A stretch of DNA of 64,000 nt from an uncultured Bacteroidia bacterium (GTDB lineage: Bacteria > Bacteroidota > Bacteroidia > Bacteroidales > F082): assembly GCA_902774365.1 (NCBI GenBank), contig CACYHX010000002.1:25408-89407 (forward strand). Reading direction: 5' to 3'. The notes beneath the pieces are model-generated. The model was not told the origin of the DNA. It saw only the letters and a program-made list of their open reading frames with translations, and did no database searches. The position numbers were made by a program, and so were the translations under genes. Positions 1 through 64,000 of this stretch are shown piece after piece (the stretch's first letter is position 1; the number at the start of each line of letters is the position of its first letter).

Positions 1-272
1 AAAGCCGAGACCTGTTTTTCAATGCGCGTTCGAAAGAAGACCTGCCCATTGGTGAACAGCGGCAGCTGTTCGACCGATACACTTCCTGGGTACGCGACGA
101 AAAAACACTGCGCCAACACACTGATGCCTTAGCGTTGGCCAAGGCCCAGGAGCTGGTGGAAGCCCACAAGCAGTATCGCACCTATCTCCAAGGAGAAAAC
201 TACATGGTGGTGGAACCTGTGCTCCCCATGGATGTTATCGCTTGCTATGTTTATCTGCCATTTGACAATTGA
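1..272 (+). CDS. 3' end of an upstream CDS entering from the left edge; function unknown, possibly the enzymatic partner of the downstream methyltransferase
   Basis: The frame is open (codons at 3,6,9...) from the window edge to TGA at 270-272. It translates to ...QELVEAHKQYRTYLQGENYMVVEPVLPMDVIACYVYLPFDN*. The stop overlaps TTG269 and lies 6 nt before ATG278 of the next gene, an operon-like junction. It is absent from the ORF track because its start lies outside the window. Confidence 0.5.
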   Translation, partial: SRDLFFNARSKEDLPIGEQRQLFDRYTSWVRDEKTLRQHTDALALAKAQELVEAHKQYRTYLQGENYMVVEPVLPMDVIACYVYLPFDN

Positions 273-277
273 CGACT

Positions 278-3200
278 ATGGACTACACATGCATTCACAT
301 ATACGGCCACATCATTTCGGAAGAAATCATCAAGGCCATTGAAACCGAGGAGAATTATGCCGGCAATACTGATGCCGATTTTGCCATTCCCTCAGGGATG
401 ACAGTCAGACAGACCATCGACAGTGAGTGGAGCATGCTCAAAATGCGTTGGCTCAACCTGTTTGCCAACCGCAACCTCACCAACGACCCCTACGGTACCA
501 AGAGCGTGCGCAGCTTGATGAAGGTCTTCTTCACCGAGTTCAACTACAACCTTGAAGAGCAGCGGCGCAACGTAGAGGTTGACGGCAAGGGCTATGCCAT
601 CACCTACCTTTCGCCTGATTGTGGCAACCTGCCCATCATCGTGGTGGGTGATGTGGTGGCTGACAACGAGGGCATTGCGACTTTCGACAAATGCTCGCTC
701 GACTATCGGGCCAAAGGCTCGCACAAGGTGAAGTCGCCCCATGCCACCATGCTTGAATACCTCAACGTGACCGACAATGTTTACGGCATTGTCAGCAACG
801 GGCGCGTGTTGCGTGTTATCCGCAACTCAGGTGAGTTAGTTAAGGCCACCTACATCGAGTTTGACCTTCAGAAGATGGTGGAGGAAGACCACTACAACGA
901 GTTTGTGATCATGTTCCGACTGCTTCACGCCTCGCGCTTCATCAAGCGTGGCGATGACAGCATCATCTTTGAACGCTATTTCAACCAAAGTATAGAATCG
1001 GGCAATCGCATCCGTGACGGCCTCAGCCGTGCCGCACAGCAGGTGATGGAAACCATAGGCACTGCTGCCATCAGGCACAATGAGAGCCTTCGTGCTGCCA
1101 TCGAAAACGGTGAGCTTACACCGCAGCAGCTGCACAAGGAACTCATCCACTTCATCTACAAGCTGCTCTTCCTCTTCATCGTGGAAGACCGAGGCTTGCT
1201 CTATGCCCAGGACGACGACACAGACAACACCCAAATTGAAAAGTGGCAATCCATCTATTCGCGCTACTATGCCGTTGGACGGTTGCGCACCCTGTCGGAA
1301 TACCCGTTCCTGAAGAAGGATCAGTATTACGACTTGTGGATGTCGCTCTTTGAGACTTTCCGCCTGTTTGAGGATGAGGAATTTGGTGCTCCGCTGGGCC
1401 TCAAACCTTTGGGCAGCGTACTCTTTGCCAAAGATTCGTTGCCATGGCTGCGCCAATGCCGCATCGACAACCATTCTCTGCTCACCGCTTTTGGATTCCT
1501 TGACCAATTCCAAAGTGAGCAGGGCAACATGGTGAAAATCAACTATACGGCCTTGGATGTTGAAGAGTTTGGCTCGGTGTATGAGGGCATTCTGGAACTG
1601 CGTCCCATTGTTTCGATGGCCGACAGGAAGTTTTATTATGCGCAAGGTCTCGACCGCCAGTCGACCAGCTCCTATTACACCCGACCCGATTTGGTGAACA
1701 GTCTCATCAAGACTGCGCTCGTTCCCGTGATTGAGGATAAGTTGAAGGCTTGCTCCACACGCGAAGAGCGAGAAAAGGCGTTGCTTGATATGAAAGTGTG
1801 CGATGCCGCCTGTGGCAGTGGCCACTTTGTGTTGGCCATGGCCCGAACCATTGCCTGGCACCTTTGCGTTGTGCGTACTGGAGAGGACAACCCCGCATCG
1901 CGCGACTATCGACAAGCACTGCGCGAGGTCATACAAAAGTGTGTCTATGCCGTTGACTACAACCCTGATGCCGTTGAGCTGTGCAAGGTTGTGCTGTGGA
2001 TTGAAGGCTATTGTGCCGGAAAGCCACTCTCTTTCCTCGACCACCATATCCGTTGCGGCAACTCGGTGGTGGGCGTGACAGACCTCAATGTGTTGCTTGA
2101 TGCACTTCCAAGGGATGCCTTCAAGGTGCTTGAACATGAAAGCAATCCCAATGGCACAACAAGCTTGCTTATGAGGTTTGTTCGTCGCATCAATGAGGCG
2201 GAAGCTGAGCGCAACAAGACTGGTGCATTTGGGGAGTTGTTTGCCAACGAGCAACCGAAACTTGACAAGTCACAAATCGAATTGGGCAATACCGCTCGCA
2301 GCATTACCTCGCTGCCCGAGGAAAGCCTTGATGAGGAGAAGGACAAAGCCGACAAATGGGAGGCTTTCATGAGCAGCCCACAGGTGGAATGTTTGCGCCG
2401 TGCCGCCGACATCTACACTTACGCCTTCTATCGCACCTACACTTATTCCGACTTTTTTGAGCGTTTCGATGATTTCACCGAAACAGGCTACACGATGCGG
2501 GAGGATGTGGAGCTGCCCTTGCCAGCCACGATTGGAAAGGCTCTGTTAGAGACTAAAGAGGACTACGATGGTCCAAGGCTTTCGGACGACTTCAAGGCCG
2601 AGGTGCAAGCTGCTGCCGACCGTTACCGTTTTTTCCATTGGAGTGTAGAGTTCCCCGAAGTGTTTGCCCAAGGTGGTTTTGATGCCATGTGTGGCAATCC
2701 GCCATGGGATAAGATCAAGGTTGAGGATAAGAAGTGGTTTGAACAACATGGTAGGTCTGACATCGTGAATGCCGGAACGGCAGCGCAGCGTAAGCGTGCC
2801 ATTGCCGAATTGCCCAATACTGACCCTGAATTATTTGCCGAATATATTGAGGCGCAAAACGACGCAGAGGCCATGAGCCGTTTTGTGCGGTTAGAAGGAC
2901 GATTTGAATTGACTGCAACTGGAGACATAGATTTGTATCCAATGTTTGCGGAACTATGTCTACGTTTTACGAAAGAAGCATGGGGACTAGTGCTACCTAC
3001 GGGTATAGCATTAAATGAACCAAATAAAGATTTCTTTGCAAAATTAGTTGACGAGAACCGACTTGTTTCATTATTTGATTTTGAGAACCGTGAAAAACTA
3101 TTTGATATTGATAGTAGGTTCAAGTTCTGTCTGTTAACAGCTGGAAAAATGCAAAGCAGTCCTCGAAAGGTAAAAGGAGGATTCTTTTTAACACGTCTGG

Positions 3201-4372
3201 ATCATCTTTTGGATCCCAACCGAATTTATACTTTGGAAACTGCAGATTTTGAAAAACTGAATCCTAATTCAAAGACATGCCCGATATTTCGCACCTCACA
3301 TGACGCTAATATTACAGCTAAGATTTACAATAAATGCCCAATTATACAAAATGAGAAAACAAGCACCAACCCTTGGAATGTTCGGATTAGCAATATGATG
3401 CACATGTCCCATGATTCTGGAGATTTCAAAACATACCAAGATTTGATTAATACAGGAGCAGTTCTTGAAGGAGATAATTTCGTCACACCTTCAGGCGTGT
3501 GCTATGTACCTGTTTATGAGGGTAAAATGATATGGTTCTACAATCATCATTACGCCTCATGGCCAACGGAAGGAGAACGTCCCAGTTCTATTCCAAATGT
3601 CACTTATGAAGAATTGTCAGATCCAAATTCAGTTATATATGCATGGTATTGGACTCCAAAAGAAGACATGATGTCCAAGATGGAAAAGCGTGATGCTGAT
3701 GGCAACCTCCTTTGGCAATGGAAACATGATTGGATGTTGGGCTATAGAAAAATATCAAATGCCACTAACGAGAGAACTTTTGTGACTTCACTTATTCCAT
3801 TGCCAAAAGGCGCAGGAGATAGCATTATCTACCTGTTGATTGACGACATTATCACGAACACAATCGCGCAAGGGATGCTTTCGTCGTTAGTATTTGATTA
3901 TATCTCAAGACAAAAAATGGGAGGTTCTAATATGAGTAATTTCATTACAAAGCAGCTGCCAATTTTGACAGATGAACAAATCCCATCTGATACACAATGG
4001 GAGATTACCCGCCGTGTTGCCGAGCTCACCTACTTCAACCACGACCTCGACGGCTGGGCGGAAGAGCTATACGACGAGTTGACGGACGAGCAGCAGCTGG
4101 AGCTTCCGCAGTTGGGCGAGAAGAAGCCTTTCATCTATGACCCAGAGCGCCGTGCCGTGCTGCAAGCCGAGCTGGATGCCATCATTGGCCACCTATACGG
4201 CCTCAACACAGAGGACATGCGCTATATCCTCGACCCGGAGGATGTTTGTGGCCCCGGCTGCATCAATGAGACGTTCCGCGTGCTGAAGAGCAACGAGATA
4301 CGTCAGTATGGCGAGTATCGGACGAAACGGCTGGTTATGGAGGCTTGGGAGAGGATGGGGTATGGAGAATGA
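278..4372 (+). CDS. Large gamma-class N6-adenine DNA methyltransferase, type IIG / Eco57I-like restriction-modification family (about 1,364 aa)
   Basis: 1,367-aa ORF; ATG at 278 is preferred over TTG at 269. SAM-binding motif I VCDAACGSGHF (nt about 1797-1830) precedes catalytic motif IV GNPPWDKIK (nt about 2694-2720), which is the gamma-class order. There is a roughly 500-aa N-terminal domain and a conserved C-terminal tail ...LYGLNTEDMRYILD...YGEYRTKRLVMEAWERMG, typical of large single-chain RM methylases. No nuclease motif could be assigned by eye. Confidence 0.85.
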   Translation: MDYTCIHIYGHIISEEIIKAIETEENYAGNTDADFAIPSGMTVRQTIDSEWSMLKMRWLNLFANRNLTNDPYGTKSVRSLMKVFFTEFNYNLEEQRRNVEVDGKGYAITYLSPDCGNLPIIVVGDVVADNEGIATFDKCSLDYRAKGSHKVKSPHATMLEYLNVTDNVYGIVSNGRVLRVIRNSGELVKATYIEFDLQKMVEEDHYNEFVIMFRLLHASRFIKRGDDSIIFERYFNQSIESGNRIRDGLSRAAQQVMETIGTAAIRHNESLRAAIENGELTPQQLHKELIHFIYKLLFLFIVEDRGLLYAQDDDTDNTQIEKWQSIYSRYYAVGRLRTLSEYPFLKKDQYYDLWMSLFETFRLFEDEEFGAPLGLKPLGSVLFAKDSLPWLRQCRIDNHSLLTAFGFLDQFQSEQGNMVKINYTALDVEEFGSVYEGILELRPIVSMADRKFYYAQGLDRQSTSSYYTRPDLVNSLIKTALVPVIEDKLKACSTREEREKALLDMKVCDAACGSGHFVLAMARTIAWHLCVVRTGEDNPASRDYRQALREVIQKCVYAVDYNPDAVELCKVVLWIEGYCAGKPLSFLDHHIRCGNSVVGVTDLNVLLDALPRDAFKVLEHESNPNGTTSLLMRFVRRINEAEAERNKTGAFGELFANEQPKLDKSQIELGNTARSITSLPEESLDEEKDKADKWEAFMSSPQVECLRRAADIYTYAFYRTYTYSDFFERFDDFTETGYTMREDVELPLPATIGKALLETKEDYDGPRLSDDFKAEVQAAADRYRFFHWSVEFPEVFAQGGFDAMCGNPPWDKIKVEDKKWFEQHGRSDIVNAGTAAQRKRAIAELPNTDPELFAEYIEAQNDAEAMSRFVRLEGRFELTATGDIDLYPMFAELCLRFTKEAWGLVLPTGIALNEPNKDFFAKLVDENRLVSLFDFENREKLFDIDSRFKFCLLTAGKMQSSPRKVKGGFFLTRLDHLLDPNRIYTLETADFEKLNPNSKTCPIFRTSHDANITAKIYNKCPIIQNEKTSTNPWNVRISNMMHMSHDSGDFKTYQDLINTGAVLEGDNFVTPSGVCYVPVYEGKMIWFYNHHYASWPTEGERPSSIPNVTYEELSDPNSVIYAWYWTPKEDMMSKMEKRDADGNLLWQWKHDWMLGYRKISNATNERTFVTSLIPLPKGAGDSIIYLLIDDIITNTIAQGMLSSLVFDYISRQKMGGSNMSNFITKQLPILTDEQIPSDTQWEITRRVAELTYFNHDLDGWAEELYDELTDEQQLELPQLGEKKPFIYDPERRAVLQAELDAIIGHLYGLNTEDMRYILDPEDVCGPGCINETFRVLKSNEIRQYGEYRTKRLVMEAWERMGYGE

Positions 4373-4497
4373 TTGTGAGAAATGAGGTAGTATTTTTAAT
4401 TGATTAAAAAGTTGAAATACAGCTTTTTATTTATTGGAAACAATATCTTATGGAATATTTTTTCATAAAATGTTGCTTTTGATTGGAATATTTTTTG

Positions 4498-4505
4498 TAC
4501 TTTTG
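4498..4505 (+). promoter_or_regulatory. Candidate Bacteroidetes -7 promoter box (TACTTTTG = TAnnTTTG) for the 204-aa gene
   Basis: It matches the published Bacteroides sigma-A -7 consensus TAnnTTTG, 27 nt upstream of ATG4532 in an AT-rich spacer. A TTTG at 4478-4481 is a possible -33 element, but the spacing is short. Confidence 0.3.
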
Positions 4506-4531
4506 TTGCCGAATTAAAAATAAATACCCAT

Positions 4532-5146
4532 ATGAATAGAGAATACTTTATCCCGTCATTGTTTCCATTGAAACAGAATTTCAATCCAGATGAATTCAAG
4601 TCTTCTTGCCTCGACTCAGGTCTTGAAGAAAGCATTAGAATTGGTGTGACAGAAGGTCTTGCTGCTACGAATGTAGTTTTTGCAAGTGGTGATATGTCAT
4701 ACCGATTACATGGACAATTCCTTCATGAGAAGATTTTTAATTGCATTCAAACTGCCACTAATGAACACATGCCTACGGAGGAAATCGAGTTCGTCTCTTC
4801 AGTCGAAGGTAACAGGAAATGCTTTTTTAGGTATAAAGAATACGTCTTTGTGCTTCGAAGAGAAGGCGTGAATTTGTTAGAAACCGGACCTAATCAAGTA
4901 ATTAGAAATCAGATTGCCGATAACCATATCATCAGCATTTGTTATTCATTGGATGCGTTGAGAGAGAACATACAATCGTTATCTCTGCAGTATATTGAAG
5001 GACAAAATGCTATATGGACATATAATATCACCGATAGCATGCACGTTCTTAATTTTGATGAGCAAGAGGAGTTACCAGAGAAAGAGCATGTGAAAGTGCG
5101 TTTAAAACCAGGAATTAAGGAGGGCATTCGTCATGAGTCCGATTAA
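4532..5146 (+). CDS. Hypothetical protein (204 aa), no recognisable domain; candidate toxin/effector partner of the downstream HTH-ImmA protein
   Basis: Intact ORF in an AT-rich block. Its 3' end overlaps the next ORF by 14 nt. No signal peptide, TM segment or motif was recognised. Confidence 0.6.
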   Translation: MNREYFIPSLFPLKQNFNPDEFKSSCLDSGLEESIRIGVTEGLAATNVVFASGDMSYRLHGQFLHEKIFNCIQTATNEHMPTEEIEFVSSVEGNRKCFFRYKEYVFVLRREGVNLLETGPNQVIRNQIADNHIISICYSLDALRENIQSLSLQYIEGQNAIWTYNITDSMHVLNFDEQEELPEKEHVKVRLKPGIKEGIRHESD

Positions 5147-6191
5147 TTATGAATTGTTAGAGACAGCAAGACATCTTCGGCAACTCACACAAAAAGAGGT
5201 TGCGGAAAAAGTAGGCGTGTCGCAATCTTGGTTGTCTAAGGCGGAACATTGTATTCAAGAATTGCCAGAAGACATAATGAATAGATTGTTCGACTTGTAC
5301 GACCTGCCTATGGAGTTCTTCCTTAATGGTAATTCCGTTACTCCTGAAGGTCATTTGTTTTACAGAAAGCGTTTGACCATATCAGAAAAAGTAGTAGATT
5401 CTTTTGTTGCCAAGATTCAAATCATCAAAGGTATTATAGATGAATTGATGACCGCAATTGATTTACCTGAGTACAAATTAAACAGCTATGACCCTTCGGA
5501 TTATTCTCCAAAAGAGATTGCCGATAGAGTTCGGTATGAGCTTGGCATTGTCCGAGGTCCAATACCAAATCTGACGAAGCTTTTGGAAGACAATGGTGTC
5601 ATTATAATCAAACTTGATTTCGGAACGGAAAAAATAGATGGTTTGACGACGGTTACGGCTGCAAATCGGAAAATCATGTTCATTAATGAGCAGATGCCAA
5701 ATGATAGGATCCGTTTTTCATTGGCACATGAATTAGGACATTTGATAATGCATATCGAGAAAACTCCTCGTTCTGTTGAAACGGTTGAAGATGAAGCAGA
5801 CATGTTTGCGTCTGAATTATTGATGCCAGAGAATGAAATTACACCTTTCTTACATGAGTTGGATTTGCCTGTTTTAGCGCAGTTAAAGAGACGCTGGAGG
5901 GTGTCTATGCGTGCTTTGATTCGTAGGGCGAAGGATGTTGGCGCAATTAGTCAAGAAGAGTATAGGAGATTCCAGATTCTGTTCTCAAAGAAAGGATATA
6001 ATAAGAGTGAACCTGTAATGTTGCCAGTGGAGCAACCTACATTATTATCCGAGACATTGGAGCTGTATAAATCCGAGCTGGGTTATTCTGATCATGACTT
6101 AATGCAAATAATGCGGATTGGACAAATGGATTATAATTCTTGGTTCGGGGATAAGCCAAAGATTATTCAGCTTTTTGGCAGTCAGAAATAA
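5133..6191 (+). CDS. XRE-family HTH fused to an ImmA/IrrE (Peptidase_M78, COG2856) zinc metallopeptidase
   Basis: N-terminal HTH LRQLTQKEVAEKVGVSQSWLSKAE. HEXXH zinc motif in SLAHELGHLIMH. C-terminal region LKRRWRVSMRALIRRAKDVG is typical of ImmA/IrrE proteins. Confidence 0.85.
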   Translation: MSPINYELLETARHLRQLTQKEVAEKVGVSQSWLSKAEHCIQELPEDIMNRLFDLYDLPMEFFLNGNSVTPEGHLFYRKRLTISEKVVDSFVAKIQIIKGIIDELMTAIDLPEYKLNSYDPSDYSPKEIADRVRYELGIVRGPIPNLTKLLEDNGVIIIKLDFGTEKIDGLTTVTAANRKIMFINEQMPNDRIRFSLAHELGHLIMHIEKTPRSVETVEDEADMFASELLMPENEITPFLHELDLPVLAQLKRRWRVSMRALIRRAKDVGAISQEEYRRFQILFSKKGYNKSEPVMLPVEQPTLLSETLELYKSELGYSDHDLMQIMRIGQMDYNSWFGDKPKIIQLFGSQK

Positions 6192-6214
6192 TCCAAAAAG
6201 ACCATGATTTTCTT

Positions 6215-6265
6215 AAAAAGTCAGCCGTTTTCGAGAAAAAAGTTGAAAACGGCTGACTTTTTTCG
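6215..6265 (+). terminator. Rho-independent terminator after the HTH-ImmA gene
   Basis: Perfect stem of about 17 bp, AAAAGTCAGCCGTTTTC / GAAAACGGCTGACTTTT, followed by a T-run, 24 nt after the stop codon. Confidence 0.8.
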
Positions 6266-6433
6266 TTATGCGTGTTATCGTGCTGACGTGCTTACGACGG
6301 AGATGGGATGGATAAGACGGATGGGGCTGATAATGATGTGCTATCGTTATTCGTACTTACGTGCTTACGAAGTGGGGACTTATAGGACTAATGAGACTTA
6401 GAATCGCTCTGAGAGGGAGAAAGAAAAAAATTG

Positions 6434-6441
6434 TAACTTTG
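6434..6441 (+). promoter_or_regulatory. Candidate -7 promoter box (TAACTTTG) for the AlbA_2/Schlafen-type gene
   Basis: Matches TAnnTTTG, 29 nt upstream of ATG6470. Confidence 0.3.
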
Positions 6442-6469
6442 TGGGCTGAAAAACAGAAATCGGAATCGT

Positions 6470-7948
6470 ATGACAGAGCAAGAACTTGTTGAATTATGCA
6501 GTTTGGGTGAAAACACCACTGTGCAGTTTAAGTTGGAATTCACCACTCCAAAACAGATTGCAGAAGAGTTGGTTGCTTTTGCCAACACTCACGGAGGCAC
6601 CATTGTGTTTGGTGCCGAGGATAAGACAGGCAGAATGGTGGGACTCACTTACGAACAGTTGCAATATACTTCACGCGAATTGGGCAATACTGCCAATGAC
6701 CATGTGAGGCCGACTATCTATATTGAAACTGAAACACTGAAACATGATGGACAGGCCTATCTGGTGGCCTACGTGAAGAGTGGTGATTACAAGCCATACA
6801 AAGATTTGTCAGGTAATATCTGGGTAAAGCAAGGTGCCGACAAACGTCGTGTTACGGAAAACGCCGAGATTCGCAGGCTTTTCCAGAAGTCACATCAATA
6901 CCAGGCAGACGAGGAAGGTGTTGACGGCAGTAGCGAGGCTGACATTGACACAAAGGCTCTTGACGAATACTTCAACAAGGTTTTCGGAAAGAGGGTTGAC
7001 GAGTTCAATATCCCAGTCCCAACGATTCTGAAGAATGCACACATCACAGATGAACTTGGACGGCTTACCATTGCAGGACTGATGTATTTTGCCAAGGAGC
7101 CTCAGATGTTCCGTCCCCAACATTGCATCAAAGCGGTATGGTTTGTGGGGAATCACATCGGTGGCACACAGTATCGTGACAGTCGCGACATCACGGGAAC
7201 CATCCCTGAGATGTATGAGGACGCAATGCGATGGTTGAAGTCTTGTTTGAGCCGTCCGCAAAATGGCCAGTCATTCAACAGCGAAGGAGATTTGGAGATT
7301 TCAGAGGTGGTATTGCAAGAACTTGTCCAGAACGCATTGGTTCATCTGGACCTTCTAAAGCCTGCAGCCATCAGGTTGCTTGTCTTTGACAACAGGGTTG
7401 AGATTGTGAATCCTGGTTGTTTGCCAGACGGACAGACCATAGATGAAATCCTGCTCGGCAATTCAGACCCACGCAATCCCCAACTGGCACAATTTGGATC
7501 CAAGACGATGCCCTACAGGGGACTTGGCTCGGGCATTCCGCGAGTGATGGCTGAGAATTGTGACGTGGAACTGATAGACCGTCCCGACGGCAATCAGTTC
7601 ATTGCTCGCATTTGGAGGACTACCCAAAAGGACGAAACCACTACCCAAAAGGCCAATGAAGAGCTGATTTCCGCTACCCAAAAGGATGAATCCACTACCC
7701 AAAAGAGCGAAATTACTACCCAAAAGCCTTTGACAACTACCCAAAAGGAAATCTTAAAATACCTGCAAGAACATCCGACAGCAACCCGACAGGAAGTGGC
7801 TGAGGCTATCGACGGCATTACCGAGGATGGTGTTAAGTACAACATTGGTCGATTGCAGCAATATAGGGTGTTGAAGCGTATTGGTGGCCGCAAGAATGGA
7901 CATTGGGAAGTGATTGGTGACGAATATAAACAAATAGATAAAGGCTGA
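6470..7948 (+). CDS. AlbA_2 (Schlafen-like) / HATPase_c_4 ATP-binding transcriptional-regulator-type protein (often annotated RecG-like) with a C-terminal wHTH
   Basis: N-terminus ELVELCSLGENTTVQFKLEF is typical of the AlbA_2 divergent-AAA domain. Mid region ELVQNALVH...VEIVNPG is HATPase-like. The C-terminus looks like a winged helix (TATRQEVAEAIDGITEDGVKYNIGRLQQYRVLKRIGGRKNGHWEV). The internal linker is a tandem 7-aa TTQK repeat. Confidence 0.75.
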   Translation: MTEQELVELCSLGENTTVQFKLEFTTPKQIAEELVAFANTHGGTIVFGAEDKTGRMVGLTYEQLQYTSRELGNTANDHVRPTIYIETETLKHDGQAYLVAYVKSGDYKPYKDLSGNIWVKQGADKRRVTENAEIRRLFQKSHQYQADEEGVDGSSEADIDTKALDEYFNKVFGKRVDEFNIPVPTILKNAHITDELGRLTIAGLMYFAKEPQMFRPQHCIKAVWFVGNHIGGTQYRDSRDITGTIPEMYEDAMRWLKSCLSRPQNGQSFNSEGDLEISEVVLQELVQNALVHLDLLKPAAIRLLVFDNRVEIVNPGCLPDGQTIDEILLGNSDPRNPQLAQFGSKTMPYRGLGSGIPRVMAENCDVELIDRPDGNQFIARIWRTTQKDETTTQKANEELISATQKDESTTQKSEITTQKPLTTTQKEILKYLQEHPTATRQEVAEAIDGITEDGVKYNIGRLQQYRVLKRIGGRKNGHWEVIGDEYKQIDKG

Positions 7949-7983
7949 GATAAATGTTTCCTCACAATAGTTCAAGTGAGGAA

Positions 7984-8127
7984 ATGAGGAAAATTGGATA
8001 TCATGTACGGATAAGTGAAGAGATACCGTACAGAAAAATGCAACGACAGATGCAAGGGCTGATTAAAGAAGGTAAAGTTGAACAGACCGGAACAAAACGA
8101 TGGACACAATATCGGCTTGTTCCATAA
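7984..8127 (+). pseudogene. 47-aa ORF resembling the wHTH C-terminus of the same regulator family; probably a gene remnant
   Basis: Translation by hand: MRKIGYHVRISEEIPYRKMQRQMQGLIKEGKVEQTGTKRWTQYRLVP*. The end (EGKVEQTGTKRWTQYRL) parallels the wing of the upstream protein (LKRIGGRKNGHWEV). It is too short for the ORF track. Confidence 0.3.
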
Positions 8128-8130
8128 GTA

Positions 8131-8282
8131 TAAAAACCAAAAAAATGCGTTGAAAACGAGTTTTGGTTTTTAGAATGGTTTTTAGAAAAATATTCTTTTT
8201 GTTGATAATCAAATAGTTGATAAAAACCGATAAAAACACGATGGTTTTTAGAGTGTTTTTAGAACGTTTTTTTGGTTTTTAC
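8131..8282. repeat. Iteron-like array of an 8-10 bp motif, GGTTTTTA(GA), and its complement TAAAAACC
   Basis: GGTTTTTAGA occurs at 8165, 8177 and 8243. TGTTTTTAGA occurs at 8254 and GGTTTTTAC at 8274. Complementary TAAAAACC occurs at 8131 and 8221, and TAAAAACA at 8231. That is at least 8 copies in about 150 bp of non-coding DNA. Direct GTTGATAA x2 lies at about 8201-8222. Confidence 0.7.
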
Positions 8283-8382
8283 ATCAGAAGCACGCTGAAA
8301 AAAACGAAAACTGATTTTGAGGATTTGAGGATTTGAGGAATGAGGATGTCAAAATACGGGAATTGTCAGTGATTGATTGTTT

Positions 8383-8410
8383 GTAGAGACGGCGTGTTCA
8401 CCGTCTCTAC
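8383..8410. repeat. GTAGAGACG-family palindromic (REP-like) hairpin
   Basis: GTAGAGACGG-CGTGTTCA-CCGTCTCTAC: 10-bp perfect arms with an 8-nt loop. Confidence 0.8.
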
Positions 8411-8421
8411 TCTACCACAAC

Positions 8422-8462
8422 GACGATGGCCGCCCCAACACCAAGTTGAGGCGACCATCGTC
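8422..8462 (-). terminator. Hairpin 22 nt downstream of the acyl-CoA ligase stop (possible terminator, no clear U-tract)
   Basis: GACGATGGCCGCC ... GGCGACCATCGTC: 13-bp arms with 1 mismatch and a 15-nt loop. Confidence 0.35.
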
Positions 8463-8483
8463 ATAAGCCATAGGCCATAGTGA

Positions 8484-10253
8484 TTATTCAAACATCTTCT
8501 CAATCACGTCCTTGTACTTGGCCGTGATGATTTTGCGCTTGGCCTTGAGCGTCGGCGTGAGCAAGCCGTTGGCGATGCTCCACTCGTCGGCGAGCAACAC
8601 CTGCTTCTTGATCTTCTCGGTCTCGCCCAAGCCCTTGTTCAGCTCGTTGACTTCCTTGGCGTAGAGCTTCAACACTTCAGAGTTCTGGATCATCTCCTCG
8701 TTGGTGGTGTAAGGAATCTTCTCCTCGTTGCACCGAGCCTTCAGCTCAGTGAAGTTCGGGATGATGAGGGCGCCGGCAAACTTCTGGTTTTCGCCCACCA
8801 CCAAAATCTGCTCTATCAGCTTGGAAGAGCTGAACTTGGCTTCGATGACGTCGGGGTTGATGTACTTGCCGCCCGAAGTCTTGAACAGGCTCTTGATGCG
8901 GCCCGTGATGCGCAGGCGGTTGTATTGGTCAATCTCGCCCATGTCGCCCGTGTGGAACCAACCCTCTTCGTCGATGACCTCCTTGGTCAGCTCGGGGTGC
9001 TTGTAGTAGCCCATCATCACGTTGTGGCCACGGCAGCAGATCTCACCGTTATCTGCAATCTTCACCTCAGTGCCAGGCAGCGGCTGTCCCACGTAGCCCA
9101 CTTCGCGACCATGCGGGTTGCGGTTGCTGACGGCGATAACAGGCGAGGTCTCCGTGAGGCCATAGCCTTCAAACACCGGCATCTTGATGGCTGAAAAGAA
9201 GCCTGCAATCTTCTGCGAGATGGCGGCGGCACCCGACACGATAATATCGAAGTTCTCGGCGCCGATGTTCTCCCTAATCTTGGAATAGACGAGCTTGTCG
9301 GCGATGGCCAATTTCTTATCATAGAACCAATTGCGGCTTACGGCGTCGATCTTATATCGCTCGCCCAAACGCACAGCCCAGAAGAAGATGCGCTTCTTGA
9401 TGCCTTTCTGCTTATTACCCGATTGAAGGATGGCGTCGTAGAAGCGTTCCAACACACGTGGCACAGCACACATCATCGTGGGATGGATGGCACGCATGTC
9501 GTTGGCTATGGTACCCAAACTCTCAGCATAGTAAATCGACATGCCACGATACTGGTAGCAGTAGTTCAGGGCGCGCTCGTAGGCATGGCACACGGGCAGG
9601 AAGCTGAAGGCCTTATTGGAATTGTCGCTGATGGTATAATGGAAGTTTGGGAACTGGTTCATCAGGTTGTGGTGCGAGAGCATGACGCCTTTTGGTGTGC
9701 CAGTCGTGCCCGAGGTATAGATGATGGTGGCGCACTCCATCTCGTCGACAGAGGCCTTGCGGGCGGATAGCTCTTCGGCATGGGGATGTTCCTTGCCAAG
9801 TTGCAGCAACTGGTCGAAATAAGGATATTTCTCACGGTCGACCATGGTGTATACCAGCTTTACATTAGGTGCATCCGGCAGGATGTTGGTCACCTTGTTC
9901 ATCACGCTGAGGCCGTCGATGATGACCATTTTGGCGTCGCAGTCGGCCAGGATATAGCGGTAGTCCTCTTCGCTGATGGTGGGATACACCGGCACGGTGA
10001 CGCCTCCGACCTGGCTGATGGCCATGTCGAGCATGTTCCATTCGGGACGGTTGGTCAGAATCATGGCCACCTTGTCACCTTTCTCGATGCCCAGTTCGAT
10101 GAGGGCGTAACTCAAGATATCGGAATGTTCCTTATAGGAAACAGAACTATAATTCACCCATTGCCCATTCTTTTTGCCAGCGAGGGCCACCTGCTGGTTG
10201 GGGTACTTCTCCACATAGTTGTCGAGAAGGTCGAAGACTCTTTTGATTTCCAT
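8484..10253 (-). CDS. Long-chain fatty acid--CoA ligase (AMP-dependent synthetase/ligase family)
   Basis: 589 aa. AMP-binding signature IIYTSGTTGTPKGVMLSH, GYGLTETS and the WFHTGDMG motif. Confidence 0.9.
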   Translation of the reverse strand: MEIKRVFDLLDNYVEKYPNQQVALAGKKNGQWVNYSSVSYKEHSDILSYALIELGIEKGDKVAMILTNRPEWNMLDMAISQVGGVTVPVYPTISEEDYRYILADCDAKMVIIDGLSVMNKVTNILPDAPNVKLVYTMVDREKYPYFDQLLQLGKEHPHAEELSARKASVDEMECATIIYTSGTTGTPKGVMLSHHNLMNQFPNFHYTISDNSNKAFSFLPVCHAYERALNYCYQYRGMSIYYAESLGTIANDMRAIHPTMMCAVPRVLERFYDAILQSGNKQKGIKKRIFFWAVRLGERYKIDAVSRNWFYDKKLAIADKLVYSKIRENIGAENFDIIVSGAAAISQKIAGFFSAIKMPVFEGYGLTETSPVIAVSNRNPHGREVGYVGQPLPGTEVKIADNGEICCRGHNVMMGYYKHPELTKEVIDEEGWFHTGDMGEIDQYNRLRITGRIKSLFKTSGGKYINPDVIEAKFSSSKLIEQILVVGENQKFAGALIIPNFTELKARCNEEKIPYTTNEEMIQNSEVLKLYAKEVNELNKGLGETEKIKKQVLLADEWSIANGLLTPTLKAKRKIITAKYKDVIEKMFE

Positions 10254-10282
10254 TTTTAATTATACTCGTTTCAATGAAATGG

Positions 10283-10290
10283 CAAAAATA
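10283..10290 (-). promoter_or_regulatory. Candidate -7 box (TATTTTTG on the minus strand) for the acyl-CoA ligase gene
   Basis: Plus-strand CAAAAATA is the reverse complement of TAnnTTTG, about 30 nt upstream of the ATG at 10253. Confidence 0.3.
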
Positions 10291-10367
10291 GGAAAAATCC
10301 ACATACATTCTCTTTTTTCAAAGAAATATGCCTTTTTTTTCAATTTATTCGGGTTCATATAAACGCA

Positions 10368-10397
10368 TGTAGAGACGCGGCGCGCCACGTCTCTACA
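10368..10397. repeat. GTAGAGACG-family palindromic hairpin (GC-rich loop)
   Basis: TGTAGAGACG-CGGCGCGCCA-CGTCTCTACA, downstream of the giant operon. Confidence 0.8.
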
Positions 10398-10420
10398 ATA
10401 CAATCAGGGGTATGATGCCC

Positions 10421-10448
10421 ATAGAGACGCAAAATTTTGCGTCTCTAC
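10421..10448. repeat. GTAGAGACG-family palindromic hairpin (AT loop)
   Basis: ATAGAGACGCAAAATTTTGCGTCTCTAC: a 13-bp perfect palindrome, 8 nt downstream of the stop of the 85-aa gene. It is probably the operon terminator. Confidence 0.8.
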
Positions 10449-10455
10449 GGCAGCA

Positions 10456-10713
10456 TCATTTTTGTTTCTTCCGTTTTGTCAACAGATAGGCGCCCGCCAT
10501 CCCTGTCAGCAGCAGCAACCCGCTGCCCACAGGCGCATAAAACTGGTCGCCATCATGGCCTTGGACGGGGACAAACAGCACGAACTCGTCTTGCTCCAGA
10601 CGCATCATGCCTTCAAATTCATCGTCGGCAATAAAGATTTGAGCATTCATAGTACCAGCCATCAGCATGAGAGCTGTCAGCAAAACCACGATTCTTTTGT
10701 TCATCTTTTTCAT
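10456..10713 (-). CDS. 85-aa secreted mini-protein with an N-terminal signal peptide and a C-terminal TM helix plus basic tail (sorting-signal-like)
   Basis: MKKMNKRIVVLLTALMLMAGTMNAQ (signal peptide) | acidic 35-aa core | ...YAPVGSGLLLLTGMAGAYLLTKRKKQK. It starts 13 nt after the stop of the 4,764-aa gene on the same strand. Confidence 0.6.
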   Translation of the reverse strand: MKKMNKRIVVLLTALMLMAGTMNAQIFIADDEFEGMMRLEQDEFVLFVPVQGHDGDQFYAPVGSGLLLLTGMAGAYLLTKRKKQK

Positions 10714-10726
10714 TTTCCTTCCCTCC

Positions 10727-13700
10727 TTATCTCTTTACTACGACTTTTTGAATTCTTGTTCCTTCGCTATTGGTCAAGCGGAATAGATACACGCCTGGTG
10801 CGACATCAGGCACTCCTACCCTGCTTTGTCCTCCATGGACTTCCTTGCTCATCAGCACTTGGCCTAGCGGGTCGACGAAATCCAGCTGTCCGTCGCCCGT
10901 GACGATCCACTGCGAACCATCGAAGAAGACGAAGGTTTGGATTTCGTTATGCTCCTCCACATCGGTCAAGCTGAAGACGATGAGGAAACGCGACGGATAG
11001 TCACCCTTGTGACCCTCGAAGGTGTAGGTGTCGTTTCTGAGCATGTCGTACTCGATACCCGTGATGTGGTCGATAAGGTACATGCTGTGGAAGTCGGCAT
11101 TGGCGGTGTTCCACTTCATGGTGAAGATGTCATCCTCCTTAGCCTCGAACCACACCGGCACGCGGTCGATACCCTGCTGGGCAAAGAGCGCTGCATAATG
11201 GGTGTTGTCGTGTTGGGCATAGAACAAGCCGTCGCCCACACGCAGCTCCTTCAGCTTGGTGGCGCCGCCCCACTCGGGACGTTCAAATTCGATGACCGTC
11301 ACGTCGGCGCAGCCTTGGTCACTGCTCAGGTACAGGTTGACCAAAGGATAGGCCGGTCGGTCGTCGCGGAAGGTGCTCTCACCTTCTATCGCTGAACGTG
11401 GCACCAACATGCCTTCGTTGAACGACAGATTGCCTGCCGCCTTTGCCCTTACGTAGAAGCCTTGGTGCGGGTGCAAGTAACGCTCGGCATAATCACCGCC
11501 CCTCGAACCACGCACAGGATAGTATCTGAACGCGGTGCTGGCATCCTGGTTTTGATACTTGTCGGCGTTATAGACAACATAGAATGCGCCTTCATCGGCA
11601 TTTCCACTGAAGTAGTTTTCATCGCTCAGCACTTCCAGGTTAGCGCCAGTAGCCACCTTATCGAAGTCAAGGTAGCTGTGGAAGGGATTGCCCACCAGGT
11701 TCCAGCCTTTGAGTTTGGATGAGGAAGTGAGCGTCAGCGGGATGCTCTTGACGCCATCATTCAGGATGCCGTGGCTCTGCATGAAGGTTCCCGTAGTGAT
11801 AGCTGCCATATAGCCTCTACCCACGATGAGCTTGTCTTCGTTCTGATTCGCCGTAGCACCCTGGACAGGGACATAATCCAGATGATCATGCGGCTCATCG
11901 CTATGCCAGTGGTTGGGGCCGTTACGCTTGAAGTTGATCCAATGGTAGTCAGGCTCAGTCCAAGTGTAGAAGTCCATGCCGTACGGGTAACGGTGTCCGT
12001 TCGTTGAAGGGCATTCGTCGCTACCCACAATGAACAAATCGTTCACATGACCATCGAACAAACTACCTCGACGCGTCGGGAAATAACCGTCGGTCTTCTG
12101 GTTGGCGGCATCGAACTCCTTCATCCAGTAACGGTTTCCGGCTCCGCTGGCGCACTCGTCACTGCCCGGATTCGTCAGCCAGCTGAATTCGTTACCATCC
12201 GACAACCAAGGATTATGGAAATGTCCTTCAGCGTTGTAATCTCCGCTAGTATACGTATTCGTGTTATGTCCTTGGTAATCAAACCCTTGAGGCGCATTGT
12301 TCAACGGAGTGGAGAACATGTGCCAGTCGCGCGGCAGCGGATAAGGTCCTATGCCAAGACCGTTGAGACCGACATTGACGCCAGGCGTTGAGGTTGCGTG
12401 TCCAAACGAATTGTCGAAGGTGATACCGACGTAGGTCTCTCCTAGGGTAGCCAACTTGCCTGGATACTTGATGGAGGCATGCTCGTAGATACTCACCTTG
12501 TCGGCTTCTATGATGACTGAAGCGAGAGCTTCGTCACCATTAAACGATGTTTCAAGAGGAGCACTGTCGTGACCGTCAACGTCGCCGTAGACGAACACAT
12601 ACTCATCACGTTCGAGCATCGTGCTGAGGTGCTTGTCAGCGCCGTCGCGCGCCGTGCCGCCATATTGCAGCACCTTCCCCTTGCCATAAGTAGCCAAGCT
12701 GCGGAAGTCGTCCGTTGATTCGACATCGGTAGAACTCATGTCGGAGAGCAACAGCACGGGCAGGTCGCCATTGATTTCGGCCATGCCCGGACGCGCCCAA
12801 CGGGCGTAACCATGACCGCTATGGTTCTTGACCCATTCGTTCATGCGGACGAACATCGCCGTGTCGCCTTCAATCTTATTGTCTTGATACATATAGCCAA
12901 GCATATCGGCACTAATGACATCCGAATACCGTTTGCATGTCGCATCCACACCGCCCGTGACAGCAAATGAATAGTCCGTCGTGGTGTTGCCCATGGCGTA
13001 GCACTGCTTCATGTTGTCAGCGGTGGTGTTGCTGGCTGCCAATCTACCGAAATTGGATGCCGTCAGTGACGTACTAAAATCATACCAGTTCGCATAGCAG
13101 TTCATCACCGTTGCCCCAGTGTTGATGCCGAGCAATCCACCAGCCACAACGTTAGCGTTGTTACTGCTGATGTCGAATGTGACGTTGGCGAACGCGTTGT
13201 AGATGTTGCCTCCAGTGGCTTTACCCACCAAGCCGCCAAGGGTGCCCTTATAGTTTTGACCAATGGACAAGGTGCTCATGGTCATCGACGAGTGGATTTC
13301 GCCTCCGATCAGGTTGGCCACCAAGCCGCCTATGGCATTTCCAGTCACACCATCATTGAGGTTGGGACCAAGTATTATGACAGCAGCCTCGCTGTTGGAG
13401 ACCTTCGAGGTGCCATCCATGCTACCGACCAAGCCACCGATATTCTTGCCCGCGGTGCCATTCAGGTCTGACACGACAGGTTGATACTTGCCGCTCACCA
13501 AGAAGGTACGGTCGACGGTGCCACCATGGACATGGCCAAACAAGCCATAGTCGGTAAGTTCGTAGCGCAGGTCGCCTGTTCCGATATAGTCGATGTAGAG
13601 GTTCTTGATGAGATGGCCTTGACCGTCATAGTTACCAATAAACGGAGTAGTCTCGTTGCCTATCGGCACCCAGACATACTGTTTCATGTCGAGATCCGCA

Positions 13701-16700
13701 GTTTGCTTGAATGGCTCATTCTGGAATTTGTCTTTAGTGATGAGCCACGCCAAGTCTTCGGGCGAGTCAATGCTGGTGGCACTGTAGCCCGTCGGCGCAG
13801 TCCTCACCACGCTGGCCCAAGTCCAACCGAAATACAGCGTCTTGTTATCACGATCCTTGGTTCCTGAAGCAACGTAATAGGTGGTTCTCGGTGAGGCGGG
13901 CTCCAAGGTCTTGTTACCGCTGACGAAGAACCAATCCTGGTCGTCGGTGAAGTTGCAGCTCTCCCAAGCCTTAGCGGCTATTTCGTTGGCTGTCATCGTG
14001 GCAGTGGCAACCGGCACGGCCTTTGCCACAGGAGACAAAGTATTGTTGTGATAATCCGCATCCGTGTTTCTGATCGGGCTGGTCACGCCGATGCGGGTCT
14101 TCTCGTTCAACTCGTCTGTGATAGTGAGGTGCTTGAGGAAGGTAGGCAGATACACATTACTATTGACCGGGTGGTCATCCGATCCAACCAAACGGCGTTG
14201 CTTGCTGCCTGTGACGGTCACCAAGCCTTCCACATTCACCGTGGCATCCTTGTCGACAAACAAGCCGCCACCTTGTAGAGCGACAGTGGATCCTGAATAA
14301 CAATCGTAGTCCGCGTTGCTGTACCATGTAGAGGCTGCATCCGTGTTGTTGTAGCCACGCTGCAAGATGGTGCCATTGGCCAAGATTGCTTCAGTACCAG
14401 CCTCGATGTTCTTACTGCCCTTCAGGGTGAGTGTATTATCGGCAGTAGTGACCACCATCGGTTTGTCCACTTTGTACATTTGCGTACTCGTGAAAGAGGT
14501 TGGGATGTTATGTGTCGTAACATCACTTTGGCTGGGGTTATACAAGCCATCCACCAACACATTCTCCATCACGAATTTGCTCTTGTTGGCATGGATCATC
14601 ATGCCCAAGTTGGCGCCAGGACCCATAGAAGCATCCATTGTCGAAGACGTTCCTTCGTTAACCAATCCATCGTAAGTGCTCGATGGAACAGGAGCAGGAT
14701 GCGTCGCATCAACAACCGTATTATCCATTTTGCCATTGCTCATCATGTGTCCACCGGGATAACGATACAACTTCAAGGTATAATTAGTCTGTTGGTTCAA
14801 GAGGCCTTCCGCATCTTCTTTGATGGCCTCAACAGGACCGACCACATAAATGATGTCTTCCGCAAAATTGAATGGATAGTATGCATCAGTTGTAAGGTCT
14901 TTGCAGATACCTTTATAATCTGAATCACCAGATACGGTCAGTTTGGGCATATCGGGGAAATGGCCCCATCCTGCCTGGTGGCTCGCATCCTTACCCCAAC
15001 CGCCATTGCCGATGCCTCTGCCGTCGACGTACCAGATTTTACCAGTAATACGTGGCAGCACCCATTCACGGAACTCCTCAAGGTCCATCTCACCATTGGC
15101 TTTATTCTGCACATACTCGCCGATGTTGAAATAAGGATACTGTTTCGTTTTGGTGAAGTTGCTTCCGCCGTCGTCGCCATCAGTTGTGTAAGTATAATAC
15201 AAAACTGTCTGAGGCGAGGTAAAGAAGTTGTAATCCGTATTATAACTCAAGAAGCCGCCATCGCTGCCATTCATGATGTCTCCAGGAATCTGATGCCCTG
15301 TAACACTGATGGGGTTGTTTTTCAGTGTCACCTTCGGGCGGGCGTAGGCAAAGCTCTCCGTGCCGACAGGTTGGAAGAAGTCGCCTCTCATCCTGAAGAA
15401 ACCTTGGAGTTGGCCGTACATTCTTTTCTTGTTACTGGTAGTTTCATCCAGATAACGCACATAAAGCCTCGAGTCGCCGTTGAAGATGATGACGTTTTCT
15501 TGATTGTAGTTCAAAGGTGTGCTAGGAGCCGTTTGCGAATAATACAACCTTGCGTTTTCTGCGGTGTTGTTGCCATTCGGATTGACACCTATCCACTCCC
15601 AATAGTTAGCGTCGCTACCATCCAAGTGACCGTATGAAGTGCTGTTGGCATTTCTCAGATGCAAGCTTCTCACTTCATGGATGGAGTCCATGTAGGCAGG
15701 AGCGCCGACGGCGCCAAGCACGATGCCAGAGGCATTGGTCACATACACGCCATTATCGACCTGAAGCACAGCGAACTTCCTCTCGGAGTCGGATTGGCTG
15801 ATGTCGTCAGCACCGCTCAGGTTGACGTTGGTATTGTCAAGCATGATAACGTCGCCACGCTGGAGGGTGGTCAGTGTACGGGAGGCCTGGGTCAACTCGG
15901 CTGTTGCGCTGCCGCCAGGATTGCGCGTGCCGTAATTCCTGACCAAGATGTTACGACCTTCCACACCCGACTCGCAGTTGGTACCGCAGCCATACACACC
16001 ACCTCCGATGTTCATATAGTCGTCAGCATTCGCATCCGGGGTTTCTGCGGTAGTGTTGTAGCCGGTGCCGTCGATGTAGACTCTACTGTAGCCCGACACG
16101 TTAAACGAGTGGTCCCAATCCGTTGAGCCTATACTTCCATAAGAGCCGCCAAACACGCTGCCCTTGATGTCGAGGTTGGCAACGGCAGGAGTCTCTTGTC
16201 TGTGGATGTTTTTGCCATAGAACTCATCCCCTGACTCATTTGACGTTTCGACGATGGCCTTCTGGCCTATCAAGACCGCCACCGAGCCTTTCACTTTGCC
16301 ACCGTAGCCGGCGCCATACACATTGCCTTTTTCAATACCTCCTTTGGCGTCGGTGCCGATGGTGCCGCCACTAATGTTGACAAACGAGGCCCAACCCTTC
16401 GAATCGTGCGGGTCTGACGGGTTGTCGTCTTCAGCATAGTAACTGCAGCCATACACATTGCCTTCGACGGTGCCGCCCCACATGTTGACCCAACGCGGAG
16501 CCTTGTTGGGGCGCGAAGCAGGAATCTGACGGCTGCCGCCAAACAAACTACCATGTATCAAGCCACCCGACATGTTGACCACTTTGTAATCGTGTACCAC
16601 GCTCTGGCTACCACCGCCATACACATTGTTCCAGATGACGGGCGAGTATTCGGTCTCGTCGACAGTCGAGTTCTTGATGTTGACGATGGAATAGCCATAC

Positions 16701-19700
16701 ACCTCACCTGCCGTCTCGCTTTCGGCAGTGGTGAGCAGACCGCGGCCGCCACCGTACACATTGCCGTCAAGCGTATTGTAATAAGTGGAAGTGGGATTGG
16801 CATCGTCATCATCACCGATGATGCCGCCTTCAATGTCGACAAGGGCATTCTTTCTCACATGGCCGTCCTCGCCGCCACCAAACACGGAGCCGTAAATCTG
16901 GGCCGTCTGGCCAATAGTCACATGGGTGTTTTTGACGAAGGCCAATTCGACATACTCGCCGCCCATGCCGCCGTGTCCTGAGCCGAACACGTTGCCGAAG
17001 TTCTCGTCTTCGTGAATCGTACCAACAGTACCGCCCACGATAGTCACCGAAGCCAAGCCTGTTTTGTAGTTGCCTTGTGCATCGGGTTCCTCAGTGGCAT
17101 TGCCCACCGAGGCCAGGTTGCCGCCGCCATACACGTTACGGATGACATGGCCGCCATCCATATTGACATGGGTGTTGCCTTGCACCCAGCCCGCCGTATG
17201 GCTATGGATTTGTTCACCTTCATGTTCGTATGTGTCGACACCACGACCGCCGCCATACACATTGCCGTGGTAGGGGTCGACGCAGGGTTCGAGGTTACCA
17301 TAATCATGGCCACCGATTTGTCCGCCATGGATGTTGACGTAGGTGTCTTTCAACACATGTCCGTCTTCGCCCGAGCCGAACACCGAGCCTTCAATCCAGG
17401 TTTCGGTGCCCGATTTTTCCATGATGTTCACCGTGGTTTGCTTCACCTTCGACAAGCGTGTTGCCATGGTGCCAGGCGCATCTGCCTTACCTTTGGCGCC
17501 GCCATACACGTTGCCGCCCACGCGCTCGTCGGGGTGAGACGGGTCAGTAATCAAGTGACCTATGTCGATGTTGCCGATTTGGTATTGTCCACCCACATTG
17601 ACGGTGGCATAGCCGTGGTTGACGCCAACCAGCGTGTCGCCATTGACGTCGATACCGACCGAGCCGAGACGACCGCCGCCGAAGACGGAGCCGAGCATGT
17701 GGCCGCCCAAGACATTGACGGTGGTATTGCCACCCACGCGGCCAGCGGTTTCACTTTCTTCGTGGTAGTTACGGCCTCCGCCAAAGATGTTGCCGTCGAA
17801 GCCGGTGATGCCATTGGTACCCAAAGTGCCTTTCTTCATCGTCACGGTGGCGTTGCCAAGCACATGGCCGTCGCTGCCGCCGCCGAAGAGCGACCCCCAA
17901 ACACGGTTGGCGTCGCTGTCGTTGTATCCCACCTCTACCTCGGTATGGTTCACATTACAATACGGTTTCATGGCAGAATTGCGACCGCCCTTGGGACCAC
18001 CGAAGACGTAGCCGTTGAGACCTGTATTGTCCAAAGGACCGATGATGCCGCCGGTCACTTTCACCGTAGCCTTTCCGGTGTTGGCAACAGGAGTGACGCT
18101 GCTTGCCCCATCAGACAAATTAGAAGGATTCACATAAGTAATTTCGAACTTTCCCACGCTGGCCACTTCGCCACCGCCGAAAACATTCTCAAAGACATGG
18201 CCACCCTTGATATTAACATAGGTGTCACCATACACGCGACCTGCTATTAAGATGGTCGGCTCGTGAAGAGCGTTGTTGGTATTCAATGATTCCGCCGTAT
18301 TTGCGCCTTCATAGCCTCTACCTCCGCCAAACACATGGCCGCAGTTCTCAGCGACGTTATTGTTGGTGTAGACGCCGCCGATGGTGCAGTTGCCAGCGAT
18401 GTTGACCGTGGTGCTGTCGCGAACACTGCCGACTTCGCCACCGCCATACACTGAGTTCTTGATGGCTGCCGTGCCTTTGATGGTCACATTGGTCTGCTTG
18501 ACGCGTGCCGCCAAAGGCCAGATAGGATTTGTGCTAAACACACCTCTACCAGCACCATAAACGTTGCCGCTCATGGTGTAAGGATTGTCATGGCTGGGAT
18601 GCGTTGAGCTGTTGCCGACGGTGCCACCACTGACATTAACGACCACGTGGCCGTAGGTCTGGGCGTTCTCGCCTGTCACATCGTCCCTCATTTGGCCATA
18701 ATATGGATTGTCGGTCATGACACCATTGTTGTCATATTGGGCATCCACAAGGTAGGTACCCACCGAAGCACGGTTGCCACCGCCATAGACAGAGTTGAGG
18801 ATGGTGCCACCGGTGATATTCACGTTGACATTGCCACTCACCGAACCTGCGGTAAGGGCCTCCTCCGTGGTGCCTCGACCGGCGCCAAAGACATTGCCGT
18901 CTGCCTTGGTGAGGCCTTGGGTTCCAATGATGGTGGGAACACCGCTGGGTGCCTGACTGACCTTGAGGTTGACGTCGCCCATGACGTGGGCGTCCTCGCC
19001 ACCGCCAAAGACACAGCCGTAAATACGGCCACCGCTGACGGTGACATCGGTTTCCCACACGTTGGTCCAGGTGTTGAAGTAGATGCGCGGGTCGCCCTTG
19101 CCCGAGCCATAGAGATAGCCAGGGACAGGATGATTTTGAATATCTGTTGTGCTGCGCGGCACGCCGATGGTGCCGTCAGTCATTACGACAGTAGCCTTAC
19201 CACCTGAATTATGGTCTTCGCCATGAATCGTATAATTATAGGTGTACATACCCACATTAGTGACCTCGCAGCCACCGTAGAGGCAAGAAAGGATGTGGCC
19301 GCCCGTGACTTCCACGCGGGTGTTGCCCTTCACATGTCCCGCCGAGCGCAGCCATTGGCTTTGGCCGTCGACTGAGCCGTAGGGATAGTAGCCCGAGCCG
19401 CCGCCAAACACATTGCCAAAGAAGGTGCCGCCATCAAGGCCTGGTTTCGGTTTACCGCCCTCAAGGACGAAGATGTCGTAGGGGTCGCCGTTCATAGTAT
19501 AATTCCAATGGGCTGCCGGATTCAAGGTAGTGCTACTGGTCCATTCCTCATCAGTGTAGCGACGGGTGAGACCTTCGCCTGCGCCGATTTGTCCGCCTTT
19601 GATTTTCACCCAAGTGCTGTCAAACACACTGCCGTTGTCGCCACCGCCATACACAGATCCGAGCACGAAGGCATCGTCTGAGATTTCCACCTCGGTAGCG

Positions 19701-22700
19701 CCCACAGAAGCCATCAGATCAACGAGATGGTCGCCTTCTTCATCAACGACCGGTGAGGTCTCAAGCGATTCCGTCCAGCCTGCGCCACCGCCAAACACGT
19801 GGCCGAAGTCGTCGGGATAACCCGAAGCGGTAATCATCTGCATATTGTCCAAGCCGATGGTGCCGCCGCTGACGGCGACCTTAGTATGGCCTGTTTCAGG
19901 TTCAATATCGATATGGCTAACGCGAGCGCCAGTTTGGTTCCAAGTGTAGTTGCCTACATTGGCCACCTCGCCGCCGCCATACACGCTGCCGTAGATGCGT
20001 GCCGAGCCTGAGATTTCAACCTCGGTGTCCTTGACCAAAGAGATGAGCAAGGCCGATGATGCGGGCTTGCCCGCAATGCCTGTCTTGCTGCCCTTGCCAC
20101 CACCGTACACGTCGCCAATGACAAGCTGGCGATCCCTCATGTAATCGAGATTGCCCACCGTGCCGCCCGTCACCTTGACCGAAACTTGACCATGTTCGGG
20201 GCCGTCTAACAAGGCTTTGTAGGCGTCTGCGGATGTGCCGGTTGGGGTCACGCCGTTATAGCCGATGCCCGTCATGGCCAAACGCCCGCCGCCGAAGAGG
20301 CAACCAAGCAAATGGCCACCCTCCATCTCGACGGTGATGTTGCCACGGGTGCGGCCCGCGGTGTAGTTCTTCTTGGAGTAGTTACGCCCGCCACCGAAGA
20401 TGTTGCCGTCGTAGCTCGTGGTGCCATAGGTTCCAATCAAGCCATTGACCAAGTGAACGGTAGCGTTGCCCAACACGTGGCCGTCTTCGGCGCCGCCGAA
20501 GATGCTGCCCCAGATGCGGTTGGCATGTGAGCCATCGTCCATCGGCATATTCACCTCAACTTTAGCATAGTTCACATTCGTGTAGCCCTTGTAAAGTTCA
20601 GTGGGGTCTTTACCGATACCCTCGCCGCCGCCGAACACATAGCCGTCCAAACCATTCAAGCCGATGTTAACATTGTAGGGATGGCCTAAATACGTTCCGG
20701 TTCCCGGTGCAGGACCCACTTGACCACCAGTGACCTTCACTTGGGCAAAGCCAGAGGTCCCCACCGGCCTCAAATCCTGAACAGAGGTAGTCTGATCATT
20801 CGCATCGGTAAAAGTGTAAGTATATGTTTCGCTCTCGCCCACGCTGGCCACCTCGCCACCGCCGTAAACGTTGTAGAACACATGACCGCCATTGATGTTG
20901 ACCACGGTGCTGTCCATCACCAAGGCTGCGTTGACCTTGCTGAGGTGACCTTTGCCGCCACCAAACACGTCGCCGCCCGAAGTGTGGAAGATACTGTCGT
21001 AAGGCTGTGCATGGTTGGTATTGCGTTTCCAAGTATAACCAATCGTTCCCACCTCGCCAGCGTTCATATTGACCTCGGTGCATTGCTTCACGATGCCGAC
21101 CTCGCCACCGCCATACACATTGCCAAGCACATAGCCAGGGACAGGGGTGCCGTTTTCGTTGTTTTGTCCCACATTGACCTCGGTATAGATGGAAGTGGAG
21201 AAACTGCTTTCGTCAAGCGCAAGTTCACCACGGCTGCCGCCAAAGACATGACCACCATAGCTGAACTTTTTGGTAACGCCGCCGTCAATGTAACTTCCGT
21301 CCACATCCGAGAGTTTTCCGATCGTGCCATTGATGTTGACCGTGGCCAAGGTTTGTCTACGGCTTGCATCGTAGGTAAGCGGAGGTATGCGCGGAGGGCC
21401 GACCGAGGCCAACGAGCCGCCGCCGTAGACGTTGCGGTGTATCAAGCCGCCGTTGATGGTGACTGAAGTGAAATGCGTCACCGAGCCTGACGAATTGCTG
21501 TGCTGATTGACGCCATAGACATCCTTATAGGTTCCCGTACCCGAGCCTGCACCATACACGTTGCCACGGGCCAACCATTGGAAGTGCAAGGTGTCGGCAG
21601 TGCCAACCAGACTGACTGCAGCCGTGGGATTGACATATTCATTACCAATCTCGGCATCGTTGACGACGACCTCAGTGCCCCAGCGGACGTGGCCGTCTTG
21701 TCCACCACCATACACCGAACCATAGACACGCGGGCTGTTTTCATCAGGTGTGGCATTGGGATCTTCTCCGATAGTGACATGGGTATGGTTGACATAGCCA
21801 GAGAAGAACTCAGGGCAATAATGGTAACGCGGTGAGAGGGTCGACGGCACATTGGGTGCGGGTTCGCCACGGCTGCTGCCGAAGACATTACCCGTAGGCA
21901 GGTCGTCCTTGTCGCCACTGGCCGTTCCGATTTGGCCACCATACACATTAACATAGGTGTGGCCAGAGTTCATGAGGAGTTCCCGCATCTCTGCCGTAGT
22001 CCACTTCTCGCCATAGCCGTTCACTTGGTAATCGCCAGGGCCACCGGCATAGTTGCCTTTACCGACCGAAGCGCGGTTGCCGCCGCCAAACACGTTGCGC
22101 ACCACATAGCCACCATTGACAGTGACATAGGTGTCGCCATACACCTTGCCTGCGGTGAGGCTGGTGATTTGGGCTACATATTCATCACCAATACTCCAAT
22201 CGCCATTGGGGTGATCGTTATAATGCTCCAAAGTCACGGGATAGGTATCAGTACCTTTACCTCCACCATAGATGTTGTGTCCGACGAGGCCTTTTTCGAG
22301 GGTGACGCGAGCGTCTTCGTTCACATGACCGTTTTCGCCGCCACCGTAAACGGCACCCGGGAGGCAACCCAACGCACCGTATGTTGTCCAATCACTCCAT
22401 TTGGGGTAGAAAGCGGTTTCATAGTCAATACTACCTGTATAAGTCGGTTTGTAGTTGTCGGGTGTGGCGTTGTTGTTAGGATAGTTGATGATCACCTCGG
22501 TGTTGTTGGAATTGGCGCAGTGGGCCATCACATAGCGGTCGCCGGCAATGCCCTTACCACCTCCATACACGTCGCCATTGTCCTCACGAGCTGCCTTGAG
22601 CAAAGCCACTTGATCGGCATCCGTAAGGTCATACACATGACTCACATTATTCTCGTCATAGTAAATAGGTTGTCCATTGGTATTCCACGGGCCCATGTAG

Positions 22701-25021
22701 TCCTTACCAGTCATACCGACACGTCCGTTATTGATGATAACAGTGTCGTAACCAGTCTCCTCTGCATATTTGAACTCATAAGGCCAACTAAGGGCGAAGC
22801 CTTGGGTCTCATCATCATGAATGGTAGGCCATTCTGTGAGAGTACCCACTGAAGCCAACGAGCCTCCACCATACACGCACTTCTTCACCCATCCCCCATT
22901 CATTACGACCTTGGTGTTGCCGTCGATGCGGCCTGCACGTTGCATGGGAGAGACCATCACGGGGTCAACTTCATCATGAACATATAAGGGTGCGAGCATC
23001 GTAGTGTTATCGCTTCCAAAGCTACCACCATACACATTACGCCAGATGGTGCCGCCGTTGATGACGACCTTGGCATTGCCCGAAGGCTTGCCGGCATTGA
23101 CATCGGCTTCATTGCTCGACAAGGTACCCAACTCGCTACCGCCGAACACACTGCCCTTGATGATGGTGTTGTCGCCACTAATCGTGACAGAGGTATTCTT
23201 CACCTTACCCAAGTTGGGCCAATATGGGTTCACCGTGGTGCCGTCAATCTTGGTCAAACGGCCCATCGAGCCACCATAGACGTTACCTCCGTAGGAGCGT
23301 CCCTCCGCAAGGGCCGGGTTGCCAACATGCAGTTTCGACTCATAGTCGTTACCGATGACACCGCCTGAAATGTTGACGGTGACATGGCCGTGAGTGACAG
23401 GATGAGCGGGGTCGCTGTAGTCGTCAGCCTGCATTTGGCCGTAAAGCGGGCTGTTAACAAATACGAAAGGTGTGCCCACCGAGGCCAAACGTCCGCCACC
23501 ATACACCGAGCCAAGCATGGTACCTCCGCTGATGTTGAGCGTCACGTTGCCACCCACCGAGCCAGCCGTGAGGGCATCGCCCGAGAAACCACGACCGCCA
23601 CCAAACACGTTGCCGTCGACGTAGGAATAGCCGTAAGTGCCGATGTGGGCACCGGGTTCAATGTTCATCGCGACATTGCTGAGCACGTGGCCGTCCTCGC
23701 CACCGCCAAACGCCGAACCGAAGATGAACGCATCGTCGCTGATGTTGACTTCGGCATTTTCGACATTGGTCCAAGTGTTGAACATGATACGTTGGTCGCC
23801 CTTGCCTGCGCCAAAGAGGTAACAGGTGACCGGGTGCTTTTGAATGTCCTGAAGCGTACGCGGCACACCGATGGTACCACCCGTCATATTAACGGTGCTG
23901 GTGCCCATCACGTCGGTTTGCTCGTTACCGCCATAGACGTTGGTGAGGATATGGCCACCGGTGATGTCGACCACGGTATTGCCCCATACACGCCCTGCCG
24001 AGCGGCGCCAAACTGCCTTGTTGTTCGCTTCGTCCCAGAAAGGATAATAGCCTGAGCCGCCGCCAAAAACGTTGCCATAGAAAGTATGTCCATCGGTGGC
24101 ATTAAGTGCGCCGCCGTGAGAGTCGTAACCTACCTTGTCAGCGTAAATATCATAAGTATAATAGTTACCGTCTGCATCGCCGTAGGGCCAGTGGTCACAT
24201 TCGTGGAAACCGTTGGCATCGGCTTCGGTGAAGGTGCCGTTCTTGATTTTCTGAATCACCGTAGTCCATTTTTCCTCATCATATCGACCATCATGCACTT
24301 GAGAGGTTCTATCATATCCCGTGCCTATCTGGCCACCGGCAATCTCCACATGCGTATTACCCATGACAAGGCCGTTCTCACTGCCACCGTATGCGGAGGC
24401 CGTGATAAGTGCGGAACCGCTGATTTTCAAATGTGTTTCCTTGACCACGGCAAAGAGGTTGGCCGAAGGATAAGTAAGCGTGTCGGCTTCGCCACGGCTA
24501 CCGCAGAAAACATAACCCATGTCGTCTTCGTATGCGGTAGAACCGACATCAGGCATGACGGCCTCGTCGATGCCCACTTGTCCCCCACTAATCAGCACCT
24601 CGGTCTTGCCCGTACCTGTGGCACAAGTTTTTGGCTCTCCTGCGACATGCGCTCCCGTCGCCACATTATAAAACTCCGTGAAGGTGCCCACCGAGCCAAG
24701 CTCGCCACCGCCATAGAGGCTGTGTTCAACGATGCCTCCTTTCACGTCGACCTTGGTATTGCCTTTCACCAAACCGGACTCAACATTATCTATTGAGCCT
24801 TTGCCGCCGCCATAGAGGCAGCTTTTGAGGGTGCCACCACGCATGTTTACAGTGGCATCGTCTCTCACTTCTCCAAGATTGCCACCGCCATAGACGTCGC
24901 CATGGATGGTGACCTGCGCCTTGACGATGCCCCCCGTGAGCAGCAGCGCCAAGGCCAAAACATACTTTCTTGTCTTATATATATTCATGATTGACTTAAG
25001 TTCAAAAGTTACTTTCATCAT
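10727..25021 (-). CDS. Giant (4,764 aa) T9SS-secreted repeat protein: a (V/I)(Y/F)GGG beta-helix-type repeat array of about 3,000 aa, a non-repeat region, a GLUG-like module and a Por/T9SS C-terminal sorting domain
   Basis: One uninterrupted ORF. Signal peptide MNIYKTRKYVLALALLLTGGIVKAQ (alternative start at 24988). Dozens of units of the form G.V.GNVYGGG..A.V.G.T.V.I.GG.I. GLUG-like GGLVG/GGLLG repeats at nt about 13100-13460. The last 80 aa or so, ...GQVLMSKEVHGGQSRVGVPDVAPGVYLFRLTNSEGTRIQKVVVKR, are typical of the T9SS type A CTD. Confidence 0.9.
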   Translation of the reverse strand: MMKVTFELKSIMNIYKTRKYVLALALLLTGGIVKAQVTIHGDVYGGGNLGEVRDDATVNMRGGTLKSCLYGGGKGSIDNVESGLVKGNTKVDVKGGIVEHSLYGGGELGSVGTFTEFYNVATGAHVAGEPKTCATGTGKTEVLISGGQVGIDEAVMPDVGSTAYEDDMGYVFCGSRGEADTLTYPSANLFAVVKETHLKISGSALITASAYGGSENGLVMGNTHVEIAGGQIGTGYDRTSQVHDGRYDEEKWTTVIQKIKNGTFTEADANGFHECDHWPYGDADGNYYTYDIYADKVGYDSHGGALNATDGHTFYGNVFGGGSGYYPFWDEANNKAVWRRSAGRVWGNTVVDITGGHILTNVYGGNEQTDVMGTSTVNMTGGTIGVPRTLQDIQKHPVTCYLFGAGKGDQRIMFNTWTNVENAEVNISDDAFIFGSAFGGGEDGHVLSNVAMNIEPGAHIGTYGYSYVDGNVFGGGRGFSGDALTAGSVGGNVTLNISGGTMLGSVYGGGRLASVGTPFVFVNSPLYGQMQADDYSDPAHPVTHGHVTVNISGGVIGNDYESKLHVGNPALAEGRSYGGNVYGGSMGRLTKIDGTTVNPYWPNLGKVKNTSVTISGDNTIIKGSVFGGSELGTLSSNEADVNAGKPSGNAKVVINGGTIWRNVYGGSFGSDNTTMLAPLYVHDEVDPVMVSPMQRAGRIDGNTKVVMNGGWVKKCVYGGGSLASVGTLTEWPTIHDDETQGFALSWPYEFKYAEETGYDTVIINNGRVGMTGKDYMGPWNTNGQPIYYDENNVSHVYDLTDADQVALLKAAREDNGDVYGGGKGIAGDRYVMAHCANSNNTEVIINYPNNNATPDNYKPTYTGSIDYETAFYPKWSDWTTYGALGCLPGAVYGGGENGHVNEDARVTLEKGLVGHNIYGGGKGTDTYPVTLEHYNDHPNGDWSIGDEYVAQITSLTAGKVYGDTYVTVNGGYVVRNVFGGGNRASVGKGNYAGGPGDYQVNGYGEKWTTAEMRELLMNSGHTYVNVYGGQIGTASGDKDDLPTGNVFGSSRGEPAPNVPSTLSPRYHYCPEFFSGYVNHTHVTIGEDPNATPDENSPRVYGSVYGGGQDGHVRWGTEVVVNDAEIGNEYVNPTAAVSLVGTADTLHFQWLARGNVYGAGSGTGTYKDVYGVNQHSNSSGSVTHFTSVTINGGLIHRNVYGGGSLASVGPPRIPPLTYDASRRQTLATVNINGTIGKLSDVDGSYIDGGVTKKFSYGGHVFGGSRGELALDESSFSTSIYTEVNVGQNNENGTPVPGYVLGNVYGGGEVGIVKQCTEVNMNAGEVGTIGYTWKRNTNHAQPYDSIFHTSGGDVFGGGKGHLSKVNAALVMDSTVVNINGGHVFYNVYGGGEVASVGESETYTYTFTDANDQTTSVQDLRPVGTSGFAQVKVTGGQVGPAPGTGTYLGHPYNVNIGLNGLDGYVFGGGEGIGKDPTELYKGYTNVNYAKVEVNMPMDDGSHANRIWGSIFGGAEDGHVLGNATVHLVNGLIGTYGTTSYDGNIFGGGRNYSKKNYTAGRTRGNITVEMEGGHLLGCLFGGGRLAMTGIGYNGVTPTGTSADAYKALLDGPEHGQVSVKVTGGTVGNLDYMRDRQLVIGDVYGGGKGSKTGIAGKPASSALLISLVKDTEVEISGSARIYGSVYGGGEVANVGNYTWNQTGARVSHIDIEPETGHTKVAVSGGTIGLDNMQMITASGYPDDFGHVFGGGAGWTESLETSPVVDEEGDHLVDLMASVGATEVEISDDAFVLGSVYGGGDNGSVFDSTWVKIKGGQIGAGEGLTRRYTDEEWTSSTTLNPAAHWNYTMNGDPYDIFVLEGGKPKPGLDGGTFFGNVFGGGSGYYPYGSVDGQSQWLRSAGHVKGNTRVEVTGGHILSCLYGGCEVTNVGMYTYNYTIHGEDHNSGGKATVVMTDGTIGVPRSTTDIQNHPVPGYLYGSGKGDPRIYFNTWTNVWETDVTVSGGRIYGCVFGGGEDAHVMGDVNLKVSQAPSGVPTIIGTQGLTKADGNVFGAGRGTTEEALTAGSVSGNVNVNITGGTILNSVYGGGNRASVGTYLVDAQYDNNGVMTDNPYYGQMRDDVTGENAQTYGHVVVNVSGGTVGNSSTHPSHDNPYTMSGNVYGAGRGVFSTNPIWPLAARVKQTNVTIKGTAAIKNSVYGGGEVGSVRDSTTVNIAGNCTIGGVYTNNNVAENCGHVFGGGRGYEGANTAESLNTNNALHEPTILIAGRVYGDTYVNIKGGHVFENVFGGGEVASVGKFEITYVNPSNLSDGASSVTPVANTGKATVKVTGGIIGPLDNTGLNGYVFGGPKGGRNSAMKPYCNVNHTEVEVGYNDSDANRVWGSLFGGGSDGHVLGNATVTMKKGTLGTNGITGFDGNIFGGGRNYHEESETAGRVGGNTTVNVLGGHMLGSVFGGGRLGSVGIDVNGDTLVGVNHGYATVNVGGQYQIGNIDIGHLITDPSHPDERVGGNVYGGAKGKADAPGTMATRLSKVKQTTVNIMEKSGTETWIEGSVFGSGEDGHVLKDTYVNIHGGQIGGHDYGNLEPCVDPYHGNVYGGGRGVDTYEHEGEQIHSHTAGWVQGNTHVNMDGGHVIRNVYGGGNLASVGNATEEPDAQGNYKTGLASVTIVGGTVGTIHEDENFGNVFGSGHGGMGGEYVELAFVKNTHVTIGQTAQIYGSVFGGGEDGHVRKNALVDIEGGIIGDDDDANPTSTYYNTLDGNVYGGGRGLLTTAESETAGEVYGYSIVNIKNSTVDETEYSPVIWNNVYGGGSQSVVHDYKVVNMSGGLIHGSLFGGSRQIPASRPNKAPRWVNMWGGTVEGNVYGCSYYAEDDNPSDPHDSKGWASFVNISGGTIGTDAKGGIEKGNVYGAGYGGKVKGSVAVLIGQKAIVETSNESGDEFYGKNIHRQETPAVANLDIKGSVFGGSYGSIGSTDWDHSFNVSGYSRVYIDGTGYNTTAETPDANADDYMNIGGGVYGCGTNCESGVEGRNILVRNYGTRNPGGSATAELTQASRTLTTLQRGDVIMLDNTNVNLSGADDISQSDSERKFAVLQVDNGVYVTNASGIVLGAVGAPAYMDSIHEVRSLHLRNANSTSYGHLDGSDANYWEWIGVNPNGNNTAENARLYYSQTAPSTPLNYNQENVIIFNGDSRLYVRYLDETTSNKKRMYGQLQGFFRMRGDFFQPVGTESFAYARPKVTLKNNPISVTGHQIPGDIMNGSDGGFLSYNTDYNFFTSPQTVLYYTYTTDGDDGGSNFTKTKQYPYFNIGEYVQNKANGEMDLEEFREWVLPRITGKIWYVDGRGIGNGGWGKDASHQAGWGHFPDMPKLTVSGDSDYKGICKDLTTDAYYPFNFAEDIIYVVGPVEAIKEDAEGLLNQQTNYTLKLYRYPGGHMMSNGKMDNTVVDATHPAPVPSSTYDGLVNEGTSSTMDASMGPGANLGMMIHANKSKFVMENVLVDGLYNPSQSDVTTHNIPTSFTSTQMYKVDKPMVVTTADNTLTLKGSKNIEAGTEAILANGTILQRGYNNTDAASTWYSNADYDCYSGSTVALQGGGLFVDKDATVNVEGLVTVTGSKQRRLVGSDDHPVNSNVYLPTFLKHLTITDELNEKTRIGVTSPIRNTDADYHNNTLSPVAKAVPVATATMTANEIAAKAWESCNFTDDQDWFFVSGNKTLEPASPRTTYYVASGTKDRDNKTLYFGWTWASVVRTAPTGYSATSIDSPEDLAWLITKDKFQNEPFKQTADLDMKQYVWVPIGNETTPFIGNYDGQGHLIKNLYIDYIGTGDLRYELTDYGLFGHVHGGTVDRTFLVSGKYQPVVSDLNGTAGKNIGGLVGSMDGTSKVSNSEAAVIILGPNLNDGVTGNAIGGLVANLIGGEIHSSMTMSTLSIGQNYKGTLGGLVGKATGGNIYNAFANVTFDISSNNANVVAGGLLGINTGATVMNCYANWYDFSTSLTASNFGRLAASNTTADNMKQCYAMGNTTTDYSFAVTGGVDATCKRYSDVISADMLGYMYQDNKIEGDTAMFVRMNEWVKNHSGHGYARWARPGMAEINGDLPVLLLSDMSSTDVESTDDFRSLATYGKGKVLQYGGTARDGADKHLSTMLERDEYVFVYGDVDGHDSAPLETSFNGDEALASVIIEADKVSIYEHASIKYPGKLATLGETYVGITFDNSFGHATSTPGVNVGLNGLGIGPYPLPRDWHMFSTPLNNAPQGFDYQGHNTNTYTSGDYNAEGHFHNPWLSDGNEFSWLTNPGSDECASGAGNRYWMKEFDAANQKTDGYFPTRRGSLFDGHVNDLFIVGSDECPSTNGHRYPYGMDFYTWTEPDYHWINFKRNGPNHWHSDEPHDHLDYVPVQGATANQNEDKLIVGRGYMAAITTGTFMQSHGILNDGVKSIPLTLTSSSKLKGWNLVGNPFHSYLDFDKVATGANLEVLSDENYFSGNADEGAFYVVYNADKYQNQDASTAFRYYPVRGSRGGDYAERYLHPHQGFYVRAKAAGNLSFNEGMLVPRSAIEGESTFRDDRPAYPLVNLYLSSDQGCADVTVIEFERPEWGGATKLKELRVGDGLFYAQHDNTHYAALFAQQGIDRVPVWFEAKEDDIFTMKWNTANADFHSMYLIDHITGIEYDMLRNDTYTFEGHKGDYPSRFLIVFSLTDVEEHNEIQTFVFFDGSQWIVTGDGQLDFVDPLGQVLMSKEVHGGQSRVGVPDVAPGVYLFRLTNSEGTRIQKVVVKR

Positions 25022-25032
25022 ATCGTCTAAAG

Positions 25033-28000
25033 CTATTCATTCACAAAAGTTGGTGTCAGGGTTGCGTTTGCTGTTCCCATGGTGAAGGTGGTGCTGGCCG
25101 AGTGTGACTCATGCACGCTCCCGCTACCAGTCACCGTCCACTCGCCAAAGGCGAATCCCGTTGCAGGAGAGGCCACCAAGTTGAGCACAGCGCCTTCCCT
25201 GATGTACGTGCCACTACTCACATGTTGGCCCTGCACGTCGGTGACTGTGATGGAGCCACCGTTTGAGGGCTGAGGCGTGTTAATGGTCAGGATATGGGCC
25301 GGCACAAGCATTACCGATATTACGGCATCGGCCGTTCCCATGATGAAGGATGTGGTGGTCGAGGTGAGATTGGTGACCACCGCTCCGCCATTCACTGTCC
25401 ATCTATCCAAAAGATATCCCGTTTCCACGGTAACCTCCAATTGGAGCACCGCCCCTTCGCTGATGCGACGATTCAAGTCGACGGTATTTCCTTGACCGTC
25501 TTTGACCGTGATCGAACAGTGTGACGGTGTGTTGACTGTCAGACTATGGGTGGTAGCAGCTCCAAACGTGCCAGTTATGGAGGCATCCGTTGTTCCCATA
25601 GTGAAGAAGGTAGTCGGTAAAAAGTTATTGGCTATGCCAGCACCAGTACCTGTGAGCGTCCAACCATTGAACTTGCCTCCGTAAATGGAGGGTATGGCCT
25701 CTAATTGCAGGTTAGCATATTCGTCAATGCTTGCACCGCTATTTACCAATTGGCCTTGACCATCGGTCACCCGAATGACATTGGAGCCGTATTGCGGCGC
25801 TGACGCATCATTTTGGCTGATGGTCAGTTGATGGCTATCGGGGACGATAATCACCTCAGAGGCGCCTTCGACATTGCCATGGTTGCCGCCGCCGTACACA
25901 TCACCTAAGATATGCACCGGGGTGTCGTTTGTGCTTACTCCGACAATCACTTTGGGATTGCTCGTCACCTTACCTTCGTTGCCGCCGCCAAACACATTGC
26001 CTTCATATCTCTCATTCTCTTGGATGGAACCGTTGCCATCGAAGTCGAACGTACCGCCAATGGTTCCCTTAATGATGCTCACTTGGGGCGAGACGCCAGT
26101 GGCGACCAAAGGCGTATAGTCGGTGGCATTGCTACCGCCATACACATTGCCGACAAAGAGGGCGCATCCTGTATTCCTCTCCTCCACCTTGACGGTGATC
26201 TTGCCTTCCACATTGCCGTTGCGGTCGCAGCCGCCAAACAGGTTGCCGATGGCACCGCCATAGACATTGACAGTGATGTTGCCACCCGTTCCGATGAGTT
26301 CGGGATGACCGTTGGGATAGTGATCCGCATCATACCTTTTCACATGGGCCGCATAGCCAGCGTCGCCTTGGCAGCCGCCATAGAGCGTGCCGATGATGCC
26401 TCCCGTGACGTTGACAGTGATATTGCCATAGACCGTGCCCAGGCGGCATCCGCCGTATGCGGTAAGGTAGTTCTTTTGGTCGGCGCAGGTCAGATTAAGC
26501 TCCATCTCGCCCACCTGGTCGGCGTTGTTGCCGCCGTTGAAGAGGTTGTCGATGACCAATTCGCCACACACGCCTCCGGTTTCCAAGTCTTGGACAATGT
26601 TGATACAGTTGCCCAAACGGTTGGAACCACCAAAGCAGAAGCCCACATGGCCACCTTTGATTTGGCTATAGGTCTGATGTATCTCAGGGTAAACTCCCAC
26701 ATTGGATGCCGCGACGATACCATTACCACCACCAAAGATGTAATTGAAACGGCCACCGTCCACAACGGTGTGCGTGCTTATGGCATGAGCGGCATTGCTG
26801 CCTCCAAAGACCTCCTCGATGGTGTTTTCGCAGCCGTGGATATAGACATGGGTCACTTTCTCCGAGTGTTGGTTATTGTTTTCAGGAGCATAATTGGCTT
26901 TGTTGCCGCCTCCAAACACCTGGTAGATGGCATACGTACGGTCCGGGCCTGTGTAGTCATACATGTTTAGGGCATCGTGATTCGTCTGATAGACGTCGAC
27001 ATACACATTCGTTTGGGGCGAGCCATTGGTGTTGTTGCCGCCAAAAATGGAAGTGCCCTTATTGACGCCATCGATAAGCCTGCCATTGAAGGTGGCCTTG
27101 CCGAAATAGGTGCCTGCGTTTTCGCCACCCACGATGACATGCACCACGCCATTGACCCATCCTTTACTGTAATCGTTGATATCACCCAAGCCGCCGCCAT
27201 ACACGTTGCCGTTGACGGTACCGTTGAGGATGGTAACCGTAGTGGTATTGAGTTCGCTGGAGTTGACCGAGCCAAAGGCCGAGCCACCATAAAGGTCGCC
27301 ATAGAGTTTCGGATATTCGCTAGCCACGTCTCCAGACTCAAGGCTGCCAAAAGTAATGTTGACATCGCCTCCCACGGTGGTAGGTGCGCCGTAGCCGCCG
27401 CCATGAATGTCGGCTGGGGTTAGCTCGCTGCCGACAACGCCGCCATTAAAAGTGATTTGCACATTATGATCTATGGCACCTACGGCATTGCAGCCACCAA
27501 AGACGCCAGTGCCAACCGAGCCACCGTTCATCACGATGGTGCTGTTGCCTGTGGACTCGTTTTCCACAAACAGCACGCCAGCCTCGTTGCCGCCGCCGAA
27601 GACGCTTCCACGCACCGCGCCGTCATCAATCGTCACATGGGTTTCGCCGCTCACACCAGCATCACCGCCGCCGAATGCACTTCCAGCGACCGTGCCGCCA
27701 TCAATCGTCACATAGGTCTTGCCGCAGGGACCGGCCAAGCCGCCACCGAAGACATCGCCCGTGCAGATGCCGCCCAAAGCTTGGACATCCGTTTGGTAGC
27801 AATATGGAGGAGTGACGCCACCCGAGTATTCGTAGCTGCCGTTGCCGCCGCCAAACACATCACCGGTGGAGCCGCCCGTGACAATCACTTGCGTGGTGCC
27901 GCCCACCACACCGCTGACATCGCTGCCGCCAAAGAAAGTGGCAGGATGCTCGCCGCCGTCGACAAGCACCAAGGTGTTGTTGCTCACGCCATTGCTGCGG

Positions 28001-31000
28001 CAACCGCCATACACAAAGCCAGTCACCTTGGCATTAGTGGACACTCCATCTCCTAACCCATTGGGTTTGTATATGTCGCGCAAATGCACCATACTGCCGA
28101 GGTTGTCATAACCATTATAGGAGAGGCTGCCCGTCATGGCACCCTCGTTGCAGCCGCCATAGATGGTGTGAGCCTGTCCCTTAAGCATGATGATGTCAGA
28201 CAAAATGTCCAAATCACCTTTGTTGTTGCCGCCAAAGATAGTACCGACCTGATTGTAGGCACTTTCACCCGTGGGCATATTAGCAACATTGATGAACACG
28301 GTGATACGGTCCAACACGGTAACGCCGTTGCCGCCGCCATACACCGTATTAATGTAACCGCCTACCCCATCTCCACCCGTTGCATCGATGTTGACGTCGA
28401 CGAAGGTGTTGGATTGGACGGGCTGGTCGGTAACGTCGCAGTATTCGTCTTCAGTATAAGTGTAGGCACCGTTGCCGCCGCCATACACTGTGTAGACTTT
28501 AGGTTTGCCGGTGATGCCCACGTAGGTCTTCACCCCGATGGTCTTCAAATTGGTTTGGCCATCGGAAGCCACATCATAACGGGCAGGCAGCACGCGGTTG
28601 GTGATTTGCGCCACCTGTCCCGCGCGGTCGTTGCCGCCGTAGAGGGCGCCGTTAGTATGCTCATCTCCGATATAGCCGATGCTACCGCCCGACACCTGCA
28701 CCGCATTGCTGCCAAAGACAGAGGCGCGGTTGCCGCCGCCATAGACACTGCCTTCCACAACGCCGCCATCCATCTGGACCGTGCAGAAGCCCATGAACGT
28801 AGGATAATCGTTCCCATTGGTGGTGGAATTAATGAAGCCAACGTATGCCATATTGCCACCTGCATAAACATTGCCTTTGACAGTAGCAAATGTTTCCGCA
28901 TCGACCTTACTCACCTTCACATGGGTTTCGTTGTGCGAAGGGATGTTTCTCCCGACATGGTATTGGCCAGGGGTGAAATTGAGGCCTTCGACGTATTTCA
29001 CACCGTCGTTGCAGTGGTAGTAGCCATTGCCGCCGGCGAAAAGGTTGCCATAGATGGTGCCTCCAGAGGCCTTCACGTAGGTGGCGCCCTGAACGGCCTG
29101 CTTGTGTTCGTCAGTCAAGGTTGTACCTTGAGGGAAAGTAAGCCTTGTGCTACCCACGTCGCCGCCGATGTTGCAGCCGCCATACACGGTGCCCACATGG
29201 CCGTTCTTGACTTCCACCCAAGTGCTGTAGGCCACATTACTCATCTGGCAACCGCCATAGAGGTAGTCGACCAACATGTTGGCGCTGTTCATCACCACAT
29301 GGGTACCATAGAAGATGGGAAGCTGATTGTCGCCAATGTAATCGGGTTCGAAGTCTGCAGCTATGGTATTCGCTGGTGCATCGGGGGTTTGTGCCAGCAT
29401 CTGACCCGAATTGCCGCCGCCATACACGGTGCCGACGCTGCCTCGCGTCAGGGTAATGGTCGGCAGGCCATTCATGTCGGCTCGGTTGTTGCCACCGAAG
29501 AGGGCGCGAACGTTGTAGATGCCTGTGCCGTCCCACGCATAGCTACCGTTGATCTCGCCGACATTATCTTCGTCCCAGCTGCTGACAGCTTCAGTGAAAG
29601 TCTTGGTACGTGGGCAGTTGACGAGCACATGGGCATCCCCCACGTCAGCCGCATTGCCGCCAGCGAAGACGGTGTCGCACATGCCGCCCGTGATGGCGAT
29701 GTCGGTCGTCAAGCCCACAACCTTGTTGCCACCGCCAAAGACGTAGCCGATACCGAAGTCGCGGCCCATGCCATCAGGATAACCGCTCGTTTGGGTCTTC
29801 GTGTCATTGACCTCGATATGATGCTTGCCCGCGGTTTGGTTGCCACCAAAGTTGTTGCCGCCAAACACAGCGAAGGCCGTGCCGCCATTGACGATGATGG
29901 AAGTGCCGTTGACATTAACATCGGCATTGGTGATAAAGGCGTTCTTGGCGCCGCCAAAGATGGAGTCGACCTTGACGACGTTGGTAACCATTGTGATGTC
30001 CGTCTTGGTGATGGTGGGCACGGCCAAGGTGTAATCAGCACCTGTCGTGTTTTCCCATACCACCTCGCCCACCGTGTGCGAACGTGTCATGGCCCTGACT
30101 GTTCCATTTGGTGAAACAGTAAAGGAAGTATGATCGTCATCAGCGGCCACGAAAGTGGAGCCGTCGTAGGCATAATAGCCGTTGCCGCCGCCATACACAT
30201 CGCCAATCCTGACTTTAGTAGAGGGTTGGCTGCTATTATAGGTCGCTGCATCAGGGTCAGTGCCGGTCACGCCCAACTTAATGGTTGAGCCGTAAACGCT
30301 TGGGGTATCGCCATCGTAGCCCAGCACCGCGCCAGCGATGTCGTTGCCGCCATACACTGCGCCGATGCTATCGGTGTTGATGATGACCACCTCGGTCTTG
30401 CCACGCACGTCGGCCATACGGCCGCCGCCAAACACCGCGCCACCAATCACGGCCGTGGGTTGGTGAAGGGTCGTGAATTGTAGCGGTTCAGGCTCATCGG
30501 AAGCACAAGAAGAAGCCTTGACCTTGTAGTCGTATGTTGTTTCGTGTTCCAATCCTGTAAGGGTGTAGGATGTGACATCGCCCACCGTTTGTGAAGTCCA
30601 TGTCGTGGCATCCGACTTTTTCCACGAAACGACGTAACTCTCTGCGGTCTGTGTCCACGAAATGGTGACACTCTCGTAAGTGACACTGGCCGAGAACGAC
30701 GGGTTTTGGCAAGGCGTTTTCACCGTTACCTGGGCCGATGTGGTTTGGGTGGAACCGTCAGGATAAGTGACGGTAAGTGTCAAAGTGGCTATCTTGTGAC
30801 CATCATTGTTTTCGATACGATAGTACAAAGTCGGTGTGGCCGAAGTGCTTGAATGGACCATGTCCGTATTCGTGAACGAGAGGTAGTCCGCGCCTTCGCC
30901 CGAGATGGACCAGCTGTAGGTCCACTGGGACGGGTCAGAGCCACTCTGAACGGCCTGTGCAGCAGTAGGAGCATCTGTATTTGAGCTACCGTAGGGATAA

Positions 31001-31836
31001 TAGTAGGTATGGTGCGTAATCGTCGGAGCATCGCCTGGCGTAGTCACTTCATCGAAGTCATATTTGTTATAGGCCGGAATGTAACTGAACGGCACTCCAG
31101 TGAAAGACGCGGCAAGAGGATGACTGCTTGGATAGTCCATTGCGAAGCCATCCAGGGCGTTCAAACCGCCTGTACCAACGATTTCCATGGAAAACGATTC
31201 GATCGTCACCAAGCGGAAACGACCAGCGTTTTCCGTAATGCCATACGAATGAACGTCTGATAGGCTCCAATTGTTGCCATCATATTCTACCCAATACACT
31301 TCCCAGCATTGGCCGTCTTCCCAGTCATAATCACAATCGTCATCTGATAAAACGCCGTTATATTGATGACCACGGGCCACACCTGCGCCCTCGGGATAGT
31401 TATCGTAGTCCCAGTCATAGAAATAATAGTTATGGTCAGTATTGTTGAGGAGGTAAATAGGTGGCTGCGCGTCGGAAAGCCCTAACGAGCCTCCTGCCGC
31501 CAATGTCGCGGAAAGGAAGCGGTATTGGTTGGCGTCGTCGATGAAATAATAGTTGTGGTTGGTGCCCGAAAGGTTGATCTCGCGGCCCGAATACCAGAGG
31601 CAGTCGGGGCTGAACGTGGTGGCATCCTGAAGCACATAGTGGCCGTCCACTTTCACGTGCGCCAGATAGTGTTCGCCACCTTGGCCGCCGTAATTCGTCC
31701 TTTTGATAACAAACTGCCCGTCCGATTGCGCCCAAGCGTTCCCCGCCATGGCGAAGAACAAGAGGCAGCAAGCGGCCAAACGCATTGCCTTTGTTATATT
31801 GACATTGTATTTCATTTTCGTTTCAGTTTTTTTCAT
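25033..31836 (-). CDS. Giant (about 2,267 aa) secreted repeat protein: N-terminal domain, FN3 domain, the same YGGG repeat array, and three C-terminal InlB-B-repeat-like (Listeria-Bacteroides repeat) domains
   Basis: The ORF runs to 31914, but ATG at 31836 (MKKTETKMKYNVNITKAMRLAACCLLFFAMAGNAWAQ) gives a signal peptide and removes the overlap with the upstream gene. FN3-like segment SVTISWTQTAESYVVSWKKSDATTWTSQTVGDVTSYTLTGLEHETTYDYKVKA (nt about 30480-30720). The C-terminus has three repeats of the pattern G(Y/F).F..WT..G.G......TTF.MGT.DA..T (nt about 25033-25900). No T9SS CTD was recognised. Confidence 0.85.
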   Translation of the reverse strand: MKKTETKMKYNVNITKAMRLAACCLLFFAMAGNAWAQSDGQFVIKRTNYGGQGGEHYLAHVKVDGHYVLQDATTFSPDCLWYSGREINLSGTNHNYYFIDDANQYRFLSATLAAGGSLGLSDAQPPIYLLNNTDHNYYFYDWDYDNYPEGAGVARGHQYNGVLSDDDCDYDWEDGQCWEVYWVEYDGNNWSLSDVHSYGITENAGRFRLVTIESFSMEIVGTGGLNALDGFAMDYPSSHPLAASFTGVPFSYIPAYNKYDFDEVTTPGDAPTITHHTYYYPYGSSNTDAPTAAQAVQSGSDPSQWTYSWSISGEGADYLSFTNTDMVHSSTSATPTLYYRIENNDGHKIATLTLTVTYPDGSTQTTSAQVTVKTPCQNPSFSASVTYESVTISWTQTAESYVVSWKKSDATTWTSQTVGDVTSYTLTGLEHETTYDYKVKASSCASDEPEPLQFTTLHQPTAVIGGAVFGGGRMADVRGKTEVVIINTDSIGAVYGGNDIAGAVLGYDGDTPSVYGSTIKLGVTGTDPDAATYNSSQPSTKVRIGDVYGGGNGYYAYDGSTFVAADDDHTSFTVSPNGTVRAMTRSHTVGEVVWENTTGADYTLAVPTITKTDITMVTNVVKVDSIFGGAKNAFITNADVNVNGTSIIVNGGTAFAVFGGNNFGGNQTAGKHHIEVNDTKTQTSGYPDGMGRDFGIGYVFGGGNKVVGLTTDIAITGGMCDTVFAGGNAADVGDAHVLVNCPRTKTFTEAVSSWDEDNVGEINGSYAWDGTGIYNVRALFGGNNRADMNGLPTITLTRGSVGTVYGGGNSGQMLAQTPDAPANTIAADFEPDYIGDNQLPIFYGTHVVMNSANMLVDYLYGGCQMSNVAYSTWVEVKNGHVGTVYGGCNIGGDVGSTRLTFPQGTTLTDEHKQAVQGATYVKASGGTIYGNLFAGGNGYYHCNDGVKYVEGLNFTPGQYHVGRNIPSHNETHVKVSKVDAETFATVKGNVYAGGNMAYVGFINSTTNGNDYPTFMGFCTVQMDGGVVEGSVYGGGNRASVFGSNAVQVSGGSIGYIGDEHTNGALYGGNDRAGQVAQITNRVLPARYDVASDGQTNLKTIGVKTYVGITGKPKVYTVYGGGNGAYTYTEDEYCDVTDQPVQSNTFVDVNIDATGGDGVGGYINTVYGGGNGVTVLDRITVFINVANMPTGESAYNQVGTIFGGNNKGDLDILSDIIMLKGQAHTIYGGCNEGAMTGSLSYNGYDNLGSMVHLRDIYKPNGLGDGVSTNAKVTGFVYGGCRSNGVSNNTLVLVDGGEHPATFFGGSDVSGVVGGTTQVIVTGGSTGDVFGGGNGSYEYSGGVTPPYCYQTDVQALGGICTGDVFGGGLAGPCGKTYVTIDGGTVAGSAFGGGDAGVSGETHVTIDDGAVRGSVFGGGNEAGVLFVENESTGNSTIVMNGGSVGTGVFGGCNAVGAIDHNVQITFNGGVVGSELTPADIHGGGYGAPTTVGGDVNITFGSLESGDVASEYPKLYGDLYGGSAFGSVNSSELNTTTVTILNGTVNGNVYGGGLGDINDYSKGWVNGVVHVIVGGENAGTYFGKATFNGRLIDGVNKGTSIFGGNNTNGSPQTNVYVDVYQTNHDALNMYDYTGPDRTYAIYQVFGGGNKANYAPENNNQHSEKVTHVYIHGCENTIEEVFGGSNAAHAISTHTVVDGGRFNYIFGGGNGIVAASNVGVYPEIHQTYSQIKGGHVGFCFGGSNRLGNCINIVQDLETGGVCGELVIDNLFNGGNNADQVGEMELNLTCADQKNYLTAYGGCRLGTVYGNITVNVTGGIIGTLYGGCQGDAGYAAHVKRYDADHYPNGHPELIGTGGNITVNVYGGAIGNLFGGCDRNGNVEGKITVKVEERNTGCALFVGNVYGGSNATDYTPLVATGVSPQVSIIKGTIGGTFDFDGNGSIQENERYEGNVFGGGNEGKVTSNPKVIVGVSTNDTPVHILGDVYGGGNHGNVEGASEVIIVPDSHQLTISQNDASAPQYGSNVIRVTDGQGQLVNSGASIDEYANLQLEAIPSIYGGKFNGWTLTGTGAGIANNFLPTTFFTMGTTDASITGTFGAATTHSLTVNTPSHCSITVKDGQGNTVDLNRRISEGAVLQLEVTVETGYLLDRWTVNGGAVVTNLTSTTTSFIMGTADAVISVMLVPAHILTINTPQPSNGGSITVTDVQGQHVSSGTYIREGAVLNLVASPATGFAFGEWTVTGSGSVHESHSASTTFTMGTANATLTPTFVNE

Positions 31837-31852
31837 TTCTTCGTCTCCTTCC

Positions 31853-34800
31853 TCAATTACCCGGTGTTGTTGTTTCGGAATCTGTACTCGTGTTTGATCC
31901 GTTACTTTGTCCATTCACCACCACTTTGGTGTTGCCTCTCACCTCGGCCATATTGCCACCGCCATAGATGTTGCCGAGCACCTTGGTGCGTCCCAAGATT
32001 TCGACCAATGTGTTGCTAAGCGACTTGCTCTCGTTGCCACCGCCAAACACATTGCCATTTACCGTGGTATTGCCCTTGAGCGTAATCTTGATGTTGCCCG
32101 TCACGTTGCCGAGGTCGCTCATGGTGATGTCCTCACTGGTATAGAATATATGGTTTGTAGCATCAGCTGTGTTCTGTTGCTGCTGCGTACCCTGCTCCCA
32201 AGTGAAGGTTTCAGGTTCTACCGTACCAAAATCGGAAAAGATGCTCGTTTCGGCTTTAAACACTGACAATGTAGGTGCTGTTGTGGGATAGACGGGTACT
32301 TCGTTGGCCGATGCCTTATATCCTCCGCCAAAGGCACTGCCAAGCACGGTGCAGTCTGTCAGCGTCGAGGTCACGGTGCCATCCACCATTCCTTGACATC
32401 CAGCGCCATAGAAACTATGTAGGATGGTGCAGTTGTCCAACACATTGGTGACTGTTCCTGTAGTGGCCAATGAGAACGAGGCATAGCCAGTATAGAAACG
32501 GGCAACGCCGTTATGTCCTCTCGAGTGCATGATGAATTCAAACTTGTAGCAATTGCCTAAGCCATAGTTGGCTTTATAGCGCAAACGTCCTTCAACATCT
32601 GAATCGCTGTCACTATCCAAATAGTGATCAGCGAAGTATCCGGCAGGATAATTAAGTGTGGCTTGAAGAGCGATATTGCCATCTTCATCATTGGTATAGG
32701 TAGTGGCCGTGCCGCCGAAGCCAGCACCATAATACTCGCCAAAGGTGGTGTTCTTGGCGTGTGTGGTGACGGTCTTGCCTGTCGACATATCGCCAAACTC
32801 AGGGCCGCCGCAGTAGAAATCGACCCTACTGTTGTCGATGGTGACATTGATGTCGCCAGTAATAGGCGCTTTCGAGGTGGTTCCTCCGCCAAAGAAGCGA
32901 CCGATGATGGCATGGTCGATCTTGGCCGTCATGTTCACGTGACCATCACTGCTACTGGTTTCTCGGGGTTTTTCCATGTATGCCGCAAGGAACTTGTGGA
33001 TCTTGCCTCCAGCACACCAGAAAAAGATGTCGGGGCCGTATGCGGTTCCCTTTCCGTATCCTGTCATGAAGCATTGCTCAATCTCGCCACCCGTCACATT
33101 GACGGGGACCAGGGTATTCGCATGATTATTTGCACTATGGTTGCCTGGATAGAATTCCTTCACGTATGCCTTGCCACCTAACTGGTAATATTGCAGCTTT
33201 GTGCATGGATTTAGACGGCTGCGCACCATTTGGGTGAAATACCCTCCGTTGATGATGCAGCGGTAGTTGCGCAGGTCGCTTGCGCTCGTGTTGAAATTGT
33301 ATGAATCAATCTCAAACTGGTTGGCAAACATGAGAGCGGTTTCCGTAATCTCGAACCATCCGCGAGGCTTCCAAATGGGTGTGTTGGGATAGAAACGAGT
33401 TCCCGTGACATGCGCCGACATACCCAACGGGATGAAAGCCACAAAGTCGAAGCGCATGGGCGGTACTTTGGGACGGTCTTGGGTGTTGTTGGAGTAAACG
33501 GCGTAGTCAGGTTCCTGGTTGTTGTCAGCATCGATGCTCATGATGGTATATCCTTTCGACGTCAGGTTCTCCAAACTCTCATCATCCCGATGGTAGTTGC
33601 CCACCAATACAACAGCTTGGGCATGGGTGGTACCAGAAGCACTCATCGCACCAAGAGCCGCCATCACGGTTTTATAAACCGTCTTACCGTGATAAGTGGA
33701 CGGCGTGCTACCTGCAAGAGGGGTGCGGGTCACGTAACCGGAAACCGAAGTACCCCCTGGCTTATCTTTTTCGTATGCTATATCATAGCTCTCGTCGCAC
33801 AAATAGAAGGCATTGGCGAAGTTGGCCTCAATGGTGATGGCTGTCACGCCGTAAGGCACGATATAGTTGCCGCCTTGGGCGAAGATGAAGCCGGTGGTAC
33901 TGTAGAGGTCCTTGGTGGTACATTTGCGGTCGGACACGTTGTAATGCTCAAAGGTGCCTGGCGTTCCACCTGTAATGCTGGTAATCTTCCAACCTGTACA
34001 AATCTTGTCATAGTCGGTGTTCACCTCAAACTCGTTGGCGAAAGGCAACACCACCTTACCCCAAGTATAGTCGTAGTTGTCTTCGTCCATGTCAGTGATG
34101 GGAAGGCTCTGGTTGGAGTATGTGTTACTGCCAATCTTCACAGTGACATTGAGATAGCCGTTGGTGCCCATCTCGGTAAGGATGTTGCTCGGCGTGGGAG
34201 CATCGAGCACTTTTCTGGTGTTGTTTGGCCAAGGTTCAATGATGGGATAATCAGCCACATCTTTTTTCAGCGCCCAGTGGCCTATTTCGGCAATGTCGTC
34301 GGCAGAAATGTCGCCCACATTGTTGCAGTTCACTCCGCCAAACAAGAAGAAGGCGGCCATCTCGCGGTGGGTGTTGAGGATATGGGTGTAGAACGGGAAG
34401 CGCGTCAGGAAGTCGTCCTTGTCGATGGCCATTTGGTCGTTGTAGGCAGTGTATTGCAACCCCGAGCGATAGCGCCAATAGTTGTATTCGGTGAAGTTCA
34501 TCACATTGTTGACATGGTTGCCGCCATACACGGGCGAGATGTTGGTCGCGCCCGTCACGTTGCCGTACATCATGCAAAGGGCGATGCGCACATGGCCAAC
34601 GGTTCTGTCGGAAGCCACAGTGCCTTCGTTCTTGCCCACAATGCCTGCGGCATAGCTGCTGCCGCTCACGTTGGCAAAGTTGTAGCAGTTGACCACGCGC
34701 ACCGATGAACCTGACTCAATCAGTCCGACAAGGCCACCTGTGTTGGTGCCTCCGCTGACGCTGCCCGCCTGGATGCCGCAGTTGTAAATCTTGGTGCCGC

Positions 34801-36208
34801 CCTTTGCCGTGTTGACGATGGCGCCAACATTGCCGCTGCCGCTGTATGTAACGCTACTGACGACCACATTCTTGATTATGGCATCTTCGGCCACGCCTAC
34901 CAACGCATGGCCATTGAGGGCGAAGGCATGGTAACAGCCGTCGATTTGGCCTCTGAATGGGGCTTCAGCCGTGCCGATAGGTGCCGAAGAGGTGAACCCT
35001 TCGAGAAGAACGTAGTGACCATTCATATTAGTGATATCACTTGACGAGCTGACTTCCACCGCTGGATAGTAGTACGACTCATTGGACATAAGGTAGCCAA
35101 GTTTTGTGGCGACGGCCCTGATGACATCCACTCCCTCAGCACTAAAGGGGTTAACATACGGAATTGAAGAAGTCGTCGCCTGTGAGCCATTGGTGGTGTA
35201 AAATATCGAAGCTCCGGCTGTGGCACAGGTGATGGTGGCGACATTGTTGTTGACCGTGATGATAGGTCTTGCACAAACGGGAATTTCGTAGGTGCTCACT
35301 GCTGTGGGGAAATAATCAGAGGCACTCTTGGCGATGGCTTTGATGACGGTGATGGTCTCTGTCAACGTGATGGGTGTAGAGTATTCCGGCGAGGACATCG
35401 TAGGCGTTGTTCCATCCGTGGTGTAATAGATGGTGGCTCCTGAAGCCGCCGTAATGGTAATAGTCCCATCGAAATTGTTGGTGATGGTCGGAGCGGCGAC
35501 GGTGGCAGGCTCGAGGTAGAACTTGGCATTGGCATCATCCTGGGTATATATGCCTATAATACCAGCAGTGTTCGCATAACCTGTGGGGCCTCCCGTCTTG
35601 CCCGATTCGCCTTTAAGGGATTGTTTGTTTCCGCCATTGACGGTAAACCATTTATTATTTCCATTTATGCCAGCCGACGAAACAATCCGGATAGTCAGGT
35701 ATGTGGAAAAAGGTTCTATGGCAAACAGTGCTTTGTCATCGAGATCACCAGAAACTGCTTCAAGGTGTACACGCATACGATTGACATCAGCCGTGCGAAT
35801 TTGGCCATTGGAAAGTATATATTTTCCAGTGCTGGTTTGCTTGATGTAATAATAATCAGAATTAGGAGCTTTTTCGATGGTCCATATTGCCTTCCTTTCA
35901 TCGTAACTGCTTGTTCCTCTGCATTGATACGTGGTGAGGAAAGGATTCCCATTGTCAGTGCCCGTAAAGTCATCGTCTGGAGCATAATAGCACCAGCCTT
36001 CCGTGGGGCAAAGGTAGTAGTTGATGGCAGGTGTACTTGAATTATAACCAACACTGCCGATATAATACACACCCGAATAATCAGTCTGTCCCCATGCCCA
36101 AAACGGGGCGAGGAAAAGCACGGCCAAAGCCAAGAGTCTGACTTGTCTTCCAAAACTATATGAAATCACTTGCTTAGTCATAATCTTTATTTTATTCATT
36201 ATCAACAT
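31853..36208 (-). CDS. Giant (1,451 aa) secreted protein: two chitobiase/hexosaminidase-C-like (CHB_HEX_C) modules, a GLUG-like region, a large unknown core, and a terminal YGGG repeat
   Basis: Signal peptide ...RLLALAVLFLAPFWAWGQ. ITAASGATIYYTTDGTTPTMSSPEYSTPI and ITCATAGASIFYTTNGSQATTSS match the CHB_HEX_C_1 pattern. TGGLVGLIESGSSVRVVNCYNFANVSGSSYAAGIVG is GLUG-like. The C-terminus ...NVFGGGNESKSLSNTLVEILGRTKVLGNIYGGGNMAEVRGNTKVVV shares the repeat of the next two genes. Confidence 0.85.
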   Translation of the reverse strand: MLIMNKIKIMTKQVISYSFGRQVRLLALAVLFLAPFWAWGQTDYSGVYYIGSVGYNSSTPAINYYLCPTEGWCYYAPDDDFTGTDNGNPFLTTYQCRGTSSYDERKAIWTIEKAPNSDYYYIKQTSTGKYILSNGQIRTADVNRMRVHLEAVSGDLDDKALFAIEPFSTYLTIRIVSSAGINGNNKWFTVNGGNKQSLKGESGKTGGPTGYANTAGIIGIYTQDDANAKFYLEPATVAAPTITNNFDGTITITAASGATIYYTTDGTTPTMSSPEYSTPITLTETITVIKAIAKSASDYFPTAVSTYEIPVCARPIITVNNNVATITCATAGASIFYTTNGSQATTSSIPYVNPFSAEGVDVIRAVATKLGYLMSNESYYYPAVEVSSSSDITNMNGHYVLLEGFTSSAPIGTAEAPFRGQIDGCYHAFALNGHALVGVAEDAIIKNVVVSSVTYSGSGNVGAIVNTAKGGTKIYNCGIQAGSVSGGTNTGGLVGLIESGSSVRVVNCYNFANVSGSSYAAGIVGKNEGTVASDRTVGHVRIALCMMYGNVTGATNISPVYGGNHVNNVMNFTEYNYWRYRSGLQYTAYNDQMAIDKDDFLTRFPFYTHILNTHREMAAFFLFGGVNCNNVGDISADDIAEIGHWALKKDVADYPIIEPWPNNTRKVLDAPTPSNILTEMGTNGYLNVTVKIGSNTYSNQSLPITDMDEDNYDYTWGKVVLPFANEFEVNTDYDKICTGWKITSITGGTPGTFEHYNVSDRKCTTKDLYSTTGFIFAQGGNYIVPYGVTAITIEANFANAFYLCDESYDIAYEKDKPGGTSVSGYVTRTPLAGSTPSTYHGKTVYKTVMAALGAMSASGTTHAQAVVLVGNYHRDDESLENLTSKGYTIMSIDADNNQEPDYAVYSNNTQDRPKVPPMRFDFVAFIPLGMSAHVTGTRFYPNTPIWKPRGWFEITETALMFANQFEIDSYNFNTSASDLRNYRCIINGGYFTQMVRSRLNPCTKLQYYQLGGKAYVKEFYPGNHSANNHANTLVPVNVTGGEIEQCFMTGYGKGTAYGPDIFFWCAGGKIHKFLAAYMEKPRETSSSDGHVNMTAKIDHAIIGRFFGGGTTSKAPITGDINVTIDNSRVDFYCGGPEFGDMSTGKTVTTHAKNTTFGEYYGAGFGGTATTYTNDEDGNIALQATLNYPAGYFADHYLDSDSDSDVEGRLRYKANYGLGNCYKFEFIMHSRGHNGVARFYTGYASFSLATTGTVTNVLDNCTILHSFYGAGCQGMVDGTVTSTLTDCTVLGSAFGGGYKASANEVPVYPTTAPTLSVFKAETSIFSDFGTVEPETFTWEQGTQQQQNTADATNHIFYTSEDITMSDLGNVTGNIKITLKGNTTVNGNVFGGGNESKSLSNTLVEILGRTKVLGNIYGGGNMAEVRGNTKVVVNGQSNGSNTSTDSETTTPGN

Positions 36209-36257
36209 TATAAATATAGTGAAACACCCTTGCGGGGTGCTATTATCAAAAAACGTG

Positions 36258-36265
36258 CAAAAATA
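36258..36265 (-). promoter_or_regulatory. Candidate -7 box (TATTTTTG on the minus strand) for the giant operon
   Basis: Plus-strand CAAAAATA lies about 50 nt upstream of ATG36208. The -33 element is poor (CTTG). A short hairpin CACCC-TTGC-GGGGTG (about 36225-36240) lies in the predicted 5' UTR. Confidence 0.25.
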
Positions 36266-36451
36266 CGCATTTTTCCTTGATTTTACAAGGGTTTCCGAAG
36301 ATTTTTCCTGATTTTTGCAGGATGGTATAAGAAACTGAAAATCAGTTAATTAAAAAACTTACAAAACATTAATGCAAAGTTTCTTAATTATTAAAAATTA
36401 ACAAGGAAAAGAAGGGAAAGTAGACATGCACGTCGAGCGTTCAGGATTTAG

Positions 36452-37363
36452 TCAGATGCACAAACACACCAGCGCCGCCAAAACCATCAAAAGCGGGATG
36501 ATTTTGCTGCGGATGTTCTGCTCCTTGAAGCCGAAGATGCCATAGACGAACGACACGATGAGGCGCACGCCATAGAGGATGAGCGGGATGAGCACCACAA
36601 CAGCCGCATCTTGCTTCAAGCCAGTGAGATAGATGACATCAGCCACGGTTACAAACACCGCCATCGCCACGATGCCCCAACGCCATTCGAAGGGCTGCTC
36701 CTTGCGCTTGGGCAGCCAGATGAAGAAGAACAGCACCGACATCATCAGGAAGTCGTAGACCGTGTACCAGGCCTGGATGGTGGCGGGCGACATGGGTTTG
36801 TCGATATAGCTGAGCAGGAACTTGTCGTAGACGCCGCTCAAGGCCACCAAGACCGCCGAGGCCAGCAACATATACACCCACTTGTTCGACTTGAACTCAA
36901 TGCCCTCCAACTTGCCCGAGCGATTCATGAAATAGAACGAAATGATGGCCAGCACCACGCCAATGCCTTGTAGCCAGGTCAGGCTCTCGTGGAACACACA
37001 AAACATCAGGATGACGGTGATGGCGGGCCTCAACTGGTTGACGGGTCCCACCACAGTGATGGGCAGGTGCTTCATAGCGGAGTAGCTGAACATCCATGAG
37101 GCGAGAATGAGGGCGGTCTTGCCTATGATAAATAGATGCTGTTGCAACGTCAGCGGCTCGATGAAGAGCTTCTCCATGAAGCCGCCTGTGAAGATGAAAG
37201 GCTTCCACTGCGACAGTAAGATGAACGGCAAGAACATGACCGCGCTGATCATGGTGCTGTAGAACAGCACGGGGATGATGGCATTGCCTACTACAGTTTG
37301 TTTCTTGAAGATGTCATAGAAGCCCAAAAGGAAGGCTGATATCAAGGAAAGGACTACCCACAT
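36452..37363 (-). CDS. EamA/DMT-family transporter (10-TM)
   Basis: 303 aa, highly hydrophobic, with about 10 predicted TM helices in two halves. N-terminus MWVVLSLISAFLLGFYDIFKK is typical of EamA-like permeases. Confidence 0.75.
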   Translation of the reverse strand: MWVVLSLISAFLLGFYDIFKKQTVVGNAIIPVLFYSTMISAVMFLPFILLSQWKPFIFTGGFMEKLFIEPLTLQQHLFIIGKTALILASWMFSYSAMKHLPITVVGPVNQLRPAITVILMFCVFHESLTWLQGIGVVLAIISFYFMNRSGKLEGIEFKSNKWVYMLLASAVLVALSGVYDKFLLSYIDKPMSPATIQAWYTVYDFLMMSVLFFFIWLPKRKEQPFEWRWGIVAMAVFVTVADVIYLTGLKQDAAVVVLIPLILYGVRLIVSFVYGIFGFKEQNIRSKIIPLLMVLAALVCLCI

Positions 37364-37518
37364 GGCGTTTCTGGTTTAAATCGGGCGCAAATGTACGGAT
37401 TTCTTTTTGATTGGGATTGCTTCGCAAGAAATCTATCAAAAATCAGAGTAAAATCATTAAAAATCAAACAGTTTAATTTTTCGGATTTTAAGATAGATTT
37501 TTGAAAGATTTCTGCCCG

Positions 37519-38775
37519 TTAGGGCATCCCAACAACAAGATCAATGTACACCGGAAGGTGGTCGCTGAAGCCGCCGAAATAGCGCGGGCCGATGTAGGTG
37601 CGGAAGAGCTTCTTGCCGTGATAGGTGTCGTCGTCCTCCAGCATGAAGTCGGCATGGAAGATGCGGGCGCTACCCTCTTGGTAATGAAGGCCTTCCCTAT
37701 CGTCCATCACCGCTGGCGTGACGATGATTTGGTCGAAGACTTGCCAGTCGGCCTGATGCTTCAAGGTGCCTTCAAAGCCGAGGTCGTCGTTTTTCCCGAA
37801 CAGGTTGTAGAGGCAGCCTTCTTCCATCTCGGAGGGATGGCGGGCGCGCAGCACGTCGTAGACGCTGGGGTCGGTGGGACAATCGTTCAAGTCGCCCATC
37901 ATGATGACCTTGGGATGATAGCCTTCGGGGGCGGACGCCACGATGGAATCGACTTTGCTGCGCAGAATGGTTGCCGAGCAAGAGCGTGAGCCTACGGTCT
38001 CCAGCTCGCCGCTATACCTTGACGGCCAATGGTTGACGAAGACATGGATGGTGTCACCCATTTGCGGGAGATTGCGGGTCAAGCCCGCAATGACGCCGTT
38101 AGGTGAGGCTTCCTCCACAGGCGTCATCGCGGGCGAAGACCCGCGATCTCCTGAGCCAAGAGGATGCACTGAAACAAACTTAGCATACAGAATATCCCTT
38201 GAATGGTACGATGTATCCTCCGGGTTATAATAAGGGAACACCTTGCTTTCGACCAATTGGAAATGGTCTATGGAATACACAATGGCGGGGTCGATGCCGC
38301 GTTTGTCGGGGCCTTCGATGAGCACCCAGCGGTAGTTATGTTTCTTCAGCGGTGTTTGCTCGAAGAGGGAGCGCAGCACATACTCGTTCTCCACCTCGCA
38401 CATGCCTAATATGCCCAACGGACGGTTCTCTGACATCGCCAGGATGGCCTTGTACATATTGTTGCGTTTCTTGTAGAAGCGGCTCTTCGTCCAATGCTGC
38501 ATGCCGTCCTCGGTGAAGGCGTTATAGACCCGTGTGCTGTCGACAAAGGGGTCGAAGAAGTTCTCCATGTTCCAGAAGGCTATGCGGACGGAGGCGTTTT
38601 GGGCTGACGCAACAGTGGTCATCACAAAACACACAAAACAGAGCAAAACAAGTTTTAAAGTGAAAACATGGGAAAGCGGCCAACCGGCACGCTTTCCGGC
38701 GGCAACGCGGTTGCGCGCCGCCCTGCCCAACATAATTGTTTTGTAAGTTTTGCAGGTTTTGTGACAAATATCCAT
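37519..38775 (-). CDS. Endonuclease/exonuclease/phosphatase (EEP) family protein, secreted
   Basis: VRIAFWNMENFFD near the N-terminus, ...VNHWPSR, GDLNDCP, and C-terminal SDHLPVY are EEP catalytic signatures. The true start is possibly M15 (38733). It contains an in-frame palindromic element (see the repeat at 38071-38147). Confidence 0.8.
   Translation of the reverse strand: MDICHKTCKTYKTIMLGRAARNRVAAGKRAGWPLSHVFTLKLVLLCFVCFVMTTVASAQNASVRIAFWNMENFFDPFVDSTRVYNAFTEDGMQHWTKSRFYKKRNNMYKAILAMSENRPLGILGMCEVENEYVLRSLFEQTPLKKHNYRWVLIEGPDKRGIDPAIVYSIDHFQLVESKVFPYYNPEDTSYHSRDILYAKFVSVHPLGSGDRGSSPAMTPVEEASPNGVIAGLTRNLPQMGDTIHVFVNHWPSRYSGELETVGSRSCSATILRSKVDSIVASAPEGYHPKVIMMGDLNDCPTDPSVYDVLRARHPSEMEEGCLYNLFGKNDDLGFEGTLKHQADWQVFDQIIVTPAVMDDREGLHYQEGSARIFHADFMLEDDDTYHGKKLFRTYIGPRYFGGFSDHLPVYIDLVVGMP
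38071..38147. repeat. Compound palindromic element (ATTGCGGG...CCCGCAAT family) embedded in-frame in the EEP gene
   Basis: ATTGCGGGTCAAGCCCGCAAT | GACGCC-22 nt-GGCGTC | ATCGCGGGCGAAGACCCGCGAT. It is translated as DRGSSPAMTPVEEASPNGVIAGLTRN. It shares 28 identical nt (GTCATTGCGGGCTTGACCCGCAATCTCC, opposite orientation) with the intergenic copy at 40805. Confidence 0.8.
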
Positions 38776-38828
38776 AACTCCTTTTTTGTTTCCGCTGCAA
38801 ATTTAGGAATTGTTTTTATTTTTGCGCC

Positions 38829-39566
38829 ATGAAATCGAAATTGTTCATCTTTTTATTCTTGCTCGTCACCCATTGGGGCTTAGCCCAAAACACCCACTTC
38901 TGGGACGGCATCGAAGCCTTCGACGGCCCGACGGACGACAACCCGGTGCTGGCCTCGCAGTTGGATTTCTATTTCGACAAGATGGTGGCTCCCCTACCCG
39001 ACTCCATCACACTGGAAATCACTCGATTGATTGAACGCACAAGCTGCAACACCGACCTCCGCGACTTCATCCTTTGGCACCTCTTGGAGAAATATGAGCA
39101 TCCCGAATACATGAGCCAAGACCAAGTGTTCGTTTGGCTTTATGACCAATATTTTTCCCGGTTGGAAATCAACGACTTGCATGAGACCAACTTGGCCATG
39201 ATTCAAGAAAAAGCGGAGCGGCTGAGACGCCTGGCACTCTTCAACATCGCCCCCGACATCCGCATCGGCGATTCCATCAACCTGCACTCCGTCGAAAGCG
39301 AATACACGGTATTGTTTTTCTACGACCACAGCTGTGAGGTCTGCATTGCGGAAAAACGGGAGTTGGATTCGGTCTGCGCAACGCTGCCCGAAATCAAGGT
39401 TCTGCCCATCGACCTGAACATGGAATCAACGACAAACCTTTCGGAATTGCTGGCCATTTTCGACACCTACGACATCGAATCCAAGCCGTTGATTTATGTC
39501 CTAGACAAGGACAAACGCATCATTGCCAAGAAGATACAGGCGAAACAAATACCATCAATCCTGTAG
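38829..39566 (+). CDS. Thioredoxin-fold (TlpA/ResA-like) protein with an N-terminal helical domain, secreted
   Basis: Signal peptide MKSKLFIFLFLLVTHWGLAQ. Thioredoxin-like VLFFYDHSCEVCIAEKREL with a CxxC motif. Confidence 0.7.
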   Translation: MKSKLFIFLFLLVTHWGLAQNTHFWDGIEAFDGPTDDNPVLASQLDFYFDKMVAPLPDSITLEITRLIERTSCNTDLRDFILWHLLEKYEHPEYMSQDQVFVWLYDQYFSRLEINDLHETNLAMIQEKAERLRRLALFNIAPDIRIGDSINLHSVESEYTVLFFYDHSCEVCIAEKRELDSVCATLPEIKVLPIDLNMESTTNLSELLAIFDTYDIESKPLIYVLDKDKRIIAKKIQAKQIPSIL

Positions 39567-39638
39567 AGACGCCGATTTATCGCGTCTCAAAAAAAACACA
39601 TTACATCACATCTGAGACGCGATGAATCGCGTCTCTAC
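39563..39638. repeat. Pair of GTAGAGACG-family hairpins between convergent genes; both stop codons lie in the outer arms
   Basis: GTAGAGACGCCGATTTATCGCGTCTC - 25 nt A-rich spacer - GAGACGCGATGAATCGCGTCTCTAC. TAG 39564-39566 ends the plus-strand gene. CTA 39635-39637 is the TAG that ends the minus-strand gene. Confidence 0.85.
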
Positions 39639-40711
39639 AAGCCTAATATTTGTTTCATCTCATCCAAATTCGCCACCGCTTCCTCATACAATTTCCATTG
39701 TGCCCGTGTGCGCACCAGATTGTGGGTGGGATATTGTATTTTATAATAGGTGTTGCCGTTGATGTAGTCGGTCAGGAAACGCACCGCCTGCATGTAGGGG
39801 AACAAGGTGGCGGCATACGGCAGGTTTTCCTTTTCGATGGGTAACAAGAATGATTTAGTGCCTTCGAGATAGCCCTTCGCAAAGGCCGCGAAGATCTCCA
39901 TGTTGAAATGGATGTTGTCCAAATCAGGGTCATCTTCCTTTCCTGTATTGGCTGCCGAACGTAAGAAGTCGCCAAAGTCGGAGAAGACGAAACTGGGCAT
40001 GACGGTATCCAAGTCAATGACACATAGCACATTGCCGTCCTTATCGAAGAGCATGTTGTTCACCTTGGTGTCGCAATGGCAAATGCGTTTCGGGAGCTTG
40101 CCTTCACGGTAGAGCCTTTCGCCGAGGCACATGTCGTCGGCCACGGCCCGAATCCGATACACCAGCTTCTGCACCTCCACCTCGCGCATCTGTCCTACAC
40201 GGTCCTTCGCAACGGCCTCATCCAATTGTTTCAGGCGGAACTCGATGTTGTGAAAATCGGGGATGATCTCCCCTATCGGTGCCTCCAAATCCGTCAGCAG
40301 CGACTCAAAATCGCCGAATGAACGCCCCGCATAATAGGCATAGCCAGGCGTGACGGCCTCATAGGTGTAGCTGTCGGCGATGAAATCCATCATGCGCCAA
40401 TACTTGCCTTCTTCAACAACATAGGTCTTGCCCGTGTCGGCTTTCAGGAAATGCAGCACGCGGCGGTCAATGTCCTTGACGCCTTGTATCTCGTATTTCC
40501 TACGGATATGCCCTGTGACCGCTTCGATGTTGTTCTGCAGCATGTCGACATCAGTGAACACGGCGTTGTTGATGCGTTGCAGCACATATCTCGGCTGACC
40601 TTGCACCATTATTTTATATGTGTCGTTGATGAGTCCGTTGCCCAAAGGCTCGATGTTTTCTATGGTTTTTGGGTCAATAAAACGACTAGCGATGGAGAAA
40701 AGAGCGTTCAT
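39635..40711 (-). CDS. Aminoglycoside-phosphotransferase-fold kinase (N-acetylhexosamine-1-kinase-like)
   Basis: Catalytic-loop and Mg-binding pattern ICHCDTKVNNMLFDKDGNVLCVIDLDTV. N-terminal GNGLINDTYK nucleotide loop. The start was chosen at M20 (MNALFSIASRF); the ORF extends to 40768. Confidence 0.75.
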   Translation of the reverse strand: MNALFSIASRFIDPKTIENIEPLGNGLINDTYKIMVQGQPRYVLQRINNAVFTDVDMLQNNIEAVTGHIRRKYEIQGVKDIDRRVLHFLKADTGKTYVVEEGKYWRMMDFIADSYTYEAVTPGYAYYAGRSFGDFESLLTDLEAPIGEIIPDFHNIEFRLKQLDEAVAKDRVGQMREVEVQKLVYRIRAVADDMCLGERLYREGKLPKRICHCDTKVNNMLFDKDGNVLCVIDLDTVMPSFVFSDFGDFLRSAANTGKEDDPDLDNIHFNMEIFAAFAKGYLEGTKSFLLPIEKENLPYAATLFPYMQAVRFLTDYINGNTYYKIQYPTHNLVRTRAQWKLYEEAVANLDEMKQILGL

Positions 40712-40802
40712 AATGATAATTTTTTGCGAAAATAGGGATTTTGAAGCACAAATTGCTATTTTTGCCATGTTTTTGACACAAAACTAAAAAACAGCCCCAG
40801 AA

Positions 40803-40891
40803 CCGTCATTGCGGGCTTGACCCGCAATCTCCAATGCGACAGGGATACAGCCTCACGCATAGGAGATGGCGGATGTTCCTCCGCCATGACG
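40803..40891. repeat. Compound palindromic element (ATTGCGGG...CCCGCAAT family), intergenic copy
   Basis: CCGTCAT-TGCGGGCTTGACCCGCA-ATCTCC...GGAGATGGCGGATGTTCCTCCGCC-ATGACGG. It has two internal hairpins and inverted outer arms CCGTCAT/ATGACGG. It lies between divergent genes. The spurious ORF 40806-41030 reads through it. Confidence 0.8.
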
Positions 40892-40926
40892 GATAAAAGC
40901 AGAACAATACATAAAAGCATAACCTA

Positions 40927-42351
40927 ATGAAAAACAAAATCCAATACCTCCTACTCGGCCTGGCCCTCATGATAATGGCAACCGCTTGTAACGAAAAGCA
41001 AGCGGCAGCCCCCGAAATGCGAAAGGGCAACTACCGCATCGTCGACAACACCATCGTCTTCGACGAGCCACAGCGCATCGAAGGACAGAAGAGCGTCCTG
41101 CAATTCGCTGTCAACCCCATCGAGAATGTCCGTATCGGCTTCATCGGCCTGGGCATGCGTGGCCCCGATGCCGTCGACCGCATGACCTACATCGACGGCG
41201 TGACCGTCGTGGCCCTGTGCGATATCGAACCCGACCGAGTCGAGAAGGTGCAAACTGATATCCTCGAAGCCAAAGGTCTGCCACGTGCCGCTGCCTACAC
41301 GGGTCGAGAAGGATGGCGTCAACTCGTCGAGCGCGACGACATCGACCTTGTCTATATCTGCACCAACTGGCAGACCCACGTCATGATGGCCACCTACGCC
41401 ATGCAATGCGGCAAGCATGTGGCCGTCGAAGTGCCCGCCGCCACCTCCATCGAAGAGTGTTGGCAACTCGTCGACGTGGCCGAACAGACCCAACGCCACT
41501 GCATGATGCTCGAGAACTGCTGCTACGACTTCTTCGAACTCACCGCCCTCAACATGGCCCAGCAAGGCATGTTCGGCGAACTCATCCACGGCGAAGGTGC
41601 CTATATCCATAACCTGGAACCTTACTGGCACGAATATTACGAAAACTGGAGACTCGAATTCAACCAAAGCCACTCGGGCGACGTCTACCCCACCCACGGC
41701 CTCGGCCCCCTCTGCCAGGCCTTCAACATCCACCGCGGCGACCGCATGAAGACCTTGGTCTCGATGAGTACGCCTTCCTACAACGGCAAGAAAGTCGCCA
41801 AGGAGATGATGGGCACCGACGACTTCGCCAACGGCGACATGACCACCACGATGATACAGACCGAGAAAGGCAAGACCTTGCTCATCGAGCATGACGTCTA
41901 CAACTACCGTCCTTACAACCGCCTCTACCAGCTCACTGGCACGGAAGGCTTCGCCAACAAATACCCGTCAGCAGGCTTCACCGTCCTTGAAGACAAACTG
42001 CCTGAAGGCTTCCTTGCCGAAGGCGAGCATCTCAACCCGCACGGCTTCGTGCCTGCCGAGGTGCGCGACAAGATATTGGAAGACTACCTCCACCCCATCG
42101 CCGTGGCGATTGAAGAGAAAGCCAAGGAAGTGGGCGGTCACGGCGGCATGGACTTCATCATGGACTACCGTTTGATTTACTGCCTGCATCATGGCCTGCC
42201 CCTCGACGAGGACGTCTACGACGCCGCTGAATGGTCATGCTTGGGCGAGCTGACAGCAGCCTCTATCGCCAATGGCGGCATGCCAGTAGCGATGCCTGAC
42301 TTCACACGTGGCGCCTGGAATAAGATACAAGGCTACAAACATGCTGAGTAA
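40927..42351 (+). CDS. Gfo/Idh/MocA-family NAD-dependent enzyme, GH109-like (alpha-N-acetylgalactosaminidase-type), lipoprotein
   Basis: Lipobox LMIMATAC. Rossmann motif VRIGFIGLGMRG. Size and layout are typical of GH109 proteins of Bacteroidales. Confidence 0.75.
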   Translation: MKNKIQYLLLGLALMIMATACNEKQAAAPEMRKGNYRIVDNTIVFDEPQRIEGQKSVLQFAVNPIENVRIGFIGLGMRGPDAVDRMTYIDGVTVVALCDIEPDRVEKVQTDILEAKGLPRAAAYTGREGWRQLVERDDIDLVYICTNWQTHVMMATYAMQCGKHVAVEVPAATSIEECWQLVDVAEQTQRHCMMLENCCYDFFELTALNMAQQGMFGELIHGEGAYIHNLEPYWHEYYENWRLEFNQSHSGDVYPTHGLGPLCQAFNIHRGDRMKTLVSMSTPSYNGKKVAKEMMGTDDFANGDMTTTMIQTEKGKTLLIEHDVYNYRPYNRLYQLTGTEGFANKYPSAGFTVLEDKLPEGFLAEGEHLNPHGFVPAEVRDKILEDYLHPIAVAIEEKAKEVGGHGGMDFIMDYRLIYCLHHGLPLDEDVYDAAEWSCLGELTAASIANGGMPVAMPDFTRGAWNKIQGYKHAE

Positions 42352-42384
42352 CACTTAGAATTGTTTAACCAAATAATAATCATC

Positions 42385-43749
42385 ATGAAAAAAACAAACA
42401 TCCTCTTATTGTTGTTACTCTTCTTGACGCCATTATGCTTTTCACAAGAGAAGTTGACGGACAAGGAGTTGGTTAACGTCATCTATGCCATGGGACAGAT
42501 GTATCCCGACGGATTCACCTTGGACCTCAACACCATGCGCCAGCCCACCGAAGGACTGATTGTTTCTTATAAGGCGACGCAAAACAGCTTCGACCGCAAG
42601 AGCCTACCCGCCGTCATCAAGCACGCACGCGCACACAACAACCTGGTAGGTGGCTGGTACAACCCAGAAGAAGACAGGTACTACTTCGACAGCGACAGGT
42701 TATTCCCCGAGGATAGTCTCGCTGCCGCCATGGTTTTTGCCCGCGAAAATGGGCAACACGCCCTCTATGTGGCCTCAAAAGGCATCAACATCAAGACGAA
42801 CTACGAGCAAAAGGACCTTCGGGTGATTCTGGACTGTGACATGGGTAGTTCCACCGACGACCTGTTTGCACTGATGATGCTCTACCGTTACATGGACATG
42901 AAACGCTGCAACCTGATTGGCGTCGTCGTCGACCGCATGGGCAAAGCCAACGCCGACCTCGTGGACATGATGAACAACTTCTATGGCTACCCCGACATCC
43001 CCATCGGTTTGGAGACGAAAGGCGTTGAGACGCCTCATGTCTTCATCACCTACCACAACGCACCCTATGCTCGCACCACCGAGGCCGAGCCTATGTTCAA
43101 ACGCAGCGTTGGCGACGACGGCACCTACATGGAAGGCTATAAGCTCTACCGCAAGCTGCTTGCCGAGCAACCCGACCGCTCTGTCACCATCGCCTCCATC
43201 GGTTTTGTGACTTCACTGGCACGCTTGCTGGAATCGGGTCCCGATGAATTCTCGCCCCTCAATGGCGTGGAGTTGGTCAGAGCCAAGGTCAAGGAGATCT
43301 ATGCCATGGGTGGTGTCTTCGGCGAAGCCGTTGAGCCCGACTACAACTTCAAGGCTGCCATTGATTTCTCGTTGAAGTTCTTCGAGTTGCTGCCCAAGGA
43401 AGTCGACATCGTCTTCTCGCCCGGTGAGGTTGGCGACCCGCTCGACTATCGTCCCGAGACCGTCATCGCCGACATGAACTGGACCGACACGCATCCCATC
43501 AAGTGGATCTACCAGTTCCTCAACTGCGACACGGGACAGAAGATGTGGGACCCGCAGGCCGTCATCCAAGCCGTGGAAGGCGACGATTTCTATGAGCTGT
43601 CCGAACGCGGCTGGGTCAAACTCACCCCGAACGGCGAAACGCTCTTTACCCCCGACCCGAAGGGCAACGCCCGCTACCAACGTCCCGGCGACGCTGTGTG
43701 GTGCGACATGGTACTCAAGTATATTAGGTTGATGGCGATTCAACATTGA
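42385..43749 (+). CDS. Secreted two-domain protein: unknown N-terminal domain plus an inosine-uridine nucleoside-hydrolase-like domain (paralogue 1)
   Basis: Signal peptide MKKTNILLLLLLFLTPLCFSQ (the ATG at 42385 is in frame with TTG 42361). IUNH-type aspartate cluster ILDCDMGSSTDDLFALMMLY. Confidence 0.8.
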   Translation: MKKTNILLLLLLFLTPLCFSQEKLTDKELVNVIYAMGQMYPDGFTLDLNTMRQPTEGLIVSYKATQNSFDRKSLPAVIKHARAHNNLVGGWYNPEEDRYYFDSDRLFPEDSLAAAMVFARENGQHALYVASKGINIKTNYEQKDLRVILDCDMGSSTDDLFALMMLYRYMDMKRCNLIGVVVDRMGKANADLVDMMNNFYGYPDIPIGLETKGVETPHVFITYHNAPYARTTEAEPMFKRSVGDDGTYMEGYKLYRKLLAEQPDRSVTIASIGFVTSLARLLESGPDEFSPLNGVELVRAKVKEIYAMGGVFGEAVEPDYNFKAAIDFSLKFFELLPKEVDIVFSPGEVGDPLDYRPETVIADMNWTDTHPIKWIYQFLNCDTGQKMWDPQAVIQAVEGDDFYELSERGWVKLTPNGETLFTPDPKGNARYQRPGDAVWCDMVLKYIRLMAIQH

Positions 43750-43783
43750 TTAGTTTAGAGTTTAGTGTTTAGAGTTTAGAGTT

Positions 43784-45169
43784 ATGATGAAACGATTTTT
43801 ATTATTTGTTTTAGTCGCTGTTATGGTGGCCCCCATGGGGTTGGCACAAAGCAAGGGCAAAGCCTACCGCCTCTCCGACAAGGACTTAGCCAATGTCATC
43901 TATGTCATGGGACAGATGAACCCAGAAGGCTTTACCCTCGACCTCAACACCATGCGCCAGCCCACAAAAGGGTTGATAGTTTCGTACAAAGAGACGCAGA
44001 ACAGCTTCAGTCGCAAGAGCATACAGGGTGTCATCAAGCACGCCAAAGCGCACCAAAATCTCGTTGGCGGCTGGTATGACCCTGAGAAAGGCGACTATTA
44101 CTTCGACAGCGACAGGGCATTCCCTGAAGACAGCCTTGCCGCCGCTCTCGCCTTCGCGCGCGAAAACGGCCAACACGCCGTGTACTCCAGCGCTTTGGGC
44201 ATCAACGTAAAGTCAAACTACGAGCAACAAGACATCCGCATCATCTTCGACTGTGACATGGGCAGTTCGACCGACGACCTGTTTGCCCTCATGATGCTCT
44301 ACCGTTACATGGAGATGCAACGCTGCACCCTGCTCGGCGTGGTCGTCGACCGCATGAACCGTGCCAATGCCGACGCGGTGGATGTGATGAACAACTACTA
44401 CGGATATCCCGACATCCCCATCGGTTTGGAGCGTGCGGGCGTTGTGGCACCGCGTGTGTTTATTCCCTACCACAACATGGCCTATGCCCGCGACATCGAA
44501 GGTCGTCCTCTGTTTCGCCGTAGTGTGGGTGACGATGGCGAGTACATGGATGGCTACAAGCTCTACCGCAAACTGCTCGCCCAGCAGCCCGACAAGTCGG
44601 TGACCATCGTCTCAGTGGGCTTCGTCACCTGCCTGGCCCAACTGCTTGAGTCGGGTCCCGACGAATTCTCGCCCCTGAATGGTGTGGAGCTGGTGCAACG
44701 CAAAGTAAAAGACGTCTATGCCATGGGCGGCGTGTTTGGCGACTCGTTCGAGCACGATTACAACTTCACCGCTGCCATTGACTACTCGCTTAAGTTCTTC
44801 GAGCTGATGCCAAAAGACATCGATATCGTATTCTCTCCTGGCGAGGTGGGCGACCCGCTCTATTACTCTGCCGCACAAATCATCGAAGACCTGAGCTGGA
44901 CCGACACCCATCCCATCAAGTGGATTTATCAGTTCCTGGTTGAGGACAAATTCCAAAAGATGTGGGACCCGTTGGCCGTCATCAATGCCGTAGAAGGCGA
45001 CGATGCCATCTATCAAATCTCGCAACGTGGTTGGATTACCCTCACGCCCACGGGCGAGACTATCTTCAAGCCCGACCCCAACGGCAACGCCCGCTATCAG
45101 CTGCCTGGCGATGCCACCTGGAGCGACCGGCTGCTCAAATACATCCGACTGATGACCATCCAACACTAA
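43784..45169 (+). CDS. Secreted two-domain protein with a nucleoside-hydrolase-like domain (paralogue 2, tandem duplicate)
   Basis: Collinear and by eye about 70-75% identical to the preceding protein (e.g. IFDCDMGSSTDDLFALMMLYRYMEMQRC versus ILDCDMGSSTDDLFALMMLYRYMDMKRC). Confidence 0.8.
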   Translation: MMKRFLLFVLVAVMVAPMGLAQSKGKAYRLSDKDLANVIYVMGQMNPEGFTLDLNTMRQPTKGLIVSYKETQNSFSRKSIQGVIKHAKAHQNLVGGWYDPEKGDYYFDSDRAFPEDSLAAALAFARENGQHAVYSSALGINVKSNYEQQDIRIIFDCDMGSSTDDLFALMMLYRYMEMQRCTLLGVVVDRMNRANADAVDVMNNYYGYPDIPIGLERAGVVAPRVFIPYHNMAYARDIEGRPLFRRSVGDDGEYMDGYKLYRKLLAQQPDKSVTIVSVGFVTCLAQLLESGPDEFSPLNGVELVQRKVKDVYAMGGVFGDSFEHDYNFTAAIDYSLKFFELMPKDIDIVFSPGEVGDPLYYSAAQIIEDLSWTDTHPIKWIYQFLVEDKFQKMWDPLAVINAVEGDDAIYQISQRGWITLTPTGETIFKPDPNGNARYQLPGDATWSDRLLKYIRLMTIQH

Positions 45170-45174
45170 ACGAC

Positions 45175-45207
45175 GAAAAAAGCCTCTGCAAAAACAGAGG
45201 CTTTTTC
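45175..45207. terminator. Bidirectional rho-independent terminator between convergent genes
   Basis: GAAAAAAGCCTCTG-CAAAAA-CAGAGGCTTTTTC, with A/T runs on both sides. Confidence 0.85.
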
Positions 45208-45211
45208 GTTT

Positions 45212-47341
45212 TTACCATCCCAGACGTACCGACACGCCATTGGGGTCGTTCTCAAACTCCAAAAGGAGCGTACGGCTTGAAGCATCCCAACTCCATTGGC
45301 TTGTCACACCGACATTCACGATGTCGGGTTCTTTCGGAAGCAGGATGCGCATCACATTGCCGGTATTGGCGGGCGACTTGGAAACAAAACTGAAGCTATG
45401 GTCAGTGAACGTCTCGTCATACTGCCGCGAGGCTGCAGCCAACACCTGCGGACGGGTAGTATCCATCAACTTATCCAAATCATACAGGAAAGCCTGTTCG
45501 CCAAGTTGAACCTCCTTTTCGGAAAGCACAGGCAACGAAGGGTCGAACAAGTCGATGAAACGACCTTCCAACACCAAAGGATCGTTTGAAACAGGGCTCT
45601 CGTCTACGACAGAGGCCATCAGATAAGGTCCCCTTTGCAAAACGAAGGAGTTCTTTTGTTCGTATGGGCCGTAAGCCGATTCTAAGGTTTGTAAAAGCAG
45701 GCTGTCGGCACCCGCAGTCAGGACAAACTCTTGCGGATTGTGTCGTAGCACATAGACATGGCCTTTGCCAAAGCTATACTGTCCTTCAGCAACTTGTTCG
45801 TCCATACCCATCAGCGCAAAAAGATGTTGCGAAGGGGCGGTATAATGGTTCCCGTTGGTATTCCACCATTCGGGCACGGACTGGAACGGGTCGTCGTCAC
45901 GCCCACAATAAATCAGACTGCCGCCCTGCCCCACCCAATCGGCTATGTGCTGATGCGCCTCGGGATCAAGGGGCTTCATGTTGTGATACGTCATCAGCAG
46001 CACATGTTGGTCGCGCCAAGTCGCTTCATATCCCACGTTTTCCAAATGGATGATACCCAAAGGGATGCCCTGCTTAATGAGCGGCATGGCCAAGCCAAAG
46101 AAATTGACCAGATACGAGTCTCCTTCACCCATGAAGGGCTGCTGGAACATGATGGAGTTCGACAAAAGCACGCTGATGCCTCTTGAACCACTGACATGGT
46201 TTTCTGACGTAGGCATATCTTTGAGCGCATTCACCATCACCTGCATCTGCGTAGAATAGTGTCTTGGGATAAGCGTCTTCTCTTCATTATCGGCACTGGC
46301 AGGATACTGCCTTCCATAGATGCGTTCGGGCCAAGGCATCACCTCGTAGTCCGCGATGTTGGGATAAAACAGTTGGGCGACAAAGGTAGCCTGGTAGTTA
46401 CGATTGTAATCCTCCCAGTTTACGGCTCGATCCTCGATGGGGTCGGTCAGGAAGTACATCTTGCGTCCGGTGGGTCGGGCCATCGACTCAAGACAGCCGT
46501 ATTCCAAGAAGGCCATCTCGAAGACACGCTCTTTCAGCACGCCGTTGTAATGGTTGGCCATGCGTGAGGTACCCGTCCACACCTGGGCGATATAGCCGTC
46601 GCAATTCTTCAAGGAATGCAACGAACATTCGGGAGAAACGATGCCCCATTGTGCGTAATTGAGCAAGGAGTGTGTCGGCACAAAGCAACGGACCTCCCTT
46701 CCCTGCTCCCGTCCATATTGTTTGGCATAGGCGAAAGCCTCGTCGAGGGCACGATAATAAAGATGGTATTTGAGTTTGTTGGCAAGATAAGTATTCTCCG
46801 CCGACTCGTGCTGAGGCCGCCATGGGAAGCCATAAAAGTCCTGCCACTCACGTTTGAACGCCTCGCTGTAACCGCTCCACACCCAAAACTCAGGCTCTTC
46901 AAAATAAAGGACATTCAATCCCTCGTCGATGACGCGTTTGATGTGTCTCTCTTTGAAATAATCAAGGAAACTCCGTGTCGGCACAACGTAAGGCGAATTG
47001 GGGCCATGCATGATTCCTTCGCCCGAAAGTCTTATTTGCACTACGTCGTCATGGGGTTTTCCATCCCATTCTCCCTTGAAATAAGCGTCAAAGCCACCCC
47101 AAGCGATGCCCGACATGAAATGCGTGGCATAGCCATGGTCGCGCCATGAATTCACACGGTCGTGGAACGAAAGTGTCGTATAATCGCCTGCGCCATATAC
47201 CATGACCACGTCGGAGCGGACATCGATGGTGGGTTTCCATTCTGTAAGGGTCTGAAACGAGGTCTTATCGCGCTGCGCCCATAGGGATTGCCACATCAGC
47301 AGCGAAAGGACTATGAGCATAGTTCTACGCATAGTGAGCAT
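45212..47341 (-). CDS. Secreted hypothetical protein (709 aa), possibly glycoside-hydrolase-like
   Basis: Signal peptide MRRTMLIVLSLLMWQSLWAQ. No motif was confidently recognised. The start shares one base with the stop of the upstream GT2 gene (TAATG). Confidence 0.7.
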   Translation of the reverse strand: MLTMRRTMLIVLSLLMWQSLWAQRDKTSFQTLTEWKPTIDVRSDVVMVYGAGDYTTLSFHDRVNSWRDHGYATHFMSGIAWGGFDAYFKGEWDGKPHDDVVQIRLSGEGIMHGPNSPYVVPTRSFLDYFKERHIKRVIDEGLNVLYFEEPEFWVWSGYSEAFKREWQDFYGFPWRPQHESAENTYLANKLKYHLYYRALDEAFAYAKQYGREQGREVRCFVPTHSLLNYAQWGIVSPECSLHSLKNCDGYIAQVWTGTSRMANHYNGVLKERVFEMAFLEYGCLESMARPTGRKMYFLTDPIEDRAVNWEDYNRNYQATFVAQLFYPNIADYEVMPWPERIYGRQYPASADNEEKTLIPRHYSTQMQVMVNALKDMPTSENHVSGSRGISVLLSNSIMFQQPFMGEGDSYLVNFFGLAMPLIKQGIPLGIIHLENVGYEATWRDQHVLLMTYHNMKPLDPEAHQHIADWVGQGGSLIYCGRDDDPFQSVPEWWNTNGNHYTAPSQHLFALMGMDEQVAEGQYSFGKGHVYVLRHNPQEFVLTAGADSLLLQTLESAYGPYEQKNSFVLQRGPYLMASVVDESPVSNDPLVLEGRFIDLFDPSLPVLSEKEVQLGEQAFLYDLDKLMDTTRPQVLAAASRQYDETFTDHSFSFVSKSPANTGNVMRILLPKEPDIVNVGVTSQWSWDASSRTLLLEFENDPNGVSVRLGW

Positions 47342-49293
47342 TATTTCGCCGCCACCGACCTGAAAAACACCTCGGCGTCTTTCCAGACGGTGTAATCACG
47401 GGCATACAGCAAGTTCATCTGATTGAGGGCATCGGCTTCGATATTCTTTTCCATATAAGAAGCGGGATTGTAGACGCCCTTGCGAATCTTGGGCAGCTTC
47501 TGCGATTCATCGGCAGGCGAGCAATACCCCACCCAAGTTCTTCGGCCAAACAACACAAGGACTGCGTTTTTGAGGAACTGTACAGGCTGCTTCACCACCA
47601 AGGCCAAAGGCAGCCAGAAGATGATGCTGAACACGCTCATCACCACGTCGAAGAGACGCTTGTTACGGCGGTTGGCCACCGTGTCAATCGCCTTGATGTC
47701 GACAGTGTAGAGGTCGCCGCGGGTGTTGATGCTGTTGCTGCCGATGATGGAGAGGCTGTCTTCGGGGGCAATCTTATAGTCTACATCAGTGGCATGCCAG
47801 TCCACCATCTTGTCGATGATGACCTGATGCGGCACATCCTTGGAACAAAAGATGACCTCGGTGATCTTGTAAATCTCAATGATGTCGGGCACCTGCGAGA
47901 GGTTGCCGATGAAACCCTCGGGGGCCTCGCCTTGTGTCTCGGAACTCACCAAACCGATGAAATCAGGCTTGATGGAGGTGCTTTCCAAGATGGAGTTGAC
48001 GCGTTGCGTTTCTTGAGGGCTACCGATGACGAGGAAACGTTTCTTCTCCGTCCGCTTCGACTGGAAGTTCTCATTGCCCGTCAGGACACCGATAAAACGC
48101 GTGAGGCTCATCTCGATGGCGAGCCACAACATGCCGAAGAGTATCAAGGCGCGGGAGAAACGCAGACTCTCAGGCAGCAAGGCGTAGAGCACCAGAATCA
48201 CGGCGCTGCCAAAGGCCACGCCGAGGATGGCTTTCGCGATGCTATAAGGTTTGTCGTAGCCTCCTGAGAAATAGGTCGACAACAGCCAAATCAAGATATA
48301 AACCGGCAAGACCACAGCAAAGAGCACTGTGGGATAGGTGCCCACACCGCCGTAGATGTTGCCGTGGCCCCAGAAGTAGCTGATGGCCGCCAAGCCTCCG
48401 TAGCCCAACACGGCATCGAGAAACGGTATGGCCGCCTTGTGGAAGAACTGCGACACCAAAGCAAAAAACGCCTTGATGTAGATGGCCAAATTAATAAGGA
48501 AAGAGAACGACTTGGCCCACGAGTTGCCAAAGTGTTTCTTGGCGAAAATCTCCATGGCGCGGTAGAAGACAAACACGTAGTTGACGCTGGTCTTCTTGGT
48601 GCTCTCACCCTTGTAGTGGATGATGCGCGTCTCAGGGAAATAATAGTTCTTGTAACCGCCCTGCGTGATGCGATACGACAGGTCGATGTCCTCGCCGTAC
48701 ATGAAGAAAGTCTCGTCCAAAAGGCCGACTTTATCCAAGGTCTCCTTGCGCATCAGCATGAAGGCGCCGGCAAGAATCTCCACCTCGTTGGTCTCGTCGT
48801 CGGAGAGATGGCCCATGTAATAGCGGGCAAAGCGTTTGCTATGCGGGAAGAGCTTGCAGAGGCCGAACATCTTATAGAACGCCGTCGAAGGCGTGGGCAA
48901 GCCGCGTTTCGACTCTGGCAGGAACTGTCCCTTGCCGTCGACCATCTTCACGCCGAGGCCACCCGCGTCGGGATGACTGTCCATGAAGGCGATGCACTTC
49001 GCGAAGGTGTCGTCTTCCACCACCGTGTCGGGATTGAGGAGCAAGACATACTCGCCCGTCGAAATCCTTATCGCTTGGTTGTTTGCCTTCGCAAAGCCCA
49101 CGTTGTCCTTGTTGGCGATGACCTTGACCTCGGGAAACTTCTGAGCCAACATCTTCAACGATCCGTCGACGGAGTTGTTGTCGACGACAAACACCTCCCC
49201 CTCAATGCCTTGCATAGCGCGGCGCACCGAGTGCAGGCACTGTTCGAGGAAGTACTCGACGTTATAGTTGACGATGACGACAGAGAGCTTCAT
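47341..49293 (-). CDS. GT2-family glycosyltransferase fused to a polytopic membrane domain and a sugar-transferase-like C-terminus
   Basis: N-terminus MKLSVVIVNYNVEYFLEQCLHSV...VVDNNSVDGS (GT2). Central TM-rich block. C-terminal RRNKRLFDVVMSVFSIIFWLPLALVV is typical of the bacterial sugar transferase N-terminal helix. Confidence 0.8.
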   Translation of the reverse strand: MKLSVVIVNYNVEYFLEQCLHSVRRAMQGIEGEVFVVDNNSVDGSLKMLAQKFPEVKVIANKDNVGFAKANNQAIRISTGEYVLLLNPDTVVEDDTFAKCIAFMDSHPDAGGLGVKMVDGKGQFLPESKRGLPTPSTAFYKMFGLCKLFPHSKRFARYYMGHLSDDETNEVEILAGAFMLMRKETLDKVGLLDETFFMYGEDIDLSYRITQGGYKNYYFPETRIIHYKGESTKKTSVNYVFVFYRAMEIFAKKHFGNSWAKSFSFLINLAIYIKAFFALVSQFFHKAAIPFLDAVLGYGGLAAISYFWGHGNIYGGVGTYPTVLFAVVLPVYILIWLLSTYFSGGYDKPYSIAKAILGVAFGSAVILVLYALLPESLRFSRALILFGMLWLAIEMSLTRFIGVLTGNENFQSKRTEKKRFLVIGSPQETQRVNSILESTSIKPDFIGLVSSETQGEAPEGFIGNLSQVPDIIEIYKITEVIFCSKDVPHQVIIDKMVDWHATDVDYKIAPEDSLSIIGSNSINTRGDLYTVDIKAIDTVANRRNKRLFDVVMSVFSIIFWLPLALVVKQPVQFLKNAVLVLFGRRTWVGYCSPADESQKLPKIRKGVYNPASYMEKNIEADALNQMNLLYARDYTVWKDAEVFFRSVAAK

Positions 49294-49301
49294 GCGTTAC
49301 G

Positions 49302-50477
49302 TCATTTCGGGATAGAATACGAGTCGTGGTTGACTTTGACGGCTTTGATTTGCGGACCATCATACTCGGGGAGGCCGTCGCCAATGTTTTCAAAGCCGCA
49401 GGCATTCAAGATCTTGGCTTTGAGGTCGCGGTTCTGCATCCAGCCAGTGAACTGCTCGGCACCAGGACCGTAGGCATACACCATCACGGGGAGGCAGGTA
49501 TGGCTACGCGTGGAGTAATTGAACACTGGGTTGGTGTATTTGCCATTGGGGTCGGGCATCGTGAGGCCGCCCGTCTCATGGTCGGCAGTGACTACGACGA
49601 GGGTGTTGCCTTTCTCCTTGGCATAATCGAGGGCCACTTTGACGGCATAGTCGAAGTCGAGCATCTCGTCCATCATCCAGGTGGAGTCTTGGGCATGGCA
49701 GGCGAAGTCGATCTGAGAGCCTTCCACCATGAGGAAGAAACCGTTTTCGGCATTGTCGAGGGTACGCAGGGCAGTCTTCACGGCACGGGGCAGGAAGTCG
49801 CCGCGTTCCGCCGCAGGCGGCATGTGGTCGTCGTTGGCGATGACAGCATATTTCTTACAGGTCTCGTCGATGTCGGCGAGGGTGTCGTACACCTTCCAAC
49901 CATACTTGTCGACCATCATCTCCAGCAGGTTGAGGCTGTCCTCGCGTTGGTTGAAGTACTTACGGCCGCCGCCGATGATCAGGTTGACGTTCTCGGTCTC
50001 AGCAAGCTGCATAGCGATGTCATCATATTGCTTGCGCTTCGGCACCTTGGCGTAGAAGGTAGCCGGCGTGGCGTGGGTGACATAGCACGACACCACGATA
50101 CCCGTCTCCTTGCCTTGTTCTTTCAGCACCTCAAGGACGGTCTTCACGGGGATGAAATCGGGAGTCATGCCGACCATGCCGTTCTTGGTCTTGTGGTCGC
50201 TGGCGAGGGCGGTGCCACCGGCAGCGGAGTCGGTGATGTCGTTGCTTGCGGAGTGGGTATCGACCACGCCGATATAAGGAAACTGCGAGAAAGTCATCTT
50301 CTCATGCGAAGCGAGCATGGCGGCATACACCTGAGGCAGCGCCATACCGTCGCCAATCATGTAGATGACATTCATGGCTTTAGGTGGTTCAGGAGTTTCT
50401 TCTTTCTTAGTGCCACATGAGGACAATATGCCCATTATGACGAGGGCGACAAGGGATAGTGTAGTTAGTTTTTTCAT
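49302..50477 (-). CDS. phoA: Alkaline phosphatase (PhoA family), lipoprotein
   Basis: Lipobox GILSSC. IYMIGDGMALPQ and the active-site region DITDSAAGGTALAS. Confidence 0.85.
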   Translation of the reverse strand: MKKLTTLSLVALVIMGILSSCGTKKEETPEPPKAMNVIYMIGDGMALPQVYAAMLASHEKMTFSQFPYIGVVDTHSASNDITDSAAGGTALASDHKTKNGMVGMTPDFIPVKTVLEVLKEQGKETGIVVSCYVTHATPATFYAKVPKRKQYDDIAMQLAETENVNLIIGGGRKYFNQREDSLNLLEMMVDKYGWKVYDTLADIDETCKKYAVIANDDHMPPAAERGDFLPRAVKTALRTLDNAENGFFLMVEGSQIDFACHAQDSTWMMDEMLDFDYAVKVALDYAKEKGNTLVVVTADHETGGLTMPDPNGKYTNPVFNYSTRSHTCLPVMVYAYGPGAEQFTGWMQNRDLKAKILNACGFENIGDGLPEYDGPQIKAVKVNHDSYSIPK

Positions 50478-50515
50478 TATTGTTGAATCGATGATTGTTT
50501 AATCGTTTAATTGTT

Positions 50516-50648
50516 GAGGTTCCCTGCGGGAATGGAGAGCTGTCTGTAGTTAAAAGGCGGCGGTTTCAAGAATCTTATGACTTGTGAACTCCACAAGCCG
50601 CCGCATTAAATGAGAACCTCACCACGCCATTCCCCGAAGGGGAATCCC
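50516..50648. repeat. Nested palindromic intergenic element of about 130 bp (TTCCC-N3-4-GGGAATGGAG family), copy A
   Basis: Left end TTCCCTGCGGGAATGGAG; central GGCGGCGG...CCGCCGC stem; right end CCATTCCCCGAAGGGGAA. It lies between the tkt-C stop and the phoA start. Confidence 0.75.
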
Positions 50649-50673
50649 CTTAAATAAGGTTATTTCTTTCTTT

Positions 50674-51627
50674 TTATTGCTTCCTTCCAACAACTTTTTT
50701 CACGGCCTCCACGATGTCGGGCGTGTCGAGGTGATAGGCTTTCAGCAGTTCGTCGGGCGTGCCGCTTTGGCCGAACACGTCGTTGACGGCCACCATCTCC
50801 ATCGGGCAAGGCATGTTCGTGGCCAGAACCTGTGCGATGCTGTCGCCCAGGCCACCGTTACGCTGATGCTCTTCCGCCGTGACCACACAACGGGTCTTCT
50901 TCACCGACTTCAGCACCGCCTCCACATCCAAAGGCTTGATGGTGTGGATGTTGATGAGTTCTGCGTTGATGCCCATCTCCTTCAGAATCGGCAGGGCTTG
51001 CACGGCTTTCCAAACGAGGTGACCGCAGGCGAAGATGGTCACGTCGGTGCCTTCTTGCAACATCTGGGCCTTTCCGATGACGAATTTCTCGTCCACAGGG
51101 GTGAAGTTCGGCACTTTCGGGCGACCGAAACGAAGGTACACAGGGCCGTCGTATTCGGCAGCGGCGATGGTGGCGTTTTTGGTCTGGTTGAAGTCACAAG
51201 GCACGATGACGGTCATATTAGGCAGCATCTTCATCAAGCCGATGTCCTCGAGGATCTGGTGCGTGGCGCCGTCCTCGCCGAGGGTGACACCGGCATGGGA
51301 GGCGGCAATCTTCACGTTCTTGTTGGAATAGGCCACGCTCTGACGGATCTGGTCGTAGACGCGCCCCGTGGAGAAGGCTGCGAAGGTGCCCGTGAACGGC
51401 ACGAAGCCGCTCAAGGCCATACCTGCCGCCATGTTAATCATGTTGGCCTCGGCGATGCCCGTCTGGAAGAAACGCTCGGGGAACTCCTTGGCGAAGTCGC
51501 CCATCTTGAGTGAGCCGGTGAGGTCGGCACAGAAAGCCACCACCTTGGGATTGCGGCGACCCGCTTCGAGCAGGCCCTCACCGAACCCTGATCTTGTATC
51601 TTTGTTGTTTTGAATTGTAAAGTCCAT
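50674..51627 (-). CDS. Transketolase, C-terminal (pyrimidine-binding) subunit
   Basis: 317 aa. RSGFGEGLLEAG..., FFQTGIAEANMINMAAGMA and the C-terminal TK_C domain. Confidence 0.9.
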   Translation of the reverse strand: MDFTIQNNKDTRSGFGEGLLEAGRRNPKVVAFCADLTGSLKMGDFAKEFPERFFQTGIAEANMINMAAGMALSGFVPFTGTFAAFSTGRVYDQIRQSVAYSNKNVKIAASHAGVTLGEDGATHQILEDIGLMKMLPNMTVIVPCDFNQTKNATIAAAEYDGPVYLRFGRPKVPNFTPVDEKFVIGKAQMLQEGTDVTIFACGHLVWKAVQALPILKEMGINAELINIHTIKPLDVEAVLKSVKKTRCVVTAEEHQRNGGLGDSIAQVLATNMPCPMEMVAVNDVFGQSGTPDELLKAYHLDTPDIVEAVKKVVGRKQ

Positions 51628-51674
51628 GTGTGTATTATTTCAAGATTTCAATATTTCAAATTTCAAGATTGAGT

Positions 51675-51795
51675 TTCCCTTCGGGAATGGAGTTTATTCG
51701 TTACATTATTCACGGCGGCAAGAGAATTTGGCTAACCGTAGTACCACTAGCCGCCGCAAACAAAAACAATCTCTGAACTCCATTCCCGTAGGGAA
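51675..51795. repeat. Nested palindromic intergenic element (same family), copy B
   Basis: 20-bp terminal inverted repeats TTCCCTTCGGGAATGGAGTT / AACTCCATTCCCGTAGGGAA (19/20 complementary). Central GGCGGC...GCCGCC stem. It abuts the tkt-N stop (51797) and splits the two transketolase subunit genes. Confidence 0.8.
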
Positions 51796-51796
51796 T

Positions 51797-52639
51797 CTAA
51801 TAATCCCCTAAAGTCTCCTCCAATTGTGACAAAGCATTGGCGGCTTGTTCGTCGTTGGGGGCCGAGCCGTGCCATTTATGGGTACCCATCATGAAGTCGA
51901 CGCCCATGCCCATCTCGGTATGCGCCAAGATGAGTTGCGGAGCGCCTTGAAAGGCGTTCTCGCGGGCGAACTTCAAGGTGTTCACCACGGCTTGCATGTT
52001 GTTACCGCTCATCTCGAGCACATTCCAGCCGAAGGCCTCGTACTTGGCACGCAGGTCGCCGAGGTTGAGCACGTCGTCGGTCGGGCCGTCGATTTGTTTC
52101 TTGTTGTAGTCGACGATGGCGATGAGATTATCCACGCCTTTTGCTGGAGCATACATGGCGGCTTCCCAGATCTGGCCTTCCTCCTGCTCGCCGTCACCCA
52201 TGAGGACGAAGACGAGGTGTTTGTCGCCATTGAGACGCTTGGCCTGTGCCGCGCCTACTGCGACGGAGAGTCCCTGTCCGAGCGAGCCCGAGGCGATACG
52301 AACGCCAGGCAGCCCCTCAGCCGTGGTGGGATGCCCTTGCAGGCGTGTGCCGAGGCGGCGGAAGGTAGCCAACTCCTTGACGGGGAAATAGCCACGACGA
52401 GCGAGGATGCTATAGAACATCGGGCTGATGTGGCCGTTGGAGAGGAAAAACATGTCCTCGCCGTTGCCGTCCATGCGGAAATTAGCGGAGTCGATTTGCA
52501 TCTGGTCGAAATACAGGGCGGTGACGATGTCGGTCGCGCCCAACGAACCGCCTGGGTGACCCGACTGGCAGCCATGCACCATGCGGATGATGTCGCGGCG
52601 CACCTGAGAGGCGATTCTCTCTAATTCATTGATGGTCAT
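51797..52639 (-). CDS. Transketolase, N-terminal (TPP-binding) subunit
   Basis: Start chosen at MTINELERIASQVRRDIIRMVH (the ORF extends to 52789, but the extension is non-homologous and basic). SGHPGGSLG and GDGEQEEGQIWEA are TPP-binding signatures. Confidence 0.9.
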   Translation of the reverse strand: MTINELERIASQVRRDIIRMVHGCQSGHPGGSLGATDIVTALYFDQMQIDSANFRMDGNGEDMFFLSNGHISPMFYSILARRGYFPVKELATFRRLGTRLQGHPTTAEGLPGVRIASGSLGQGLSVAVGAAQAKRLNGDKHLVFVLMGDGEQEEGQIWEAAMYAPAKGVDNLIAIVDYNKKQIDGPTDDVLNLGDLRAKYEAFGWNVLEMSGNNMQAVVNTLKFARENAFQGAPQLILAHTEMGMGVDFMMGTHKWHGSAPNDEQAANALSQLEETLGDY

Positions 52640-52691
52640 ATTGGAAGTGATTTTTATTTTGATTAAAGTGACTGCAAATTTACGGAAAAAA

Positions 52692-52880
52692 CTATTCCAA
52701 ATCACCCTTGTCGACCTTGTTTTTCTTTCGGTCGTAGTCCTTCTTTGACTTATGCACTTTCGCCGGCCGCATACTGACCTGCTTGCCATACTGCTCGATT
52801 TCCTTCTCGCGGTCGGCTTTGAGGCGGGCTTTCAGAGTGGTGTATTGCTTTTTCTTGGGCTTTTTGGATTTGGATTTCAT
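52692..52880 (-). CDS. Small lysine-rich basic protein (62 aa), hypothetical
   Basis: Intact ORF MKSKSKKPKKKQYTTLKARLKADREKEIEQYGK... in the gap between the YgcG-like gene and tkt-N, on the same strand. No homology was recognised. Confidence 0.4.
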   Translation of the reverse strand: MKSKSKKPKKKQYTTLKARLKADREKEIEQYGKQVSMRPAKVHKSKKDYDRKKNKVDKGDLE

Positions 52881-52975
52881 GGCACATCAAAAAAAATGAA
52901 TTATCAATTCTCAACTTCTGGACGCAAGCATTGCGTTCCTACTCCACACTCCTAACTTCAAACTCCAAACTAAAA

Positions 52976-54550
52976 TTACCACCTCCCCGAATGTCCGCCG
53001 CCACCACTTCTGCCACCGCCGAAGGAGCCTCTCGACGAATGATGGCTGGAGGAATGATAGCTGCGGCTACCGGAGGAACTACTACTACTACTACCACTAC
53101 TACTTGTGTAACGCACCAGCATGGGTATCGCCACCATCTTGACGAAGGTCGCGCCACAGTGCTCACAGACGTAGGTCTCTTGCTTCTCACCCGTTTGGGA
53201 ATATGTGGCTTGGCGCGTCGTCTCGGTATTCGTCAACGCAGCCGTGAAAGCGCCACATTGCGAGCAAGTCGAAAACTTGTTGTAACTGCGACCGTGTTCC
53301 TTCACCACGATAACGTGGCCGTTGTCGCAGCGGTAAGGCGTAAACTTCAAGGCCCCCACCCTATTCTCCACCTCGTGGATCTCAGGCAGGCGGAAATAGT
53401 TGTCCTTGCTCATCATGTCGCCGCATTTCGGACAACGGCAGTCATCGCTGCCTTCCGTCTTCTTCTTTAGAATAAGGTAGTATATCCAACCCAGCCACGG
53501 CGCCATCCACATCGCGACCTTGGTGCTCTTGTGGTCTAAGGCGGCTTGGTAGACCGAATGCGGGTTGACTGAGGTCCTGGCCAGCTTCTTTGCCATATTC
53601 AAGACGCGTTGGTTGTGACGGAAGCACATCCAGGTGAGATACAACAGCAAGGTAATCACTGCTATCCAGCTGTAAAGCTTGACCTCCTCCATCTCGGGGA
53701 AACGTGCCGTCATGAAGGCAACCACCAGGAACATGATGACGAAAATGGAAAAGCCGAGCATCAAGCCGCCAAGGCAGCCCTGGTCCACCCATGGAGAGCC
53801 CGTCCAGCTAGACTTGAAGCCGTCAACGTAGGTGATGCCGTCTTCCTGATTCAAGTTGAACTTGTCCGACACAGTGCCCTTTTCCTTGCTCTCTTTGCGT
53901 TTGTACAGCCAGAAGAAGAGGCCGGCGAAGGGCAAGGAGAGCATGAACAGACCAAACACACCCAGCCATAGGTAATTGCCTGCGTTCTCAAAATCGTCAT
54001 CGTTTTGGCTTTCGACAACAGCAGGTAGTGTCGTCTTCAACCCCATGGGCACCTCGCCGCCGAAGACGGTGACGATTTCAGCGACACCGGCACAAAGACC
54101 GCCTTCGTAGTCACCGGCACGGAAATGCGGAGCCATCGCATTAGTGAAGATACGTTCACACTTGGCGTCGGTAAGCGTCTCTTCCGCTCCATAACCCGTC
54201 TCCGTCTCAAGTGCATGCTGGTCCTCTATGAAGAGTAACAACACACCGTTGTTGGTCTCGGCATCGCCGATGCCCCAGTAGTTGAACAGATCGGTGGCGA
54301 AATGCTTCGGCTCGGCCTCGCCGATGCTGGTCAGCGTCACAACGAAGACGTCGGCTTTATCGCGGATGGCACACAAGGCCGTGTTGATGGTCATCTCGAC
54401 GCTGTCGGAGAGGTAGCCGTCGGGGTCGCTGACATGGATGTCGTTGCTCTCCAGGCGCGTGTTGGGCACGGTTTGCACCGTCCAAGTCCTTTGCGCCATC
54501 GTGCTGATAGACAAAGATATCAAAAGCAGAAGCAGTATTATTTTCCTCAT
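52976..54550 (-). CDS. TPM-domain / YgcG-family membrane protein with a Cys-rich zinc-ribbon-like module and a Ser/Gly-rich tail
   Basis: Start at MRKIILLLLLISLSISTMAQ (the ORF extends to 54796). TPM-like N-terminal domain, 4 TM segments, CxxC pairs (CRCPKCG, CSQCG, CEHCG). Tail SSSGSSSSSSSGS...GGGRSGGGGHSGRW is encoded partly by an (ACT)n trinucleotide run at about 53079-53105. Confidence 0.75.
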   Translation of the reverse strand: MRKIILLLLLISLSISTMAQRTWTVQTVPNTRLESNDIHVSDPDGYLSDSVEMTINTALCAIRDKADVFVVTLTSIGEAEPKHFATDLFNYWGIGDAETNNGVLLLFIEDQHALETETGYGAEETLTDAKCERIFTNAMAPHFRAGDYEGGLCAGVAEIVTVFGGEVPMGLKTTLPAVVESQNDDDFENAGNYLWLGVFGLFMLSLPFAGLFFWLYKRKESKEKGTVSDKFNLNQEDGITYVDGFKSSWTGSPWVDQGCLGGLMLGFSIFVIMFLVVAFMTARFPEMEEVKLYSWIAVITLLLYLTWMCFRHNQRVLNMAKKLARTSVNPHSVYQAALDHKSTKVAMWMAPWLGWIYYLILKKKTEGSDDCRCPKCGDMMSKDNYFRLPEIHEVENRVGALKFTPYRCDNGHVIVVKEHGRSYNKFSTCSQCGAFTAALTNTETTRQATYSQTGEKQETYVCEHCGATFVKMVAIPMLVRYTSSSGSSSSSSSGSRSYHSSSHHSSRGSFGGGRSGGGGHSGRW

Positions 54551-54610
54551 GACGATCAGGGTTTTCAAAGCACAAAGATACAAAAGCCACACAATTTTCC
54601 GAGATTTTAT

Positions 54611-54618
54611 TATTTTTG
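54611..54618 (+). promoter_or_regulatory. Candidate -7 box (TATTTTTG) for the TPR-aroE operon
   Basis: Matches TAnnTTTG, 25 nt upstream of ATG54644. Confidence 0.3.
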
Positions 54619-54643
54619 CACAAAATTTCAGTCGAGGCAGACC

Positions 54644-56101
54644 ATGTTTGAGGACGAAGAAGAATATTTTGAACACGAGGAAGAGATGAAAAAAGCCATC
54701 GAAAGGTACGAGGAAATGCTTAAGGCAAACGACTCGGCATATTTCGATAGTGAGGAGTTTGAATACATCATCGACCACTACACCAAAAACAACCAACTGA
54801 AGCGCTCACGCCAGGCGGTGGAGCTTGCCATGGCCCAGCATCCTGAGAGTAGCATGCTGAAAATCAAGTTGGCGAGGCAGTACCTTTTGGAAAACGACGC
54901 CCAACGCGCTTTCGACATCATGCAACATGTGGAACGTGTCGACGACGAAGAAGACCCCGATTATTTCCTCACCCTCGGCTCCTGTCTGGCCGTCCTGGGC
55001 AAGTCGGAAGAGGCCTTGGAGAACTACTTCAGTGCCCTGCCCTATTTCGACGAAGACGAGAAGTTCGACCTCTACAACGCCATCGCATACGAGTACCAGC
55101 ACATGAGGGAATACGACCTCGCCCTTGAGTTCTACAACAAGGCCCTGCCCTACGCCGAAGACCCCGACACCATCTATCACGAGATACGTTGCTGCTTCCT
55201 CAGCGCAGGCCGCAAGGAAGAAGCCCTCGCCTACTTCCATCAGATGATCGACAAGGACCCGTACAACAGCAAGGCCTGGACCAACATCGGCGACATCTAC
55301 CGCATGATGGGACAATACGAGGAAAGCATCGACCCTTACGAATACGCCCTCAGCATCGACCCAGAAGACCTCTGGACCAACATGCACCTGGCCGACATCT
55401 ATTACGACCTCGGCCGCTACAAGGAAGCCATCGACACCCTTGAAGAAGCCCTGCGCAACGGCATCGAGACCTCGATGATACACACCACCATTGGCGACTG
55501 CTACTACCGTCTCAACGACCTGCAAAGCGCCGAGGAGCATTTCAGCAAGGCATTGGAAATCAACCCGATGGTAGGCTCTGGCTATGCAGGTCTCGGCTAT
55601 GTCTTCAGCGACCGCGGCCAAAGCAAAAAAGCCATCAAGTATTTCGAGAAAGCCCTGGAGCTAGAGCCTTGGGAGACCGACCATCTCTACTCCATCGCCA
55701 CCGACTACATGAAGCTCAAGGAATACGACAAGGCCATGGACTACCTGCGTAAGATCCAAGAGGAGACGCCCAACGACGCCGACGCCTATTACTACATAGC
55801 CGACCTCTACGGGCAGCAGGACAAAATCGACGAAGCCATCAACACCATCAAATTCGGGCTGCTGCAAACCGACAACGACCCGTCGCTGCTGTATCTGCTC
55901 GCCTATGCCTACTACGTGAAAGGGCAGCCCCAGCAAGGCCTTGAGGCCCTCGACCAAGCCCTTGACGCCGACTTCGAGCTGTGGCCCGACTTCATAGAAT
56001 ACGACCGCGAGTTGCTCGCCAACGACGCCGACATCCTCGCCCTTATCGAACAACACAAGAAAAACCAAGAAAACCAACCTACCGACCAGCCCAAAGAATG
56101 A
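54644..56101 (+). CDS. Tetratricopeptide-repeat (TPR) protein
   Basis: Start at MFEDEEEYFEHEEEMKKAIERYEEML (the ORF extends upstream to 54302, antisense to the neighbouring gene). Multiple 34-aa TPR units (e.g. AWTNIGDIYRMMGQYEESIDPYEYALSIDPED). Confidence 0.85.
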   Translation: MFEDEEEYFEHEEEMKKAIERYEEMLKANDSAYFDSEEFEYIIDHYTKNNQLKRSRQAVELAMAQHPESSMLKIKLARQYLLENDAQRAFDIMQHVERVDDEEDPDYFLTLGSCLAVLGKSEEALENYFSALPYFDEDEKFDLYNAIAYEYQHMREYDLALEFYNKALPYAEDPDTIYHEIRCCFLSAGRKEEALAYFHQMIDKDPYNSKAWTNIGDIYRMMGQYEESIDPYEYALSIDPEDLWTNMHLADIYYDLGRYKEAIDTLEEALRNGIETSMIHTTIGDCYYRLNDLQSAEEHFSKALEINPMVGSGYAGLGYVFSDRGQSKKAIKYFEKALELEPWETDHLYSIATDYMKLKEYDKAMDYLRKIQEETPNDADAYYYIADLYGQQDKIDEAINTIKFGLLQTDNDPSLLYLLAYAYYVKGQPQQGLEALDQALDADFELWPDFIEYDRELLANDADILALIEQHKKNQENQPTDQPKE

Positions 56102-56592
56102 ACAAATACATCTATATCTTCCTCATCGCCATGGTGCCACTCATCGAGCTGAGAGGTGCCATCCCGTTTGCCTATGCATTCCATACCGCCGACCCTGAGT
56201 TCAGCCTGTTATGGAGCTACGTCATCATCGCCATCGGCAACATGCTGCCCGTGCCTTTCATCTTTTTCTTCGCGCGTAAGGTGCTGGAATGGGGAAAGGA
56301 TGTCAAAGTCCGCTGGTTCAGCAAGTTCTGCATCTGGTGCCTCGAAAAAGGCGAGAAAGGCGGTCAGAAGTTGCAAGCCAAGGCGGGACGCGGCCTCTAT
56401 GTTGCCTTACTACTCTTCGTCGGCATACCGCTGCCTGGCACTGGAGCCTGGACGGGGACATTGGCAGCCAGTTTCCTGGACATGGACTTCAAGAAGAGCG
56501 TGCTGGCCGTCATCGGCGGCGTCATCCTTGCCAGCGTGATAGTCGGCGTCGTGTGCACCTTGGGATTTGGGGCGATATTTGGAATTAAATGA
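56098..56592 (+). CDS. Small membrane protein, COG2426 / small-multidrug-export-like
   Basis: MNKYIYIFLIAMVPLIELRGAIPFAYAF... with 4 TM segments. The ATG overlaps the TPR gene stop (ATGA). Confidence 0.7.
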   Translation: MNKYIYIFLIAMVPLIELRGAIPFAYAFHTADPEFSLLWSYVIIAIGNMLPVPFIFFFARKVLEWGKDVKVRWFSKFCIWCLEKGEKGGQKLQAKAGRGLYVALLLFVGIPLPGTGAWTGTLAASFLDMDFKKSVLAVIGGVILASVIVGVVCTLGFGAIFGIK

Positions 56593-57338
56593 CAGACATG
56601 AAAAGATACGGATTGATAGGCCATCCATTGAAGCACTCGCAGTCGAGGGTGCTCTTCAACAAGAAATTCGAATACGAGGGCTTGGACTGCCGCTACCAGA
56701 ACTTCGACCTCAAGAGCATCGAAGAGCTTCACGACGTGCTGGAACGCTACCCCGACCTCTGCGGCTTCAACGTGACCATACCTTACAAGGAGGCTATCAT
56801 TCCGTTTTTGGACGAGATTGACCCTGTGGCCAAGGAAGTGGGCGCCGTCAACGTGGTGAAGGTTACTGAGGGCAAGATGAAAGGCTACAACAGCGACGTG
56901 TATGGCTTCGAGCAGCTACTCAACCGCGCCATCAACGGCAAAGACATCGAGCACGCCTTGGTTTTGGGCACTGGTGGTGCTTCCAAGGCCGTGCAGTATG
57001 TGCTGAAGCAAAAAGGCATCCCCTATTCCACCGTCAGCCGCAGTGCCGATCGTGGCGACCTCACCTACGACACATTGACCGACGACATCCTGCGACAGAA
57101 CCACCTTATCATTAATACAACGCCCTTGGGCATGGCCCCGCAAGTCGACAACTTCCCCGACATCCACTACCAAGCCCTGGACAACAAGCATATCCTCATC
57201 GACTTGATCTACAACCCGAAAGAGACATCGTTTATGGAGCTGGGCAGAAGTTGGGGCGCGAAGGCCTACAACGGCATGCAAATGTTTGAGGAGCAAGCGA
57301 AAAAGACCTGGGAGATTTTTTGTGATGATAACAAGTAA
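56589..57338 (+). CDS. aroE: Shikimate dehydrogenase
   Basis: YGLIGHPLKHSQSRVLFNKKF (substrate-binding N-terminus), GFNVTIPYK, and the NAD(P) loop LVLGTGGASKAV. ATGA overlap with the upstream gene. Confidence 0.9.
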   Translation: MTDMKRYGLIGHPLKHSQSRVLFNKKFEYEGLDCRYQNFDLKSIEELHDVLERYPDLCGFNVTIPYKEAIIPFLDEIDPVAKEVGAVNVVKVTEGKMKGYNSDVYGFEQLLNRAINGKDIEHALVLGTGGASKAVQYVLKQKGIPYSTVSRSADRGDLTYDTLTDDILRQNHLIINTTPLGMAPQVDNFPDIHYQALDNKHILIDLIYNPKETSFMELGRSWGAKAYNGMQMFEEQAKKTWEIFCDDNK

Positions 57339-57357
57339 CAATATGGCCGTCAGCTGT

Positions 57358-57414
57358 CAGCAATCAGCCGTCAGCTATAGTAACAACAAGCTGATAGCTG
57401 ACTGCTGATAGCTG
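57358..57414. repeat. Long imperfect hairpin (21-bp arms) built from TCAGC/GCTGA-type words, downstream of aroE
   Basis: CAGCAATCAGCCGTCAGCTAT - 15 nt - ATAGCTGACTGCTGATAGCTG (19/21 paired). It is followed by an A8 run rather than a T run, so it is not a canonical terminator. Confidence 0.6.
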
Positions 57415-57428
57415 ATAGCAAAAAAAAT

Positions 57429-58871
57429 ATGGCGAGACAAAAAGTAAAACGAGAACCTGAATATTTGGAAGACGTCGAGATCATCGACGCTGGTGCAGAA
57501 GGCATGTCGGTGGCCAAACCCGAAGGGCGCGTGGTCTTCATCCCCTTTGGCGTGCCTGGCGACGTGGTCGACATCGAGGTGTACAAACGCAAGAAGAATT
57601 TCTTCGAAGGCAAAATCTTGAACTTCAAGAAGATGTCGGACAAGCGCGTGGAGCCGGTTTGCCAACATTTCGGTCTCTGCGGCGGCTGTAAGTGGCAGCA
57701 TGAAGCCTACGAGTGGCAGATCTTCTACAAACAGAAGCAGGTGAAGGACAACTTCGACCGCATCGGCAAGATTGAATACCCCGAGATACGTCCAATAATA
57801 GGCTGTGAGAAGCAGTTCCACTATCGTAACAAGTTGGAATACACCTTCTCCAACCGCAAGTGGCTCACCGACGGCGCACCCACAGGCACCCACGACGAAG
57901 ACGCCTGCAAAGGTCTGGGCTTCCATCTGCCACAGCTCTTTGACCGCGTGGTCGACATCGAGCTGTGCCATCTACAAGCCGACCCGTCGAACGACATCCG
58001 ACTCTTCGTCAGGCGCTTCACGATGGAACGCCACCTGCCCTACTATAACTTCCGTGCACACGAAGGCTTGTTGCGCAACCTTGTCATCCGCTGCAACTCG
58101 AAGGGCGAGTTCATGGTCATCCTCGTCGTTAGTGAAGAGAACGACGTGGTGCGCCATGAACTGATGCCTGCCTTGGAGATGGCCTTCCCGCAAATCGTGT
58201 CGTTGCTACTCGTCATCAACCCGAAACTCAACGACATCATCAACGACCTGCCGTTTGAGTGTCTCAAGGGAGAGCCTTACCTCATCGAGACCATGAAATC
58301 GCCTCGACCGGGCTATGACGACCTCAAGTTCCGCATCGGTCCGGTGTCGTTCTTCCAGACCAACGTCTACCAAGCCGAGCGACTCTACAAGACCGCCTTC
58401 GACCTCGCCGAGGTGCAAGGCGACGAGCTGATGTACGACCTCTACACGGGCACGGGCACCATCGCCCAGTATTTCTCACGTTTCGTGAAGAAAGTCGTCG
58501 GCATCGAGTATGTGGAGGCTGCCATCGCCGACGCCAAGGTGAACGCCGACATCAACGGCATCACCAACTGCGTGTTTTATGCAGGCGACATGGCCAAGGT
58601 GTTCACCGACGACTTCATTGAAACGAACGGCCGACCCGACCTCATCGTCACCGACCCGCCCCGTGCAGGCATGGCCGAAAAGGTGGTGGAGCAGCTGTTT
58701 AAGATACGTGCCCAGAAGATCGTGTATGTGAGTTGCAACCCTGCCACGCAAGCCCGCGACCTGCAGCTGTTGGATTCAGCCTATAAGGTCATGGCGGTGC
58801 AACCCGTCGACATGTTCCCCCACACACAACATGTGGAGAATGTGTGTCTGTTGAAGTTAAGAGAGTCTTAG
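57429..58871 (+). CDS. rlmD: 23S rRNA (uracil-C5)-methyltransferase RlmD/RumA family
   Basis: TRAM domain at the N-terminus, 4Fe-4S cysteines CQHFGLCGGCKWQH, SAM motif DLYTGTGTI, and catalytic VYVSCNPAT. Confidence 0.9.
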   Translation: MARQKVKREPEYLEDVEIIDAGAEGMSVAKPEGRVVFIPFGVPGDVVDIEVYKRKKNFFEGKILNFKKMSDKRVEPVCQHFGLCGGCKWQHEAYEWQIFYKQKQVKDNFDRIGKIEYPEIRPIIGCEKQFHYRNKLEYTFSNRKWLTDGAPTGTHDEDACKGLGFHLPQLFDRVVDIELCHLQADPSNDIRLFVRRFTMERHLPYYNFRAHEGLLRNLVIRCNSKGEFMVILVVSEENDVVRHELMPALEMAFPQIVSLLLVINPKLNDIINDLPFECLKGEPYLIETMKSPRPGYDDLKFRIGPVSFFQTNVYQAERLYKTAFDLAEVQGDELMYDLYTGTGTIAQYFSRFVKKVVGIEYVEAAIADAKVNADINGITNCVFYAGDMAKVFTDDFIETNGRPDLIVTDPPRAGMAEKVVEQLFKIRAQKIVYVSCNPATQARDLQLLDSAYKVMAVQPVDMFPHTQHVENVCLLKLRES

Positions 58872-59372
58872 ACCTTCTAATCGTCTCACAAGGTCATCCA
58901 AATCTAAGTCTTCCGACTTCACCGTGATTTGTGCCTGTTCGTAGAAGGGTAGTCGTGAGGCATAATGCTGGTTGACAAATTCCATAAGCTCCGCTTCGCT
59001 TTTACCCTCGGCCAAGGGACGCTTGTGCCTCGAATGGAGGACCCTGTCGACAGCGGCCGTGGAGCTGATGCGCAAGAAAACGGTCAAGCCATGCCGGTTC
59101 ATCCAATCCATGTTGTCGAAGTAGCAGGCCGTGCCGCCGCCAGTGGAGACGACTACGTTTTCCATGCTTTCCGTTGATTTCAGCACCTCCGACTCCAATT
59201 TACGGTAGAGGTCCTCGTCGTATTTTTTGAAGAAATCACAGACTGAAATCCTATATTTCTCCTCAAACATGGCATCGGTGTCGGCCACCTCCCAGCCGAG
59301 ACGTTGGGCGAGACGACGCGCAGTGGTGGTCTTTCCCGCACCCATGTATCCTACGAGGTAGATTCGATTCAT
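58857..59372 (-). CDS. aroK: Shikimate kinase
   Basis: MNRIYLVGYMGAGKTT Walker A (start at M9 of the ORF, forming an ATGA overlap with the upstream radical SAM stop). VVSTGGG motif. Confidence 0.9.
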   Translation of the reverse strand: MNRIYLVGYMGAGKTTTARRLAQRLGWEVADTDAMFEEKYRISVCDFFKKYDEDLYRKLESEVLKSTESMENVVVSTGGGTACYFDNMDWMNRHGLTVFLRISSTAAVDRVLHSRHKRPLAEGKSEAELMEFVNQHYASRLPFYEQAQITVKSEDLDLDDLVRRLEGLRLS

Positions 59373-60445
59373 GACTTCAGAAATTCGAACTGACACAACT
59401 GCAATTTCCCATCTCCATCGCGCAGATGCATCCCATTACCCTGACAATACCTCCACATCTTGCAATCGGCGCATTGGTCGGTCTTCATCCATCTTCGGTC
59501 GCGGTAGACTTGGAACTTGTTTTGCCAAACGTCCCAGAAGCTGTCCTGATAAATGTTGCCCTGATGATAGTCGCTGCGGATGCTAAGACAGCCCGAGATG
59601 GCACCATTGGCAAGCACCGAGGCGATGTTGATGCCTGCGCTGCACGAATAATAATGATTGCGCACCTCGCCTTCATATTTTCCAAGGAATCCGTCGCAGC
59701 CATAGTCGGCACGAATCTTGCCCTCCAGACGGGTTTGCTTGATGAATTCCATCATCTGCACAAACTGCTCTTTGCTGAGCTTGAACACAGGTTCGTTGGC
59801 GGCACGGCCGAAAGGAAACACAGTAAACAGGCGCCAGCGGCGGATGCCTAACGAAATCAAAAAGTCACGAAACTCGGGTAAGTATTTGATGGTGCGCTGG
59901 TTGACGCAGGTAATGACGTCCCAAGTGAGGTCGGGATGTTGTTTCATAGCCTCCACGGCACGCAGCACGTTCTTGTAACTCATGGGATTGCCACGCATCC
60001 AGTTGTGGTCTTCCTCGAAGCCATCGAAGCTCACAGCGATGCTCTTCAACCCAGCCTCGACAAACTCATTGAGTTTCTCGGCGGAAAGCAACATGCCATT
60101 GCACACCATACCCCAATTGAAGCCACGTTTGGTAATCTCGGCGCCACACTGTGCCAAATCATTGCGCATGGTAGGCTCTCCCCCTGTAGTGATAACCATC
60201 ACCTTAGATGGGTCTTGGTGGGCACGCACGTCGTCGAGCACCTTGGCGAAATCGGCGAAGGGCATGTCGTCCTTCTCGGAAAGCATACGACAGTCGGAGC
60301 CGCAATGGCGGCAATTCAAGTTACAACGAAGGGTACATTCCCAAAACAACTGGTGTAGCTCGTGCTCTTCGGTGCGCTGTTGCAGCACGGCGCGGTTGAG
60401 TTCGAGCATCACCTTTTTATAAAAACCCAAACGTTCGCTCATCAC
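59369..60445 (-). CDS. Radical SAM / SPASM-domain enzyme (peptide/protein-modifying maturase type)
   Basis: CNLNCRHC (CxxxCxxC) near the N-terminus. C-terminal auxiliary-cluster cysteines ...CSAG...GCLS...CADCKMWRYCQG, typical of SPASM domains. Confidence 0.85.
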   Translation of the reverse strand: MMSERLGFYKKVMLELNRAVLQQRTEEHELHQLFWECTLRCNLNCRHCGSDCRMLSEKDDMPFADFAKVLDDVRAHQDPSKVMVITTGGEPTMRNDLAQCGAEITKRGFNWGMVCNGMLLSAEKLNEFVEAGLKSIAVSFDGFEEDHNWMRGNPMSYKNVLRAVEAMKQHPDLTWDVITCVNQRTIKYLPEFRDFLISLGIRRWRLFTVFPFGRAANEPVFKLSKEQFVQMMEFIKQTRLEGKIRADYGCDGFLGKYEGEVRNHYYSCSAGINIASVLANGAISGCLSIRSDYHQGNIYQDSFWDVWQNKFQVYRDRRWMKTDQCADCKMWRYCQGNGMHLRDGDGKLQLCQFEFLKS

Positions 60446-60459
60446 GGACGGTTTTTACC

Positions 60460-60918
60460 TCATTGCTGATTCAACTCCTTAAGTTGTTTTTTCAGACCTT
60501 GTATCTCTTCTCTCAAGCGTTGGGTCTCGCGGCCATACTCCTCCATGACCTCGGGTGTGCCATAGACACAGGCGCCTTCCCGATGTTGCAAGGTTGTCTG
60601 AAGGTCGGCAATGCGTTGTTGCAGCGCATAGCGTTGCGCGCTCTTCTCAAGGTCGACGTCTTCGCCCAACTTGGCGTTGATGGAATCAAGCTGGTTTTGA
60701 AGGCGGTAGGTCTCGGCGCCATATCTGGCAATAATTTCAGGCGAGCCATAGACAGCGGCGCCCTCACGGCGGGTCAAAATGTCTTGGATGGAGTCGCGCT
60801 CCCGAATCAACTGTTTGCGTTCCGCCCTCGTGAGGCCTTTGGTTGAGGAGCAACAAGCAGCAAGGAAGGCCAGGCCTGACAAGGCACCAATCCAAACGGT
60901 TCTAACGACTTTTTTCAT
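60460..60918 (-). CDS. Lipoprotein (152 aa) with two internal repeats, radical-SAM-associated
   Basis: Lipobox AFLAAC. Repeats TRREGAAVYGSPEIIARYGAETYRLQNQL and LQHREGACVYGTPEVMEEYGRETQRLREEI. It ends 14 nt before the radical SAM start. Confidence 0.75.
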   Translation of the reverse strand: MKKVVRTVWIGALSGLAFLAACCSSTKGLTRAERKQLIRERDSIQDILTRREGAAVYGSPEIIARYGAETYRLQNQLDSINAKLGEDVDLEKSAQRYALQQRIADLQTTLQHREGACVYGTPEVMEEYGRETQRLREEIQGLKKQLKELNQQ

Positions 60919-61015
60919 CTTTTTGGGTGTTATAACGTGGCAAAGGTAAGAAATAGTTTAGAGTTGAGAGTTGAGAGTTGAGAGTTTTTTTGTTTTGGGA
61001 ATAAAAAAAGATGCA

Positions 61016-61651
61016 TCAGTTGATGCCGATGCCGACGAAAAAGCCGCGGGTCTTAGTGGTTTGTTCAGGCATCCTGTCGAGGTCGTTGAAGCCCAAGCGA
61101 TAGCCGCCGAAAATCATGAAGCCTCTGTATTCCACGAAAAGGCCGCCAGCCGCACCGATTTCGAAGCGACACAGGGCGAGTTCAGGGTAGGACAGGTTTT
61201 CACCGTAGCGGTTGACGGCATGGTCGGCGGCATGGGTTACGATGTCCTTATACTTGCGCGTGAAGTTGATGCCGTACGACAGCGTGGGCCCAGCGAAGAG
61301 GCCGAGACCGACGTCGTGGCCTAGGTCGAAGTCGTAGTTCAGCAACAGGGGCAGATCCATAACGAACTGCCAGTCTTGGGTCTCGAATTGGTCGTCGTTG
61401 CCATTGGCGGAGTTCACACGGATTTGTAGGGCAGGAACGAAGTCGAGGTCGCCGACGATATCGAAACTGTAGTGGATGCCGCCGAAGAAGCCATGGTAAA
61501 GGGTGGAAGCGGACTCCCTATCCGCCACGGCGGGACCTTTGACGACAAGTTTTTGAGGCGCATAACCTGCGAGGAATCCGACTTGGGCGTTGAGTTTTGC
61601 AGCAGGCAACAACAGGGTTGCAAGTGCCAAAAAAAGAATAGTTCTCTTCAT
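61016..61651 (-). CDS. Outer-membrane beta-barrel (porin-family) protein
   Basis: Start at MKRTILFLALATLLLPAAKLNAQ (the ORF extends to 61720 and would overlap GH3). Alternating amphipathic beta-strand pattern with a G/Y/F-rich sequence. Confidence 0.65.
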   Translation of the reverse strand: MKRTILFLALATLLLPAAKLNAQVGFLAGYAPQKLVVKGPAVADRESASTLYHGFFGGIHYSFDIVGDLDFVPALQIRVNSANGNDDQFETQDWQFVMDLPLLLNYDFDLGHDVGLGLFAGPTLSYGINFTRKYKDIVTHAADHAVNRYGENLSYPELALCRFEIGAAGGLFVEYRGFMIFGGYRLGFNDLDRMPEQTTKTRGFFVGIGIN

Positions 61652-61670
61652 ATATTTAAGGATTTTGCTT

Positions 61671-63992
61671 CTATAACGAAATAGAAAAAGTTTTATTTTG
61701 TGCTGTTTTTGCATCACCACCGCACACAGAAACGGTGAAATCGCCCGCCTCTAAATGCCAACCTTTTTCGGTGGAATACACCGAGAGGTCGCGTTGGGTA
61801 AGGTAGAAGGTCGCCTGGCAAGTCTCACCTTTATTAATATGCACGCGCTGGGAGCCTTTCAGCAGCTTGGAGGCTGGGGCGACAGTTGCCACCTCATCGC
61901 GGACGTAAAGTTGGACAACTTCATCGCCGTCGCAAGGACCAATGTTTTTCAGGTTGCAGGTGACTTTGCAGATTGTGTCGTATGGTTTCAATTCATTCGA
62001 GACGCGATGAATCGGCGTCTCTACATGAATGTCACTGTATTCGAATTGGGTATAGCTTAAGCCATAGCCAAATGGATAAAGCGGCTTGGCGGATTCTTCC
62101 ACATAATCACCCGTAGCGGGTTGGGAATAATACACGGGGAGTTGTCCTACCGAACGAGGGATGGAGACGGGCAGACGGCCAGCGGGGTTGTAGTCACCCC
62201 AAAGGATGTCGGCCAAGGCGGAGCCGCCCTCCATGCCAGGATACCACATCGTCAGCAGGGCGTTTGACTTTTCGGCGGCAAGGTTCATGTCCAGTGGGCG
62301 GCCTTGGATGTAAATCGTCACGACGGGTTTGCCCGTGGCATAGATGCGCTGCATCAGTTCCTCTTGCTTGCCTAATAGTCTCAATGTGGAGCGGTCGTAA
62401 CCCTCGCCGCAGTCCATATCGGAAATGCACTCGTTGACGATGGCGGCACCGGTGTCTTCATAGCTCGTCTTGAAGTCGCGGGAAGAGGATCCACCCACAA
62501 CCAACACCACAACATCAGCGGCCTTGGCAATGCTCACTGCCGCGTCGATGTCGGCGTCCTTCTCATCGCGCACGGCACAGCCTTTGGCGTAGCTCACCTC
62601 TGCCCTGCCCTTTTCGCGGATGCCTTCGAGTAGGGTCACGATGCGGTAGGGGTCTTGAGGCGCGGTGTAGTCACCGAGTTGGTTGTACATATTGTCAGCG
62701 TTCGGACCAATGACAGCCACCTTTTTTATGCTCTCGTCGAAAGGCAAAATACCATCGTTTTTGAGTAAAACCGCGGATTCTAATGCCACTTGTTTGGCCA
62801 GCTGGGCGTTCTCTTTCTTGCCCACTTCAGCCTCGGCCATAGCCACGTCAACGTACGGGTTGTCGAACAGTCCGAGGTCGTATTTCAGTTGCAGCACATG
62901 GCGCACGGCCCGGTCGATGTCGGCCTCGGCAACCAAGCCGCGCTGTAAGGCTTCTTTCAGGAAGCCCCCATAGTTATAGCCGCCCAAGTCAATGTCGACA
63001 CCTGCTTTCAAGGCCATGGCAGCGGCTTCGGCAGGGTCGGCGGCCACATGCTGTGTGGCATAGATGGCGTTGACGGCATTCAAATCGGAGAAAACCACAC
63101 CTTTGAAGTCCCATGAATTGCGAAGAATGTCTTGCAACAGCCATTGATTTGCTGAGCAAGGCACACCATCAATGGTGTTGTAGGATGTCATCACGGTCGT
63201 GGCACCGCCTTCGCAAATGGCTTTCTCAAAAGCAGGCAGATAATCGGCCATCAGTCGGTTGGGACCGACATCGGCGGTGGCGGCATTGTGACCGCCTTGC
63301 GGGATGCCATAGGCAGCCAGATGTTTCAAGGTGGCGCAGACATTTTTCTGCATGCCTCTCACGATGGCAGCACCCAGCGTGCCAGCGTGATACGGATCTT
63401 CGCCCATGGTCTCCTCCACCCTCGACCAACGTGGGTCACGGGCGATGTCGAGGACAGGACCATAGCCGATTTGTGCGCCTTGAAGTCGTACTTCCTTCCC
63501 CATCACCTCGCCCATCTGTTCAAGCAACACTGGGTTCCATGTGCTGGCCTGTCCAATACCTGTCGGGAAAACGGTCGTACCTACCGCCATGTGGCCGTGA
63601 GGTGTCTCCTCGCAAAACAGCAGCGGAATGCCAAGCCTCGTGTTTTCGATGGCATGGCGTTGCATCATGTTCAGCAACCTTGCAGACTCACGAGGCTTTA
63701 CACCCGTCTCCACCGTCTTCCTCGACCAAGGGTCGGCACGAAGCACCGCCCAGCAGGAACCGAGTGGCAGGGTGTCCATCATCCCAATGAAATCGTCAGC
63801 GAGCCAAAGCGAATCGCCGTCCTTGCCGTAGAAGTTGAAGCCGATAGGGCAAGTCAGCTGGCCGCATTTCTCCTCGAGAGTCATCTGGGAGAGCAATGTT
63901 TCTACTTTGTCTTGCTTATTGGCACAGGACTGTAATAACAAAACCACCGCTAAAAGGACTATCCATACGCCTTTTACCCTCATGGCGGGCAT
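61671..63992 (-). CDS. bglX: Glycoside hydrolase family 3 beta-glucosidase (BglX-like), lipoprotein
   Basis: Lipobox LLLQSC. GH3 signatures GIPLLFCEETPHG, KHLAAYG, VMTSYN, GVVFSDL, and the C-terminal FnIII-like domain GYGLSYTQFEYS...VVQLYVRD. Confidence 0.9.
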   Translation of the reverse strand: MPAMRVKGVWIVLLAVVLLLQSCANKQDKVETLLSQMTLEEKCGQLTCPIGFNFYGKDGDSLWLADDFIGMMDTLPLGSCWAVLRADPWSRKTVETGVKPRESARLLNMMQRHAIENTRLGIPLLFCEETPHGHMAVGTTVFPTGIGQASTWNPVLLEQMGEVMGKEVRLQGAQIGYGPVLDIARDPRWSRVEETMGEDPYHAGTLGAAIVRGMQKNVCATLKHLAAYGIPQGGHNAATADVGPNRLMADYLPAFEKAICEGGATTVMTSYNTIDGVPCSANQWLLQDILRNSWDFKGVVFSDLNAVNAIYATQHVAADPAEAAAMALKAGVDIDLGGYNYGGFLKEALQRGLVAEADIDRAVRHVLQLKYDLGLFDNPYVDVAMAEAEVGKKENAQLAKQVALESAVLLKNDGILPFDESIKKVAVIGPNADNMYNQLGDYTAPQDPYRIVTLLEGIREKGRAEVSYAKGCAVRDEKDADIDAAVSIAKAADVVVLVVGGSSSRDFKTSYEDTGAAIVNECISDMDCGEGYDRSTLRLLGKQEELMQRIYATGKPVVTIYIQGRPLDMNLAAEKSNALLTMWYPGMEGGSALADILWGDYNPAGRLPVSIPRSVGQLPVYYSQPATGDYVEESAKPLYPFGYGLSYTQFEYSDIHVETPIHRVSNELKPYDTICKVTCNLKNIGPCDGDEVVQLYVRDEVATVAPASKLLKGSQRVHINKGETCQATFYLTQRDLSVYSTEKGWHLEAGDFTVSVCGGDAKTAQNKTFSISL
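61999..62024. repeat. GTAGAGACG-family hairpin embedded in-frame in the GH3 coding sequence
   Basis: Minus-strand GTAGAGACGCCGATTCATCGCGTCTC is 25/26 identical to the intergenic copy at 39563-39588. It is translated as VETPIHRVS within ...FEYSDIHVETPIHRVSNELKPYD... Confidence 0.8.
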
Positions 63993-64000
63993 AGACCCGC

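Follow-up and report, generated by a model that had tools for sequence, protein, structure and literature searches.

Organization of the operon and its four products

On the minus strand of the 64-kb stretch of DNA that was analysed (the window), three giant genes are followed by a very small one (Table 1). These four open reading frames (ORFs) and the short gaps between them had been described in the original prediction and were confirmed by our analysis, the gaps being 16, 11 and 13 nt long. The three giants together comprise 8,482 aa, and the ORFs of the operon are uninterrupted in at least five independent assemblies. The flanking elements named in the prediction, an AT-rich spacer upstream and two hairpins downstream, are both present. 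The hairpins are perfect, GC-rich and built on the palindromic word TAGAGACGC; for the pair, an MFE of -57 kcal/mol (z = -10) was calculated. In the leader of gene 1 we found TATTTTTG, a candidate promoter element which we take to resemble the Bacteroidetes -7 element TAnnTTTG. In all four products, Sec signal peptides with the Bacteroidetes A/Q cleavage site were read by eye, in line with the Q-rule for signal-peptide cleavage (PMC5837995). There is no sign of horizontal transfer of the operon, as its GC content agrees with that of the right flank and relatives keep the same EamA / operon / AMP-binding neighbourhood.

The accessory modules differ from gene to gene. In gene 1, the signal peptide is followed by an all-beta N-terminal domain, two CHB_HEX_C domains, a GLUG-like stretch, a middle region that matches no classified domain and, at the end, the repeat coils. 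The two CHB_HEX_C domains had been predicted and were recovered. The label 'GLUG-like' did not hold for this protein, as Pfam gives no match and BLASTP against the GLUG region of gene 3 reaches only E = 0.005-0.01. The N-terminal domain shows a weak match to RicinB_lectin_2 (E = 0.013); since this is the sole basis for such an assignment, the N-termini of genes 1 and 2 are not claimed here to be ricin-type lectins.

Gene 2 encodes, after the signal peptide, an all-beta domain of about 180 aa, Ig/Rib-like and FN3 domains, a long series of coils and three InlB-B repeats (Flg_new_2); for both the FN3 domain and the three Flg_new_2 repeats, the original assignment proved correct. In a Foldseek search with a model of the N-terminal part, matches to FN3/Ig tandems dominate and the initial all-beta domain receives no class. 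The coils of gene 3 start right after the signal peptide and are followed by a non-repeat C-terminal module of 1,750 aa with GLUG motifs and a T9SS C-terminal domain (CTD). Here, the GLUG assignment (aa 3750-4200) passes the Pfam gathering score (34.7 versus 20.5 bits). A toxin or immunity module was found at none of the C-termini, and toxin delivery of the CDI/Rhs-like type was rejected on this ground.

The small gene 4 encodes a mini-protein for which tail-anchor-like features had been proposed, and these were found: behind the signal peptide there is an acidic ectodomain of 38 aa (pI 4.05), followed by P-V-G-S-G, a hydrophobic segment of about 14 aa and the C-terminal tail KRKKQK.

Table 1. 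Features of the operon and its flanks, in the direction of transcription (window coordinates; a slash marks signal-peptide cleavage)
Feature	Coordinates	Strand	Basis or remark
Upstream leader/promoter region of gene 1	36209..36451	-	AT-rich, 243 nt; sequence read
Gene 1, 1,451 aa	31853-36208	-	ORF; signal peptide ..WAWG/Q
Gene 1 CHB_HEX_C_1 / Fn3_assoc x2	35069..35491	-	76.8 bits, 2 stretches
Gene 1 C-terminal solenoid coils (aa 1026-1433, ~5 units)	31910..33133	-	repeat unit model
Gene 2, 2,267 aa	25033-31836	-	ORF (longest ORF to 31914); signal peptide ..NAWA/Q
Gene 2 FN3 domain	30490..30708	-	Pfam and PDB sequence matches
Gene 2 solenoid region, ~38 coils	25843..30441	-	aa 492-2024, 2,293-aa ORF numbering
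Gene 2 Flg_new_2 (divergent InlB B-repeat) x3	25042..25797	-	63.1 bits, 3 stretches
Gene 3, 4,764 aa	10727-25021	-	ORF; signal peptide ..GGIVKA/QVTI (read by eye)
Gene 3 solenoid region (aa 41-3009, ~58 coils)	15995..24901	-	repeat unit model
Gene 3 GLUG-motif region	12722..13474	-	PF07581, 34.7 bits, 3 stretches
Gene 3 T9SS type-A-like CTD	10733..11056	-	TIGR04183, PF18962 in orthologues, PDB profile matches
Gene 4, 85 aa	10456-10713	-	ORF; signal peptide ..MNA/Q
Two perfect GC-rich hairpins at operon end	10360..10459	-	built on palindromic word TAGAGACGC

The 26-aa repeat unit and its predicted fold

A 26-aa unit with a (V/I)(Y/F)GGG motif and the consensus GNVFGGGNAGSVTGNTTVNITGGTIH recurs about 100 times in the three giants, with about 5 units in gene 1, 38 in gene 2 and 58 in gene 3. 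The motif is genuine, as [YF]GG[GSC] is found 4 times in gene 1, 29 times in gene 2 and 46 times in gene 3, compared with 0.3, 1.1 and 1.9 times, respectively, in shuffled sequences. At the DNA level, the recurring word noticed before was confirmed in the form CCNCCNCC[AG][TA]ANAC, which is found 45 times within the region and not once outside it. However, the extent of the repeat had been overestimated: instead of about 8,500 aa, the units cover about 4,900 of the 8,482 aa (58%). Likewise, the notion of one repeat running across the giants holds for the type of repeat, which is common to all three proteins, but not in the sense of a single homogeneous array. Genes 2 and 3 share just 25% identity over 567 aa, between genes 1 and 3 there is no BLAST match, and the last two coils of gene 1 share 42% identity with those at the end of gene 2. 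Within gene 3, the coils form diverged super-repeats of about 180-260 aa each with 25-48% identity. A recent expansion at the DNA level or an assembly artefact was considered and rejected: a single tandem repeat (75-bp x 2.2) is present, every coil position is collinearly conserved in homologues and several assemblies carry the identical ORF.

The original statement that the repeat fits no characterised family was borne out by Pfam, NCBIfam, PDB sequences and profiles and by Foldseek. Searches of Pfam and NCBIfam with whole proteins and 19 tiles returned matches to the accessory domains only, and PDB sequence searches with single proteins and two family profiles found nothing beyond the FN3 domain and the CTD. 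Chlamydial Pmp repeats (PF02415; GGA(I/L/V), FxxN) matched neither the whole proteins nor, at E <= 10, nine repeat tiles, and no tile gave a match to Beta_helix, pectate-lyase or CAZy-type HMMs at this threshold. There was also no match to the RTX/Ca-binding beta-roll (PF00353, GGxGxD nonapeptides); the unit of 26 aa has no conserved Asp ladder. In the literature, nothing specific was found on the repeat or on a small T9SS partner protein.

The proposed beta-helix or solenoid architecture is supported by an AlphaFold2 (AF2) model of a 441-aa tile of gene 2 (positions 27055-28377; pLDDT 83, pTM 0.87). The model is made up of short beta-strands throughout, each unit of 25-26 aa forming one coil, and the tile is predicted to be a beta-solenoid with three strands per turn. 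Comparison of this model with the PDB by Foldseek gave named matches of which nearly every one has a beta-helix or beta-roll (Ag43, MpAFP, CBM89, RTX, tapirin and UpaB). Neither in the PDB nor in the viral BFVD was a match significant (best E = 0.02, TM < 0.3). The fold class therefore depends on the AF2 model, and no family can be assigned from structure. In the case of the right-handed parallel beta-helix (PF13229 / PF05048), an all-beta solenoid model and non-significant Foldseek matches to beta-helices go along with the lack of any HMM match.

Two of the structural matches deserve a comparison. The type V autotransporters (Ag43, UpaB, pertactin), which are the best Foldseek matches without being significant (E >= 0.02, TM < 0.15), use a long three-sided beta-helix as adhesin stalk, as is proposed for the giants. 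In contrast to them, the secretion system would be a different one; Pfam detects neither a C-terminal beta-barrel translocator nor passenger repeats of the PATR or pertactin type, and the C-terminus of gene 3 is a CTD. CBM89 (PDB 7JVI) comes from a GH10 xylanase of a capybara-gut Bacteroidaceae and is a non-catalytic right-handed beta-helix binding plant polysaccharide (PMC8810776). It is one of the Foldseek matches, with weak values (E = 0.5, TM 0.23); it has 14 turns, is fused to an enzyme and shows no sequence similarity.

That the solenoids themselves are enzymes, namely pectate-lyase-like polysaccharide lyases or hydrolases with rumen plant cell walls as their substrate, is hardly credible. 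The rumen habitat and weak Foldseek matches to PL6 alginate lyase, GH110, isopullulanase and AlgG would speak for it. However, none of the tiles is matched by the respective HMMs even at E <= 10, the regular Gly-rich coils are devoid of catalytic groove motifs, and tens of coils per protein are well above any known enzyme of pectate-lyase-like fold.

Relatives, the C-terminal domain and the mini-protein

The repeat defines at least 500 clusters (50% identity) of unnamed giants with lengths of 1,000-7,891 aa. Where the source could be traced, they stem from Bacteroidales, chiefly from ruminants. The order gene 1, gene 2, gene 3 is present in four loci (L001-L004), and one 48-kb contig holds all parts, with 60% identity for gene 2 and 47-54% for the mini-protein. 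Synteny in relatives had been put forward as a check of the original prediction and was found: the order of gene 1, gene 2, optional further giants, CTD-bearing giant and mini-protein is kept down to about 40-60% identity.

For the CTD of gene 3, the protein of the window alone stays marginally under the curated cut-offs: TIGR04183 reaches 22.7 bits (E = 7.1e-5), just below its cut-off of 23, and PF18962 reaches 18.9 bits, below its cut-off of 27. The orthologues support the predicted domain. PF18962 matches all 22 orthologous C-termini (best E = 1.2e-9), a family profile compared with the PDB retrieves CTD entries only (8glk_D, 5hfs_A, 7pq4_A), including the CTDs of RgpB and NucA, and one orthologue bears the name 'T9SS type A sorting domain-containing protein'. 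The idea of surface proteins secreted by the T9SS is supported for gene 3, but not for genes 1 and 2, which have a signal peptide and no CTD. For these two, neither a Por_Secre_tail match (Pfam/NCBIfam) nor a recognisable lipobox was detected, and a CTD profile derived from the gene 3 orthologues found no match among their orthologues at any locus. Genes for the T9SS machinery (SprA/Sov, PorV, PorU, PorK-N) are absent from the window.

The CTD is always confined to the last giant of a locus, and hence the CTD-less partners require some explanation. One view is that the giants are independent paralogous adhesins or polysaccharide-binding proteins which are merely co-transcribed, genes 1 and 2 leaving the cell by an unrecognised signal or remaining in the envelope. 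We consider this somewhat unlikely. Independent action would fit the merely distant relationship between the three proteins and the changing number of giants, as loci of relatives encode 2 to 4 of them, with a single giant in L005 and a single CTD-bearing giant in L019. It would also fit the ability of a beta-helix such as CBM89 to bind xylan as a monomer (PMC8810776). On the other hand, independent giants would leave both the persistence of gene order and the restriction of the CTD to the last giant to be accounted for. Co-assembly of the three giants, as originally suggested, would be consistent with both observations.

The mini-protein is a conserved family of 246 clusters. Its gene lies 12-26 nt past the CTD-bearing giant in 23 of the 23 loci in which that gene end is visible (adjacency loci L008-L026 and L029-L031). 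It is missing from L005-L007, where the giants are found without a GLUG-to-CTD module. The mini-protein tracks this module and not the repeat, a point which the original prediction had missed. In the tail of the family, P-[ILV]-G-[SDN]-G precedes a hydrophobic helix and a cluster of Lys/Arg residues, an arrangement similar to the tripartite sorting signals of the PEP-CTERM, LPXTG, VPLPA-CTERM and GlyGly-CTERM types. All five tested mini-proteins match such sorting models weakly (best E = 0.0033 for LPXTG_anchor, 0.14 for PEP_CTERM and 0.011 for VPLPA-CTERM), with scores that all lie under the curated cut-offs (12.9 versus 15.9; 13.1 versus 16). Unlike in those systems, the 'cargo' would be merely the short acidic peptide, and no sortase, exosortase or other processing enzyme is encoded near the gene within the window.

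A putative surface fibre system and its likeness to known T9SS cargo

In our opinion, the locus is probably one transcription unit by which a rumen Bacteroidales bacterium would produce a beta-solenoid fibre or adhesin system for its cell surface. Gene 3 would be exported via the T9SS and retained on the surface, where its coils, at 4.8 A each, could build a stalk about 30-45 nm long. Binding modules (all-beta N-terminal domain, CHB_HEX_C, FN3 and InlB-B repeats) would come from genes 1 and 2, which may serve as ligand-binding ends, probably for glycans, either joined to gene 3 or separate from it. The cleaved 85-aa protein is expected to be inserted into the inner membrane through its C-terminus, the acidic head facing the periplasm, and might help the GLUG-to-CTD module in a cargo-specific way by holding, targeting or anchoring it. 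Such a helper role is without precedent; in the known model of type-A export, PorV is the carrier and no cargo-specific partner is required (PMC12635249).

Giant surface proteins of gut and rumen Bacteroidales are poorly understood and commonly left 'hypothetical'. For this family, the repeat unit can now be specified, its solenoid is modelled with confidence, and the operon has a conserved layout that includes a candidate partner gene. Should export or anchoring of the neighbouring giant depend on the mini-protein, some type-A-like T9SS cargo would have dedicated helpers, which are absent from current models. If plant or microbial glycans are bound by the giants, these proteins might play a role in the attachment of uncultured rumen bacteria to feed particles. 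A more far-reaching scheme seems improbable to us: the 85-aa acidic tail-anchored protein would be a new type of cargo-specific T9SS accessory for one GLUG-to-CTD class, or the substrate of an unrecognised sorting enzyme tethering the fibre, and the CTD-less giants would stack their open solenoid ends onto gene 3, resulting in piggy-back secretion of a heteromeric fibre. If true, the PorV (type A) and PorP/SprF (type B) routes would be joined by a third way of handling cargo.

We regard the operon as a variant within an already known class, the T9SS giant surface proteins. It shares with SprB and the sprCDBF genes of Flavobacterium johnsoniae a repetitive surface protein of several thousand residues with a T9SS CTD, further large proteins that are co-transcribed and a dedicated partner gene directly downstream. 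It is nevertheless very unlikely that we deal with a similar set for gliding motility, in which a giant T9SS adhesin is moved along the surface with the aid of helpers from the same operon, even though giant repetitive cargo and co-encoded accessory proteins would be expected for such a set and SprB requires a dedicated partner encoded beside it (PMC12635249). SprB repeats, a type B CTD (TIGR04131) and a PorP/SprF gene gave no Pfam/NCBIfam match in the four proteins or their neighbours. The CTD found here is type-A-like, whereas that of SprB is type-B, and the partner is a bitopic 85-aa peptide with signal peptide and tail anchor rather than an outer-membrane barrel of the PorP/SprF kind. Moreover, rumen Bacteroidales are not known to glide.

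T9SS cargo of the Pmp type or with a 'parallel beta-helix' (PF02415, PF13229) shares the design of the system proposed here, with a solenoid passenger leading to the GLUG-to-CTD module and on to the mini-protein. The passenger repeat is different, being G.V[YF]GGGN..V.G.T.V.I.GG in our case, and is matched by neither the Pmp nor the Beta_helix model. Distant homologues of the C-terminal module of gene 3 carry Chlam_PMP or Beta_helix passengers at their N-terminal side, and one of them (P0142) combines Pmp-like GGGIY repeats with a mini-protein partner.

Predicted operon organisation and integrity of gene 3

As the original prediction had it, four minus-strand genes lie head to tail, encoding three giant proteins (genes 1-3) and a mini-protein (gene 4). 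The frame of gene 2 is open for 26 codons 5′ of the start used here (31837-31914), overlapping the end of gene 1. The homologues start at MKK...RLAACCLL, which shows the shorter form starting at 31836 (2,267 aa) to be the one used and leaves gaps of 16, 11 and 13 nt between the four genes. The AT-rich spacer expected upstream of gene 1 comprises 243 nt and contains TATTTTTG, which we take to resemble the Bacteroidetes -7 promoter element TAnnTTTG. The two strong hairpins predicted downstream were also recovered; both are perfect and follow gene 4 (MFE -57 kcal/mol vs -26 +/- 3 for shuffles, z = -10), and a second TAnnTTTG-like word is located past them, ahead of the next gene. With one promoter, no space for signals between the genes and a strong stop at the end, the four genes fit one predicted operon.

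Positions of the operon genes, their coils and domains, and a palindromic word in the window
Feature	Window position	Strand	Length (ORF list)	Domains (Pfam)	Coils (iterated HMM)	Units (iterated HMM)
Gene 1	31853-36208	-	1,451 aa	CHB_HEX_C_1 x2	aa 1026-1433	~5
Gene 2, longest ORF	25033-31914	-	2,293 aa at most	FN3 + 3x Flg_new_2	aa 492-2024	~38
Gene 3	10727-25021	-	4,764 aa		aa 41-3009	~58
Gene 4 (mini-protein)	10456-10713	-	85 aa			
Palindromic word TAGAGACGC / GCGTCTCTA (word count)	10370-10447, 39564-39637, 62015-62023					

The palindrome listed in the table forms both operon-terminal hairpins. It occurs six times in the window (0.3 expected). At the sites whose flanks were inspected (10370-10447, 39564-39637) it sits at or just beyond gene ends, and it resembles a family of REP-like or terminator elements.

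An assembly artefact could be ruled out for gene 3, because its frame is unbroken (4,763-4,764 aa) in five or more metagenome assemblies of independent origin. At three loci from the same organism as the window, in other assemblies (L008, L012, L014), the gene was called as 1,131 + 3,237 aa, 2,144 aa or 3,182 aa, reflecting either misassembly of the repeats or genuine frameshifts.

The glycine-rich repeat and its relatives

The three giants share a glycine-rich unit of the (V/I)(Y/F)GGG type, defined by an iterated HMM as 26 aa, GNVFGGGNAGSVTGNTTVNITGGTIH. The motif [YF]GG[GSC] is found 4, 29 and 46 times in genes 1, 2 and 3 (shuffles: 0.3, 1.1 and 1.9), and the recurrence already noticed at DNA level was borne out, the reverse-complement word occurring 45 times in the region and not once in the remaining 38 kb. 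The repeat had been thought to span about 8,500 aa; its presence in all three giants stands, but the HMM covers only ~4,900 of 8,482 aa, and in gene 1 the repeat is a minor C-terminal part only. The arrays are old and diverged. Super-repeats of gene 3 are 25-48% identical to each other, genes 2 and 3 share 25% identity over 567 aa, and the final two coils of genes 1 and 2 share 42%; a comparison of gene 1 with gene 3 gave no match. Among homologues each coil position is collinear. The sole DNA tandem repeat in the operon (27589-27754, 75 bp x 2.2, 75% matches) corresponds to three successive gene 2 coils (GDVFGGGLAGPCGKTYVTIDGGTVA / GSAFGGGDAGVSGETHVTIDDGAVR / GSVFGGG...); it probably arose when coils were duplicated fairly recently.

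The periodicity of glycine turns had suggested a right-handed beta-helix fibre. Modelling of a 441-aa piece of gene 2 (37 homologues; pLDDT 83, pTM 0.87) supports a beta-solenoid: the model is all-beta, and in each unit a strand x-V-[YF]-G is linked through a glycine turn and a short bridge to a long strand T-x-V-x-I-x-G-G, giving a three-strand coil per 25-26 aa, in some cases with inserted loops of 10-45 aa. Named PDB matches by Foldseek were weak (best E 0.02, TM-scores < 0.3) and nearly all beta-helices or beta-rolls, among the names being Ag43, MpAFP, CBM89 (7JVI), RTX, tapirin, UpaB and lyases; a viral library yielded nothing significant. The view that the repeat belongs to no characterised family was upheld. 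Neither Pfam nor NCBIfam matched it in whole proteins and nine tiles at E <= 10, no Pfam domain fell on it in 335 scored gene 2 homologues (the named ones being 'hypothetical'), and no solved relative was found with single sequences or a 2,274-position family profile. The repeat family is unclassified.

When 1.84 billion representative proteins were searched exhaustively with HMMER, the number of matches was 818 at E <= 1e-3, 513 at 1e-10 and 161 at 1e-30, nearly always 1,000-7,891 aa long, with 'chitobiase/beta-hexosaminidase C-terminal domain-containing protein [Bacteroidales bacterium]' as the sole informative name. Genome matches are MAGs of uncultured Bacteroidales or Bacteroidia, from rumen, deer and bioreactor where a source is stated. 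The proposed check for synteny had a positive outcome: the order gene1-gene2-gene3 is retained at four loci (L001-L004) down to 41% identity, one of which (L004) has an additional solenoid gene of 759 aa, and on a 48-kb JGI contig a partial gene 1, gene 2 (60% identity), an 8,030-aa giant and a 5,242-aa giant are followed by the mini-protein. Operon layout is conserved, and the giants vary in number and size. On that contig (Ga0265298_10000709; L028 / L031) the two giants amount to ~40 kb of coding sequence, and the 5,242-aa protein has CHB_HEX_C and Peptidase_M26_N matches, some of them weak.

Accessory modules, export and the mini-protein

The FN3 and three InlB-B-like repeats proposed for gene 2 were recognised by Pfam, as was the GLUG of gene 3 (34.7 bits). 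For gene 1 the two CHB_HEX_C-like modules were confirmed, but the 'GLUG-like' stretch has no Pfam match and resembles the GLUG region of gene 3 only marginally; a weak RicinB_lectin_2 match (E = 0.013) lies at the N-terminus. In a model of the N-terminal 424 aa of gene 2 (pLDDT 91.6) only the Ig/FN3 half was recognised by Foldseek, so that the first all-beta domain (~180 aa) is unclassified. Past its coils, gene 3 carries a 1,750-aa module that includes GLUG, a His/Trp-rich stretch and a type-A-like T9SS C-terminal sorting domain (CTD); its GLUG-to-CTD part is called the C-module here. The stretch is strongly conserved (YPYGMDFYTW.EP.YHWINFKRNGPNHWH.D.PH, aa ~4330-4365, window ~11930-12035), matched no family or structure, and may be a metal-binding or catalytic site.

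Each of the four operon proteins shows an A|Q signal-peptide site, in keeping with what is expected when Bacteroidetes proteins are exported (PMC5837995). By these predicted signal peptides the operon products are exported, and their passengers are solenoids. The CTD assigned to gene 3 is supported: TIGR04183 scores just under its cut-off (22.7 vs 23, E = 7e-5), PF18962 matches 22 of 22 orthologous C-termini, and the sole PDB structures matched by the C-terminal family profile were the CTDs of RgpB and NucA. At each locus the CTD profile matches the last giant only, with no match among gene 1 or gene 2 orthologues at any locus searched, giving one CTD-bearing giant per locus.

The mini-protein family comprises 246 clusters (80-100 aa), and no cluster is informatively named. 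Its signature opens with a signal peptide that ends in ..AQ; the mature protein begins Q[VI]FI.DDEFEG..R and has an acidic 38-aa head (pI 4.05, charge -8), then D.DQ..P[ILV]G[SDN]G, a ~14-aa hydrophobic stretch (..LLLAGLGGAYLL) and KR[KR]K. In all members tested the tail matches LPXTG, PEP-CTERM and VPLPA-CTERM sorting-signal models at sub-threshold scores. The mini-gene lies 12-26 nt past the gene-3-type module at all 23 loci showing the 3′ end of that module (L008-L026, L029-L031), and is not present at L005-L007, where solenoid giants occur without the C-module. One partner giant (P0142) shares the GLUG-to-CTD part alone, Pmp-like GGGIY repeats replacing the coils. The mini-protein therefore goes with the C-module and not with the repeat, and its gene is an obligate neighbour of the C-module giant.

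Proposed assembly, known systems and flanking genes

Gene 3 would be T9SS cargo of type A, a class that PorV carries before its members are either released or linked to LPS (PMC12635249). Its coils may form a stalk of ~30-45 nm (~60-95 coils x 4.8 A), with binding modules supplied by genes 1 and 2. The mini-protein would be held in the inner membrane by its tail anchor, the acidic head lying in the periplasm, and might assist or tether the C-module. Genes 1 and 2, which lack a CTD, might cross the outer membrane by stacking end to end on gene 3, a hypothetical route that is attractive on sequence grounds since the gene 1 C-terminus and the gene 3 N-terminus both lie in coils.

In design the locus is like sprCDBF, Pmp-type T9SS cargo and autotransporter stalks. 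However, it is without SprB repeat, type-B CTD and PorP, does not match the Pmp model, and is missing a beta-barrel translocator. It is best classed as a locus for putative T9SS-linked giant beta-solenoid surface proteins. In the libraries and papers searched there is no description of the repeat family or of its conserved partner, the mini-protein; the system is solid, well-delimited and testable.

Among the flanking genes, a GH109-like oxidoreductase or glycosidase gene at 40927-45169 (+) precedes two tandem paralogous IU_nuc_hydro genes (nucleoside hydrolase-like, 462 and 461 aa) in that same stretch. Beyond an AMP-binding gene lies a low-GC (41-45%) defence island (269-7948, +) with an Eco57I-like 1,367-aa enzyme, a 204-aa ORF, an HTH_31 + Peptidase_M78 protein and an SLFN_AlbA_2 + HATPase_c_4 protein. 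This slot appears to be a variable defence hotspot adjoining the conserved operon; in relatives (L016, L021, L022-L024) it holds AAA ATPases or a type I R-M system, the latter shufflon-looking, with an integrase amid several hsdS genes.
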